DNA from: Fimbriosthenelais zetlandica
Taxonomy: Eukaryota
Reading direction: 5' to 3'
NCBI GenBank assembly: GCA_977030845.1
Contig: OZ365114.1
Coordinates: 14,942,001 to 15,006,000, forward strand
Length of the DNA stretch: 64,000 bases
Shown here piece after piece: positions 1 through 64,000 of this stretch. A program made the position numbers and the translations under genes. The notes under the pieces were generated by a model. It worked only from the letters and a program-made list of their open reading frames with translations. It did not search any database and was not told where the DNA came from. Position 1 is the stretch's first letter; each line of letters begins with the position of its first letter.

Positions 1-299
1 AGGCTCAGGGTTGGCCAGGTTGGTCCGTGGAGTCTCTGATCTCAGGGAGGTATGAACACTTTAATATAAACCTCAATGATGGCTTTAATATCTGTGGAGT
101 ACACAGCCATCTCTAAGGACCTTGCCTTGTTATTCTGTTCCTGGTAAGACATGATATCGACAAGTATTTTAATGATCATTTCACATTTTGTTCCCATTGG
201 GAGTTCTAGTTCAGGGGGTGATACTTCATTCAGGGGTTGTCGTACAGCTATGCACGACCTTTGTTCATCATTGGAATGTGGCAGGAAATGACAGTGAAT

Positions 300-900
300 T
301 GTCGCATATATGCGCAAAAGAGATGTGTCTTTCATCTTGAAAACCTTGCTGAATGATAATGAAACCGCCTTTCGCCATGGACTAAAATTGATACTTTGCT
401 TCTTGCAGATCAGAAATCTTGCGGAATGTAGTTCAGTTCATGAATATCCTTGTTTAAGCCGTCCTGGAAATACATTTACTGACTAGAATCTGAAGCATAC
501 AGACTATATAACAGCACTGATAAGAGCCTTAGAACATAGAGCCCTTGAGCAAACGCAGCGCTGTATTCTATAGGGGAGCAATATATGCTGCTCGGCAAGG
601 GAAGCAGAAAGTCCTGATGTGCTAGCTCAGTGTCATAAAACCCTGACAGTAACTGTTGATGAATCCCGTAAATATGCAAAGGTGGACAAGGAAGAGAGGC
701 ACTCATCAAATTTTCATCGTGCGGGGGGAGTGGCGGGGACAGCTTTCATTTCAAAGGAAGTGTCTCCCTGTTTTCAGGCGCAATAGATGGGTTTGGGCAT
801 GATGGGAGGTCCAGATGAGCTTAAAGCCCTTTGTTATCGTGATCAACCATGGAAGCCGTAAAAAATCTGAGAACAATGCATGCTAACCTTTAGACACGGC
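300..900 (-). mobile_element. Very degenerate DIRS-type reverse transcriptase fragment
   Basis: Minus-strand translation LPWLITITKGFKLIW and VPLFLV..GFINSY resembles the start of DIRS RT (W+L..I..GY+L.F; SPLFLV.K); many stops. Confidence 0.3.
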
Positions 901-2747
901 AGTTATTTATTGCCTTCATTCAAGATACTGCTCAAAAGGAATCGGTAAGGCATTGTTTGATGGCCTATTATCACCCAGAAGTGGGGGGAAAGTTGCTCAT
1001 TCGGACTGATGGTGTTCCGGCCAGTTTGCCTCATTGTATGTCTATTGGCGCTGAAGACAAAACAAGAGGGAGCCGTACAGGCTCTGTTTAGATGACCTTC
1101 TAAAGGTCAGGATGTCCTCAATAATCCTCTGACTGATGTGCCTGTCTGTACAAGACAGTATTTTGGTGCAATGGGCCCAGTAACGAGGTTTTGAGAAGGA
1201 CGCTTCATATGTATGCATTGCATTGTTCTGTTACTAAAAGGAAACTTCGCCATGCATGGCAATTGGTTAGCAAGTGACAAATGTAAAAACATGTGACGGT
1301 ATTTTGGGCCTTGTGATGTACATAATTATATGTTACACTTTCCTGAGGCACAATCCAGAATATATGTTTTGCAATCATATATTCTGATTATTTGTCTAGG
1401 ATATCCAGTCTTCGTGTTTTCTCCTTCCTGAATGGGATAGGGAAAGTATAATTGTTGACTGAAAATATCTATTCACATGAAGTTATATTTCGTAAAGTTT
1501 AATCAGGTCAATAGATATCTGTCCAAATTTCGTTCAGTAGACTGTCTCTAAAACAACCTGGGTCATTTTTTTAAAAAGTGGCTTCAAGCTTTACTTTTTA
1601 TATTTAAATGCCAACATCTGTGCCCCAATCACCACAGTGGTTAAAAATGGCACAATACAAAAAAGCAAGAGTCTCTGGGCAGTGTCTCTGAGTAGAAACT
1701 TTGAATAGGTTTCGGAAGATCAATATGGACTGGAGGGACGGTGATGAAGGGCTCTTCTCTAATATGCTCTAAGTGACCCAATTTGATAGGTCTATAATAT
1801 CTAACCACAGAATGGAACATGTCCTTGGGCGGACGCATAACTACCGACTCACTACCGACTGACATAAATACCTCTCTTTTAAAGGGAAAGATCACACTAT
1901 TATATTGTATAGAGCTCTATAGACAAAAGGTGAAAGAATCGGGTGAGGATATTTTTTCACCAAACCATTTGCTGACAAAAATGATTTAAAAAATTTTGGA
2001 ATCTCAATTGGACCTAAATACGAATGAGCCTAGTGATTTGTAGCCGGCGTCGTTCATCACTCCACCACCATTCAGGACACGGCCTTAGGTAGTCGCAAAT
2101 AACCATTTCCCCCTGGTTTGTAAACATTCAACCGAAACCAATCAGTCTTGACCTTGAACGCACCACATTAACCAAGAGAAAAGCCATTCAATAGAACATT
2201 TGAGCCAGGGGAAAACATTGAAGCCACTTCCGGGTGTTTAAAGACTGGTGGTCTATAAGTAGAGGTGATGGCTCGGTAGGCAAGAGGTGAAAACATGCCT
2301 TCATGGTCAGCCCATGGTCTACCTGCCTCCGGGCAGTGTGTGCTGTGCTGTGCTGTGCTGCAGCAGCACTGAGAACAGGATCTGGGTGGTCAAGTTTGCT
2401 TCTTTAAACAGGCCCTCCTCCCCCTCCCCTGTGGCCCCCCTCGGGCTAGCACGGTTTTCCCTAATGCCTTTCCAACCAAGCTTACTTTCTCCGGTTTTCT
2501 CTATATATTTGTTCTATAGATCAATGGGAAAGGTCACCAAGACGGCGTGTGTCCTTCGTTGGTAGTGATGTACTTCATGCATCTGTTATTTCTCGCCCAA
2601 AGGTCATTCATGCTCGCATTTATTGTGACAATTTTTTTTTCGTGATTTGTCTTTGAACATACAGATGCTCATCTGATGTCATGTGTACTTAAGTAAATAG
2701 CGTGTTGGACAAAGGTGTTGCACGAAACAAATCGTTTCTGTATCACA

Positions 2748-2797
2748 AGTTCGGGCTGATATACTGGAAACATATAGGCTCTATACACCACTGAGCT
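2748..2797 (-). mobile_element. Degenerate tRNA-derived SINE head
   Basis: Reverse complement agctcagtggtgtatagagcct (A-box-like) resembles the better copy at 61094-61156; no clear B box. Confidence 0.3.
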
Positions 2798-2899
2798 TGA
2801 AGCATCGTGGATATGGATTAAATCCGCTGAATTCTGATACCAACAATCTAGTTCATGTAATTGGAAATGTCAGCAATGAAATACTATATGGCTAGCACT

Positions 2900-5800
2900 T
2901 AAACTTGACATTTCAATACATAATTTGAGCTCTGATTCGGAATTGACATTTTTACTTTTACTTTCATTCCTTTACAAAATTGTTATTTTTACATTTGCCA
3001 TGCAAGCTGCATATCCCTTTACCATAGTGCAGTTCATCTTTTCCAAAACATCCGTTCATTGATGAAAAGTGAAGTAACCTCGGATTTGATTCGTACGTGT
3101 ACAGAAAAATGCGACCTTTTTCAGCAGCTTTTGCAGATCATGAATTTGGATTTGAGTATATATGGAGCAAGTTACATCGGCCTTTCATCTGTAATTGAAA
3201 GTCTTTGGTGCTTGTCTCGAATGTCACTTGACTGTGCGACTCCCACTTGCCCATGTATCCCTCGAACCTTTGACATAACTCAGACTCCTCCTACAGCATC
3301 GATTTCTCTCAAGCCTGACCTTGTTTGCAAACGGCATTGGCAACTCCTGGTTGGGCCATGCCAGAGACAGCAAGGACGTTATTCATTTCACATCCCCATT
3401 GTTACAGAGATGATCAGAAGACAGATGGTTCTGTTGTCTATCAGAGGATCAGAGAGACTATAGCTTCTACCAGGCCACACATGCTGGCACTTCTATACCC
3501 TTGTGGTTAGAATCCTGATGTGTGTCTGTTTCAGACGCAGCTTAAACATTTAGCAGTTCGTACAGAATTATCTTCTTCTCCTATAGTTTCCTCTCAAATA
3601 TTTTGTGAGTCGTAGGAATCATTTCTGTCAGCAAACAGGTTTAAAATTCCTAAATACGTTTTCTCTTATGGTTGCAAAGTGCTATCGGACATAAATGTGT
3701 CGCTGGAAAAAGATTGTATACAAATCACGAAGCTGGTATCTGTCTCTAGCATTGAATAGGTAACCAAATTGTCGTCGCAAGTCAAACTACAGTTTGCATC
3801 ATTCAGGTCTTGTACCTCTTGAATGGGATGATATCTCAGGAGTAGAATACATCCATATGTTGCTGCATTATTTATACAGTCATCGATCACCTCCATCATT
3901 ATTGTTCCGTACTTGTTAACACAGAATGTGTTGGATTCAAAAAAGGAGGACAAGGAATTTCTGTTGGAAATTTCTGTTCCTCATGACAACTGACGGAATC
4001 TGCTGGAAATAAGCCAAAACTGGGTCATTCATTGAAACTGAATAATCAAAAGTGGCACCTGATTTCTTGAACGTTCTGGCCTACTTTTCAGCAAATGCTG
4101 GCTTCATTTATTTCTTGTTCTGACAAAGAGTTTGTTTCTTATTGGAAAATCACAACGTCTTCCAGGAATGTTGTTATAACAGTGATTCAGATGTTTCTCG
4201 CATCAAAAGCGTAAAGCTATAAATTCTACATAAATATTGGCCTGGTGCCAGTAAAAGGTCTTAAGTGATTCCACAAGAAAGGCGCTCTCATTTGGTGAGC
4301 TCAACAAAAAAAAGTCTTTATGCCACCACCTTAAACATGCAATTCTTGCATCCATTACGATTTGATGATTTAAGACTATAGCCAGCGAGTCTAAATATAA
4401 ATAAATGTCTGAAAAAATATCTGAGTCCAAAGCTAGGAGAAATGAAGGCATGATCACCCATCCCTCATCCATGTGATAGAACATTGGTGGCATTTTAAAA
4501 GCTCTGCAAAGTTCCACTGATCTCTGAAGATTACCTCACTGAGCCATTGACAATATGGCCGTTATTAATAGTCATGGACCCACATGCGTGATCATTGGAA
4601 AATGCATTGTGAATTGATAGTCTTCATTATTATCACATCTTGTGTGATTTCTGATTCACATGATATGAGGCTAACTGAGGACATTTTCCGTGAAGGAGTG
4701 AATAATATATAGTATAGAACATGTTGGCTAAAGCGTGACAGAAGATGGACGAGATTGGGAAGAAACCTTTATGCCGAGATTCTCTGATCTCTGGGCTTCG
4801 ATCGCAATTACAACCTGCGCACATGAATCAAGAACCGTTGTAAGTTTCCATTAGGGGATGATTTTTTTCACATCAAGAAGCAAATTGCTCCGTGTCACGA
4901 AGAAAAGCATCTGAAGTCTGAGAAAGACTGAAGTGATTGATGGCATGTGAAAGATGTCACATTCAAGTGCCGAGCAAACGATGTGAATATCCTCGCCGCT
5001 TTTTTGATATGCCGTATTTGAAAACCGGATTAATATTGGTTCAGATCTTCAGTTTCGCTACTTGCCCTTTGAGGCTCAGAATTAATCGATGCTTTATCAA
5101 TTTGAACGAAATAGTCCCTGCGAATGTGGTCATTCAGACGCCAGCAGCTCCTTCTTATTTCAATTTACGTCACTGTTTAGGATTTGATTTTATCATATTC
5201 TTTTGCCCTCACATGGTCGCAATCTATATAGAGTGGCCAATGTCCTTTGCATTTGCCTTCGCCATAAGGTCCTCTTAAAATGGGTAATGTTCCTTCATCA
5301 CCAATTTGCAGATTGGATATTTGTGTATATTTACTTGTCTGTTGAGGCCAGGTCCATCAAGTGTACGTGGTCATTGGGGGCAGGACATCTGGAGAGGACT
5401 TCCTAACAAGGACTGGCATTGATTTGCTGTGAGGAGGCGTGGAACTGCTCAGAAGTCTGACTAACCAAACCTGAGCACCTCTTCTTTTCGATGCTCTGAA
5501 CTAAATATAACTGTCCAAAAATGTTAATCAAATTTTGTTCTGGAAGTTATATAAAATGATTGTCATATTGACTTGTTCAAAGTGAAAGATTGAGAATGAA
5601 TATTGAGCTTGCAACGTGATCAAGTGGGAAAAAAGATCAAAAAGCCAATACCCATACTATAGAGAGGTTGGGGAAAGAAGTCATCGCCCTGGCTATGGAT
5701 CAAATCAAATTGGATTAGAGCTAATTCGCCTGTAGACCTCAAATCTCATTTGAACAGAGAGTCGGCTTGTAATCAATGGTTTGAACTCTCCTAGTCTACT

Positions 5801-8800
5801 ATCATCTCCCCCAGATGAAGTTTGCTGAGGGCTACTTTCTATTTAGCCTTAAGCATTATTGGTCTCCAGTCAGGACATCGTATATCTATGGTCAATTCAA
5901 AGTTGCAAACCTTGGCTAATTTGGCCAGAAGGCCATATATTTTCTTGGCATGAGTTGCAATCTAAGCCTAGCTGGTTATCCTGCTTTGATTGAACCTGTC
6001 ACAGCAAAAGCCAATACGGGAGAGAATTGCATTCGCATAGGCTGCACACGTATATAGCAGTAATTCCGGAGACGAGATCACCTTTCTAGACTCGGTGTAA
6101 TGACCCCGTAGTCCACTCGAATTACCCGACTGATCATCTTATGGAATATCTGCAAGGGTTTGGACCATGTTGGGTTGTGGCCCCTTTTACGTTATCTCAC
6201 TCATTAGAGAATAGAATCTTCTACCGCCTTGATAGGATTACTCATCGCAAAGATAGTATTAATTTTTATGACAGGTTTGTCTGAAAGATGCCGATGATGT
6301 GGTCTTATAGAAACGACAATGTTCAGGGATAGGATCTTCCAGGTGAATCCATTACAAGTTACTGTGTTATCAAATTGCCATATTATCAGATGTTTTCTTG
6401 ACAGCTTTGACCAAAGTCTCAAGCCTAGGTACTTTCGGGAAAAGGACATTTGCCATGTCAACTTAATTATTCTGTTCAAGTTGCCCATCAAAGAGACGGC
6501 CGTTAATGTCGACCATAATTTTACCATAATCACTATAATCAGTTTTCCATTAATGAACCTGATTCCCGGTGTGAACTATTGTTTGTTCGTATTTCAATGC
6601 ACATTTTTAACAAATGGGGACAAATTGTTTGAAAGAGTCTATAGTTTCACCTGTAAATCCCTTCCAAACACCGTGTACACATGTGGGCCATCAGCTTTGG
6701 ATGGATTGGCAAATCCAGAAGTCAGGCAAAGCCTGGCTTTATTTGAAAATTGAAATGTTCTTTTCCGATGTATATCTACAATTTCATTATATGTTATAAG
6801 AGACTTCAAATCATGGTCTGTCAGTATAACAAGAGTTGGAAAACTAGCTCATCAGTATGAATTCACATGCATATTGATCCATATGGTGCAAGGAAAGAAG
6901 TATGTCAAGAAGATATCTGCGAACAAGTCCATTAAAGAGGATCTCACTGCAATAATCTCTCATGTAAATTGAGGAGTGATTCTGTACAATTGCGGAGCAG
7001 GATAGCTATATAGAGTCGCCTTAATGTCCATGTGATTTGTAAGGTAAGGACAAGTAATTGTCTCCCACTGAGAGAGGAGGGACACACGCTTACCATTCCA
7101 CCATTTGCTAGACCATTATACAAGCTTTCCCGTGTAGGCTACCCTAAGACTGGTTGGATCACTGTAAATAATACCTTGTTTTTCCTGGAGGATTCCCAGA
7201 AAGAGTCATGATCGCCCTGGTCTATTTTCATGAAGATGAAAACTGACAGGCCTATGGCTCATTGGTATGCGTTCTCACAGTGCTTTTTATCACTTTCTGA
7301 ATGGTACTTTTTTGCGTTAAGGTGCCTACCTTAAAATGCACTCTGCTCAGATTATTACTTGATTCCACTTGAAACTAGATATAATACATTAGATCCGTGA
7401 AGAGTTTTACCAGTATCGACACTTTTCCCGAGCTTTAGACCTCAATGAGAAAGTGCAGCAGCAACATTTTTGTTGTTGGCTCCCAGACAAAGTTGGTCCT
7501 CTGTTTTTATTGAATAAGGTTTTAGTACTAATGTGCGATTAGCATTATTATAACTCTCCTGTTCGTTTGATCATGGCCTGTGGAAATTTGTCAATTTGTA
7601 AAGCAAAAGGTTAGTCCTGCTGCCAAATGTGTTTGTCGAAATCGAGCGTTCCCTGTCCCCTAGGAACACTATTTGATGGCAACCTTCACTCGAGGTCATC
7701 TCTGCTTGTGTGACCTGTCACTGAAGAGACAGTCATTGGTTGTCCTGTCAGTTTTGTTTACTCCAGACAAGCCAACAGGACCAGCTTGTTTTTTGCTGGG
7801 GCCTGGCATGGAGTGACGTCATGATGTCACGTGAGTGACATAGTGGCCTGTACCAAGGACCAGCAACTGCCAATCAGCGGGAAATGGAGCAGGGTTAAAC
7901 AAGTCACCCAGACACGGCAGAAATCCTCCACGCAATGACAGATACAACACTGCCGGCCTGCTATATCAATGTTTGTCCTAAATGATATCATGTAATATTC
8001 ACACAGTGTTGTCATACCTGAATAGTCAGCATGCATAGTCCCCGTCAATGCCATAATGTAAACATGTCTGACAAGTGTCGGATTTGCATGAACAAGTAGA
8101 CAGTCCGAATGCAAGAGTATCCAAATGGGTAACTGATTACCAATGCATGTTCTACTATTCCAAATCATGTCCTCAAGCTTTAGAAACTATCATAATTCAC
8201 TTGCGTTCCTTTAAATATTTGAAAGCTAATCTCCGTCTCCAGCCTGTGGCAGAGTCGTAACTGGAAAAATATGCTTTTACCGGGTCCATTGTTGCATGGA
8301 TCGTTTGAACCAGCGTTTTTATTTTTTCAGGTCTGATATTTCAGTGTTTGTCTTTGACAGTAATCAATCAAATTTTGTTTGCTTGAACCGCCTTTCCCAT
8401 CGACTACAAGTCGGTATAGACCAGGTAATGAGTTTATCTTTTGTTCAACAAGCACAGAGAGGTTGTCTTTTCAGAAAATACACGAAACTGAGCAATTTGA
8501 ATGAGAATGCAGCCAGGTTCGTGCAACATGATAACAGTACATTTTCTTGAAGGTCTTGCTTTTCAGAGCACTACAAGCACGCGAGTTGACCTTTGTCGAT
8601 CAGCTCAAAGATTTTGACAGACGAATGGCCACGGTGAGCAAATGCAGGCATTTCAGCAAATACCAGTAACAAAGTCCACCTCCAGAGCTCCTCGTATACA
8701 ATGCTGTGAGACAGGCATTGACAGTCGAGGGAGGATATTTGACCTACCTTGCAAATCCCAGGGGATGGGTTTGTCCAGACTCATAAAGCATAATATGTCA

Positions 8801-9100
8801 TAAGCTCTGGCTGTACACTGGCTCAAAATAAGCTTTTTCCTGCTTAGGTCATCATATCTTGGCTGATTTATGTCTGGTCTGTCTGAGGCCTATAGAGAGG
8901 CTATTGCGTTTGTGGATATCCCCAGCACGGGAAAAGATTTTGGTGATAATTAATTGCTGGCGAGAAACCCTCATCAAGCAAGAGCTATAAAACTTGATGC
9001 CACCAATCGCAAGCTCATGCAACCTTGATAATTTCTCTAAGAATATTGGACTTACAATTCGGAGCATGCATGGCATAAAATTGTGATCAAATTTGCAACA
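2900..9100 (-). mobile_element. Decayed Ty3/Gypsy gag-pol fossil
   Basis: Collinear minus-strand remnants: zinc-knuckle-like GRQCCICH (~7930), protease-like VDINGRLF (~6500), RT-like HMPSITSVF..LLDVK (~4900), RNase H-like QFGYLFN..LYTIF (~3750), integrase-like VWPG and GVAQSSD..LAPY (3100-3480). Many stops and frameshifts. Confidence 0.5.
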
Positions 9101-9299
9101 GTGCTCAGAGCTATACGTGTCTTGTGAGACGATTTACAGCAGTCTTCAGGTCATACGTCTTGCTGTAGCATAGTAGAAACATACTGTGTCTAATATACTG
9201 GTAGTCATTAGACAGTAATGCTTCCATCTTGCCCTCCTCTAAATCTGGGCGTACACAATTCCTTCCTGACATTGACACATCACCCTACTTCCACACACC

Positions 9300-10560
9300 A
9301 TAAAACAGCAAGATTATTAAGTTTTTAATCCTCACCACATGCAGCCACAATGGAAAGTCTTAAAGATTGAATAGAGCCCGGTGATTGAGTACAGGATATT
9401 GGAATGCTTGTGGCGATGTATTTACGTCCTTTGCTCCCTTGTGGTTACTGCAAAACCACCCCTTCTGAAAGTCAGCTCTTTCTTCATCTTTACCTTTGAA
9501 GGTCCGTTCTAAAGTCTTCTTCATCCTTCGCTTAAAGGTATACAACTGTAGGAATTGGCATTCCAACCGTAATGTCAACTCGAAACCTGTTTCCTTGTGT
9601 CCAATCTCTCTTCATGAACGAATGAGAGAAGGAATATTTCAAGGCATTCTCCTTATATTCCCATGTGAGCTCGGACCATCTGTTACTGTCCCTGGCAAAA
9701 TGCTCGCGATTGCCATCAGCCATGGCCCCTAAGGTAAATAAATGGCAAGTGGGGATTGGGCTCGTTATTTCCAGGTGATTTGTGCCCAGGTATGCATTGG
9801 TGAAACGGAGTCTAATTTTCAGCCATTAAGCCAGAGGAAAGAGTCCCACGTGTTGATGAAGGGGGTGGGTATTATAGAAGCCATGCAGCTTCTCCTTCCA
9901 GCAATCATCTGACTTTCTTCGAAGCTTGTACTCTGGGATTATAGTATCATTAAAACAGGTATAAGCACGTATCATTAAAGAGGATAATAAGATTTGATGA
10001 AGGGTGCTATTACCTGACTGCGTGTTTCTTGTCACAGTAATGTTTGTGTGGTAATCGCTGTTAGATACCATGGGTTGGTTATATGGATCGTTTAGAGGCC
10101 ATCCTGTGATAAACCACCGCTGGGTCAGCAATGGCCTCGTACAGATAAGGCATCCTGGCCATTCGTTGAAAATCTCCCCTGGCATCGTTACAACAACCTT
10201 ATCAAATATTGGGTAAGGAGCCACTATATATGTCAGGTGGGGTATTTAGCTATAATCGAGCTCCGGGAAGTGACCACTATCTTTGACTTAGAAGTTAAGT
10301 GCATCCCTATCGTTCCTGAAAGGGAATATCACAATGGAATGCCACATTATTCCTTGTCTCATTTGATTTTACCTTTCACTAAGAAGAATTCTGCACATAC
10401 TGTTTGCATATGAATTACTACAAACAGGCTCATGAAGTGTTTTCAGCAGCGGCTTCCTTAAAAAATGGGCTTGTCTCATCACTGCCTCATTAGCTGTATA
10501 CCCATCAAGAATTTTAACTGTAATTGATGCTCTGAGCACCTGCTCTTCTTTGATTACCGG
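9300..10560 (-). mobile_element. Second Gypsy pol fossil (RNase H-integrase)
   Basis: ORF 9826-10224 has FITGWP..NITV..KLHG (RH-IN linker I..GWP..EL+V..H); ORF 9532-9723 has HFAR (integrase FAR+G.P). Confidence 0.55.
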
Positions 10561-13500
10561 TAATTACTCTATTTTCTTCTACGCGGGGTCTTCAGCCACC
10601 GGGCACCATCGTTCTGAAGTTTGTGACAGTTGCAAATGCGACCTGTCAACGTTGAAGGCAGTAGTGAAAATTGATTCAAATCCAGTCCCTTGCCCGAATC
10701 TTGCGTGTGAGCGTTCTTGAGCTGCATGTTGAAATAGTAATAGTCGTCAAAAGAAAGGACACGCACTGTGACCTTGAACAGACCAGAGCGTTTTTTTGTG
10801 GTCGTGCTCATGCAACAGGCGAATATTTATAGACTCACCCGCCTTTATCCGTCTCTTTGTGCTCTGCTAGCTGAGAGAGCGCACACAACTTCATAGCCTT
10901 GGTGACTGATTCGAAACTTTTAACCAGCACGCTTGATTGCTGGCGTTTTTTTCTGAAGTTGCATGACAACAAACGCAAGCATCTGTTTCAGGCATCACGG
11001 ACATAGTTTACTTTGATAAATGTGCACTTGAAATCCCTACCAATGTCTGACTGGGATATGTATTGTAGAATCATCAAGTTTTCACCGGGCTTATGATGTT
11101 TGCATTGAGCAATGCATGGACGTTAGCAATCCTTTTGGTGACACCTTCAAGACGAGTGTGCCTACAGCACTGTTCCACCCCACCTATGTCAACAACTGTG
11201 ATTGGCCAAGCCGGCCATTATGTGATCGGTCATGTGACTGTGTGTACGAACCATGTGGTTGCCATGGCTTTAACCCTCGTATCCATGGTAAAATTAGACA
11301 AACATTTTGAGAGGTTTCCACAGAAACCTTATTTTCACTCCATGGAAACGTGATTAAGGGCTATGACAAATAGATGGTGACGCCCCTGGCACTTTACTGA
11401 GCAGATGGGTATAAATAATATAATATCAAAGCTTGTTAATGAACGCGGCTCATTTCACCAGAGTATGTGATCTCATAGGAATCAAATACACTCGATTATC
11501 CCTGTCCTAATGACATCTTTCCCAAAAGGTAACCCAATGCTGAAAAATTAACTACCGTGTGTAAAGGGTCTGAAAGGTGTTTACAAACATCTCAACCACA
11601 TTACAGATCAGCTGGTGGCAATGGTCCTTCCTGTTGAGAAAATTGATAAATAACACCGCCCAATAGGCTGTTATAGTACCATAAAAGTCACTGCCTGAAA
11701 TGCTGTATGAAAAGGGGGAAGTTTTAATGGCCTTAAAAACGCACCTTAACATGAATTTTCATGCTGCTTGTTGTTTAGGACGACAACATAATTTACGTTC
11801 AGCTCCGAAGTTACATTAAATAGCCCTTTTGTGAAACAATTTAAGCAGACATTTACAATAAGCTGTCATTATTTTTTATCATGAATGTAAAATACTCTGT
11901 CGGTACATTTTCTTCATGAATGTAAAAAAACGCTTCGGTACTTTGGGTAGTTTTTGTATGCGCAATTCAATGTGTATTGAAGTTGAGGGTGTCGTGAAAG
12001 CAAGAGCTCTGAGGAGGATGGGATTATGTGTCAATACTATTTATAAAGGTCTTGGACCTGTAGGATTTGAAACTTTATGAGTTTGATCTGAAGTAAATAT
12101 CCATCTGCTGGTCGGAAAAATAATGATCACCGAAGGAATTATTATATCTTTCTGCCATTATAACTTTCTGCCATTTTAAGCCTACAAATTTCAGAAAGTG
12201 ACCAATCTCTCTGTTCAAGGGGGCAACATTGATTATGATATTTTTTTGTGATTTATGATATGTAACCCTTGTTATATCCTTTTGTTATATCCTCTTGGTA
12301 TATCCTCTTTCAGTCGAAGGTCCACTAAAAACTAATCTCCTGAAAAAGTCAAACTGCATTGAAATTCAAGACGTGCGTCTACATGATACCACAACTTATC
12401 TTCTCAGGCAATACTTCTGACCCAGATCATGATACTTTCCAAACGAATGAGATATTTTTTTGTGGAGTTCGTTCAACAGCATAAAACAATATATTATTGC
12501 GTTTTCGCACGTACCAACTGCCCTTGCATGAATGGTCTGATGTAAAGTTATGAGAAATTAATTAAATATTTGGATATTCTCGGGAGCACTTGAGATGGAT
12601 TGCTTCTGTTAACAGAGATGGATAGCTCCTGATTTAAAATCGCTATCATGTGAAACAAGATTTACGAGGAATGTAAACTTGTGTTGCAATGTGATGAAGT
12701 AGGCTAGGCTGGAGGAATAAGATATCCATCGTATTATATGGCATGTTCATAATGTGCACATACATTCATAAGTTAATTAAGCTTTCAATTTCAATTTCTC
12801 TGAATGGATGATCTGCTAAATGAAAATGTTCAGATGGAAAAATCTGCTGCTCTGAGAGTAAAAAGACAGTTCGGTCTTGGTGGTCTTGAATAGGGTATTG
12901 TGCTATGCATTTCGCCTGAAATACTAGGGTTTATAACATGGTGCAAAAGGATTTGAGAAGAATTTATTTGGGCCATTCCAGAATGACAAGTGACTTGAAG
13001 ATAGGGGGATTAAGCTTTGTGGGCCGGTCGGGAGTAGTTGCTTTTGGACATCACCGGTAGAGGTGATCTGCTTCGAGGACGGTGTAGCCAACCAGCGAAC
13101 GAACTCGTATGTTGCAAGGGGGAAGGCAGCGTTGAGTGGGAGGATGAGGAGAGAGAGAGTGAGGTAGGGGGAAGGTTGGTGGGATGGATGAGGAGTAGGA
13201 AGGCTGTGAGCTGGGCAGATAATGCCTCGATGTAATGAGGCGTCAGTAGACTGTGTGACAGAGCAGAGAGGCTGGGTGTCTGTAAGACAGCCGACACATG
13301 TTATCTCTACTCTATAGCCAGGCCACTATTCACACTGAAACACTCATACATCCATACTACCAGGAGTAACGGGAGGTGGAGGTGGGGGATAGGAGGAGGA
13401 GCAGGAGGACACGAGCTGCTGCTCTTACAGTGTCAACAAGCCAGCCTGCAACAAGGTGCTCTACAGCAGCTCTGGCATACCACACTTACCCAGATACATA

Positions 13501-14049
13501 ACTCCATACATGAGTCACCTTGACTTTTACACAAGAAGACTGGCTAGCTGCTCTCACTTCGAATTGCTTGAGTGTTAGAATGTATGAGGAACTTTAGGAA
13601 CGAAGACTTGTATGGTACAATCGGGAGAACAGATGTGGAGCCGGAGAAAGATGTTGGATTTCTCACATACACCCTCACTGCTTCTTATAACATAGTGACG
13701 CCAATCAAGCATGATGTTCTAAAGGAAGACCATCGCCTCTCAGATTGGGCGGATGGGCATCGTTCACCCCACTCAACGCAAATTGCATTCTTCATTTGAA
13801 GTCGGGTCAACCTATTGGCTGAAACCTCCCGCAGGAGTGGATTCATTGAGATTATTTATTAAGTGCTCTCCTAAACGTTGACCAGGGCATAGTGGTCTGC
13901 ATTTTGAGAAGCCTTCCTAGAAAGGAGGTAATTCACACTGTCACTGAAACCTAGGTCTTGCCATGAGGCCCTGTGTCACTACTCTGGTGTCAGCTCTAGA
14001 TTTATTAGGCTGAGCCACAAATGGCTTTGGGATCTTCTTTGGAAAAAAG

Positions 14050-15290
14050 TCGACTTTTAAATAATTGATTGTACCAAGGAAAAGCAGGTCAATGAGGCAA
14101 TAACAGGATAATGTGCACCTGCTCCAGGTGTGAGCAGATGATTCAGACGGCTGTATGGGGATTAGGTGTTAGTATTTGTTGTGAGAGATTAACAGATTAT
14201 CCCTTCTGAGTGTTCTACCCTTGTGTACGGACCCATATCCTACTCCATCCTAACAGTAGAGCTCTGCGCTGATAATCCCTATGGAGGGATCTCCACTATA
14301 GGTTTAAGACACCCTCAGGAGCGAGATTGATTAATTGAGTCAAGAAATAGGCAAGATGACCCCAGTGGAAGCTTCATTTTTCAAAGCCCATGCACCTTTT
14401 GTTTAAACCATGAAGGTCGACCAACAAAACATCCTTTTTCTTGAAAGTTATGGACCTTAAAGTTCACTTTACTGTGAAAGGAAATTGCTTAATTTACCAA
14501 TCAAAGGAAGTTATTCACTTTGGGTAACGATGTGTTGTAGCTCAATTACCCTGATGGTCTAAGCCATTTCCCCGGATGAGAAACGAGCATCCTGAATGGG
14601 CTTTCCTCAATCTGCTTAAGATTCAACTGCTGTTGATGGATTTCTGAAGGGCCAGCTTGGTTGAACAATATAAGCCATCGGAGCAGCTGATCACTTTACT
14701 GCCTTGTTTCTCTCTGAAGCTCACTACATCGCTGGGAAGACTCGGGGAGACATTAAGGAAGTTCTTCCGCCCCTGTTGCCCTGAAAGAAGTGGTGTGAGA
14801 AGTATACACAAGTGTGTGATGAGCCGGGTCTGAATTAAATGGGATCCGGAGACGAGCTCTAATTTTCAGAGCTGCACTTGGTGTACGACAGAGTTGTGGG
14901 CCTGTGTTCTCCTCCAATGGTTTCTTAGTGAAGACTGGGCATCTGGTGCCTTTCCGTGAGTGGCATATGAAGGGCTAGGCTTATCAGGTGATATTTCAGT
15001 GGCAACCAGGCATGATCAGTGCATGGGGTAGGGTCTTCACTCCAATAGGTAGGCTAACCATCTTGAAGGAGTATGGGACGTGACCAAAATCTTGGAGGAG
15101 CGCACTGTGCTCTGACCGCGGACATGGAATAGTCTGAAGGACCCCAGTAAAGGGGAGCTTGTGTGCATAGACCTCCTTGTCTTCATTCTGGTGAACTTCT
15201 CTTTGCCCTCCAGCTGCTTGCACCCCACTCTATCCTCAGGTACACGCCTGCAGGGGAAGGGTCGACAGAAACCAGGAACCACATACAGTT
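14050..15290 (-). mobile_element. DIRS1-group tyrosine-recombinase retrotransposon fossil (RT and downstream conserved domain)
   Basis: TRMKTRRSM..LFHV resembles FRMETLRSI..YFHV; YSFKMVSLPIG resembles YQF..LPFG; ILLLPH*PAFPWYNQL (~14060-14120) resembles LIAP.WP.Q.W+P.L. No recombinase ORF recognised. Confidence 0.55.
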
Positions 15291-16199
15291 CATGGCTAGG
15301 CCCTCAAGCCCAGTGACAAATTAACGAGTGCGACGAGGTGATTAATCGCCCAGGGATAGGTTACTTTATGGGGAAAGGCAAGGCAAGGCCACATACATAG
15401 TACATGGGGAAGGCTAGCTGATAGCTATGACATACAGGTTGTACTTGCAGCATCAGAAGACTGTGTGTGGCTTCTATCTATACCAGTGACTCTACCTACC
15501 ATCCTCAACCACCACCACCCCCACCACAGGAAGGAAGCTCTAAAATCTGTGCCCATCTCGGGAACCACGTGCAAGAGAACCGAGTGTTGGTTGATACTCT
15601 AAGGAAAGGGGTGAAGGACTAAACAGAGGATTGTTGAGGTGGAGACCGAGTAACAAGGACGCTGGCAGACAGCATCTGAGACCAAAGCTCCTTTGGACAT
15701 CCTTGCGACAAAAGGTTTTTGCCCTAAAGGAGTAACCATAACCATCAATGATTCATCTCAAGTAGGGTCACAGCTGTACCCCCTGCCGTCCTGCCACTCA
15801 TAGTTCATCACCCCTTTGGGTCACTTGCCAAAGGTTTTGACAGCTAAATCCAAGCTCTGGCTTTAACTAAGAGAACCCCCGAGAAAATATGAGCAGAAGA
15901 AGAGCCTCCCCTACCGGTAGAAGAGTTCATTACAAGTGATTTGTGTCTGCAATTAATACGTAGAGCTAGTAACTCATGCAACCTACTTACTGAACACCTT
16001 CTTCCCTATCTATCTTAAAATATCCCAACATAGATCTGGGACTTAAATCTTCTTTGTTGTCTTACACAAAACTGTTTTATCCTCAACTGAAATAACTTAT
16101 CACCGAAACTGCAGCTGAGAGAAATTAACCCCTAGAGATAAGGAGCTGCTTTGAATTTGTCTCCTGTAACCACAACAGGAGAATTCAAACAATTTCCTA

Positions 16200-19100
16200 A
16201 AAGGAGGGATTATATTTTCTCAGCATCATTTTCTTCCTTGAGAGCGGATCTCATCTAATGGCTATAATTCCCCGGGAGTAACGTCAGCTTGGGCCACCAA
16301 TTCTCCAATCCCCTTTTCGATCCATCAAAAGGACCTTTGTGGTGTATAAGGGAGCAATCGATTTTCTAACCACATTGTGAGAAATAGTTTCCATGCAGGG
16401 ACTATTCACATAGCTCTCTATGTCAGAGTAGAGTCACAACATATAAACCAGATGGAACCGGCAGGGGATATAGTTGTTTGATCGTGTCGCGTATGCTGTC
16501 CATCTGTAAATACCACTGGAGCCCATTACCTCTGATGGCCTATAGGGCCTTGGAGGTCAATATCAATTGGAACTGCAGGATATCTCTCTACATAAATCTG
16601 TCCATCAATCTGCCATGAAACTTGGATTACCCTACATTAGGACCAGCCTACTATACTTGGCAATTGTCAGGCTGATCCCATGAGTGGTTAAGGCATCCAA
16701 AAAGGTGCTAATGATGTGTTTATCATAATAGCACTTTAACATCTATTTTTCAGTTGTTTTTTTGTGATGTCGTTTGTCATATGTGCTTCTTTGTCCTGCG
16801 CTATTTTTGGTTTAGGTGTTTTGTTTCACTGACCTGTCCAAAAGGACAGAACTTCCTTGAAGGGCATTTGACAAAGGTTGTTCTCCTTTATCTATTATTC
16901 TAGTGTGTTTTCTGAGAGGTTTATTCATTTATCTTTGTTAGTCAGAAAGGTCATCCTATTGGGCAAATCTATTGGATGATGCCTCTACATAAATCATGTT
17001 TCTCAGACATTCTTTTCTGAGTTTACCAACCTCGACTGTGGTGATTATGGAACCACACATTTCCATCCATCATACGGGCCCTCGGGCTTCACACAATCAG
17101 GGTTTCGGGTGTACGTCCCTCCCACTCTGTTTGTTATATTTCATTAGAACTCGGTAGCAAACTGTATTAGTAGGACATAACTTGGCGCAAGTCTTCTGCT
17201 TTTTCTGGCCAAGATCCTTTGATGGAGTGTTCCCTTATATAAAGTAATGTATGCTATCTTGTGGTTCGGTATTGCTAGGGAGGCATCTGCGATTAACCAA
17301 GATGATTTAGCCTGTCTCGTGTCTCGGCCAAGACGCCCGTATTTATGCCTCTTTTGTACACAATGTGGCGTCATAGCCAGCACATGAGGGCCTGCCATAC
17401 GGATAATATTGTTACACTTTGTCAGTAGTAGAGATGAAGGGGGCTTTGGTGGTAAACGTAATATTGCCTGAGTAATCATAGCCAGAATTGCATTCATTCC
17501 ACGATATCTCATATGATGACGTCATGGTTGATAAAGTGTTGATTATTAATGCTGAGAAACATGCTGTTTTATGATTTTTTTCTAATTGAAGATGCACTCC
17601 CCTGCAGATAAATTGGCCTTTTTGCTCATTTATATTTTATCATATATTTTGAGCATTTGAGGCTGCTATCCAGGAAGAACTCTTGTATAGCGAAGAAGAG
17701 TCATTCCCAAGGCAACAGGTGCCAAGAGGCAATCTGATTTTTCTCCCTTGGTTAACAGGCAGGGCTTAGGATGGTGAGCAGAGCTGGCGTGTGAAAGCTT
17801 TGCCTGTATCTAAACCTTAAAAGCCAGCCGCCCGCTCTGTAAAACACTGTATCTGACAATGTCACCATCTCCCCCCAGGGTCTAAGATCCATCTGACTGG
17901 AATATTTATAGACATATAGGTACGAGTTGGCTTTGTATTAAGCAATCTTAGGTGACTAATCAGGCTTAAAACATGCTCAGACTGAGAAATATGTGGGAGT
18001 TTCTTTTGTATTAGGATTTCCTGTCCATATCCTCACATATCAGGCGGAAAGCTTGTTCCGTGAACGAACAAGAAACTTCTATGGTTTAGTATGAATCTAT
18101 CTTCTGAATGAAAGTAAAAGGTTACAACCATAGTTGGCTATTCATACTTTAAGATATTTCGCAAAATGTTCTTCGCGTGTATCTTATATAGTAATCTGCC
18201 AATTTATATGTACAGCTACATCTAAAATGCCTCGCAATTTTCCTTGTGATTTATGGTACAGCACTCCCATGAAAAATTGAAGGATGGAGCCACGTCGATG
18301 GTCAATCATACTATGTTCTCATCCTTCTCCTTGATTCTCTGTGCAGGGACATTAGACCTGCATAAATGTAGGCTGGGAAATCCATCTGTAATTTAAAATG
18401 TTCTGTCATAAAATCTGGTCCTGTGCCCGTGTAACCACTCCAGAGCTTATGGAGGTGTTCTCCTTAACAGTGACTCATGCCAATGCTCAAAACGGCGGCC
18501 AAGATTTCTAGTGTGACAAAATAAAAGAAGCGAAGGATTTCATCCATCGTTCTGCCAGGTCTTTGCTCAAGGATGTAGCCGAGGCAGTTCACGTGGGAGA
18601 TTTATGTGAGGCGCGCAGTACGAGAAGGATTTAGGCCACGCCTTGAAGCTCAGACCAAATCGTGTTCAGAGGCTTAGATTGATTCCCCATAATACTGTAT
18701 CATATAGATCTTATAGAAATGTAGTGCCTTAACTATGGGTGTCCGGGAATTTATGGACCTCTATCGCTTTGAGTTGATGGTATACAAGAAACGTTAAGTT
18801 GAAGTAAAAATGTTTTTCCCAACTTTTCGCCAGCAGTTCTTATGCAGGACTTGTGATCTTTCACAAGTTGCGTTTCTTGGTGCTTTGGTAGACGCACAAC
18901 TATCGATCAGATACTTATTCCACACCACCATGATGAGAATGTCAATCGTTGTTGACCATTACATCAATGCCCTGCCACTTACTCAATCAATATGCCAATG
19001 AATCAAGGTCCTCTTGTAGTTATTTATGAGTCTTTAACCACCGTCAAGATCAGCACTACCTGCATTGAGTAATCACCAACAAACCAAAAAGCTGAAAATA

Positions 19101-20150
19101 GTACAGTAATCAATGATTGTTACCTTGATTTCTGGATATAATAATAGGTGATTTTGGCATTCAGATTGAACACTATACTCTTTCCCTGTGTGGAGACCAC
19201 CCTGTCAGTGATAGATACGTCTAGCTGGGAAGCCACTACAGAATATATGCTTAATTTGATGAAGAAACTTCCTCTGAATGTCAATAAACCTCGTTCGGTC
19301 GCCGGCAACCGGACGTGCCATGTATTTCCAATCGGCAACATATATACTCTTATGTTCCCCATTCAAAAAAGGAGGCTGGTGAGCAGGATCTGGTTCTCCT
19401 TTGTTTCCACCCTACAGTATAGAGACAAACAAGATAATGATTATCTCTGTATTCTCAATGACTGAGTTATAAACATCTTTCTCTATGCCGTAATTATGTA
19501 CCAGTTTTTGTTCTATTCTCGAAAGATTTACAGTTAGAACACTGGGGTTTCCATTAAAGGAAGCAGAGGTCCCTTGTTCGCTTCTGGTGCATAAAGTTCA
19601 GCTAAATAATGTAAACGATATGATTAGTTAGGCTGGTTTCATTGTAAGCAATCGGGGCTTAGAAGCGTTTCTCATTTGGTACAGAGTTTGGATTATGTTT
19701 GCAAAGACCTGCCTTTGATGAGATTATGTACCTTGTGAAGTGTCCCCACTGAAGGCGGGAGCTGGTTAGATGACTTGCTGGTTGAATGACGTTGACCCAT
19801 GTCATTGCATTATAGTCGTGGACGATGAGCGTGAACATTTTTACATGTAAGGTAGTAGCATCGTCCTACACTGGAATGTTCAGTACCTTGTTCACTAGAT
19901 GTAGATAGCAATCTGCCTGGAAAGAGACCATGTAAATACCCATTGAATGGATCTGGTCCTGCACAAAGAAAAACCCTGGCCATTTTATACTATACAAACA
20001 TGTGCCCCTCATCCAGCGTCATCATCGGAGATGATAGCAAACCCTTGTCCGGGATTGATGCATGTCAGCCGTCCCTCCCCAACATCAACGTGATTTCTCA
20101 GCAGAAAACTTGTGAGCGATATTGTGGGATAGGTAGGCCGTTAATGTCAT
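16200..20150 (-). mobile_element. Decayed non-LTR retrotransposon ORF2 (APE endonuclease - RT - RNase H)
   Basis: Collinear motifs: IVHDYNAMTW (19797-19826, cf. GDFNA..W), QMDLRPWG (~17880, cf. QxGFRPG), LDTGKAF (17793-17813), VFTDG (16499-16513), W.P....PGN (~16265-16300). Confidence 0.6.
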
Positions 20151-22064
20151 GGGTTGGTGAGGTGAAATATCGTACCAGTGTAAGGGGTACTTATGCGTCA
20201 CTTTACTTCAGCAGCCAATCACGTGCCGTTATCCATGTAGCCAAGGCTCGGGATCAGAACTAGCCTCGGTGGCCACGCCGTGAAATTCGGCCCTAATAAC
20301 TGGCCATGGGAGGGTGGATGACAAGATTATAGCGGCCCTGTCCCACAGGGAGAGGCTATAAAAATGGGCCGGGTGTCAGATTCGAGCGCTGAAAACAGGT
20401 GCCAAATGAAAAGGTCTCAGCACTTAGCGTCAGGTCTCCAACCTTGGACTCATTGCCAATTGCTATGGCCAGATAAAGATGTATGAATATTTCAAGCTAT
20501 ATTCGATTATCCACTCGCGGGCTGGAGGAAGATTGAAGCATGGGTTGGGTGACCACTATGCAAGGAGGCAGTTCTGTCTATATGTTGTCAACTGCCTTGG
20601 GCTGGGTGGGTGTATGGGCTAATGGTGTAATATTGATGCTAGAGCTTTCATGATTGAGACTTCCATTATACACGTGGGCAGGAAAGGAAAGGCATCCAAG
20701 AGATGTAAAGCTTAATGAATGTCGAGCACTACTCACGCTGTTCGGACAAGTATAGATGTTCGGGTCATTCTAATCAGTAGTGTTTGTTTCCGATTGATGT
20801 CCTTAAAATCTGAACAAAGCAGAAAATTAGGCTCCCAGCCTCAGGATGTATGGTCATGTAAAAGCAGCTGAACAATGCCTCTCCCATTTAATTTGGTAAA
20901 GTCATTCTTTAATGCCTCAGAATTTGAAGCACCAAAGCGAAAGGAAACGCTACATTAAGGAATCTACCATTAGAAGACAAAGTGAGCTCCATAGTGCTCG
21001 CCTGCTCGGGATGGTTTTATGAAAATCCAATCACTACATCGCCTGGGATGTATACTTTGAAGCTTTCTTACCACAAACCTAGAGAATTCGATTTGTTTTC
21101 CTCTGAGAAGATCCAATCACTTCCCAAAGGCTGTGGTTGAAACCATCACGGAAGTTGGGAATTATATACATCATAGATCAGTCATTCTCCTTCAGCTTTA
21201 TCAGACTTAGGAATCTTAACTTTTTTGTAAAATATGAACTTCCATTCTATAAAGACAATCTTCCTACGTTGTATTCTGATTTTACCTCTGACAATGAATG
21301 ATATCATGCGATGGCATCATTCTGACGACATTGCCCTTAGAACATATATTATAAGGACATAGCAAATAGCTCGACTTCTGTGCCCAATATCTTTATCCAT
21401 GCTATTCGTGGATTCTGTATTGGCTTAAAAACTTTCCGTTTAACCCTGACATAAATTCAGCTGAAGTTCAGCTGGGTACCGCCTCAATCCTTTTTGGAAA
21501 TCATGTTTTGAGTGTGCTTTTAATATTTCAAATTACCTCGGTTGCAACAAAAAAGGCAATTTGTAACCCCTTGGGTTGCTTTTTAATTCTGTTCTGAAGT
21601 ATTGATGCACACAAAGCCTTTAAAAGGTGCCCCCAATAGGAATAAGCCCTATAGCTTGGCCTCTCAAAGTGCCGCCTGCATGAAGCATTAAGCTGCATCT
21701 CTTAATTGAAACCCGATCAGTACAGTGGCTGCACTTCGGGCTCGTTTTGTGTTGCGTGCCTTGTTTTTGAAATGCTTTATTGGATCCAAACGGTACTTTT
21801 ACACTAAGTGAATAAGTGACTAGAGTGTCTTCAAGTAAAATATCTTTCTTCTTCGTCAACCTTTCAGCAGAAACAATAGGTGCTTGAGAAATGTATAAGG
21901 CAGGAGTTGTTAGAAGGATAATGTATAGTGCTAAATGGAATTGCTTATTTCATATCTTGTTCAGAACAAAAAGTCCTCTGTATTGTTCTCTCAATGAAGT
22001 GAACAAAAATGCAGTGAAGTAGGTTGGTTGTACGTGCCAGGAAGAAATAAGTCTGTATAGAAAG

Positions 22065-22067
<3 letters not shown>

Positions 22068-22105
<38 letters not shown>
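22068..22105. repeat. (AT)19 microsatellite
   Basis: Directly visible perfect dinucleotide run ~580 bp upstream of the start codon. Confidence 0.97.
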
Positions 22106-22108
<3 letters not shown>

Positions 22109-22680
22109 TTACTGTCTAAGTTATTTCTTTCGGTTCAGAGTAGAGGACTGGTTTATATGTTTGGTTTGCGGTTACGTTCATTTATTCATTTCATCTCTTT
22201 TTGTTTTTTGCTGTTTGTTTCATCTACATGTAGATATGTTACCATCATTAGCAGTTGTATTAGTACTTCGCAGGATGCACTTCACAGGAAAAAAGTCATT
22301 TTGTTCTGTTGGAATTTCAGAGAACCCTGCTCAGTGTATCTGGCAATTGTGTCTGTTAAAAGCAGAAATTGTGGAATATGGAAGAGTAACAGTAACCATC
22401 CATTCGTGACAAGTGTTGGTGGCAGATGTAGTAGACATTCCATTTACATCATAGCAAATCTAATATCTGGAAGTAAAACCACTGCATACTGTACCCACTC
22501 TCAAAAATTGAATTTGGGAGCTGATCGGATGTATAATATGGGGCTTAAAAAGGGATACAACAACTATCCTAGTGAAATGACACGAGGATATGATGATACC
22601 CTATGGTGTTGGGATACGTCCATATAGAGGGTGTGTGAGTGTCTGTGTCGATTCACGGCGCTTAGAGATAGGATGACAAT

Positions 22681-22834
22681 ATGGCATGTGGGAATTTCTT
22701 TGTCTTCGCTCTGACCTGCCTGACTCTAGCTACAAATGTGGATATTTGTTTCTCCGCAGAATGTGCCAAGTCATGCATTGACGAGTACTACATCAGTGCC
22801 CCGTGTGATGCTACCCATGACAAGCGCTGTAAAG
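22681..22834 (+). CDS. Exon 1: MACGNFFVFALTCLTLATNVDICFSAECAKSCIDEYYISAPCDATHDKRCK (signal peptide + half TNFR Cys repeat)
   Basis: ATG at 22681; hydrophobic core FFVFALTCLTLA; C-x3-C-x9-C-x4-D-x2-C; donor AAG|GTAAGC, phase 1. Confidence 0.75.
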
Positions 22835-23349
22835 GTAAGCACATTTACTTCTCTACATTGCTATTTTTAACTGTTACAAATGTAAGTTAAACCAAGGGTT
22901 AAGAATTGATATTTTTCAAGGCAACACATTAAGTAAATTAAGTCTCACCAAATTGTATTAAAATCATGTTGAAATCCGAGGCAGTTTTAGCCCGTACTCC
23001 ATGCAGGATATCTGAATCTCATCCTCACATTGAATTTCCGTCAAATAACATTTACAATTTCAATTACAATTAAAACTTACACCGTGTTTATTTCAACGGC
23101 TGAATCTGGATGCATTTTTAGTGGTTTTGGGAGAAAATCACTTCATGACAAAATGCAATTGCCCACAGCGTTTTAATTGATGATCGCTCAAATCAATTTT
23201 TTCCTTCCCCTCCTGAAATTGCTTTGCCCCTCTACAATTGCTATTTGCTCTCCAGGACGCAAAAAGTTTAGTGTAAAAATAGCTTTTTCGAATTCAAGCT
23301 TCAGATAACTTGTGATTGCTGAAAGATGGCTTGTGATTGACGTTGACAA

Positions 23350-23800
23350 GCATGCGTAAACACTAATTTCAATATTTATCCATCAACTGTCTAAAACCGC
23401 AGTGATTTGCTTTTTCCCTCCTCCTCGAAAGCTTTTCTAATTTGCATTTAAATGTGTTTGCTCTAATCAAAGCAGATTGCAAGTCTGATGTGGTGGCACT
23501 TCTCAAAATCCCACTGAATTGTTGTTTTAATCGAGGATCCAAACCATCAAAGACCAAATCTGCAAGATTTTTTTGTACCATTCTTTGACTGAAATTTGTT
23601 CATTTTATTGTCAAACAATTGTGAATATTTCGAGTCAGATCAGTACACGGTGGCCTTTCCTTGCCATGGCTAATATCGATAAAGTGTCTGCGAATTAAAA
23701 TTCTCTGAAAGCCTGTTTGGATTTACAATTTGCATTACATCGCTAATCCTCCTGAATTACTGGCGTAAAGCAGGGAACGAGATGAAGTTTCGCTAATGAG
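23350..23800 (-). mobile_element. Gypsy-type Gag (capsid C-terminal) fragment
   Basis: LVFDGLDPRLKQQF..DLQSALIRA matches the Gag pattern F..GL...L+.....L..A+..A; stops upstream. Confidence 0.45.
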
Positions 23801-24499
23801 AAAAAAATCGTGTTCACACTAATAGTCATGTTTCTCCTCTCCAGTCTACACATGCAAAACTAAATTCAAGCTGAATAGAATTAAAATCAAGGGGAAAATT
23901 GAGTTACCTGAAGTGAGTATTAAACGAGTGTTGAATTCCATTAAAGAAGTATTGGTTTCGGGCTTGAATACTGGAAGGAAAATCAATATTCCGACATTGA
24001 ATTTAAAGTCACGAAAGTGTGAATAATGTATTTGTCAAATAGGAGCAACCGAAGACGGCCTTTTTCAAGTAAATGTATGCCCCTAGTACATGCAAACAAT
24101 CTCTTGTGGCATGCAAGTGGCATAGAGGTCTTTCTCGACAACGGGATTATCTATACAAAGGATATTTCTCATATTTAGCTTTGCTGCTTTAACTGAGCTA
24201 AATTATTCACTTTGGAGCGTACATAGCCTAACCTACACTAATGATTGTGTCTATGAAGCTATGAAGTTTCATTTCAGTTACCAAAGTTCAAGTATTTTAT
24301 ATCCCTCACCTAAATTCAATATCAGAGAATGTACATTGTATAAGGCCTTGTATCATAACCTCTCATAGCCTTTTGTCTTATCATTGCGATATTATGACTG
24401 AGGGGAAAATATTTCAGAATTTGACAACTGACAACAAGCCACGCTACTAATAACTGCTAGGCTACATTGGGATTCCATAAAACTGTGAGGAACTGGATC

Positions 24500-25600
24500 T
24501 CATTCCGTAAGGTTGCAGTGGATGGCTTCATGAAGTATTTCTCTATCTCGTGTTTCAGCTCCTTTTTACACACACAATGACACCAGTCCTGACAAATCCT
24601 ACGTCAGAGTGTCCTCTGCCTGTTCCATATGCCTTTTTGTTGTCTTTGTAAAGGCTTTTCCTGCTTAGAGGAACTGTACCTTTCATGGTTTTGGAATAGA
24701 ACTAATTTTTGAAATAGTGAACGACCTTCCAGAGGGATTCTCAATACTGGAACAATGTCTTCCAATAACCAGACTCCAATACTTGTATGTAGATGATTTA
24801 TGGAATGATTCGCCAGTATTTGATGAAGTTCGCTATCTTAAATTCTTCGCACGATAATCGCCATTTTGTTTCTTTGACGTCGGTTTAAATGAGCCCAGGA
24901 AGACTGTATAGGGGGTCTCAGAGTAGACGTATATATAATACACATTGCTCCGTGGTCAGTTTCTTGCCCCGCTGTCGGGTCTGACCCTCAAGGGCCTACA
25001 GTGATTGTCTTGCCTCTTGCTAATCCATACATCACCACTCAACAGAGCAGAAATCCCAATCCTCTCAGCTGTTTTCTTGGTGGGGCCCATCTTATCAGAT
25101 ACCATTCCTTTACACCACCCTTGGCTCCTATTTACTTCAATGTTGGACCCGGCTGACATTTGCTATCACACTATATGTGATTTGTGGGAGGAATAACACT
25201 CCCCATAAAAAGGTTAGCGAGCGCTGTGAAGGTTCTTTTATACCAAAAAGCAGGCAAATCCATTCAACTGGAGACCTCCTCTTTCCTTCCACCTTCCAAC
25301 GTTGTCTCTCTAGAATTCAAGAGTCTCATTCAACATGAATATTAACTAAACGTTATTTTGAAGGTTGAACGACCGTATTTAACTTTTTACAAGTCATCAA
25401 TACGGGAAATTGTGCTCTTTGAAATCTTGTCATTTCCGATCGCATGTTTTCTGGCCCTCATCAGCAATTTATTGTCGGCCCCCTCTTGTTACTAAACACC
25501 CATCTGATATTGCAATTGGCGGCAGTTCAGATGACTGAATTACCTGATCATGGGCCTCCATTTACAGCTATTCAGGTTACCTTGATTGATGAGGAGGGCC
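24500..25600 (-). mobile_element. Gypsy RT-RNase H fossil
   Basis: ISRIDDL (25390-25410), LNSRETT, KRTFTAL, RKQLRGLGFLL, GSDP, PLYSL..CEEFK in canonical order. Confidence 0.68.
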
Positions 25601-27100
25601 TGCATTAGGCTAACTTTGATCAGAGAAGGCCGTAATGATTATGAGACAAGGGCACGCCTTTTGATCAAAAGTGAAAGCCCGGCCATCAGCCTGCATGGAT
25701 GATCATAGCTACCCTCAGTCGAAGGCTGCTATAACTTGTGGTAGTAGATTGCCTTCATCGTTCCCTAACCACTAATGTGGCTAGTGTATAGACGCGCTGC
25801 TGCAGCCGTCCCATACCAGAGGAGAAGCCAAAAAATGCTTTTTGACCTGACAAGCTGGTTGGGTTGTGGCGCTTGTGTCATTTGATGGAAGACCTGAGTG
25901 TATTAATGTTAAGATTCATTTCCGTGAATCTTCTCATCTTTCCTCACTTTTTGCCACCCCCGCATGGATGTTCACCTCTATTTCCATTATTTGTCGGGCG
26001 TATGTCAGCTTCTATAGGCAGGTTTTAGTGTTCTTGTGACTACATCGCATGACCTTTCCTGCTGAGCAGGTGACATCAATAGTTTTGTATCTAATGGGGT
26101 GCATGTCCCTCACACCTCAATCAGTTTCCTCCTATCATGGTTCTCCTATATACTAGGGCTCTTCTCATATGAATGAGGAAAGCTCTCCAGTATTTAATGT
26201 AAAACCCAATGGCAGACTTGACATCGAAACGTCTGCCAAATTGTCAATAACAACGTGCCAGTGACATTGCAGAGTCAATTTCAGCCCTCAGAGTTGAATG
26301 TCTAGTTAGGAACATACAGAACAGCTGGCTTCTGTCCCATCGTCTATTTAATATTGGTTATTAAGGCACTCGGCATTCTTCAGCAATGACAGTTCCTCAT
26401 AATATCTATGTATAAGCTGAGCAAAGGAATGTGCGATGGTAGGGGTTGAGCCATTACCATGTCAAAAACTTTCAGCGAGAACATTTCATGCAGGCAAACA
26501 AAAAGAGTTTTCAGCAGCTACATATTTGTATAACTATTTCATGACACAAAGACTGAAATTCATGGCTAAGATTTATTAGTTGTGTTAGACAAAAGAGAAA
26601 GTTGACTTTGTTTACGGTTTGTAATCAGAGTCACCAATCCATGAACATTATCACACCTCCTTCTCTCTTGCTTAGAGACAAACCTTCAATCAAGCCATGC
26701 AAATAGTAATTAGGTCGAGCTGATGTTCACGTCATTGTGACTAATTGGGTTCCCATTAATTGGACATTTTAATTAGAATACACTACTGAAAAGCAGAATC
26801 TGATTGGTGACGGGTTTAGGGGGTAAATAATGAAATTTCCAGTAATTAGAAGAGCAGAGATGTGTCTTGGATAAGATGAGATGAGAGGGATGAAGACAGA
26901 TGAATTGTATTACTCAAGCAGTGCGTGAATCAAGGCCTGGGTGTTTTTGAGAAATAATCGCTCAATGAAAAGGAGGGAAAAAAGGAATGTAATTTACTTT
27001 AATTTAATAATGCCCACCAGGGTGGGGTTGGCACGTCCAGACCCATGGACACCTGGATCAGTCATTGATGAATCCATTTCTACTATTGTTTCAATCGCGT

Positions 27101-27195
27101 GCTCTCTCTCTATCTCTCCATCTCTCTTCCTCTCCCTGTCTCTCGATTGCCCTCTTGCTTCCTCGCCCCCTCTTTCTCTCACTTTCTCTCTCCCT
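27101..27195. repeat. CT-rich low-complexity tract
   Basis: Imperfect (CT)n / polypyrimidine run, directly visible. Confidence 0.85.
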
Positions 27196-28199
27196 ATCGA
27201 TTGCAAATTCATTTAAATCATGAAGATTTTGGCCACACCAGATAACTAATAAGCCGTGTGGAATTGCACAGATTACATTTTATAATCTTCAATTTCAAGG
27301 CCTTTAATTGATCATTATATCAGGGGAGGCATTCCTTTTTTCCTCTTCTTGAAAGATTTCGAAATCCTATATTTGATCCATCTGAAAAACACAATTCATA
27401 ATACTTCCGTTACAAAACATCACCTGCATGCTGGGAGGATATATAGTGAACGAAATTCGCTCCACTTTTTCATATGGAAATTACCTTTTTGTTTTAATTA
27501 TGGTTTCTTAATTAATTGTCGAGATTGAAAAGAAGAGATGTTAATAGCTTTCCATGATGGCTGATGAGTTCGTTATTGTGTCATTCCCTGGGGACTCGGT
27601 CTGTCTGTAGCGAGATAAGTCTGAGCTGAAAGTTTCTTCATAAGAGCTGTTTGATGCCCGAGGGATGCTTCTCTTTATCTTAGAACCACCAAGAGTTGTT
27701 CCCAGCAGAAAACCGCTGGGAGAGCTTTTTCTGACCAGTATGTCTAGTCATCATCAATACCAATTAAAACGGAGAATATAGCTGTTAGGATTATTGCAGA
27801 GGGGATCCTATAACCATGGCCAAGGATTTGTTCCTTTGTGGCCGGGTGGTTGGAGTAACCTTTTTTTCCTCATGCAGAAGAGAACAGGCAATGATGGGAT
27901 TATATTGAACCGAATCATTAAATTAAAGAGTATTATTTTGCCCTGCAGCAACACTTACGTAAATTATAAGAACAGAAACAATATTGAGTCAGAATAGCTT
28001 GGTACATCGCAATGGTCTTGGTTGGCAATGGAGTAAAATACAAATCCAATAATGATATTAATGCAAAATTCTATAGAGTCATTTGCCTTCCCGGAAAACA
28101 ATTCATCACAGAATAGCTAGACCTTATACATCTAAGCTTGATGACCTAGGACCTTCATATGGAAATGGCAAACCTGACCATTTTGACCTGGATTGACCT

Positions 28200-29100
28200 A
28201 CACAAAGCAGAATCAGACTGTATGGGCTTGTCCTGCATGAACCCTCCTGGTCACAGTGTATTTCTGTCACCCTACTACAAGGTCAGAGTCGTCCTAACCC
28301 AGAGGGCTGGAGAGATGGATTGCGTTCCACTGGGAGAAGGACAGTTGAGCTAGTAGATGAGTTGGTCCTACTGATTGCATGATACACACTGATGAACAGG
28401 CACAGACTGATGTTTTTCACACAGGAAGTGAACCTCTGGTAAATTGGGACATTGCCAAGCTCTTGAATATCAATAATTAGATAAGCAGTTTTACATCTCC
28501 AATTTATAAGCAAGGTGTATTGCGGTAAAGGCTGGTCTTGGCACCATTATGCTGTTTGAGTTAATAAAATAATAATGTCAAGACAAATTTGAAATCGGAA
28601 GAAAAGCTTTGGATTGTGATCCTGCATGGGTGCTCATTTTCTCTGTCCGGTGTTCAATGGTAATAAAAGTCCCTTGAAGAACTCCACAAACCCCTGGAGA
28701 AAGGCAATTTCACTTCTAACTCCATACCACTAAAAGCCAAGTGTTATTCTCTTGGAGTTTAGTGCCAAGTCGGTACTGAAGTAGACACTTCTCACTCACA
28801 CAACCCTGGCGCTTCCACTATTCTATTGGGTTACGGCTACCGGAGCATTACTTGGTTGTTCATATGGCTTTGGGCAGCAGTGGCATAGTAAGTCCCACCA
28901 TAACTTCATAAATTCCTATACCTCCCATGAATGAGCAAAAGGTCTTGCCACCCATTGGTGCTCGACCAAGTTCTTGGTGCTCGTTAATGAATTGTGACCA
29001 GCCTCCGACCTCCTGTAGAAAGAGCACTTCTGGTCACCCAGGAAGTAAGTCAAGTAGAATGCTCAATGAATAGTCAGGATAATTTTAGGCATTTCCCCGC
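28200..29100 (-). mobile_element. Ngaro-group (DIRS order) RT fossil
   Basis: APMGGKTFC (cf. LPMGC..SC), GLCE..TP..LAFSGMELEVKLP (cf. LC..LGVP..GP...L.FLGIELD..LP), MVPRPAF (cf. VV.PGRAF). Confidence 0.5.
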
Positions 29101-29991
29101 TGGGGCCCTCGAGACTGGGGACCTCAGAAGAGCTCCGTCCTGCCTAAGTTCACCGTATTATGACTCTCAATGGAGTCTGTGACGGCTCCTTGAAGATCGG
29201 AATGGGAGGTGTTGGAGAGAGCAGTTTGCATATTGTGGTATTCTGTAGATACACATTGGCTTTTGTTGCTCGCACCTTCAGGACCAATATTGATGGAAAG
29301 CAGAGGGGATTGGGTGACTGACCCATGTTTAGTGGACTCTCGGGAATGGCCAGTGGTCGAGCTGCTGATGGACTGAGAGTGGAATGAGTTGTGACCGGTG
29401 AAGCAGGCTATCAAGTCACTCGGCTCTCACTCTATATGCCTAGACAGTAGATAGCATTTAGGTGGCTGCTTTACACTCCAGACGCGGTGGGATAATTATT
29501 TCCACCAGGTAGTAGTACTCCGTCCATGTTGCAGCCGTTGCGCCATCACAAGGGAACACTCGATCAGACCTGCTGACGCAACCCATGAAAAATACACCTC
29601 CAAGCATCCCAAGGCTAATACATTATCATCGCTTTTCGCGGAACATTTTCAGTCATCATGTCCGCAAGGTCAAGGCTCATTAAAGGAGATACTGTTTCTC
29701 GTTATATTATATACATCTTTATATAATTTATTTCCTCCGGTGTGATTCTGGCTTATAGGTCAGACCCAGGCTGAGAAAGATATATCACCGCAGTTGGATC
29801 TATAGATGACATCGTGTTTACATTTCATAAATCATTATATTCCATTAGGAACATGGCCTCCCTGTGCAGCAATCTGATGGTCCAGTCCTATTTATTTTAT
29901 AAACATGAAAAACTAATGAGAGTATGATTATCTATGCAATTTGCTTGAAATATGGGCCCCGGGAGATTCGGGAAAGCCCATCATAAATTAT

Positions 29992-30267
29992 TCACATTGA
30001 TGAATCCGCAGAGAGCTGGAGATTTGCATACACATTGTCGAAGATGATAATTTGGGTGTCATTTAAGTGGTTTATGAGAGTGAAGTTAAAAGCGGAGAAG
30101 TCTGGAACAAAAAAAATATGTGGTCCTCCACGACAGAGGACAGGAGGTAGCAACCTTTTCCTCATTCTTAGGTCAGCACTCTTGAAGTCACCGAACAACC
30201 CACATGTTGTTCTCCCACTTGATACATACATCAAAACCACTTTTGTTTCAAATCTGATTCTAAACAT
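29992..30267 (-). mobile_element. LINE APE-endonuclease fragment
   Basis: VVLMYVSSG (cf. GV++YV), LCRGGP..F (cf. YRPP..F), IIIFDNVYANL (cf. ++++GD+N). Confidence 0.42.
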
Positions 30268-30644
30268 GACTCTGATTCCATTATAGTGCTTGTTCAGTAT
30301 TCATTACTTTATGCTATGCAGACAATATTGAATGATGCGAGTATTGAGTAGCAACCATTTAGATTAGCATTTCAGTGCGTTTGCAATTGAAGTCTAGTGT
30401 GATTTAAGAGGAAGACTACAGACACGAATATTTTGCTACTCTTGAATCCCCCAAGGTCTGTAATATTCCATATCCACAATATAATTACATTTGATGCATG
30501 ATATTCGGCCATTTAATATGAAAGCCGGTATTATATCGTACACTGGGATATAAAGCGAAAGGCAGTTACATTATCTCCAGAAGTCATTAAAAATCAATTA
30601 TTCAAAATAAGGAGCCATAGACAATACAGCTTCAACAATCGAAT

Positions 30645-30941
30645 TTACATGTATCTGTTGTGAGAAATGTTATAGAAACACCTATAAACTCCCCAAAGGC
30701 TCGTAGACCTGTATTGTGCAATTAAACTGATAAAATGATATTTTAACATTAAAAGCTTTACCGGGAACATTAACCCTATCTTAGCTCTGTACTGTTCGTG
30801 TATGCTCGATCTTAAAACAGATTCAACACAATAATTATCGCTTGGCATAATGGAACAGGACTCTAAATTCAGAGAGGATATTTGTTGTATTGTGTAGGCC
30901 TTGTGATCGCGTAGACATTCTACCTCCCAGAAGTAATTCAT
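30645..30941 (-). mobile_element. Possible CR1/L2-like ORF2 C-terminal fragment
   Basis: IMPSDNYC resembles ++P++DYC; weak. Confidence 0.25.
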
Positions 30942-31499
30942 CCTACTCCATTAGTGATTATGATCAAGGTATAATATAACCCCTTGTCTCATTTGACTCT
31001 GACTGAAACATCAAGCCATTTTTCTTGGCATTAAGTTGAAACTCATAAATATGGCGCACACGAAGCCAATTGTTCTACAACTGCACAGGTGTACTAGAGT
31101 AGTACTGGACAAGGAAGGGTTGCCCCTTATATAGATCTATAAAGTACATTATCTTAACTTAAAAGTAACAAAGGAGTGTCTGCTTTGATAACTCTTAAGA
31201 TTTCAATGCGACTCATATCTTTTTTTTCAACACTTTTAAGATGTATAAATAACCTTACAATATGCTATGCTACCAAAGGTTGATACACTTGAAAGTAGCT
31301 GTATAGACACTCAATATTGGGTTTGATAAAAACAACTTTAAGTTTAAGAAAGCATTGTGAGCACTCTTGACAGGTGTGTGAGTATATAAAAGGGAGTGTC
31401 TGAAGTTTTAATCCCTTACCATATCTTAAATTGATAAATCTTTGTGATATTTGGTACTTACTGTAAATGTATGCAGTATGTAAATATGTCTGAGTTACC

Positions 31500-32200
31500 C
31501 AAGATCATCATAATAGTCCTGAAAAGAAGATGACGTTGTTTTGCTATATTATTAAAGCTAGCAAAGCAATTCCTTCACCTACATACATTAGGAATCCCCA
31601 GTCCTCAAATAGCTCTTTCCCATGCAACATAACCATCAGAAAAAAACTCTCCTCCCCGAGTTCCAACTGCTGTCTATTGACAGGCGTCGGTGTGGATAGA
31701 ATTAGGTACATGTCGTGGAAGCGTATTAAAAGCAGCAGTTTCGCCCAAACGACCATAGAATCGACCCTCAAGTAGTTGAAGTAGAAGTCAAAAGAATCTT
31801 ATTGGCATCATTACCTCCGATGATGGAAAGTTACACGCTGAGGAGCCTGCTAAATGGATTCCACTTGGTGAAGGAGAAGGGACATTGTAAGGTCTCCTCC
31901 AGTTCCATTTTTACTGGCCGGAAACAGTGTATACAGTTTTTTATTCGTGATTTATTGAGAGTGAGAGCTTGAGTTGGCAAGCCTTTAATACCACAGGTCG
32001 TTAGGATGGAACCTGCTCGTCTTGGACGAGGTGGCTTAAAGCATTGCAGCATGTATGAATAATGCCCTCCATTCCCATGATTAAATCCTTGATAATAGTA
32101 CCATTGAAGAAACGTGTGTATATGTATAAAAGCCCTGCTAGGAATTAATGGCTCAATTACTTTAAGTGTTTTTCCGGATTGCAATGACACATTACTGTAA
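31500..32200 (-). mobile_element. L1/Tx1-like RT fragment
   Basis: QGFNHG..YML..FKP..AGSILTTCGIKGL resembles G+RQG..LF..EPL..IR...IKG+; degenerate. Confidence 0.4.
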
Positions 32201-32557
32201 ACTTCCACGAAGGGGATTTTTTGAGATTTGGTTTAAAAAGAAAAGCTGTGTCCGAGCGACAATAGACCAAAGCCCAATGTCACCGAGTGACTATGGGAGG
32301 ATCACATTACTCTCTGAGTCGCTCTCTCTCTCTCTCTTCTCTCTCAACCCAAAATATATTTAAAATAGTTTCATTCATAACTGCCTTGTTTTTTGCATTT
32401 ACTCCAATGAATTGCAATTCGGTATTTAAAGTCCTAATATAGTACGTACATTCATCTTTCATGTACCGTACGATGAACAGTTTTAACCATGCCTAAATAA
32501 CCAATTCAAATGAATGGGTGTATTTCATCACCCATCTGTCTCTTAACTAGGCCAGAT

Positions 32558-32840
32558 TCAGAGTATACATATAGTTATACATGGTTTGGAGGTATTCCCT
32601 AAAGTGAAAGGAAATACATACTTTCTCTCAACAATGAAGGCACCTATACTTATGTTTAATGCAGGAGACAGAACAAGGCACGTGGCCCGGATGTATAATT
32701 TCCTCGAGAACCCATTTCCCTCCAAGATGTACGACTGACCAACACGCAGGCAATAGGTCAGTGGAGTGGTCCCCAACAATTTGTTCACCATACAAAGTCC
32801 CCTCCCAATGACATGGGTTTCTTTCAAATGGTTTCACAAA
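32558..32840 (-). mobile_element. Possible Gypsy integrase C-terminal fragment
   Basis: KPFE..LYGEQIVG..DLL resembles SPFELLYGR.VRGPLD+L. Confidence 0.33.
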
Positions 32841-34149
32841 GTCTATGAATAATGTTCAGGCCACATAATTATTCACTTTATCTTAAGTCTCGCGATTTAT
32901 TGTTTTGTAATATTCACAATGATAATGAGTTTCTGCTACTGTAATAGACACTCATCCTTGATGTATTGTCAGATCTTTTCTCCTTAACGGGTTTTCCACC
33001 CACAAGCTTCCAGATTCAAATTCTCGGTCGATTGTACATGCATGAGATGTAAATGCTTCCACTGCCTTGCTTCCATGGATATGCTGAACATTCTAGAAGG
33101 AAAAGAGAATCCATAAAAACATGTTGGACTGCACAAATATTCTAATGCATATATCCGCCCATAGAGCGTGTGTACAATTTGACTGCGCGCATACATATCA
33201 TTGATGAAAAACCCATCTGCCGAGGCCGCCAGTTGTTTTCTTTTTAGATATTTCCCACTCCCCTAGTCCTTTAATGGCTTTATGCCGTGACCAAAATATA
33301 AATACCAGGGGCTACCGATGATTACCAATGAGATGTATTGATAGATTTGTCCTCGGGGGCCGCCTGCCAGTATAAGTTGAACCGAAGAAGAGTCCAAACA
33401 CAATAAAGGTATGCCATACACACGTATATGTCATCTTTTATGGTGCATTGTCTGTCCCACCAGGATCTATTCGGGCCCTATTATATGATATTTTATGGAC
33501 CGCGAACAAAAAACTCTGCGATGAAATTCTGATAGCTTGGGATCCTTTCTGAAATATACAGGCCTATAAATTGATATGGAAGATAGGATCAGAAATGTGA
33601 AAACGTGATTTATAACTTTCTGCATCTTAATCGCAACTATGATTTGTGGAGTTGTGTATGAATACGTCTACAAACGATATCCATCTGATGCCGGTTATAT
33701 TGATATTCTTTTTTCATTTTCATCATTCGTCATATTGGATGGTTTTTCCCTCTTGCTTTTATTTGACGCATGTTCATTATGCCTTTCAGCATCACACTGA
33801 CTGTAGGCGTTGCCTTGATTTTATAAGAGATCATAGTGTCTCCTTGTACTCTACTTCTGTGTCTAGAAGTGTTTTTTGTCACATACATTCTGACTTTGTA
33901 GGACATTGATACTTGTGTTTTTCTCTTATTGAGACCCTGACGTAGCTACAGATCTTTGTCGCCAAATACTCTTGTGCCTTTAAGTTTTTTGGAGAAGACT
34001 ATTTCAGACTTTAAGAATGTACATGCATATCTTAAAGACATAGATGTATACATCAAGTATTATACACTCATTTCTTGCCAATTGATGCTCTATAGTTGGT
34101 CCATTATTCAGACAAGGTGACCATTCGTATAGACCAGATAACCAAGTCC

Positions 34150-34440
34150 CCAGACAAGACCTTATAGCCTGGTCAAAAACCTATGGGTGGTCGTGTGCCA
34201 CCAAAACCGTTACGGACCACAATTTGTGTCAGCAGCCCTCCATACACATGCCAGTCCCGATAATCGGTTGTGATGATCAGACCTTGTTTATGGAGACATT
34301 ATGCCTGCCAAAGTGCCCCAACGTGACCGTCCACAGTGAGATTCAATTGAGACTTGCCACAGTTTGATAACCACGACCATTTGTGGCAGACCTGGCCGAA
34401 TATTGGCTGCCCAATCTAGCTGACTGACATTTGTATAGGT
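34150..34440 (+). mobile_element. RTE-clade LINE 3' fragment
   Basis: DLVYGDI..DRPQ..ILAAQSS (from 34280) resembles DLLYGEL..GRPQ..LAADRS. Confidence 0.48.
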
Positions 34441-37249
34441 CATGTCCATGCCCGGTCATAAATTCTTTGTACTGAAGGGTATAACTGCTCTCTCAGTGAG
34501 TGGAGAGAGACATGCAGTTCCTAATATTACTCCTTGGGTGATCTCAATTGTGCTCATTTGCTGTAGGAGAGGCAGTTTCCAGTAGACATAATAAGAAAGT
34601 GATTGCCTGTTACATCCTGCTGGTGGGTGGGGTGCCATTAATGGCTATAGCCTCCTCCAAATACAACCAGATAATTCTCTGTTGCTCCAAAGTTCCAAAG
34701 ACATAAAATTTCCAGTAAGGTCATTTGGTCCTTCCTGTGCAGATGGTCGCCATTTTGTAGTCATCGTAGTAATAGCAAGTGCTATTAATTTTATTTGAAG
34801 TAAGTTTTTCGTTCTTGACAGTTTTTTTTTCAGAAGTACTTTTCCCAAGTTCCGAATGCTGAGTGCTAAATGTTGCGAAGAATTTTCCGCGAAAATGTTT
34901 CTCTACCTCTATTATCTGCTTCAGCCTACTCTGTGAACCTTTGCGGAAAAACCTCACATGCAAGGGATAAGCGCATCACTCTGTGTTGTTCCATCATAGG
35001 ACCCCAAAGCCTCTTCCCCTTAATTTACACATATATAAGATCCAAGGCTCCCCATCTCTTAATTTACTCCCAGCCTCAGGCAGGGAGACCCTTACAGTCT
35101 ATATAAATAACATCATGTTATGCAATTAGACACGGTGGAAATCTAATTAACAGTGCTGCTAGCTGGTTTTATCACATTATTGTTTGATTCGCCTCTTATC
35201 ATTAGGCCTCCACCAAGTTGGAGTGAATAGCAGAACACTTCATGCAAACCTAAAGGTTTATTCCTAACTTGATCAGACATTAAGCTGATAAGTCCTTCCT
35301 AGAAGAAGGCAATCGTCTGTGAGATAGTAGTATTGCTTCAGAGCAGCCTCAGACCATTGACTAATGCAATAAATTTGCTGAGCCCATCGAAGTCCAGTTG
35401 GGAAAAGTAGTTATTTGCTATCAAGGTTCCCCTGCGACAACCTCTTGGCTGTGGAACAAGGAGGAGGATACCCCCAGACCCTGAGGATTATCCATCACTT
35501 GTCCTCGTAGAAGGCACTGGTATTAAAGCCACTATACATACCTGGCAGTCCCTTAAGACCTTGGCTGGATTGGATTAGGATTAGGCTTATGGGCATTGGA
35601 GTCGCCGGATAGGTTTACAGTCGGGAAATCCATATTGATTTGTATTGCTTAAAATATAAACTTCATTTTATGTTACTGCAAGTAAACTATATATAAACCT
35701 GAAGGAGTTACACAGAACTGTTGGCGATATCTATATGATATAGTAACAACATTGCTGCGATATATCTAAAATCACTACATATCATGAGACACTTGAGTGA
35801 TGCACTTAAAGAAAGTGGATGTTAAACCAAATCTAGTAAGAGTATCTGCTTTGAGTTAATAAATGTAGACGGGCTGCAGCAGAACCTTCCACGGATGGGG
35901 ATCCAAGTCACGAAGTGTCGTGGGACATATAAAAGCCTTCCGTTGTGGACAGGTACGGTGCGTATACAGGGCCAATAGACATAGCTTTACCACCCTCAAG
36001 CTGACCAAACATTCCTCTTATCATAGCTCCAATATCCCAAACAAGCCTTCTTATAGAACAAAAACAGGCAGTTTTTAGACAGGCGGCTTATGTTCTTGGT
36101 TCCCCGGTGGCTGACTCAGATGGCTGTATCTGCATTGTAATAACCGGTAATGGAGATATAAATTATCTCTAGCCCCCGTCTTGCAGTGTGATGCAGCGGT
36201 AGGTACAATAGAGATGCTCTTGTCAGTGATACACTGAAGCCAGTGACCTCTTATGAAGGGAGAGGAGTGGGAATACTAATCTCCAGGATCATTGTTACTG
36301 TGGTCTGTCCCTCATAGATCCTTCATTATCGCCAGTCCATCTGGCCATTTATGTCGGGTATTATTTAGAGCACCGGCCAAATGGCTTTCATGAGCAAACT
36401 GTAAGAGTTTGAGCCAAGGTTTGTAAAGACCATTATAGAGGATTGATGCTAACACCTGAGGAGCGATGGAAGTTCTTTCAAAGGACCAATAGAGGGGATA
36501 ACTATAATGCTATCACCTACCCATTGTCGTTCACAAGCAGAAGCTAATCTGAACCCTATTGTAATTACCTATCTCTTGAGAAATGATGAACATTTGTGGT
36601 TCTCCTTATTCTTAACTGGTGAATGCAGGTTTTTGTTAGATGTCCTTTCGATGACCTTCCAGGCTTATGCAAGGCCCCCTAATAACCCGGAAATTTAAAA
36701 TTTTGTGTACCACCCGGAAGTGGCTGCGTTGTACAACAATGCTTTAGCCTATAGTTGTCTTAGATGAGGGACCTTGTCGTTATACAATACCAAGCTCTTA
36801 TTAGTTATGGTTTTTCAGAAGTGATTGTCCTTACATATTGTAACACGAGAAGGATAATAGAAAGGGAAAAACATGTCCCCAGCTCTTTGTTTCGATCGCC
36901 TTTTGTCTTCAACATAAATCTAAGATGCTGCAATCTCTTGAATAATTTGCCTCATTAAGTTCATGTATAGATTCAACTGCTGAGCAGAGTGTTGTTTTAC
37001 AAGAAATATTTCTTGTTTCCATCATGTGTGCCTTGAAATTCTCCTCCGATACTATGCTTTAAAATCGAAGCTTTTCTAGCTTTCTCTGCTCAGCAAGTAA
37101 CTATAGGCTTTCATATATGGGGCGTTATATATGACACTTGGTTATGGAATGGTGTTCCCATATGCAGACTCGTGCCTGGGGCTGTTGTCATATTTATAGG
37201 TGCATAATCTGTCCCCCACCCATACTGCTAGTGTCAGTTATGGACATGA

Positions 37250-37680
37250 AGCCAATTCATCAAGACTAATCATTATATGTTTCAGCTGAGGCAAACCTCA
37301 GACTGTGTAGGTTCTGTTTTTTCTCTCCATAAAACTCCCCAGTGTAAGAATAGACTCTTAAGCTTTTAAGAGTGACGTCTTCTTCATAATTATTCGTCTT
37401 TTCAATTCTCAGCAGCCACCGGTTTGGCTTACATATGAACAGGAACATTGCTCTTTCCAAATTTCCCAAGTCCATAGCAGCATTGCTTCCAAGAATAGAT
37501 GTCACTTCATTGTGAGGCACTTTATCATGCTCTATCAGAGACATGCCACTTTACATCCATCAAGCGCTATGAGTCTTTCCTGGCAGTGTGTCTGTCATTG
37601 TTTAACCTTCCCCAATAGTTGCCAGGCCTTGCATGATGGGAGGAAGACCTCATTCATGTTTTCATAGCACAAGATGTATC
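37250..37680 (-). mobile_element. RTE-clade LINE 3' fragment
   Basis: DKVPHNEV..RW..YTGEF resembles DKVPN.EVL..LRW..LYGEL. Confidence 0.42.
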
Positions 37681-37949
37681 AAAGTTGCATGTAGTGAGAA
37701 TCAGACTTTCTATCCAAGACCGTCTGGCCCGGCATCGCTATTCAATCAATGTGAATTGCTATGGTACTGAGATGTTATTCCCTAAGTGGAAGATGCGGAG
37801 CCAAATGTATAAAAAAAACAAGACCTGCAGTGGTTTTCTCCGGTCTCTTTTCAGCACGTTCCTTGTATAAAAGACCTCTTTCCTATGTTCCAGCACATCC
37901 TGGCTAAGCCTGAGAGGAAAGGGCTTTGACTTGCTTTTGCATCAACATC

Positions 37950-38760
37950 TTCCGTCACTAACAGTTATCTCAATTTCTTTTGCAGCATGCACACCAAGAT
38001 GTCCGCAGGGGAAATTCGAATTCACCCCATGCCATGGAACTCAAGATCGGCAGTGCAGAGGTAAGGCTTCTTCCTGATTACCATTCTTACTCTGGGAGAC
38101 ACCTACCGGCAGTCTATCATAGTTTGGCAGTATTCTGATGGAATCGTTCAAAACGTGACGCTCCTTTTCATCCATTGGACTGGATCAATGGCGGTTTGGG
38201 GCAGAAATTCTCTGACTCGATCCCCTTCAGTAACTGTGTCCTCCACAAGCTGCCTGAGGCATTGTACTGGGTCGCGGTGTCACTTTTGAAGAGGGTCCTT
38301 GACTGTCGTTTGGGGAAATAACACATCCATGCCCTGCAATAATACCCTACGGTCAGGCGTGGCTTGAAAAGGAAGCAGAAATGGTTACCTTAGATCTGTC
38401 AGCCGTATATTACACCAATTAAGCAAACAGCGTGCTCCACCGATCACCCCCCTTTTTTGCTCCCAGGCCTCTCCACTTTTTGATTGACTTTCTTCGCCAT
38501 GTGCCATCTCTTCACAGTCCTTTTCAGCATGTGGATTTACATCGATATTTGGCCGGGAGGGCCCGGCTGTCCATCACTCTGGGTCTCAAAACCAGCTTCT
38601 CTCCAAGCTGTTAGAATCGACTGCCTCAGATCATATTCTCAGTGCAAATGCGACCAGAAAATAATAAGAATGCCAGCTGAAAAGATTGTATTTGGGAAGG
38701 ATATTGTTAAGCACTCTTCCATGGTCTAAACGTCTGTGCACATGGTAGTGGAGATCTGCT
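37950..38760 (+). mobile_element. Gypsy RT-RNase H fossil
   Basis: PQGKFEF (38003) with frameshift into MPW..SAVQR; LKRKQKW..CQ..IKQ..P..LLP; HRYLAGR. Confidence 0.68.
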
Positions 38761-39099
38761 GAATTTCCCTGGTAGTGACTATGGTACTGACTGTATCTCA
38801 TTCACTGACAAAGACATTTTTGCCTGCCAGGAAACCTGACAATTACTGTCATTGGTGTGTGTGCTTATCTCTAGAGGAAAATTAATTACCTTTCTTTGCA
38901 TAAATGCAGATATTCTAGATAAATTCTTATTTTGCATAATTATGCGAGCCTCCTGACGTTGTTGCGCAGTTAAGTTCATTAACAGAAACATACACAATGA
39001 CTTTCAAGCTATTATATTTCATGATCATGAAAATAATTATTAAATGACAACTTATAAGCGGATGTATTTTGTTGTTGTCTTGGATTCTTTACAATGACA

Positions 39100-39760
39100 A
39101 TATATAGCAAATGAATAACTGAAATCATGAGCCTAAAAAGTGTTATCAATTCCAGTAAGATGTGTTTCCGTTCTTGGTGACATCTCTATCCTGTCGGAAT
39201 TCAAAGACAGTTATTAGTTCAATGCTTTTTGCCATTCCTCTGAAGCAAAATTATGCTGACTAGATGAAACATGATTGTTCGTTCAATCCATGATGCACAG
39301 ATATGATGCCCGATGAGTTTCAGCTTTGAATAAAGACATCTGGAGCAGAAGTCCTTCCATATGGACTGGCACGCATGGGCTTCAAAATACTCACATATAT
39401 AGGTGTGCTGTTCATGTCAGGCACTTCCAGTGAGGAAGCTTTGCTGTTGGACATACATTATGCTTAAGCATACTGTTCTCTGCCCATCAGTCGGACAAGG
39501 AAAGCATTTCTGTGGAAGTAAACAGACTTATAATTTATTCATATGTGACTCAACTGAATGAAGGTCCATCGGTCTCTGTCTGTCGCAGGGCAAATCTTAA
39601 TGCCATTGGTGAGGCTGGGTCCCGGTCGTTGTGACCTTTTTTACAACATCGTGATTGCCCGGCTCTGGACTTCCGGTTAATATGCCACGATCCCGCGTGG
39701 ACAGTCATACGATCAAAGTTCCATCGATCTTCATTCAGTGACGACATTCATGGCACTCTT
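39100..39760 (-). mobile_element. Gypsy RT fossil
   Basis: NGIKIC (cf. NGKLRIC), PYGRTSAPDVF (39332-39364), LIGHHI. Confidence 0.62.
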
Positions 39761-40169
39761 ACCTCTGACACGGCAGCCGGATCTAGCATCTGAAAGTCTG
39801 ACCTAGAGTTAGATATCTAGAGAAAAGGAAACCTTGTACTGGCAGTACTTCACAGTCGTCCCACACTATCAATAAAACATTTTAGTGAAATATGCCTCAA
39901 AATCGGTTTTAGCCCCAAATACATTATTGCGTTTCGTAGTATAAAAGCTCTAAACCTCAGCTACATGTATACGGATCCAAAACATGAGTTCTCGTTCTCG
40001 TGTCTCGTTGTTAAATTTTTTCGCAAAACTGTCTAAAAATTAATGTGTTGGTTATACACGTAGTTAACTAAGAAACAGTTTGTATGGCCCGTTTAATTTC
40101 TGACTGTAACTTTTGCACCGGTTTTGTGTTTTCATCACGATGATTCTAGGGTTTTTTTTGTGATTACAG

Positions 40170-40310
40170 ATATCAAGGACCTGCCAGAAGTACGTGTGTC
40201 GGATAACATCATCTATGAGGATCGACAGAAAGCTAAGCCCGTCTTCTCTTACTTGCTTCATCAGACCCAAAGCACCGGCCCTCTAACACACATGCTGGAA
40301 CTGAAGAGAG
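40170..40310 (+). CDS. Exon 2: (D)IKDLPEVRVSDNIIYEDRQKAKPVFSYLLHQTQSTGPLTHMLELKR
   Basis: Acceptor tttttttgtgattacag; donor GAG|GTGAGC; phase 1-1. Confidence 0.85.
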
Positions 40311-40719
40311 GTGAGCTTCATTTTACATGTCTGAATTTATGTATTGATGAAAGATACCACCTATCAAGTTATTCTTTACCCAAGGTTTGCTTACACACCT
40401 TGAGCTGATTTCCGTGTATTTTGTCTCATTGCACATGTCCTGTTTCAAGTATTTTTCATCATGTTTAATATCGATAGAGCCAGCAAGATTATTTTTTTAA
40501 TATCATCAGAAGCTGTGCACTAGATGAACAATCACTATTTTGAAGAAATTTCTCTCTCTGTAACAAGAAAAGATTGACTTTCTAAAATCAGATATACAGT
40601 ATACTGTCAGAGAGAACTTTCTGTTGGATGTAGTTCAGGAATTGAGCTATAACAGACATGTCTTGGCTATATTTGATAAGATCTATGGAGCAGTGAGGTT
40701 AGTGTTTAGATAAATCTCA

Positions 40720-41470
40720 GTTTGGAATTCTGTGGGAGTCACTGCTCAGTCACGCCTGTCAGTCAGGGACATCGGTCTTCCCAAGAGACATGGGAGCGGT
40801 GGGGAAAACCCTGACAGTCAAGGTCAGGTCACTTCCTCAGGGCTTCTGCATGGTAAAAACCTGTCATTTTTGTCACTTGACCTTTCTATCTGCCGGCATC
40901 TCCGGAGTATGAGGGAGGGATATAATGTTACAGCCACATATAAAATGTGCATGCATGTCCCCTCTCACTCTAACAGTGTCGTCTTCTACTGTGAAGGGTG
41001 TCACTCTTATCATTTGCTTCATCAGACCGATCCAAGTGAAGATACTTGGGAAAGCCAATCCATCTTTGACTTATGCCGGAAGGTGGTGGAAGAAGTTGAG
41101 ACAGGAGTTGTTTTATTATTCTGATATATATATGTATACACCATTTCCAATGTCTTGCTGGGGACATTCCAATGTGATATCCAATGCAAAAACACTTTCA
41201 AGAGGAACATCTTGGCTGATCTTCAATGCTATCTAGATTGTGTCCCACTGCCTGTGCACCAATGATGCCCAATTCTGGCAGATTCCAAGGCTTCAACACT
41301 GCAAGTGAATTCATATATGCGAATTGCAAGGGGGCTCCATATGCTTGGGGCAGGCAGCCACTATTCTCAAGTGTGTCGAGTGCCTTGGACCCGGGACATG
41401 TAGTTCATTTGTCCCCTCCTCAAGTGTCCCCTTTCATCTCATCTTGGTACTGCATTAGACAAGAGAATGG
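40720..41470 (+). mobile_element. RTE-clade LINE ORF2 3' part, decayed
   Basis: YKMCM..VVFYCE (cf. TK+.+Y..LLYG+E), VKILG, MPNSGR..IYA..GRQ. Confidence 0.55.
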
Positions 41471-41649
41471 GACTTGAGAGGCCTCTTTTATATAGTCGCT
41501 ATCAGTCCTATGCTATCCTTTATCACGGGCGTTACTGAATCAAGCATTAAGTTCTGCCGATTAGGACATTAGGGGATGGGGAGATAGATAACCATAGCTA
41601 TAATGTTTCTAGAGGTTAGGACTGCAGAGTAAACACAGGAAGTAGGTAG

Positions 41650-42450
41650 ACCTATCCTTCCAATAGCTTTTACCTTCGTGAATATTCATGAACTGAATAC
41701 CAGAACTCTGATATAGGAATGGTTGTACCCGACAAATTGATTGTTATCCTATTAACTATTGTATTACTTGATGCTTTAGTTTTTTGTACATTTCTGGAAT
41801 TTGAAGTGAATATTCCTGTGTAGCAATGAGATTCCTCCTTTGCCTGTGAATCAGAGGCCATGAAATATTCAACAATTGTCTGGGAATGCAAAGCTCCTCC
41901 AATTTATTTTTGCCTCCAGTGACTTTGTGAATTTTTAAAACTGATCAAATTTACAATCGGATTACTTCAGCACTGCCTGAATAGCTTTAGAATATTCCAG
42001 TTACTGCCTTCAGTGAAATCTGGTGTTGAATTAAATAATTCTCAGCACAATGTGTTAGCAAGTACTGCAGTCACAAATGCAGCCTTAGATTCAGGTATGT
42101 GAGGGGCGTTCATTTGAGCCTTTTGTTGCAGCATATAGTTGCAGTGTTGCACATCAACACACCTTGAAACACTTTAGGGAGTGGGCTGAGAGTTGGTGGC
42201 TCAATCACTCCCTCAGGACACCTTAGCGCGGCTGAGCATGCTTTTAGCATGCCAATGTTTTCATGAGGTGCTTCTCTAATGTGACGCAAGCCTAATGTAC
42301 TGCTGTGGGAATATTACAGTGATCATGCCGCTCATGATTCTGTTCTTGATCACTCTTGGCATCAGTCACATCTTCCTTCTATTATCATCTGTATCATTTT
42401 GCATACCGACTTGACGAATAATTATTCCCATTTTATAGGGAAATCTGAGC
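41650..42450 (-). mobile_element. LINE RT fragment (CR1/L2/Jockey-like)
   Basis: GVLRE*LS (cf. GVPQG..LS) ~42210 and VQKTK..ITINLSGTTI (cf. N..KT..I.++G..I) in ORF 41670-41891. Confidence 0.38.
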
Positions 42451-42769
42451 ACAATCGCCTCATAATTTCCAGATGGAAAGATAAAAAACTCCCCATGAAA
42501 CATCAGATGAGGACTTTATGAGGAGTGAATTTGCTGCAAGTCCGCTGATTCAAATTGATAGACCTTTCTCTAGAGAAAAAAGTATGCTTTTAATGAATTC
42601 TTTTCGGAGCTCGGTTAATGTTTCATTAATTTTCGAGGAAAAATTGTCAGAGCCGAAATTCAACTGTGAGAAGCTACTTGAAGAGTCTGTTGGTGTTAAG
42701 GTTAAACTTATGAGTGTGTTCATATTTGTTATTCCACTTTAGAGGCACTTTACAGTGCATTATCATCAG

Positions 42770-44620
42770 ATTAAAACTGGGCAGCAATTCTATACTGATG
42801 TCATTGAAACTGCTGCTGTTATCCATGGTGCATGGGCTGACTACAATATAAAAACATTGAATGCAAGCTCATACATGGACCCTCCACAATCCCACCCCTT
42901 CTCCACCCACCCAGCACCTCCCCCCAACCCCCCTCCCCTCCTGTGTTGGAGACATTAGAGTGCGCAATTATGAAACTTGAATCTCTAATGTGCTGGTGCA
43001 ATAATCAGGAGGAAAAGTCAGGATTTAAGATATCTTCCCCAGTCCATGTGGTTGGCACCCCCTCCCCTCCTGTGTGTGGGGAGACATTGGAGGGCACGGG
43101 TATGAAACTTTGCAAGAATTGCAAGTCATGAATATCTAGTGGATATTTCAAATGACCTGGAACATTAAATGGATATCTACCAGGGATCATTGCCTTGTGA
43201 TTCTTGCAGTGATTCTTGCACGTAGAGTTTGTCCACAAGACCATGAACTGCAAATATATCAATTGCTGCCTGAAAATGATATCAAGCCAGAATCGGAAAG
43301 CAAAGCAAGCATTTGGCCTCTCCCTCAACGGAATGTGGACCCGCATGCACCTCATTCCTGTAGTGTAGGTGAAGGGTATCTGCAACCCCAGCCACTTCCT
43401 GTGTGGCGATACATTGGAGGATACGGGTAGGAAACGTTGCAAGAATTGCAAGTCATGAATATCTAGTGGATATTTCAAATGACCTTGTACATTAATTGGA
43501 TACCTACCAGGGATCATTGCCTTGTGATTCTTGCAGTGATTCTTGCGTGTAGAGCCTGTCTACAAGGCCATGAACTGCAAATATATCAATTATTGCTGCC
43601 TGAAAATGATATGATGCCAGAATCAGAAGACAAAGCAATCAGTTCACCTCTCCTTCAACAGAATGTAGACCCACATTCACCCTAGTCCATGTACGTGAAG
43701 GGTAGCTACCCCCCGGCACTTCCTGTGTGGGGAGACATTGAAGGGTACAGGTAGGAAAATTTGCAAGAATTGCAAGTCATGAATATGAAGTGGATAACTC
43801 AAATGATATGATACTTTAATGGAATACCTACCAGGGATCATTGCCTTACTATTCTTGCAGTGATTCTTGCAAGTGGACCTTGTCTACAATTGCTTGAAGA
43901 ATATGAGAAGTTGCAAGAATCGGACGGCAGAAGTCTCCCCTGTCCGTGTAGATGGCTGACATTTGTAACCCCTGCCCTCTGCTCTCCTGTGTTGCAGATA
44001 TTAGAGGATACGGCTACGAAACTTGACGCAAATTGCAAATAGTGAATATCTAGGGGATATATCTATTGAGTTATAATATAGGATACTATTGAAGTATTGA
44101 CCAGGGATCATTGCCTTGCAATTCTTGCAGTGATTCTTGCAAGCTTATAGGTAGCTGGCTGACCTCCTGTGTACGCAGAAATTGAGAAGACATATTGACA
44201 TAATCTCATGCTGACCCAAATATTCAAAGTATCAATTTCAGGATTATCAATATTACTCTGATCACTGTTATTTTGCAAATGGTAGTATAGGGTACAATAA
44301 CAAACTGTTGAGAATATTGACCATATGTGGGGCATTCTATCCCCTCTTGCTCCATTCCCCTGATGCCATTGATCAATATGGACGTGACTGTGGGCATAGT
44401 CATCAAATACAGCAGTGGAAGCATACAGCACAATGGATGAGGGACAATCGTACTCTAGAGAGAATTTCAAGAGGGAATGAATGTCAGTGAGGCATTTCTA
44501 AGTCCCTTACATCCCACACATGTATGTATACTGCACGTATGTGAAATATATCCCCTGGATATCATACTGAAAGCTCTGGACAATACTGAAATGACTATTA
44601 TGACTAAGGGTTGCAGGTTA
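42770..44620. repeat. Diverged tandem array (periods 327, 324, 270 bp, then shorter) with a ~100-bp imperfect palindromic core
   Basis: Anchor cagggatcattgcctt at 43181, 43508, 43832, 44102; anchor tgcaagaattgcaagtcatgaatat at 43111, 43438, 43762; degenerate flanking copies. Confidence 0.9.
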
Positions 44621-46743
44621 CACGAAATTGTACATTCTAGAATTTAATCTGAGCTTCTGATGTTTTATCCTAGTTTGAACTACGTAAATTGTATAGAAAT
44701 GAAAGTAATTCACCTTCATGAAAGGGTGTATTCTTATCACCATGGGAGTTATTTTTTTTATGCGATCCCAAGCATGTCCAGAATATATACTCAAGAAACA
44801 TATACCTGACGATGATGCCCCTGGCCAGATGAAACTAGATCATAATCAGATTATCAGTTAGCAGTAATGAATGTTACATTAGAGGGTGTCCCTGTGTGAT
44901 TAACCAATGTATTATAGAGAGACGAACACTGCAGGCAGGAGGCATTCATTTCCATCCTCACCTTACGCCAGAAATATATATAAATTGGCTCGGAGTATAG
45001 GCTGTATACTTTTTCCTCTAGAGCTGCACTGAATACCTTCACGGGACAATTAATTATCCCTACAGTAACATCTGAGATTCAGCGTCGAATGACTGGATAG
45101 TTTCAATTCATATCTCTAGTGTAACTTAGCTTAACACTTGCATTACAATTAATTATGATAAAGCAGTCTGATATGCTGTATCAATATTTCACAGTTTAAC
45201 AACTGATATCCTGCTCGAAATAACATTATAATGCCATTGAATGATTATTTGAAAGACAATGATACAACAGTGGGTATTGTATATCTATTTCCTTAGCCCG
45301 TGAAAGTGAATAACTGGCAATGTAGCACATCTGACTTAGAAAATGGTCATGCAGAGAAACTCTTAGAAAAATGCCAAGGCCATGACCAATGTCATTTTTT
45401 TCTATGACCATTGTTACAGATACGCATTCATGAGTGTTTTACAATTTGCCAATGGAATACTCTTTTCTTGCTGCCCTGATTTCTTCCATCCCAATTTAAG
45501 AGCCTAATGAAAACCACTTAAAGGAATCGTCATTCTGGCTGTGGACTGTTTAAAAGGTGTTATTAACCCAAATTGCCTTCTGGGAAAACCAATCCCAAAC
45601 CCTTTTCTAGCAATCAGGCAGATCAGCTCTCATTTTAACTGAAATGGTGCCCTTCCTCGGCTTTCCTTACACGGTTTAGGGGTCCTGTTCGGAAAATTGG
45701 ACAACACAGGGCAGTCTGTGTGTAGTAATTGATGGAGGTTATGGGATTCAAATATTCATATGAAATGCTTTTAAATCATTTCAACAATCACCAGGTTAGT
45801 ACTCCCTCATAAATAATTTACAGAATCATGTAATGGAACAATTTGAGGTTGAAAAGGGAAAAGAATAGTTTGGCATTGTTGGCTTTTGTCACTAAACAAC
45901 AAAAGGATATCATTCAGAATAGGGCCTACTAAAAAGAATGTTCCTTCTTCAGTTTCTTTGTTCTGTTATACAAAGATATTACTCTAGGTAATACTATCCA
46001 AAGGAAGCTAAAGAAATGAGAAAATGGTAAATTGATAGGCAGTATTGGTTTTGAATATATCAGGTTTACAAGTAGAAAAATATGCAGTTGAGTGTTTCTT
46101 TCGATTCGCGTTGTCCCTGTTAATTTTCATCGGCCTTGTGTGGTGTGGGGATGTATGTTAAAATGCATGTGACGACCCAGTTCCTATGGATGCATGGTGG
46201 TAATAATTTGATACATGCAATTACTGGCTTCCTCATCCTAACCCAACAGATATGCATCTTTGGAATTTAGTAGGCATTGAGCTCTTATCTCTATTGGACA
46301 TTTTGGCTAGAAATGGAATATGATGCTAAAGTCCAGAGAACACAAGGCAGCAAGAGATTAATAGCCTCATAAACATGGACTTATGATAAGCCTTGGTGGA
46401 GATAGTGTGGGGGAGACCATCATGATAACTGGATCTCCGCATCTACTTTCATTTTCAATTGCTGATTTTCATTAATCATTGACTCAAAACGCCTACCTTG
46501 AGCAGATTTGTAACAGATTTCTTGGAGGCCGCCCAATTTTATGTTGAAGTAATTGCAATTACGAATCTGGGAATTAGAATGTAACAAAGGGGGGTTTGCT
46601 GATAGTGCTCTAATGTAATTCAGTGTTGTTTGCAGGATGGCTTTTCCTCCCTTTTAATCACTTCATCCCAAGTGCGCCTGGCTGCAACAAATTGCATTTA
46701 GGCATTGTTACCTTAAATAATGGTATCCTGTTCCTTTTTGCAG

Positions 46744-46922
46744 GGAATGGCTTTTCTGTTTCCGTCAACCTCAAGGAAAGCAACCTGGCGCCCCTTTTCC
46801 AAGCAGTGGACCATTCGGACTCCAACGACAACAGTGGTTTCTATGGCGATCTGACAATTACCCAGCAGTACTGTCCGTACCCCGTACCGGAGAAATACCA
46901 ACTCTCCCTTGTCCTTCACACG
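46744..46922 (+). CDS. Exon 3: (G)NGFSVSVNLKESNLAPLFQAVDHSDSNDNSGFYGDLTITQQYCPYPVPEKYQLSLVLHT
   Basis: Acceptor ttcctttttgcag; donor ACG|GTACGT; phase 1-0. Confidence 0.88.
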
Positions 46923-48148
46923 GTACGTCCAAACATTGTCTCTCCCTTATCTACTGTAAGATGGCTGCAGCTTCAATATGGCTCTTTACACTCTGAAGGG
47001 GCTTATCTATACTGGTTATGAACACATCAGCAATTCCAAGTGTTAAAGACACCGTAATCATTTCTAAGTGCATTGTGAAAAGTGGATAAGATATCATCTA
47101 AACTGCACTGTTATGTCTAATTTGTAAATATATCTTTCTTACAATTTAAAGCAAAATACCTCTTTTGTTACACCGATCACGATAATATTATTTTCTGAAG
47201 CATCCACTTTTCAATTAGTGCGGTAGCCTACGCATTGCAAAGTGAAAAACTGCCTGCTATAGCTTGCGGTTAACTCCATTTCCATGCAATAGCTCTTCAT
47301 TCATTTTAGCGCATGTCTGCAGCTATATATTATTATCATTTCTTAGACCAGACGTGACTTAATCACTACAACTAATTACAGAACTAATTAAGAATGTAAT
47401 CCCCCAAAGTGAAATGCATTCCTACTGTGTATTTCAACCCTGGGAAATGAAATGGCTCAGTGAAGCCAATGTTTTCTCACTCTGTCTCATCACCATAACT
47501 ATCCTGAAGGAACACATTCCTTTAGCTTCGCCAGTAATTGTAAATTTTTGCCTCCCTCGTTCCTCTTTCTTAACCTTGGAGTCTCCACCATGTTTGTATT
47601 GTCTCCTAATCTATCTGCTTCTATGACCACGCTGTGGCTGTCTGTGTGTTATAGGCAATGAATTGATGGGATTACTTTCTGTCTGTTCTGATACATAGGC
47701 ATCTGTTTTTTAACAAAAAAAACGCTATATTATAGCTGCTTTAAGACACATCAGCATTGGAAGGAGCTATAAATAGTAAATAAAAGGATGTTTGAGGCTG
47801 TTGTTCTGGCGCCCAAGTCAATAGTCTGTTGTCAACCACTGGCGATTATCTGATTGGTTGCCGAGCACTGTAACATATCATGAGTGATAATCTGTGTGTT
47901 GACGTATCGATAATCTTTTCTGAGTGTAGTACATACCCAACAGTTGATGGTTTGTTCTCGCATATATATAATGTTCCCCCCAAAGGTGGAGACATAGTAA
48001 TACCCAAGCGAGTGAAGCGAGAGCAATATCAGATATGAAATATATAGCCCATCTCCATAATATACACCCAATGTTGGCTTGCTTTTCGCACTACAACATC
48101 TTTTCAGCTGGCCGTTTCATTCTTACGATTTGTCAATTTGTGAATTAG

Positions 48149-48405
48149 GGCATGACCACACGGGCCAAGTATTACAACTGCAATAAAAAGAAGAGAGAGG
48201 CACATGGTAAGTGTGCCCGGGAGACAGGCTACTACCTTGACCCCCACGAGCCGTGTGAGACCTACAGCCAGTTCGGGAGGCTTCCTGCCATCAACCCAGA
48301 GGGCTGGAGTGTGCTCTGCACTAGGCCTGGCACGCTCAGCAATACATTTGGGGTCAGTTCTGAGCTGGAAGACCTCTCAACTATGTTCATCGACAGAACA
48401 GTCAA
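48149..48405 (+). CDS. Exon 4: GMTTRAKYYNCNKKKREAHGKCARETGYYLDPHEPCETYSQFGRLPAINPEGWSVLCTRPGTLSNTFGVSSELEDLSTMFIDRTV(K)
   Basis: Acceptor tttgtgaattag; donor CAA|GTAAGT; phase 0-2. Confidence 0.82.
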
Positions 48406-49199
48406 GTAAGTATATCAATAAAATACTATTTTTTTGAGTGTAATTCCACTATCCCTAGCGATCAGGTTTTTTTTGGGTGGTAGAGAACCAGATTTTATTT
48501 TCAGTTGTGGGTGATTTTTCTGTAGCATTTGGGGTCATGCTACCATTGATGCAATCAGCAAGTATTTTATAGCAATGTGTCTGACTGGATCTGCAGAGCT
48601 CTATGTCCACGAGCATGACTCTCCAAAAGAGCCACAATTGCAGTCCCATTGGTCAGAAATAAAGTAAAATCTCAACAGAGTTACCCAAATTGGTGATGGG
48701 TCCCTTGCAGATTGCCACCTTGCTCCAATCCTTGTCTACCAAGCCTGTGATGTAGTCACCCTATCCTCGGTAAAAATAGCATAATACACCTATTAAAGAT
48801 AAATGATCTGGATACAAGATGTACATTGCCAACAATGCTTTGTTATTAATCATGTTATACATCATCTGTCCTATGACAAGCAGTGTTTTCTCCTGCTGTA
48901 AGCCTTCCACCTCTGGCTGTCTCTCACTCTCTTTCGTTAGAACAATATTGCCTTCTCCACAGGCTTTTTATTGTGCGACTGAAGGCAGCTTCATAGATAC
49001 TCTGATGAGTTTATATATAGACAGAGTAAAGTACAGAACAGAAAATATATCATATGGAGGAAATACCACATATCGCGTATCACAACGAACATTTCGCTCA
49101 CAATTGTTTAGTGCAACCGGATACATCAAATCGTACAAAAAACTTTGATTGGTTTTTTGAAACGGTCATTTATATGGATGTTTTCATTGTATTTTGTAG

Positions 49200-49412
49200 A
49201 TGCGCAGAGCAGCGTACCAACTGTGATGCATGTACCGTGATGTGTGCTCGCACCATGAGTAACCGTCAAGGTTCACATCGCTGTAACATCACCGGTGAAG
49301 ATGCTGACAATGGAGAATCACCCCGCCTACAACACTGCTTCAGCTGTTGTGGCAAACAGGACTGCTCTAAGATCTGTGAGGTCTATCATAATTCAGAATG
49401 CGAGCTCGTCAG
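49200..49412 (+). CDS. Exon 5 (Cys-rich): CAEQRTNCDACTVMCARTMSNRQGSHRCNITGEDADNGESPRLQHCFSCCGKQDCSKICEVYHNSECELV(R)
   Basis: Acceptor ttgtattttgtag; donor CAG|GTGAGC; phase 2-2. Confidence 0.9.
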
Positions 49413-49917
49413 GTGAGCCTTATGGTCTATTAGCACACATTTAATTGCCTATAAGCCCCTTGATTAAGTCCAATAGAATGAAATTTATAACCTCGTTTAA
49501 TGTTGCTTTTATCGTCCTAGGGATTAACAAGCGTGTTAATAATGCATCTGCCGGGGTGTTCATAACTTGGATTTTATTTTAAGACTTTTTAGTTGATGAA
49601 TGATGAGCTGTGTGATAGTGTCTTATCGTAATAAATCTGAATTAGGGAGAGGTTTCATCATTCATACAGGTCCTGCTGCATCGCTTATAATAAAGATGAA
49701 TAATTAATGCCTGCGAGACCCGTAGAATAGATATATGGTTTATACCTTAGAGACCTTATGTAGACCTATACTAGATTAATTAAGGCCTTATCCCTACATG
49801 ACCAAGGTATCTACCCAATTTAAACAAGCAAAGAAGAGCTGTATGTTGAGGCGAGCACCTGTCCCGCTGTAAACTTGCCTAACCACATGTTCTCTCACTA
49901 ATCACCCATCCATCAAG

Positions 49918-50127
49918 GTGTGTGACAGGCAACCTGGCTGAGTTTGTTCTGTCTCCTGTCTTCTCTCACCGTGGCACCGTGTTTGGCTGTCACGTCGAAC
50001 CGAAGCCACAGTACAAGATCTATGACATTACCTACAATGTCCGCTACAAGGGCAAGCCAGTCTCCAGCCGCAGTCTCCGGGCACAGAAGATCTATGAGGG
50101 ACACCATCCTGACAAGTCCATAGATGA
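49918..50127 (+). CDS. Exon 6: CVTGNLAEFVLSPVFSHRGTVFGCHVEPKPQYKIYDITYNVRYKGKPVSSRSLRAQKIYEGHHPDKSID(E)
   Basis: Acceptor cccatccatcaag; donor TGA|GTAAGT; phase 2-2. Confidence 0.88.
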
Positions 50128-51189
50128 GTAAGTGTAGATAACACGTTTACTGTCCCTTATGGGAATATTTGTTACACCTTAAACGACGAAGGAACAGACC
50201 AGCTGAGCCTAAGTTTTTCGATATTTTTATTAGAGGTATTTTTATCCTGACGAAGGATCCTATATCCCATTAAGAGATATTAAGAGTTACTTGATTTCCA
50301 CCTTTCCTTATTTTTATTTCCGCTTTTTGTATTGAAAGAGCATACTGTTCAAGGCGGCTTTGTAAATGTTTTTGAGGACTCAAAGTCCATGTGGTATTAA
50401 ATACTGTAATAGTAGTCGCGACCCAGTCTTTGTTATTCAAAATCCTTTTAAAATCAGGTTTCATACCTGTTTCATCATTTTTTTTGTCCATCACGAGTCA
50501 CATTAAATGAGGACTTCCTTTGTCACATTGAATGAGAACTTTTAGTCACTTTAAACTATTATCTTTTAACGTCTCGCCCAATGTTTCAAACTTGGGTGAA
50601 AGCAGCTGTAAATGGAGACAAAACGTTAGTGAATCACAATAAATCCCATTAGTCTTGATGGAGCAGTAAAAACGAAGTCCCTGCTGAAATATTTCCTGGG
50701 GAATCTCAATAATAAATTTATCAATCTCCAGTGGTGACAGGCTGTGGAACAGACCATAAACTAAGGGTATCTGTCAATTGTCACTTTAAAACATGTGTCT
50801 ACTCTCTATAACCTAGTCCTTGTTATAGCCCCCTTGCCCAATCTCTGTCTCTCTCAATTCCCTGTGGTATTCCCTTGCTCTTGCTGATTCTTCTCCTTTC
50901 CTTCCTGTGTTCCTTTCATTGCCTTCCTCCCCATTCCTGTTCCATTGCAGGTACTGCTTCTGGCCTCTGTTACTTATCCCCCTTCCCCATATTCTTCAGT
51001 TAAGCAATCAGCTCAATATATGAATTCCCTCACCTTTAACATCAGGCTCTATTCAGACTGTCACTTCCTTTAACATGGATCTCAATTATTAATAACATTT
51101 CAAGGAAGCATTTTGAAATTGCTTCTCAAGCAGACAAAGACAGTATTAGTGTTTTTCAATTCTCACTTCTATGTCTCTTCCCCTCGCAG

Positions 51190-51386
51190 GCACGACTTCC
51201 TGAAGGTCTACTATGGTTCAGAGGTGAAGGGTGCTGTAGATTTTATAGAGGGAGACAGCTCGATGCGGACATTCACTGGTGGGTATTATTCAGATCAGGG
51301 CATGTCCGTCACCGATATGGAGGTCACCACTCGTACCCTCTCCGTCCGTCCACGCAAACCCTTTGGCGTCAGCACAGAATTCTGGA
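51190..51386 (+). CDS. Exon 7: HDFLKVYYGSEVKGAVDFIEGDSSMRTFTGGYYSDQGMSVTDMEVTTRTLSVRPRKPFGVSTEFW
   Basis: Acceptor tctcttccctcgcag; donor GGA|GTAAGT; phase 2-1. Confidence 0.9.
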
Positions 51387-52000
51387 GTAAGTCCCTTTCC
51401 CTTCAATATTTACAATCTAGCAAAGTGGACTATCGATCAATCAGGACTGGAAACATATTTGACACGTAGTGCTCTCTCAGATTTAGTCTATACAGGCAGT
51501 AGTGGATCTATTCCCATGTGGCCTGACACACTGTTTGACCTTTGGGGAAACCTTAGCTTTTCACAAATAATAGATGTATTCATATATATAACAAACAGGA
51601 AGGAAAGAGTTTTGCACCAAAATGTCTTCGTATCAAACTCTGAATTTTCTGCCATTTGAGATTCCTCTTAGACCAAATAAGATTCCTTTTTGAAAATATA
51701 ATTGAGAATGTTCTATTGGACTTACTTGTGGGAAACAGACTTGATCTTGCTTGGCACTTTATTACATGTATCCATATACTATAGATTTACTTTTGAAAGT
51801 AGCTCTGAGACTGAATGATAATGGCATTAGCAGCAGTTTGATGAAGATATATCTGGTTGATTTTGGCATTGGCAGCAGTGGGATGAACATCTAATATATC
51901 TGTATGGTCAACACTACCAGACAAACAAGACAGACTTTGCAATTAATGCATCTAGTAATGAATTTATCTAAGCTGTTATTACTGTTTTACCTTCCTCCAG

Positions 52001-52306
52001 AGCGACAGGACTGTGACACTGACGCCCTCTCTGAACTCCTCCTAGCTAATAGTAACCCGCCCCGCACTGACCCATACTTGCCGGACCAACAAGTCAGCAT
52101 CCAGTTTGTCAACAATGGAGTCTACCGGATATTCAACCGGACCACTGTACCTTACATCTACTTTGAGGTGCCGGCCAATAAATCTCTCCTCCAGCCTCTA
52201 TATGATAACACCACTGTGAGAGATGATGGGACATTGAAGGCGGAGATACTGCGCTCTGAGAGTATGTGGACACTGAGACTGCAGGGAGAACTGGAACAAT
52301 GTCCAG
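52001..52306 (+). CDS. Exon 8: (K)RQDCDTDALSELLLANSNPPRTDPYLPDQQVSIQFVNNGVYRIFNRTTVPYIYFEVPANKSLLQPLYDNTTVRDDGTLKAEILRSESMWTLRLQGELEQCP
   Basis: Acceptor ttttaccttcctccag; donor CAG|GTGGGC; phase 1-1; three N-glycosylation sequons. Confidence 0.9.
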
Positions 52307-52527
52307 GTGGGCTAAGCATTTATAATTGTTATGCTAAGTCTTAATTGTATTTCTCTTGTATAAAACGGGGCTTTTACTATTAAGATAGCAGTTAAGATAG
52401 CTTAAGCGACAGATAAAACACCAACAGTGTATTCAAAATGAGTTCACATTCATTTCATTTGAAACAGTTATGCTGGCCAGAGTGAACAAATGAAGGTATA
52501 CTGAATTTTTTATGTATTTTTTGTCAG

Positions 52528-52752
52528 GTTTCTTCTCTGTCAAGGTGACTGATCCATCGTATGGTGACCAGCCACTCTTTGTGTATGATGTTGGCGTTAA
52601 TTGCCCACGTCTCTTCAAGATTGACTTTGGCATCCCCACAAACGGGCCAGATAACTACGCCAAACGATTCCGTGTCGAGGTATCCGACACCTACCGGACT
52701 ATCAACATGATGGTTTATAAACCTGCTCCAAATATGACTAAGGAAACATATG
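52528..52752 (+). CDS. Exon 9: (G)FFSVKVTDPSYGDQPLFVYDVGVNCPRLFKIDFGIPTNGPDNYAKRFRVEVSDTYRTINMMVYKPAPNMTKETY
   Basis: Acceptor atttttttgtcag; donor ATG|GTACGT; phase 1-1. Confidence 0.9.
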
Positions 52753-55700
52753 GTACGTACAAGCTTCACTACATACAGACCTTGTCCTAACAATACCGTT
52801 ATAAACCTCACATAGAAATGTATTCATCCATGGAAGTGGGGAGAGAAAAATACTAAGATGGGATCGTTTTTCTTTTGTCAGTTGGTCCAGAGGTTATTAT
52901 GTTTTCTGACATAAGAATATAAGGAACTAATCAAATTTCGTTGGGGATCTTTACATCTTGGTATCTGATTAATTCTGAGGAGTGTGCAGAATATTACTCA
53001 TGGGTTTCGTTAATATTTCAAATAGATAAACTTGAATTTCCCCCCTTGCAATGTCAGAATGGCATTAGAGGGCAAGAGACGGTCATTTGGATTAGTTGCT
53101 GTTTGGGGTCACCCATCTTCGACATGCACAATCAAGGCTAAATAGTACTATTGAGTTTCCAAAATCACTCCTCTATATATGCATCTCACCCTATCCTGTT
53201 CACTGATAATTCAAAATTCTAACCTCCTTCAGTTGTTATCCTGTGTAAAAACTATGCATAACTGAAATCTATGCATTCAGCTGTATCTTCTATACATCCA
53301 CTCCCCTTTCACATACTTGTCTTCACTCCTCACATAGACAAAAGGTCTTAAGTTAAAAAAGCATTATTAAGGAGGAAACTTCAGTGGATTGTAATATATG
53401 AAGCTTAAAAAGTATTCTATCCTATCACTGCAAAAACAGTTATATATACTTGTATTTATCATGGAAATGTCCTATAGACTGGGGAGTATTAGGCCTATTG
53501 AGTTCATTACAATGTTTTAGAAAGAGAAATATATTCCTCTATAATAGAATATCGAGATTACATCTGTATCATAGGGGTATTATACACTTTCTAATCAAAT
53601 GAATTTACTCAAGGTTATGCTGATTGATTGGAAATAACTTTCATTAATTTCGCAGAAAATATTCTTCCAATGATAGAAAATGAGAATGACATTTTCTTCT
53701 TCCTTGGATTTAAGCCATTGATATGTAATTCATATTATACCACTTAATTAACTAAATTAGACCATTCTTTATCTACTGTCTCCTGAGCAATGATAGCAAT
53801 TGCTATATATTTCATATTATAAGAATTTTTCAGCCTTCTCTCGTAGAGAGCTACCATAGAACAATGCTGCCTTAATAACGAGTATTGATACAAGAAATGG
53901 ATAAGTTAGAGCCTTCTATATTTTGTCATGAAAATTTAACAGTTGGCACTCTGTGAAATTTTTATGACCCCAATTATTTGTTTGATAGAATTGCCTCATT
54001 CATCCGTCATATAATTTCCTTACAACTTTTGTTATCGTCATGAAAATTTGTGCTGACCTCGAGAAAGTGTCAGTGTAAAATTTTTGTGATTAACTATTTT
54101 TCATGAGAAAGAAATAAGATAATCACCAACTTTCCCTCACTAATCTTTTAACCCTTCTCTGGAAAGATTTTTCACATGATATTTTATTCACTTTCTGTTT
54201 TCAATGTGGCAATTCTATTATTTGGCATTATTTTCCAAGAAATGTAAAGTTTATTATTAATGAAACTATTATATGGAGCCATCAGATTTTTTTCTGCATC
54301 AATAAAAAAGTGACCATAATCTTTTTAGACAGTACTGTAATGGTTCTTCACTGAACGTTTTTTGCGACATTTAGTTCTTATCGTTTTGAATCAAAATTCA
54401 AGGCTGATGCTAACTTATCCAGTGTTCTTGCTTCAAACTAGCCGCTCTGCACTTGGTGACCCCCGGCCTTGACCTTTTGACCTGGTCCGCCAAGCGCCAA
54501 CGGCTGTGATTGGCTGTTGTCGTGCCTCGTCTTGATGTCCGTTATTATCTGCTGTTTTTTATAGCATTCTTTTGGAGCAACGAAACTAAGAGTATGTCAG
54601 AGTTCATCATGTTGCATTTTATACAAAAACTGCATGTGGGAAATGATTTGACCTTTTCATAATTTTCATCATTATATTTTTATGGGTGTTTCTTTTTCAA
54701 TAGAGGAGTTTTTCCCTTTGGTTTGGTCCACATTTTTGTTACGTTTTCCTAACAGAAAGACGTTCTTTTATAGGTGGTGGTTTTACCCTCGGGTGATTTT
54801 GTTACAGAGATGAAAAGAGTGAGATGTTGATGTTGAACCATTTTACGTTTCTGTACAATTTGAGGTTGAAATAGTTCAGAAAAAGACTTCATTTGTTTGT
54901 GACTTACATTGTGGGTGCTGATCGAATACATCTTCAAAGCTTAGGTTAAAATTGGACATTTACATAGAGCGTGACTCAGCATAGTTGAATGACATAATAG
55001 AGTTTCACTATGTCAAGTGAATGTTGAGTTCAGACTCTCACTTGTGCACTTTCGCTATATGTCATAAACCCAATTAAAAGAAACAATGTAAAAGCTTTCA
55101 CGCAACCCTTGTCGCAAATTCCACTCAGCCCCCCACATTTTCTTTCATGAATTTTCATTGAATTACAATCACTGCTCTATTTACTACCTTAGAAATGAAA
55201 GACATCCACTTAAGTTTAGTGTATAATTCACTCTTGAAATCCCTACCAACTATCAAAGAACGTCCACAGAATGTACATGATTTAGGTGCTTCCCTGCTGT
55301 TGTAGTGTGTATCGGATGTTTGTGGAAAAAGAACAATCCCTCAAGGGTTGAATATTCATTTTCTATGAATATTCATACAAACCCCTTTCATATGAATATT
55401 ATGTTTTATTTCTCTTACATTAGTCAGGAAGCTCAGCATGTTTTCAGCTGTGTTCACCCATTGTTTTATGCTTTCCCTTGGGGGTGTTTCAAAAAAGGTT
55501 AATTGAATTGTTCAGAAGGGACAAGGAAGCCGTTTGTTGGATTTTAGCACGCAAGAAATGCACATTTTTAGAAAACCAGCTGTAGTGCTTCCATCGTCAC
55601 ATTATCTACAATATTCTATTCCGAAAAATGGGGAAAAAACATTAAGTTCTAAAGCCATCGCAAATCCATTGAGAGAATTTCTTTAATTTTGGCCTAGCGG

Positions 55701-57867
55701 ACAATATTCATTTTATGAATAGTTGCTACGGTCTTATCAAGTGTGTTTTCAATACTAGAACTTAATCTACACTCTCAAATTCTTCATTGTTCGCTGGGTC
55801 TTAATAGATTATTATGAATATGTTTTAAATTAAACATTATATTAAAAAAACTCCCATTGGTTTCCCTTTTATAAACATTCCCAGCTGTGCATGCAAAGAA
55901 CTTTTGATTTATTTTCGAACATATTTCTGAGCTAGGATCGCATGCATCAGCTTTCGAGATTATGGCTTCCTAGGAAAAATGAGACAGCTTTTTGTTGCAC
56001 TTTAATGTCAAGATCAATCTCTATACCCTCATGTGTTGCATTTTCATATTTGCAAACTCCGGATATCCCCACATTCTATGGTTTACATGGACTTGTAGTT
56101 GAAGCAATTCCTTTGAATTGAAAAGTCTAGATAAGATATCTTCACCGCGAACAATGAGTATGATTAAACAGAGAATATTGACTTAAGTCTGGATTCCGTC
56201 AGTCCATGTACCATATTTGAAGGGGATGATTTGATATTCAATACAATGTGCGCTTGGAGTGCTGATGTTGGGATTCACGGCCAAGTCGCATCCATCCCAT
56301 TCTAATGAGGTGTCTATGCTAGCTCCGTCGAAATGATCGGATGGCATAGACAAATTTATTCAGAGACAATAGAGTCGTCTAGGCAATTCACTTGCATTGC
56401 GCCGTCAGTCGAGCAACCGAAGACAAAGGTTAAAGCCATCTACATTATCTTGATAGCCTAGTGTTACATTACTGGATGGATGGCATTGGCAAATCGATTA
56501 ATATAGACAGTGGAGTCATCCCGATAATCTTGTTACATTCCGCCTTCTATGGAGCAAATGTAGATAAACGTTGTTAACGGTACATATTCTCATCTGTCGG
56601 TTTGATGCAATTAATTGGATTAGCCACTCTATTAAAATTGGTCTACCCAGTTGGTCGAATGCCAGTTTCCTACGAATTCACATTGGTTGTGTATACGATA
56701 ACGTTGATTATTTGTATGAGCCATAGACATTATTTCAAACAGTCATCGCGTCTTTTCCCAGCACATCGCCTCCAAGTGTTCATTGTTTTTTCTGCTCATT
56801 GGTATTGTAACTCTCTCCTTTATTCGATGAAATATTAGAATGGACGATCACTATTTCACTGATTTTATAGGGCAGATATTCCTGCAGTAAAAGATTGCTT
56901 TGTCTCTGCAATACAATTATCATACCCTGTCCCATACATAATGTTTTTCTAACAAATAATGCAAGAATTCTAACCTATAAATGATGGGAAATAGTGTAAC
57001 ATTTCCATTTCGTTCAACAATTTATCAACTTGTATTTGTTTCAATAAGATATACATGAAATTTGATGGGATTGTCTCCAGAAGATAGTTATTTTATTGAA
57101 CTCCTTATTCATCATTAATATTAATATCATTTGATATTTCTCAGAGGGTTGTGTAATTATTGTAGTGTTTGCTGAGAAGTAATAACCTAGCAACTTAAGA
57201 TCTTGCTCCATCTAACTTATGAAGAAAAATAATTATATGTGTGATTTTGCAATTCTTTGTTGTAAGGTAAATTAAAGTGATTGAAAGGTGGCAATAAGAT
57301 CTTAAATAGTTGGGTTCAAATCTAGTAATGTTTTTATCACATGTGAACAAAGTACACATATCTTATAGAATTCTTCCTCGGATAATGCATGCAGTAATTA
57401 CAGCTTTTGTTTCATATAAAGATAAAAGAAATGAAGAAAGAGAATTTCCACGGCCGATAAATGACGATTAATTTATTCACTATATCCTGTAAATTGAGTT
57501 CACCCATTTTCCCCATTAGAGATATTTCACTTCATGATAGAACCATTTACTTTCTCCCAAAGAAAAATCCAGAAAAACCACCCCCTCTATTGGTATAGAA
57601 AAGAATTCTACTGTGCCCTTTTATGCTATTGTAATTTCCTGTATGCATGCTCAATGAGAATGGCATGGCATTGCACCATTGATTGCATTTGAATATAGAA
57701 AGAATCTAGAATAATATTATTGTATTTCCTTTTCTCATTCGGTGATGGGTTGATGTTGAATCGTATACATGTTATATTGCACTGCAATGATGTAATATTT
57801 GTCGTAGTGATGTGAGTGATTCTCCAAAGAAAGGAAATTGTCCTAATAAATACCGATGATGTTGCAG

Positions 57868-57996
57868 ATGCCAAACTCACATATGAAAACAAAGGAGAAA
57901 CGGAAATGACTGTCTTCACCCCAATAATTGCTGTCCTTTGTGTGGTTATAAGCTTCTTGGGCCTTTTGCTCTTCGTTGGCTTCATCACTGAACCAG
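57868..57996 (+). CDS. Exon 10 (TM1): (D)AKLTYENKGETEMTVFTPIIAVLCVVISFLGLLLFVGFITEP
   Basis: Acceptor gatgttgcag (weak pyrimidine tract); donor CAG|GTAGAT; phase 1-1; 24-residue hydrophobic run. Confidence 0.82.
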
Positions 57997-58243
57997 GTAG
58001 ATTACATCGTGTCTTATTAAAGTCCAGGTCAAAGGTTGCTTAGTTGACTTTCTCAGGAGTTTGACTCCTACATTGATCTTTGGCAGTCAAAATTCCCAAC
58101 AATTATAGAAATCACTTTTAATTATGTTTTTTTTAGGAATTTTTACCCAAGTAATGTAATTCTTCCCCAATGATTATTTTGGTAATTTTGATGAACTTTT
58201 TTTGTTCTACTGATTACAATGTTGCCAATTTTCCCATTTGCAG

Positions 58244-58394
58244 GTCTTCCTGGGCATCCGCCAAAGAAAATAATCGAGAATAAAGTCCATTCTCAACATT
58301 TGTTGTTTGTCGTCTGCTATGTGACTTTTAGAGCTGCCTACTCTCTAGCGGTTACTTTCACTGTGCTTCTTTTGCTTATCAGATTTGCTAATAG
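58244..58394 (+). CDS. Exon 11 (TM2): (G)LPGHPPKKIIENKVHSQHLLFVVCYVTFRAAYSLAVTFTVLLLLIRFAN(R)
   Basis: Acceptor ttttcccatttgcag; donor TAG|GTGAGT; phase 1-2. Confidence 0.88.
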
Positions 58395-58617
58395 GTGAGT
58401 CGTAAATAATGTTTAGGATCTTTCTCTAGCCACTAAGTCAATTTTGCATTGGACAACAAGACGCAATCTTTCACCATGCTGAATAATTTCGAGTTTACAT
58501 CTTAACATTCATTGAAGAAGATAAGAAACATATATACTAAATTGTAAGTCTTCATAACATTCCTTGTAAAGTACTTGTAAAATGGATGGAGTAAATTTTC
58601 GCCATCTAAATTTACAG

Positions 58618-58804
58618 AGAATCTGTAGGGACTATCATGGAGTTTGATCGTTACGTGGATACTGCAGACAATGTGCAGAAGAGTGAAGTGGGAAAGATCC
58701 AGGCATTTGTAATGGAGGAATTGAACAGGCAAAATCAACTGGCCAACCAAACAAAAGTTCAGTGTGAAGCAAAACTACAACAACTGCAAAATGTTCTCGA
58801 AGAG
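58618..58804 (+). CDS. Exon 12 (coiled-coil-like): ESVGTIMEFDRYVDTADNVQKSEVGKIQAFVMEELNRQNQLANQTKVQCEAKLQQLQNVLEE
   Basis: Acceptor ctaaatttacag; donor GAG|GTGAGC; phase 2-0. Confidence 0.87.
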
Positions 58805-58876
58805 GTGAGCTGCCACAAAAACAACTATAATGGGACATGGACAAAATCATGTGTTTTACGACTCCTCATTAATGAC

Positions 58877-58961
58877 ATCTACAGTCTGTTCACTCTAAGT
58901 TGATCCGAAACCACCATACATATGTACTGTAGTTTCGGATCACAGTGAACAGACTGTAGAT
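58877..58961. repeat. 85-nt inverted repeat / hairpin in intron 12
   Basis: 58877-58894 is the exact reverse complement of 58944-58961 (18 bp), and 58901-58911 of 58932-58942 (11 bp); 20-nt loop. Confidence 0.92.
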
Positions 58962-58996
58962 ACAAACTGATCCATGAAACAAAATCTTTTTTGCAG

Positions 58997-59109
58997 ACTA
59001 AACAGCAGTTACGTGTTGAAGACACGGAGGAAAGATTAGTCTCTCAGGTGGCGTTACAGTATACCCGGCGTATGCTGCTCAATCTCACTAATGACATCAT
59101 GAAGTTTAA
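58997..59109 (+). CDS. Exon 13: TKQQLRVEDTEERLVSQVALQYTRRMLLNLTNDIMKF(K)
   Basis: Acceptor tcttttttgcag; donor TAA|GTAAGC; phase 0-2. Confidence 0.88.
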
Positions 59110-59217
59110 GTAAGCAGACTACTCAAATAATGTATTATATATCTAATATAATTAGACCTACGTGAAGAAGTAATAAAAAACATGTAACTCATTTCTTTGC
59201 AATGTTTCATCCCACAG

Positions 59218-59429
59218 ACAAGAGTTCACAGCCTATGCACGGAAGTCTGTCGATCGACTCACTAGGAGTATTGTTCAGACGTCGAGCGCCTTGCAGGGGA
59301 ACAAATGGTTGGCTGGAGCCAAGGTCATTTACGACGTCGTACAAAGCAAACGAGCTGCACAAGGCCAGAACACCAAGCCCTTCATGGACTGGGTGGGAAT
59401 ACAGCAAGAAGTCGAGAGGCTGTCAGTTG
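59218..59429 (+). CDS. Exon 14: QEFTAYARKSVDRLTRSIVQTSSALQGNKWLAGAKVIYDVVQSKRAAQGQNTKPFMDWVGIQQEVERLSV
   Basis: Acceptor tttcatcccacag; donor TTG|GTGGGT; phase 2-1. Confidence 0.85.
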
Positions 59430-59535
59430 GTGGGTTTCTTTTGTTCTGTCTAACCCATCCTTTAACTTCAGAGTTAACTGCAGTCTTTTGTCAAATTTTT
59501 CAGTGACATTAACTTTTTTACTGCTTTACTTATAG

Positions 59536-59662
59536 ATCTGGCCATTGAGAACTTCCCGATGCCGAACCTGACCGAGTTTCTCTCCCTTCCACGCCCTAAG
59601 ACCAACCACCACCAGTCTAGTGTGCCTAGCATTGAAGAAGTCAGCCTGCCAAGAAATCAATG
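59536..59662 (+). CDS. Exon 15: (D)LAIENFPMPNLTEFLSLPRPKTNHHQSSVPSIEEVSLPRNQ(W)
   Basis: Acceptor ctttacttatag; donor ATG|GTAATG; phase 1-2. Confidence 0.8.
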
Positions 59663-59925
59663 GTAATGTGTCCACCCCAGTAATGCTTGTCCTCTCTTAT
59701 CTCATCCTGGGTCTTTTTCTCTGTCAGACAGATGATTCTAGACAGTTTCGTAGTGAAGAGGTTGATTTGTTCTCTTCTTCAGTTCTGGGCTCATACCATC
59801 CTCCCATGGCCGGCTGTCTCTTACTCATTAGAAACTCTCTGGGCCAGTGTGGCTACAACTGGTCGTGCCTATAGGGAGGATGGGCTCATTACTGCTCTAC
59901 TAAAACTTGGACCGTCTTTCTGCAG

Positions 59926-60155
59926 GTATTTCCAGTTTGAGAAGACCCCTGACGGTTCAGGCGCTGGAGCTGCAGCCACAGCCAAGAAGAAGGGTAAGAT
60001 CGACACGAGTCGCATCATGAGCTGGACCTCACTGCTCATCATTCTTATCTTTGTGGATATCATTTGGTTCCTCCACCGTATGGCCAGATCCTACTCTACA
60101 GCCAAGATGATCCTCTATGGTGTACCTTACTACATAGACTGTAAAAAAGCACCAG
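59926..60155 (+). CDS. Exon 16 (TM3): YFQFEKTPDGSGAGAAATAKKKGKIDTSRIMSWTSLLIILIFVDIIWFLHRMARSYSTAKMILYGVPYYIDCKKAP
   Basis: Acceptor gtctttctgcag; donor CAG|GTACGA; phase 2-1. Confidence 0.87.
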
Positions 60156-60424
60156 GTACGAGATACTTTTTGACTTATGAATTGAATATATATGCCCCCT
60201 CGAAAATAATAGCAAATTTAATGCATTTTAAGACTTTCTAGTGGATTTGTGTGTCTCTTTGGCATAATCAGTACAGCCCAAATGTCGGAGGATGGAGACA
60301 GGCGTTTTTAAACCCCCAAAGCCTAAGTTTCCTGCGAAAATCAAGAGGGTTGGCAGTCCCGTGCGTGGGTTGACAAAGCTACCAGGTTTATGTGTAACAT
60401 ATGTTTAAAATCTCTCCCCTTTAG

Positions 60425-60519
60425 CCGACTCAAGATCACCACAGCGAGGTCAGAGGGTGGGACGAGGGCACCAATCACCCTACAGATGTCTCAACTTCCT
60501 GAAAGACCTCAACCTCAGG
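60425..60519 (+). CDS. Exon 17: (A)DSRSPQRGQRVGRGHQSPYRCLNFLKDLNLR
   Basis: Acceptor tctctcccctttag; donor AGG|GTAAAG; phase 1-0. Confidence 0.83.
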
Positions 60520-60851
60520 GTAAAGAGACATTCATAACCACTCAACCATTTATCATATTGTGTATTTTTTTAAATTTGTCTTCTGAAATGGATGATTATC
60601 TTCAGCCTTCATCCCCATTTTCAAACAATTTCATAAACAAATTCAAGACACTTACCGGGTATTGTGTGATTTGTATCGAAGTCCATAAAGAAACAAGATG
60701 CCTTTTAAATAGTCTGCCATATCCAATTCCCTTTCATCTTCCTAAAGGCCTGTTTTACCATGTCCTCTGTGAATACTGATGCTCCAGAACACGTCTTCCT
60801 TTTTTAACAGGGACTTATTTTTATGACCGTTCTTTTTGTTCTCTACTAAAG

Positions 60852-60986
60852 GTGATGAAAACTGAATTTGTCCCTAAGCTTGTTGCCACAGCGACAGCCT
60901 GCTGTGCCATCTATCTTGTGTTAAGAGTATCGGCCCATCTCCTCACTGTGAAGACTCTTGCCTCCGTTGGATATTTTGATACCCTG
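60852..60986 (+). CDS. Exon 18 (TM4): VMKTEFVPKLVATATACCAIYLVLRVSAHLLTVKTLASVGYFDTL
   Basis: Acceptor tttttgttctctactaaag; donor CTG|GTGAGC; phase 0-0. Confidence 0.87.
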
Positions 60987-61093
60987 GTGAGCATTCCATA
61001 ATTCACTTTAGTACTCTCTTTTGCCACTTTCATGCTTTATTGTCCGTTCATTATTTCCCGGTAGTGAACGGGTGAAAGTGACAGAAGTCGGTC

Positions 61094-61156
61094 ATGGTCA
61101 GGGTTCAAACCCTCCTCTTTCATACCAGAAGCAGGCACTCTACCACTGAGCTATGA
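61094..61156 (-). mobile_element. tRNA-derived SINE head (Pol III A and B boxes) in intron 18
   Basis: Reverse complement: atagctcagtggtagagtgcctgcttc..gagggtttgaaccctgacc, with A box TAGCTCAGTGG and B-box-like GGTTTGAACC; no complete cloverleaf. Confidence 0.65.
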
Positions 61157-61236
61157 AGACAACTAATGTACAATATGCTGATCAGTGACAAACACAGTCT
61201 AAATCTGCCTTAAAATCACTGATTAAATGTTTCTAG

Positions 61237-61544
61237 ATTGCTCCAATGGAGACCAGCTACAGGCTCGCTAAAACCCGCATCAAGACCAATGCCTACCGTA
61301 TCAACAAGTTTGAGTACCCCTTCTATGAGGAGCTGGTCAATGTTCGCACCAAGCGCTACCAACTGATGCTGGAGATGTACCGGGACCTGCAGAGATCCAA
61401 CAACATCCTCCATGACTCTGAGTTCTGCGCCTGGAAGAAGATGCTTCACCCCAATGAAAAATGTAACTGCACCACGGCCAAGACGGTGAAGCTGCACTTT
61501 GAGGGATGTGAACTTCCCCCTGTCACTCCACAACCCTACAGAAG
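61237..61544 (+). CDS. Exon 19: IAPMETSYRLAKTRIKTNAYRINKFEYPFYEELVNVRTKRYQLMLEMYRDLQRSNNILHDSEFCAWKKMLHPNEKCNCTTAKTVKLHFEGCELPPVTPQPYR(R)
   Basis: Acceptor atgtttctag; donor AAG|GTGAGT; phase 0-2. Confidence 0.9.
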
Positions 61545-61758
61545 GTGAGTGATTGATGGTCACTAACCTTCTCAGCGTCATCTCTTTTCTGTGGGATAGA
61601 TTCATAATCATGAATAGTAAAATTGTTAATAACTGCTTTGTTTTAAGCAGACAAGTATTTCATAAGCCAATTTTTTCCAGCATGTGAAGATATACTTAAC
61701 ATATCTAAAATTAGTCAATCTTAAGCCTTGTAAATAATTTGGGATTTTCTTTTTGAAG

Positions 61759-61923
61759 GCGAGACTTCTCTTCCCAGAAAGATAAACTGAGTGCGTCCAT
61801 GGTGCCCTACATCAATTCTGCACGTCAGATTGTTATGGATACGAGTCATCTCGTCCTCATCTTTGTTTCACTGCTGGTGCTTGTTGACATACTCGGGTCT
61901 GTAACATGGATTTATCTCAAACG
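61759..61923 (+). CDS. Exon 20 (TM5): RDFSSQKDKLSASMVPYINSARQIVMDTSHLVLIFVSLLVLVDILGSVTWIYLK(R)
   Basis: Acceptor ttttctttttgaag; donor ACG|GTAAGC; phase 2-2. Confidence 0.88.
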
Positions 61924-63037
61924 GTAAGCATTAGTAACAGTATCAATGGCATATCGCAATTACAATGCCATTAACATGAAAAAGAGACAGGTCCCGCTTT
62001 AATGCAAACATGCAATTTGATTTCCGTCTCACTTTTTGTTCTCGTATTGTTCGAGATTATGTGTGAAGAAAGCTTAATAATTATTCAACTTATTTTACAC
62101 GCTTTTCTAATTTTAATGTTGTGTGCACGCACCTTAATAAAATGATCAATGTTGAGCTTCTTCCGTGCATCAATTGCTTCTTGTATAGATATTTAAAAAC
62201 GCTTGCTTCATTGCTTATGTATTTTCTTCTGTTGTCATTGATATAATTTGGAATTTCTTTCTATTCAGTTCGTCACATTATAAGTTCTTATTGTCGTTTA
62301 TTTCAGTTGTTCTTTCAAACTTTTCCCCATGTACAGAGTTCCAAAAGAACTTGTACTTCCTGAGAGTACGCCTGATGTGTTACGAACAGAGTCATTGGTA
62401 CAAATAGATTCTAGACTTGATTACATTATGTTCTCATTAGGGGTTTGCAGTTTGATAGTGTGTCCTTAATTTTCATTAACAAATAACACCTAAACCTTAT
62501 GGGAAAAATCACTACACTCACATTATATAATTTTTTATTTCATTTTGCCTTGTATAGTTATTTGATTAAATCTAGCCCCTCTTTAGTAGTCACTCTATAG
62601 ATCTACAAATCAAAGTTAGAATTAGATCATCACAATCATCTAGGCTTGATGGTGGAGCCGAGGAAAACGGAACATTTATTTTCTAAATAAGTTGTTGTTG
62701 GTAACTGGTTTGTTTATTTTGTGCCTGGATATTTTTAACCCAGGTAGCCTACTAATAATTAACGTAGGCTAAGAGGAGGGGTTTACCTAAAATGCCTGGT
62801 TCTAATATTAATTTGTAAATACATTTACTCAATCTAGAGTGTTCTCTAATATTATTTCAATATCAGGTACCTGTTCATTTACGGAAGCTATCGAAAACTT
62901 GTATCTTATTGTAGGGAATCGATTGTTTCAGTCACTATAACAGTTACTATTTCCAACGTCAATTTAACAATATAAACAATTTAACAATATAAAACCACAT
63001 ATATATTCTAATATTGAAATCCATTTGTTCACCTTAG

Positions 63038-63119
63038 GTTCAACTTGTTGCGGTTGAAACCTCTCTTTGAGGTTGAACACTGTGAGCAGTACCCCGAGTC
63101 AAGTCAAGCCTGTGGCTGA
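63038..63119 (+). CDS. Probable terminal exon 21: FNLLRLKPLFEVEHCEQYPESSQACG*
   Basis: Acceptor ccatttgttcaccttag; phase 2 matches exon 20; TGA at 63117-63119; base composition resembles the other exons. A rival phase-2 candidate lies at 62307-62469. Confidence 0.62.
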
Positions 63120-63306
63120 AGATATTCACAGTGACGTCATTAGTTTGTGCCTGTGACGTCACAAGATCTGTGCACTGACCTTCTGGATAGAGGGTTATGG
63201 CCAACATCTTCCCATTGGAGTTTGCAGCCATATACTACTTATAAAAGAGACATGTATGTGATGCAGGCAATGTACATTGATAAACAAGATTCATAAAGTC
63301 CACGGA

Positions 63307-63328
63307 ATTAAAGTATAATCAAATTAAA
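63307..63328 (+). terminator. Candidate non-canonical poly(A) signals (2x ATTAAA)
   Basis: ATTAAA at 63307-63312 and 63323-63328, ~190-210 nt after the stop codon; could be chance in AT-rich DNA. Confidence 0.25.
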
Positions 63329-64000
63329 GATGTATCTGCTTAAGCAACATCTTTGACCCCAACATTCTTCCCGATATGGAAATTACTACATAAAATGAGC
63401 AACAGTGGAGGACTCACTAGCATCTATTTCTATATGTTTTCCATCATCAGAATAATATTTCCGTGTATGAAAAATGTAGTAAAATATTAGAGATATATTT
63501 TAAGTGGGCAAATATAAAGTAAAAGTTGCCTCAATAAGTGTATGATCATTGATCTGAATGGGAATGTTCTAACGTGGAAACATTGTGACCTGACCAGCCT
63601 CGACTGCTTGGTCGGGATCTTGTATTGTACTGAGGGAAAACCTGAATTATTCCCACTAGTTTCCAATCCTTTTTTCATTGCGAGGACAATCATATAATAA
63701 TAATCAAAGCCTCATGAATCTCATAATCACAGAATGAAATATTTTTCCACTTTACTGTATAATATATTAAATAGATCATGAAACATTCATTATGCGAGGC
63801 TAACGAGTAGCCATTGTTATTATAAAACTGTCTAACTTGATGTCGTTTGCGCCATGACAGTTGTGAAGTTCAGTTGCTCCTACTGGACTATTTTTGTCAT
63901 GATCACCCAAAGGAAATGCCATTGTATGTTTAGCAGGTAGCTAAAATTCATGAGACCATGACAAATTATTTGAAGGGAAAGAAACCATTTGCTCCAGAGA

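Follow-up and report, generated by a model that had tools for sequence, protein, structure and literature searches.

A predicted class II fusogen fold in a multi-pass membrane glycoprotein of spiralian animals

The window analysed here is a 64,000-nt stretch of the Fimbriosthenelais zetlandica contig OZ365114.1, and it raises the question of what a protein that joins a large ectodomain to five transmembrane segments does at the cell surface. The first-pass annotation had read it as a remote DC-STAMP/prominin relative with a TNFR-tipped receptor ectodomain, ~1270 aa long and with its own signal peptide, and had called it a candidate fusion protein.

Gene model and orthologs

The gene model was rebuilt with an ortholog as a guide. 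This gave a multi-exon gene on the + strand with its stop codon at 63117-63119, consisting of 22 exons (22760-63119, 1269 aa; all exons below are on the + strand) with AG acceptors and GT donors throughout and no internal stops. The annotation was right to propose a multi-exon gene, but its 21 exons and ~1270 aa had to be revised to 22 exons and, counted from the ATG it had chosen, 1296 aa; that model lacked some 25 residues, the rough equivalent of one small exon. In the rebuilt model, the acceptor (57868) and donor (57996) of exon 11 were the least secure splice sites.

The spliced model aligned to residues 784-2050 of P0036, an annelid-like transcript, with 56.6% identity over 1276 columns and no large gaps, and it was also collinear with Lingula P0034 (625-1900), Tubulanus P0024 (800-2031) and Argonauta P0028 (724-1962). 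The orthologs came from annelids, one brachiopod, one nemertean and one cephalopod. The window model kept 117 of the 127 residues that were invariant in four orthologs and all 24 of the invariant cysteines. By these alignments, the gene is conserved in spiralian animals (annelids, molluscs, brachiopods and ribbon worms), and its product is an undescribed candidate for a cell-fusion protein. The part of the gene inside the window (22 exons, 1269 aa) probably encodes the C-terminal two thirds of a spiralian multi-pass plasma-membrane glycoprotein of ~2000 aa, and the gene is probably truncated at its 5' end by the window edge.

Predicted fold of the ectodomain

Two cysteine modules precede the ectodomain core. 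Exon 1 of the window part (22760-22834; placed by junction scoring against P0036 and by tblastn) is a 75-nt, phase 1-1 exon that encodes a 25-aa, four-cysteine TNFR-like module, and exon 2 (37986-38060; placed by junction scoring) is another 75-nt, phase 1-1 exon for a cysteine module, which matches TNFR_c6 weakly. The TNFR likeness noted earlier was weak, with a Pfam TNFR_c6 E-value of 0.0012 and a score of 19.7 bits, below the cut-off of 29.4. The module is also probably not the N-terminal tip of the protein, as had been assumed, because the orthologs extend 620-800 aa further upstream. Ahead of the core, where the window has the two TNFR-like modules, the orthologs add EGF modules. Exon 3 (40170-40310) contributes a linker and the beginning of the conserved core (56% identity to P0036 833-880 by tblastn). 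The beta strands of the class II-like ectodomain begin in exon 4 (46744-46922), exon 5 (48149-48405) continues the ectodomain, and exon 6 (49200-49412; 74% identity to P0036) encodes a cysteine-rich helical insert. Beta-rich core follows in exon 7 (49918-50127) and exon 8 (51190-51386), which were placed, like exon 4, by tblastn, junctions and the ortholog model m564d37963b25. Exon 9 (52001-52306) encodes more of the core and begins the Ig-like last domain, equivalent to domain III, the remainder of which lies in exon 10 (52528-52752; junctions and structure matches).

An AlphaFold2 model of the ectodomain was made from residues 860-1440 of the ortholog P0036 with a shallow alignment of 12 rows (pLDDT 72.8, pTM 0.60). 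When this model was compared with the PDB by Foldseek, 240 matches were obtained at E<=1e-3, and the best 50 were all class II fusion proteins, the type by which viruses and gametes merge membranes. EFF-1 (4.6e-8) and Fusexin1 (5.7e-8) led, followed by alphavirus E1, Atlas virus Env, hanta- and phlebovirus Gc and flavivirus E, with probabilities of about 1.0 and alignments that covered the whole model. Against BFVD there were 141 matches at E<=1e-3, headed by phenui-like glycoproteins (2e-10). A search without Foldseek was performed with VIA-align over 48,161 PDB chains, and among its top 50 only four entries aligned more than about 100 residues: HAP2 5ow3 (Z 9.3, 277 aa), HAP2 5mf1 (Z 8.8, 222 aa), Fsx1 (Z 8.2, 288 aa) and EFF-1 (Z 8.1, 322 aa). 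The Ig-like domain of the model (450-548) matched other Ig-like domains, including domain 3 of P. berghei HAP2, which VIA-align placed on residues 452-551. Since global TM-scores were low (0.13-0.21) and the rmsd was 20-30 Å, it is the domain folds and their order that match, not the overall pose. The generic receptor-like domain suggested at first is thereby replaced by a predicted class II fusogen (fusexin) fold, as judged from a single AlphaFold2 model of one ortholog. Sequence methods gave no link between the ectodomain and HAP2, EFF-1 or viral glycoproteins.

HAP2/GCS1, the gamete fusogen of eukaryotes, was the best multi-domain match without Foldseek (222-277 residues over the whole model, and 300 for 6e18). 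Both it and the worm protein have a disulphide-rich ectodomain whose elongated domain contains helical elements; an Ig-like domain III closes the ectodomain, with a stem and a transmembrane segment after it. HAP2 has one transmembrane segment (PMC9259645), whereas the worm protein has five after the ectodomain, with two more before it in the orthologs, and cysteine modules precede the worm core; there was no sequence similarity and no match to Pfam HAP2-GCS1. The top Foldseek match in the PDB and longest VIA alignment were with EFF-1; EFF-1 and AFF-1 are cellular, non-viral somatic cell-cell fusogens of nematodes, and an obvious hydrophobic fusion loop is seen in neither EFF-1 nor the worm protein. 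In contrast to the worm protein, EFF-1 is single-pass, about 650 aa long, without a cysteine-rich helical insert or pentaspan module, and without similarity to it in sequence. Archaeal Fsx1, the second Foldseek match, has a domain II that is helical and atypical, carries several C-terminal transmembrane segments (three) and binds Ca2+ near its loop region. It differs in its fourth domain, in having three transmembrane segments without large loops and in being prokaryotic, and no sequence similarity to it was detected.

No hydrophobic fusion loop was located in the ectodomain, and its best conserved loop was acidic. This loop, D-x-x-x-N-G-x-S-P-R-L (exon 6, 49282-49338), is invariant and belongs to the insert whose helices are residues 167-231 of the model; it may serve to bind Ca2+ or may form a tip loop. 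A conserved loop in exon 5 (48254-48319), flanked by cysteines, contains F-G-R-L-P and a Trp, and its G and P are invariant in four orthologs. It falls in a low-pLDDT stretch of the model and is a candidate for the membrane-contacting loop.

Fusion activity and origin

The reading that we favour, with moderate confidence and from modelled structure, is that the protein is a candidate cell-cell fusogen and that, within the fusexin superfamily, it represents a new branch of multi-pass proteins. The earlier term candidate fusion protein was thus a good guess, but its main ground is now the predicted ectodomain fold and not the transmembrane module. Exons 4-10 would supply an elongated beta-rich class II core with the cysteine-rich helical insert and an Ig-like domain III, to be followed by a ~35-residue stem and TM1. 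Fusion in the class II manner would begin with contact between the elongated domain's tip and either the opposite membrane or a partner copy. Trimers of the protein would form next, and domain III and the stem would fold back, drawing TM1 to the target membrane. The prominin/Tweety/PRM1-like module could position this machine on curved protrusions, or could be a built-in companion that keeps the ectodomain in its pre-fusion state. Among described class II fusogens, we found none with five C-terminal transmembrane segments or in which cysteine modules precede domain I.

A less probable but serious alternative is that the class II fold is real and fusion has been lost, with the fusogen scaffold serving as the rigid arm of an adhesion or recognition receptor or of a prominin-like membrane shaper. 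Prominin and Tweety, the nearest language-model neighbours of the transmembrane module, bend membranes and do not fuse them (PMC11405016). The acidic and polar, not hydrophobic, character of the best conserved ectodomain loop and the TNFR/EGF-type binding modules ahead of the core point the same way. On the other hand, the order of domain III, stem and transmembrane segment that fold-back requires has been retained, and the invariant cysteines are all kept across four phyla, as expected of a mechanically loaded ectodomain. EFF-1, moreover, lacks a hydrophobic fusion loop and is nevertheless a fusogen.

A different question is that of origin, and here the capture of a bunyavirus-like Gn-Gc precursor gene, domesticated before the spiralian phyla split, is unlikely but would be compatible with either a fusing or a non-fusing protein. 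The viral class II glycoproteins (phenui- and hantavirus Gc, alphavirus E1, flavivirus E and Atlas virus Env) matched the whole ectodomain model, and the phenuivirus-like ones gave the lowest E-values overall, 2e-10 as against 4.6e-8 for EFF-1. In addition, the upstream part of the orthologs runs from a signal peptide through a ~100-aa ectodomain, a transmembrane segment and ~450 aa of low complexity to a second signal-peptide-like hydrophobic segment just ahead of the fusogen-like part, an order reminiscent of a glycoprotein precursor that signal peptidase cleaves. Against capture, the worm gene is cellular, has at least 22 spliceosomal introns and is present in annelids, a brachiopod, a nemertean and a cephalopod, and it lacks a companion glycoprotein domain of viral size. 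We know of no viral counterpart of the EGF/TNFR and pentaspan modules that belong to this protein family, and the search without Foldseek was led by the cellular fusexins HAP2, Fsx1 and EFF-1.

The transmembrane module and the 5' end

Exon 11 (57868-57996) encodes a short stem and TM1 (57915-57983), and exon 12 (58244-58394) a short basic cytoplasmic loop and TM2 (58300-58380). The extracellular TM2-TM3 loop of ~245 aa is encoded by exons 13-16 (58618-58804, 58997-59109, 59218-59429 and 59536-59662) and ends in exon 17 (59926-60155), which continues with TM3 (60023-60073) and H-R-M-A-R. This loop carries three sequons and one invariant Cys, and it is predicted to consist of long helices (residues 56-237 of the model m6704f7b72b5d). 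Exon 18 (60425-60519; a small tblastn match to P0036 1823-1837 and junction scoring) encodes the cytoplasmic TM3-TM4 loop, and exon 19 (60852-60986; tblastn, junctions and hydropathy) TM4 (60867-60923). The extracellular TM4-TM5 loop lies in exon 20 (61237-61544), the best conserved exon (33 relatives by phmmer, 71% identity to P0036), with three invariant Cys and, at 61507-61530, the C-E-L-P-P-V-T-P motif that had been noted before the last transmembrane segment. Exon 21 (61759-61923; junctions and hydropathy) contains TM5 (61850-61918), and exon 22 (63038-63119) encodes the basic cytoplasmic tail and the stop, and matches the last part of the Helobdella protein at 93% identity.

In ATG numbering, the hydropathy peaks (672-690, 715-744, 989-1007, 1073-1100 and 1246-1264) corresponded to the five transmembrane segments proposed earlier, with an offset of about 25 residues. 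The nine sequons (NIT, NRT, NKS, NTT, NMT, NQT, NLT twice and NCT) were exactly those listed, all in predicted extracellular segments, and basic residues after TM1, TM3 and TM5 satisfied the positive-inside rule. The N-out pentaspan layout is that of prominin and Tweety, down to the cytoplasmic tail and the two helical loops outside the cell. These loops, of about 245 and 150 aa, lie on the same side as the fusogen-like domain.

Prominin came first in an ESM feature search with the module (0.89, 190 shared features, 23 of 100 matches), followed by Tweety, PRM1 and Dcst2, and TTYH2 gave the widest PDB alignment (263 aa). A working definition of prominin and a proposed Prom-Ttyh homology have been published (PMC11405016); by that definition the second cytoplasmic loop is <25 aa, as against ~65 aa in the worm protein. 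At its N-terminus the worm protein has ~650 aa or more outside the cell instead of a short segment, and neither family was in the top 30 of a Swiss-Prot fold search. Orthologs of fungal PRM1, a facilitator of plasma-membrane fusion from a family that like DC-STAMP/DCST acts in cell or gamete fusion, topped both AlphaFold-DB searches. Foldseek aligned more than 20 of them over almost the full length. The aligned part starts at TM2, runs to the C-terminus and comprises four transmembrane segments with two helical loops on the outer side (E 2e-3 to 0.5, probability up to 0.9). TM-scores were 0.1-0.26, and all matches of the module fall within the range that helical proteins reach by chance. Pfam DC_STAMP, Prominin, Tweety and PRM1 gave no match to the four orthologs at E<=10. 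In sequence terms, the module is a member of none of these families: it has a prominin/Tweety layout and weak PRM1 fold matches. DC-STAMP membership was not supported, given the Pfam result, the rank of human DCST2 (25th in the fold search, E 0.43) and the absence, also noted before, of a RING-like tail.

The reading of the whole protein as a DC-STAMP/prominin relative of ~1270 aa is therefore improbable, even though its five transmembrane segments and loop spacing were confirmed and its nearest named clusters recurred in the feature search; it also did not foresee a specific known fold, as now predicted, in the ectodomain. Its signal peptide, read from the ATG at 22681, was not confirmed. The segment 22681-22759 is a pyrimidine-rich tract with two CTGAC branch-point motifs and ends in TTTGTTTCTCCGCAG, a CAG acceptor followed by AA. 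Conserved sequence begins exactly after this acceptor, in the 75-nt phase 1-1 exon that resembles the next one, and ortholog alignments by tblastn begin only at 22759-22762. All four full-length orthologs carry the 620-800 further N-terminal residues, for which no counterpart was found in the 64,000-nt window. By sequence, 22681-22759 is thus probably the end of an intron; it may possibly be an alternative first exon, since the bases around the ATG fit the Kozak consensus well (A at -3, G at +4).

That the model wrongly joins a gene for a secreted or single-pass ectodomain protein to an adjacent gene for a 4-5-TM protein, across the 5.1-kb intron with a weak acceptor between exons 10 and 11, is very hard to credit, because single uninterrupted ORFs (P0036 and P0037) on transcript-like contigs of 6.9 and 5.2 kb span both parts, the order is the same in four independent gene predictions from four phyla, phases are compatible at every exon junction, and the ectodomain would otherwise have no membrane anchor after domain III. 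The same transcript was present in a second sample. The earlier claim of one gene for a large ectodomain and a C-terminal five-TM module was upheld, and the join of ectodomain to transmembrane exons is settled by the end-to-end collinearity of the spliced model with ortholog proteins of about 2000 aa.

Gene structure, orthologs and N-terminus

The DNA of the window was gap-free and eukaryotic, with about 40% G+C. The best exon (61237-61545) was used as a phmmer query against 1.8 billion representative proteins and returned 33 relatives; the phyletic range given here rests on this one search and a cluster look-up. Full-length proteins were found in Lingula anatina (1956 aa), Tubulanus polymorphus (2046 aa) and Argonauta hians (1970 aa), together with a 608-aa fragment from Helobdella and an annelid-like protein of 2063 aa from a JGI contig (P0036), all of which were annotated as uncharacterised. 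A word-indexed protein search missed known relatives and added only one fragment, P0037, from a second transcript contig.

To rebuild the gene, donor/acceptor pairs were scored by frame, splice consensus and fit to P0036 as a guide. The resulting model had 22 exons on the forward strand (22760-63119), with an AG acceptor and a GT donor throughout, and its product contained no internal stop. The product was 1269 aa long with the first conserved codon as residue 1, and 1296 aa with the ATG at 22681 that was proposed in the first-pass annotation. The peptides of that annotation were real, lying in open frames of the forward strand between 22.7 and 63.1 kb, and its numbering ran about 25 residues short, which corresponds to one small exon. 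The model was collinear with all four full-length orthologs from the first residue to the last, with 56.6% identity over 1276 columns to P0036 (ortholog residues 784-2050), 31% to the Lingula protein (625-1900), 33% to the Tubulanus protein (800-2031) and 28% to the Argonauta protein (724-1962). P0036 and P0037 were each one single ORF, on contigs of 6.9 and 5.2 kb. Because these ORFs span what are at least 16-22 exons in the window, the contigs were considered to be mRNA-derived, and the P0036 transcript was also found in a second sample. Across the four orthologs, 127 residues are invariant; the window copy retained 117 of these, and none of the 24 invariant cysteines was lost. By sequence comparison, the end-to-end collinearity and the transcript-like single ORFs confirmed the earlier proposal that one gene joins the ectodomain to the transmembrane exons; this gene is intact and under constraint.

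The acceptor of exon 11 (57868) had a poor pyrimidine tract. Two donors of the same exon, at 57996 (CAG/GTAGAT) and 58008, preserved the frame, so the TM1-TM2 loop may deviate by four residues from the model. An exon-sized piece with 71% identity to the start of the ectodomain core was seen at positions 601-789 of a 1032-bp metagenome contig (L004, Ga0081606_1202583), which probably comes from the genome of a different annelid-like animal.

The signal peptide that had been placed at 22681 was not confirmed. The stretch 22681-22759, which reads M-A-C-G-N-F-F-V-F-A-L-T..., was pyrimidine-rich, contained CTGAC twice and ended in TTTGTTTCTCCGCAG/AA, and it is probably the end of an intron, with branch point, tract and acceptor all in typical form. 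In all the orthologs, similarity began exactly 3' of this stretch, and the orthologs extended further upstream. Exon 1 was 75 nt long with phase 1-1, the same as the next cysteine-module exon, and it is probably an internal exon that the first-pass annotation mistook for the N-terminus. Given the acceptor-like context and the further N-terminal residues in the orthologs, 22681 was rejected as a certain start codon; the ATG there has a good Kozak context and may give rise to an alternative short form. With exon 1 read as internal, the N-terminal part of the protein is seen in the orthologs, all four of which carried 620-800 residues ahead of the point equivalent to exon 1. The layout of this region, which is absent from the window, was read from residues 1 to about 800 of P0036 and of the Lingula (P0034), Tubulanus (P0024) and Argonauta (P0028) proteins. 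A signal peptide was followed by a conserved segment of about 100 aa with a motif of the type I-R-T-N-Y-K-G-S-V-x-F, a TM, a low-complexity stretch of about 450 residues, a second, internal hydrophobic segment resembling a signal peptide, and finally EGF, calcium-binding EGF and further TNFR-like modules ahead of the fusogen-like part. This order of segments recalls that of viral glycoprotein precursors. The first TM was missing from a shorter isoform in Lingula (P0011, 1840 aa). None of the missing 5' exons was found in positions 1-22700, either by tblastn (E<=50) or with an HMM of the ortholog N-terminal parts against all six-frame ORFs. Since introns of up to 15 kb occur in this gene, its 5' exons are most likely to be outside the window.

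Predicted fold of the ectodomain

Pfam searches of the exons and of five orthologs, also at E<=10, yielded nothing beyond EGF and weak TNFR matches, and profile searches found no match among PDB sequences. The TNFR-like tip of the first-pass annotation did not qualify as a domain, as TNFR_c6 reached 19.7 bits in exon 2 against a gathering cut-off of 29.4 and about 20 bits in the orthologs; judged by sequence score, it is a likeness only. A language-model (ESM) feature search with the ectodomain was uninformative and a shape search of the structure atlas returned noise.

Because sequence methods gave nothing, the ectodomain was folded in silico. An AlphaFold2 model was built for residues 860-1440 of P0036, which correspond to exons 4-10 in the window, from an alignment of the orthologs and the window's own exons; the modelled ortholog is 58% identical to the window protein. 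The mean pLDDT was 72.8 and the pTM 0.60, with the beta-rich half at 80-90. When the model was compared to the PDB with Foldseek, 240 matches had E<=1e-3, and the best 50 of the 240 were all class II fusion proteins. The best were C. elegans EFF-1 (4.6e-8) and archaeal Fusexin1 (5.7e-8), and the others among these 50 included alphavirus E1, the Atlas virus envelope protein, Gc of hanta-, phlebo- and nairoviruses and flavivirus E. The class II matches had probabilities of 0.94-1.00 and alignments across the whole ectodomain model. Against predicted viral structures (BFVD), 141 matches had E<=1e-3, with phenuivirus-like glycoproteins as the best (2e-10).

A search independent of Foldseek, with VIA-align over 48,161 chains, returned many single-domain matches between model residues 450-548 and Ig-like domains. 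Only four entries among its best 50 had alignments longer than about 100 residues, namely HAP2 of Arabidopsis (Z 9.3, 277 residues), HAP2 of Chlamydomonas (Z 8.8, 222 residues), Fusexin1 (Z 8.2, 288 residues) and EFF-1 (Z 8.1, 322 residues). Domain 3 of P. berghei HAP2 also matched the last ectodomain domain. The crystal forms compared are post-fusion hairpins, and the low global TM-scores and the rmsd of 20-30 Å between the model and class II structures were therefore read as a different pose of hinged domains. The predicted likeness would thus lie in the domains and their order, not in the overall shape.

In the predicted structure, the three beta-rich domains of the class II fold, a central barrel, an elongated domain and an Ig-like domain III, were recognisable by structure comparison. 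The Ig-like domain (model residues 450-548) was followed by about 35 residues and then TM1, which is the class II succession of domain III, stem and C-terminal anchor. Two conserved segments are candidates for a putative fusion loop, which in class II proteins lies at the tip of the elongated domain. The first, in exon 5 (48254-48319), is a conserved cysteine-flanked loop with F-G-R-L-P and a Trp, in a stretch of low pLDDT, and the second, in exon 6 (49282-49338), is an invariant acidic loop, N-G-x-S-P-R-L, in a cysteine-rich helical insert.

The protein differs from the known cellular members of this superfamily. HAP2/GCS1 has been treated as a single-pass protein which, in the view held in 2009, most bilaterians have lost (PMC2766252). 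Here five TMs follow the ectodomain in place of the single TM of HAP2, no HAP2-GCS1 domain was matched by Pfam at E<=10 in the four orthologs, and the search of PDB sequences gave no match. Archaeal Fsx1 has three TMs and a helical domain II (PMC9259645).

The pentaspan membrane module

The rebuilt model contained all five TMs and nine sequons of the first-pass annotation, as well as its C-E-L-P-P-V-T-P motif and the basic residues that follow TM1, TM3 and TM5. Hydropathy, sequons and the positive-inside rule agreed on five TMs with the N-terminus outside and two extracellular loops of about 245 and 150 aa. A model of P0036 1425-2063 was of moderate quality (pLDDT 70, pTM 0.44), and in it TM2 and TM4 were predicted to extend into helices of 70-100 residues that return to TM3 and TM5. 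Structure searches of the PDB with the TM module found nothing above chance with Foldseek or wide VIA, the latter returning generic helical bundles only.

In the language-model feature search, Prominin clusters came first (0.89, 190 shared features) and made up 23 of the 100 matches listed, followed by Tweety with 20, PRM1 with 6 and Dcst2/DC_STAMP with 3. The topology is that of prominins, with five TMs, the N-terminus outside and two large extracellular loops. A prominin is further defined by short intracellular loops, two in number and each <25 aa, and by homology in sequence to annotated prominins (PMC11405016). Here the TM3-TM4 loop is about 65 aa and PF05478 gave no match at E<=10, so the earlier description as prominin-like stands for the topology and the language-model features but not for loop length or sequence. 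Prominin and Tweety have been proposed as distant homologs of each other (PMC11405016). TTYH2 gave the widest PDB alignment of the module, and its scores (7rtv; Foldseek E 4.7, VIA Z 6.1 over 263 residues) were in the chance range for helical proteins; PF04906 was not matched.

In the AlphaFold DB, fungal PRM1 plasma-membrane fusion proteins were at the top of the list, aligned from TM2 to the end, with E of 2e-3 to 0.5, probabilities up to 0.9 and TM-scores of at most 0.26. More than 20 PRM1 orthologs led the Swiss-Prot fold search, and PRM1 accounted for four of the seven top cluster-search matches; one uncharacterised protein had a probability of 0.97. PRM1 has a four-TM core with two large extracellular loops, to which the predicted fold of the module may be similar; PF27758 was not matched at E<=10. 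Membership in the DC-STAMP family was rejected, as PF07782 had no match at E<=10 in the exons or the four orthologs and human DCST2 ranked only 25th (E 0.43). The noted absence of a RING-like zinc finger, as found in DCST1/2 and SPE-42, was correct, with a tail of about 32 aa and two Cys after TM5.

The Pfam models of Prominin, Tweety, PRM1 and DC_STAMP were thus all without a match at E<=10 in the four orthologs, and by any test run here the module belongs to none of these families. It combines the prominin/Tweety topology with a weak likeness to membrane proteins that have helical loops, several of them active on protrusions or where membranes fuse: prominin and Tweety shape protrusions, and PRM1 and DC-STAMP assist fusion.

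Proposed mechanism, significance and other features of the window

The analysis supports one gene, conserved in four phyla, whose product has its ectodomain outside the cell and a pentaspan module whose two long helical loops lie on the outer side. Domains of class II type, leading through domain III and a stem into TM1, are well supported by one predicted structure. The protein may fuse membranes in the class II manner, in which the tip of the elongated domain would engage first, followed by trimer formation and fold-back of domain III and the stem. The pentaspan module could direct the protein to curved protrusions, or it might play, within the same chain, a companion role like that of prM, E2 or Gn, or of MAR1 towards HAP2. 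The second hydrophobic segment of the orthologs may be a signal-peptidase site, in which case the mature fusogen would begin there.

No description of a spiralian or multi-pass animal fusexin was found in the literature searched, and the predicted structure suggests a new family whose fold belongs to a known superfamily and whose architecture is new. We tentatively propose, as a possibility short of probable, a fourth cellular fusexin branch in addition to HAP2, EFF-1/AFF-1 and archaeal Fsx1. Its protein would be a multi-pass fusogen of about 2000 aa, present throughout the Spiralia and combining in one polypeptide a class II ectodomain, a membrane module like that of prominin or PRM1 and an N-terminal part with a precursor-like layout, and it would drive somatic or gametic cell-cell fusion in annelids, molluscs, brachiopods and nemerteans. 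To our knowledge, few animal cell-cell fusogens have been described, and we know of no fusogen for most bilaterian fusion events. If the proposal is true, the gene is a concrete and directly testable fusogen candidate, with a class II fold conserved across four spiralian phyla, and the first case of a fusogen fold and a protrusion-shaping or fusion-assisting membrane module in one chain. It could then show how a class II machine is positioned and restrained when its companion is not a separate protein. The gene is also relevant to the long-standing question of exchange of cellular fusexins and viral class II glycoproteins between viruses and hosts.

Nothing was found by Rfam in the window, and Pfam matched none of ten long ORFs taken from the introns and from the 22 kb ahead of exon 1. 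Between 14 and 16 kb the G+C content rose to 0.47. The I-Y-I-Y... ORFs about 600 bp upstream of the ATG at 22681 are explained by a (TA)n microsatellite there, about 40 bp long (22066-22105). The 6.4-kb intron between exons 3 and 4 contained a tandem array (43073-43889) of 2.5 copies of a 327-bp unit with 84% matches, which gave a series of similar ORFs on both strands, none matched by Pfam.
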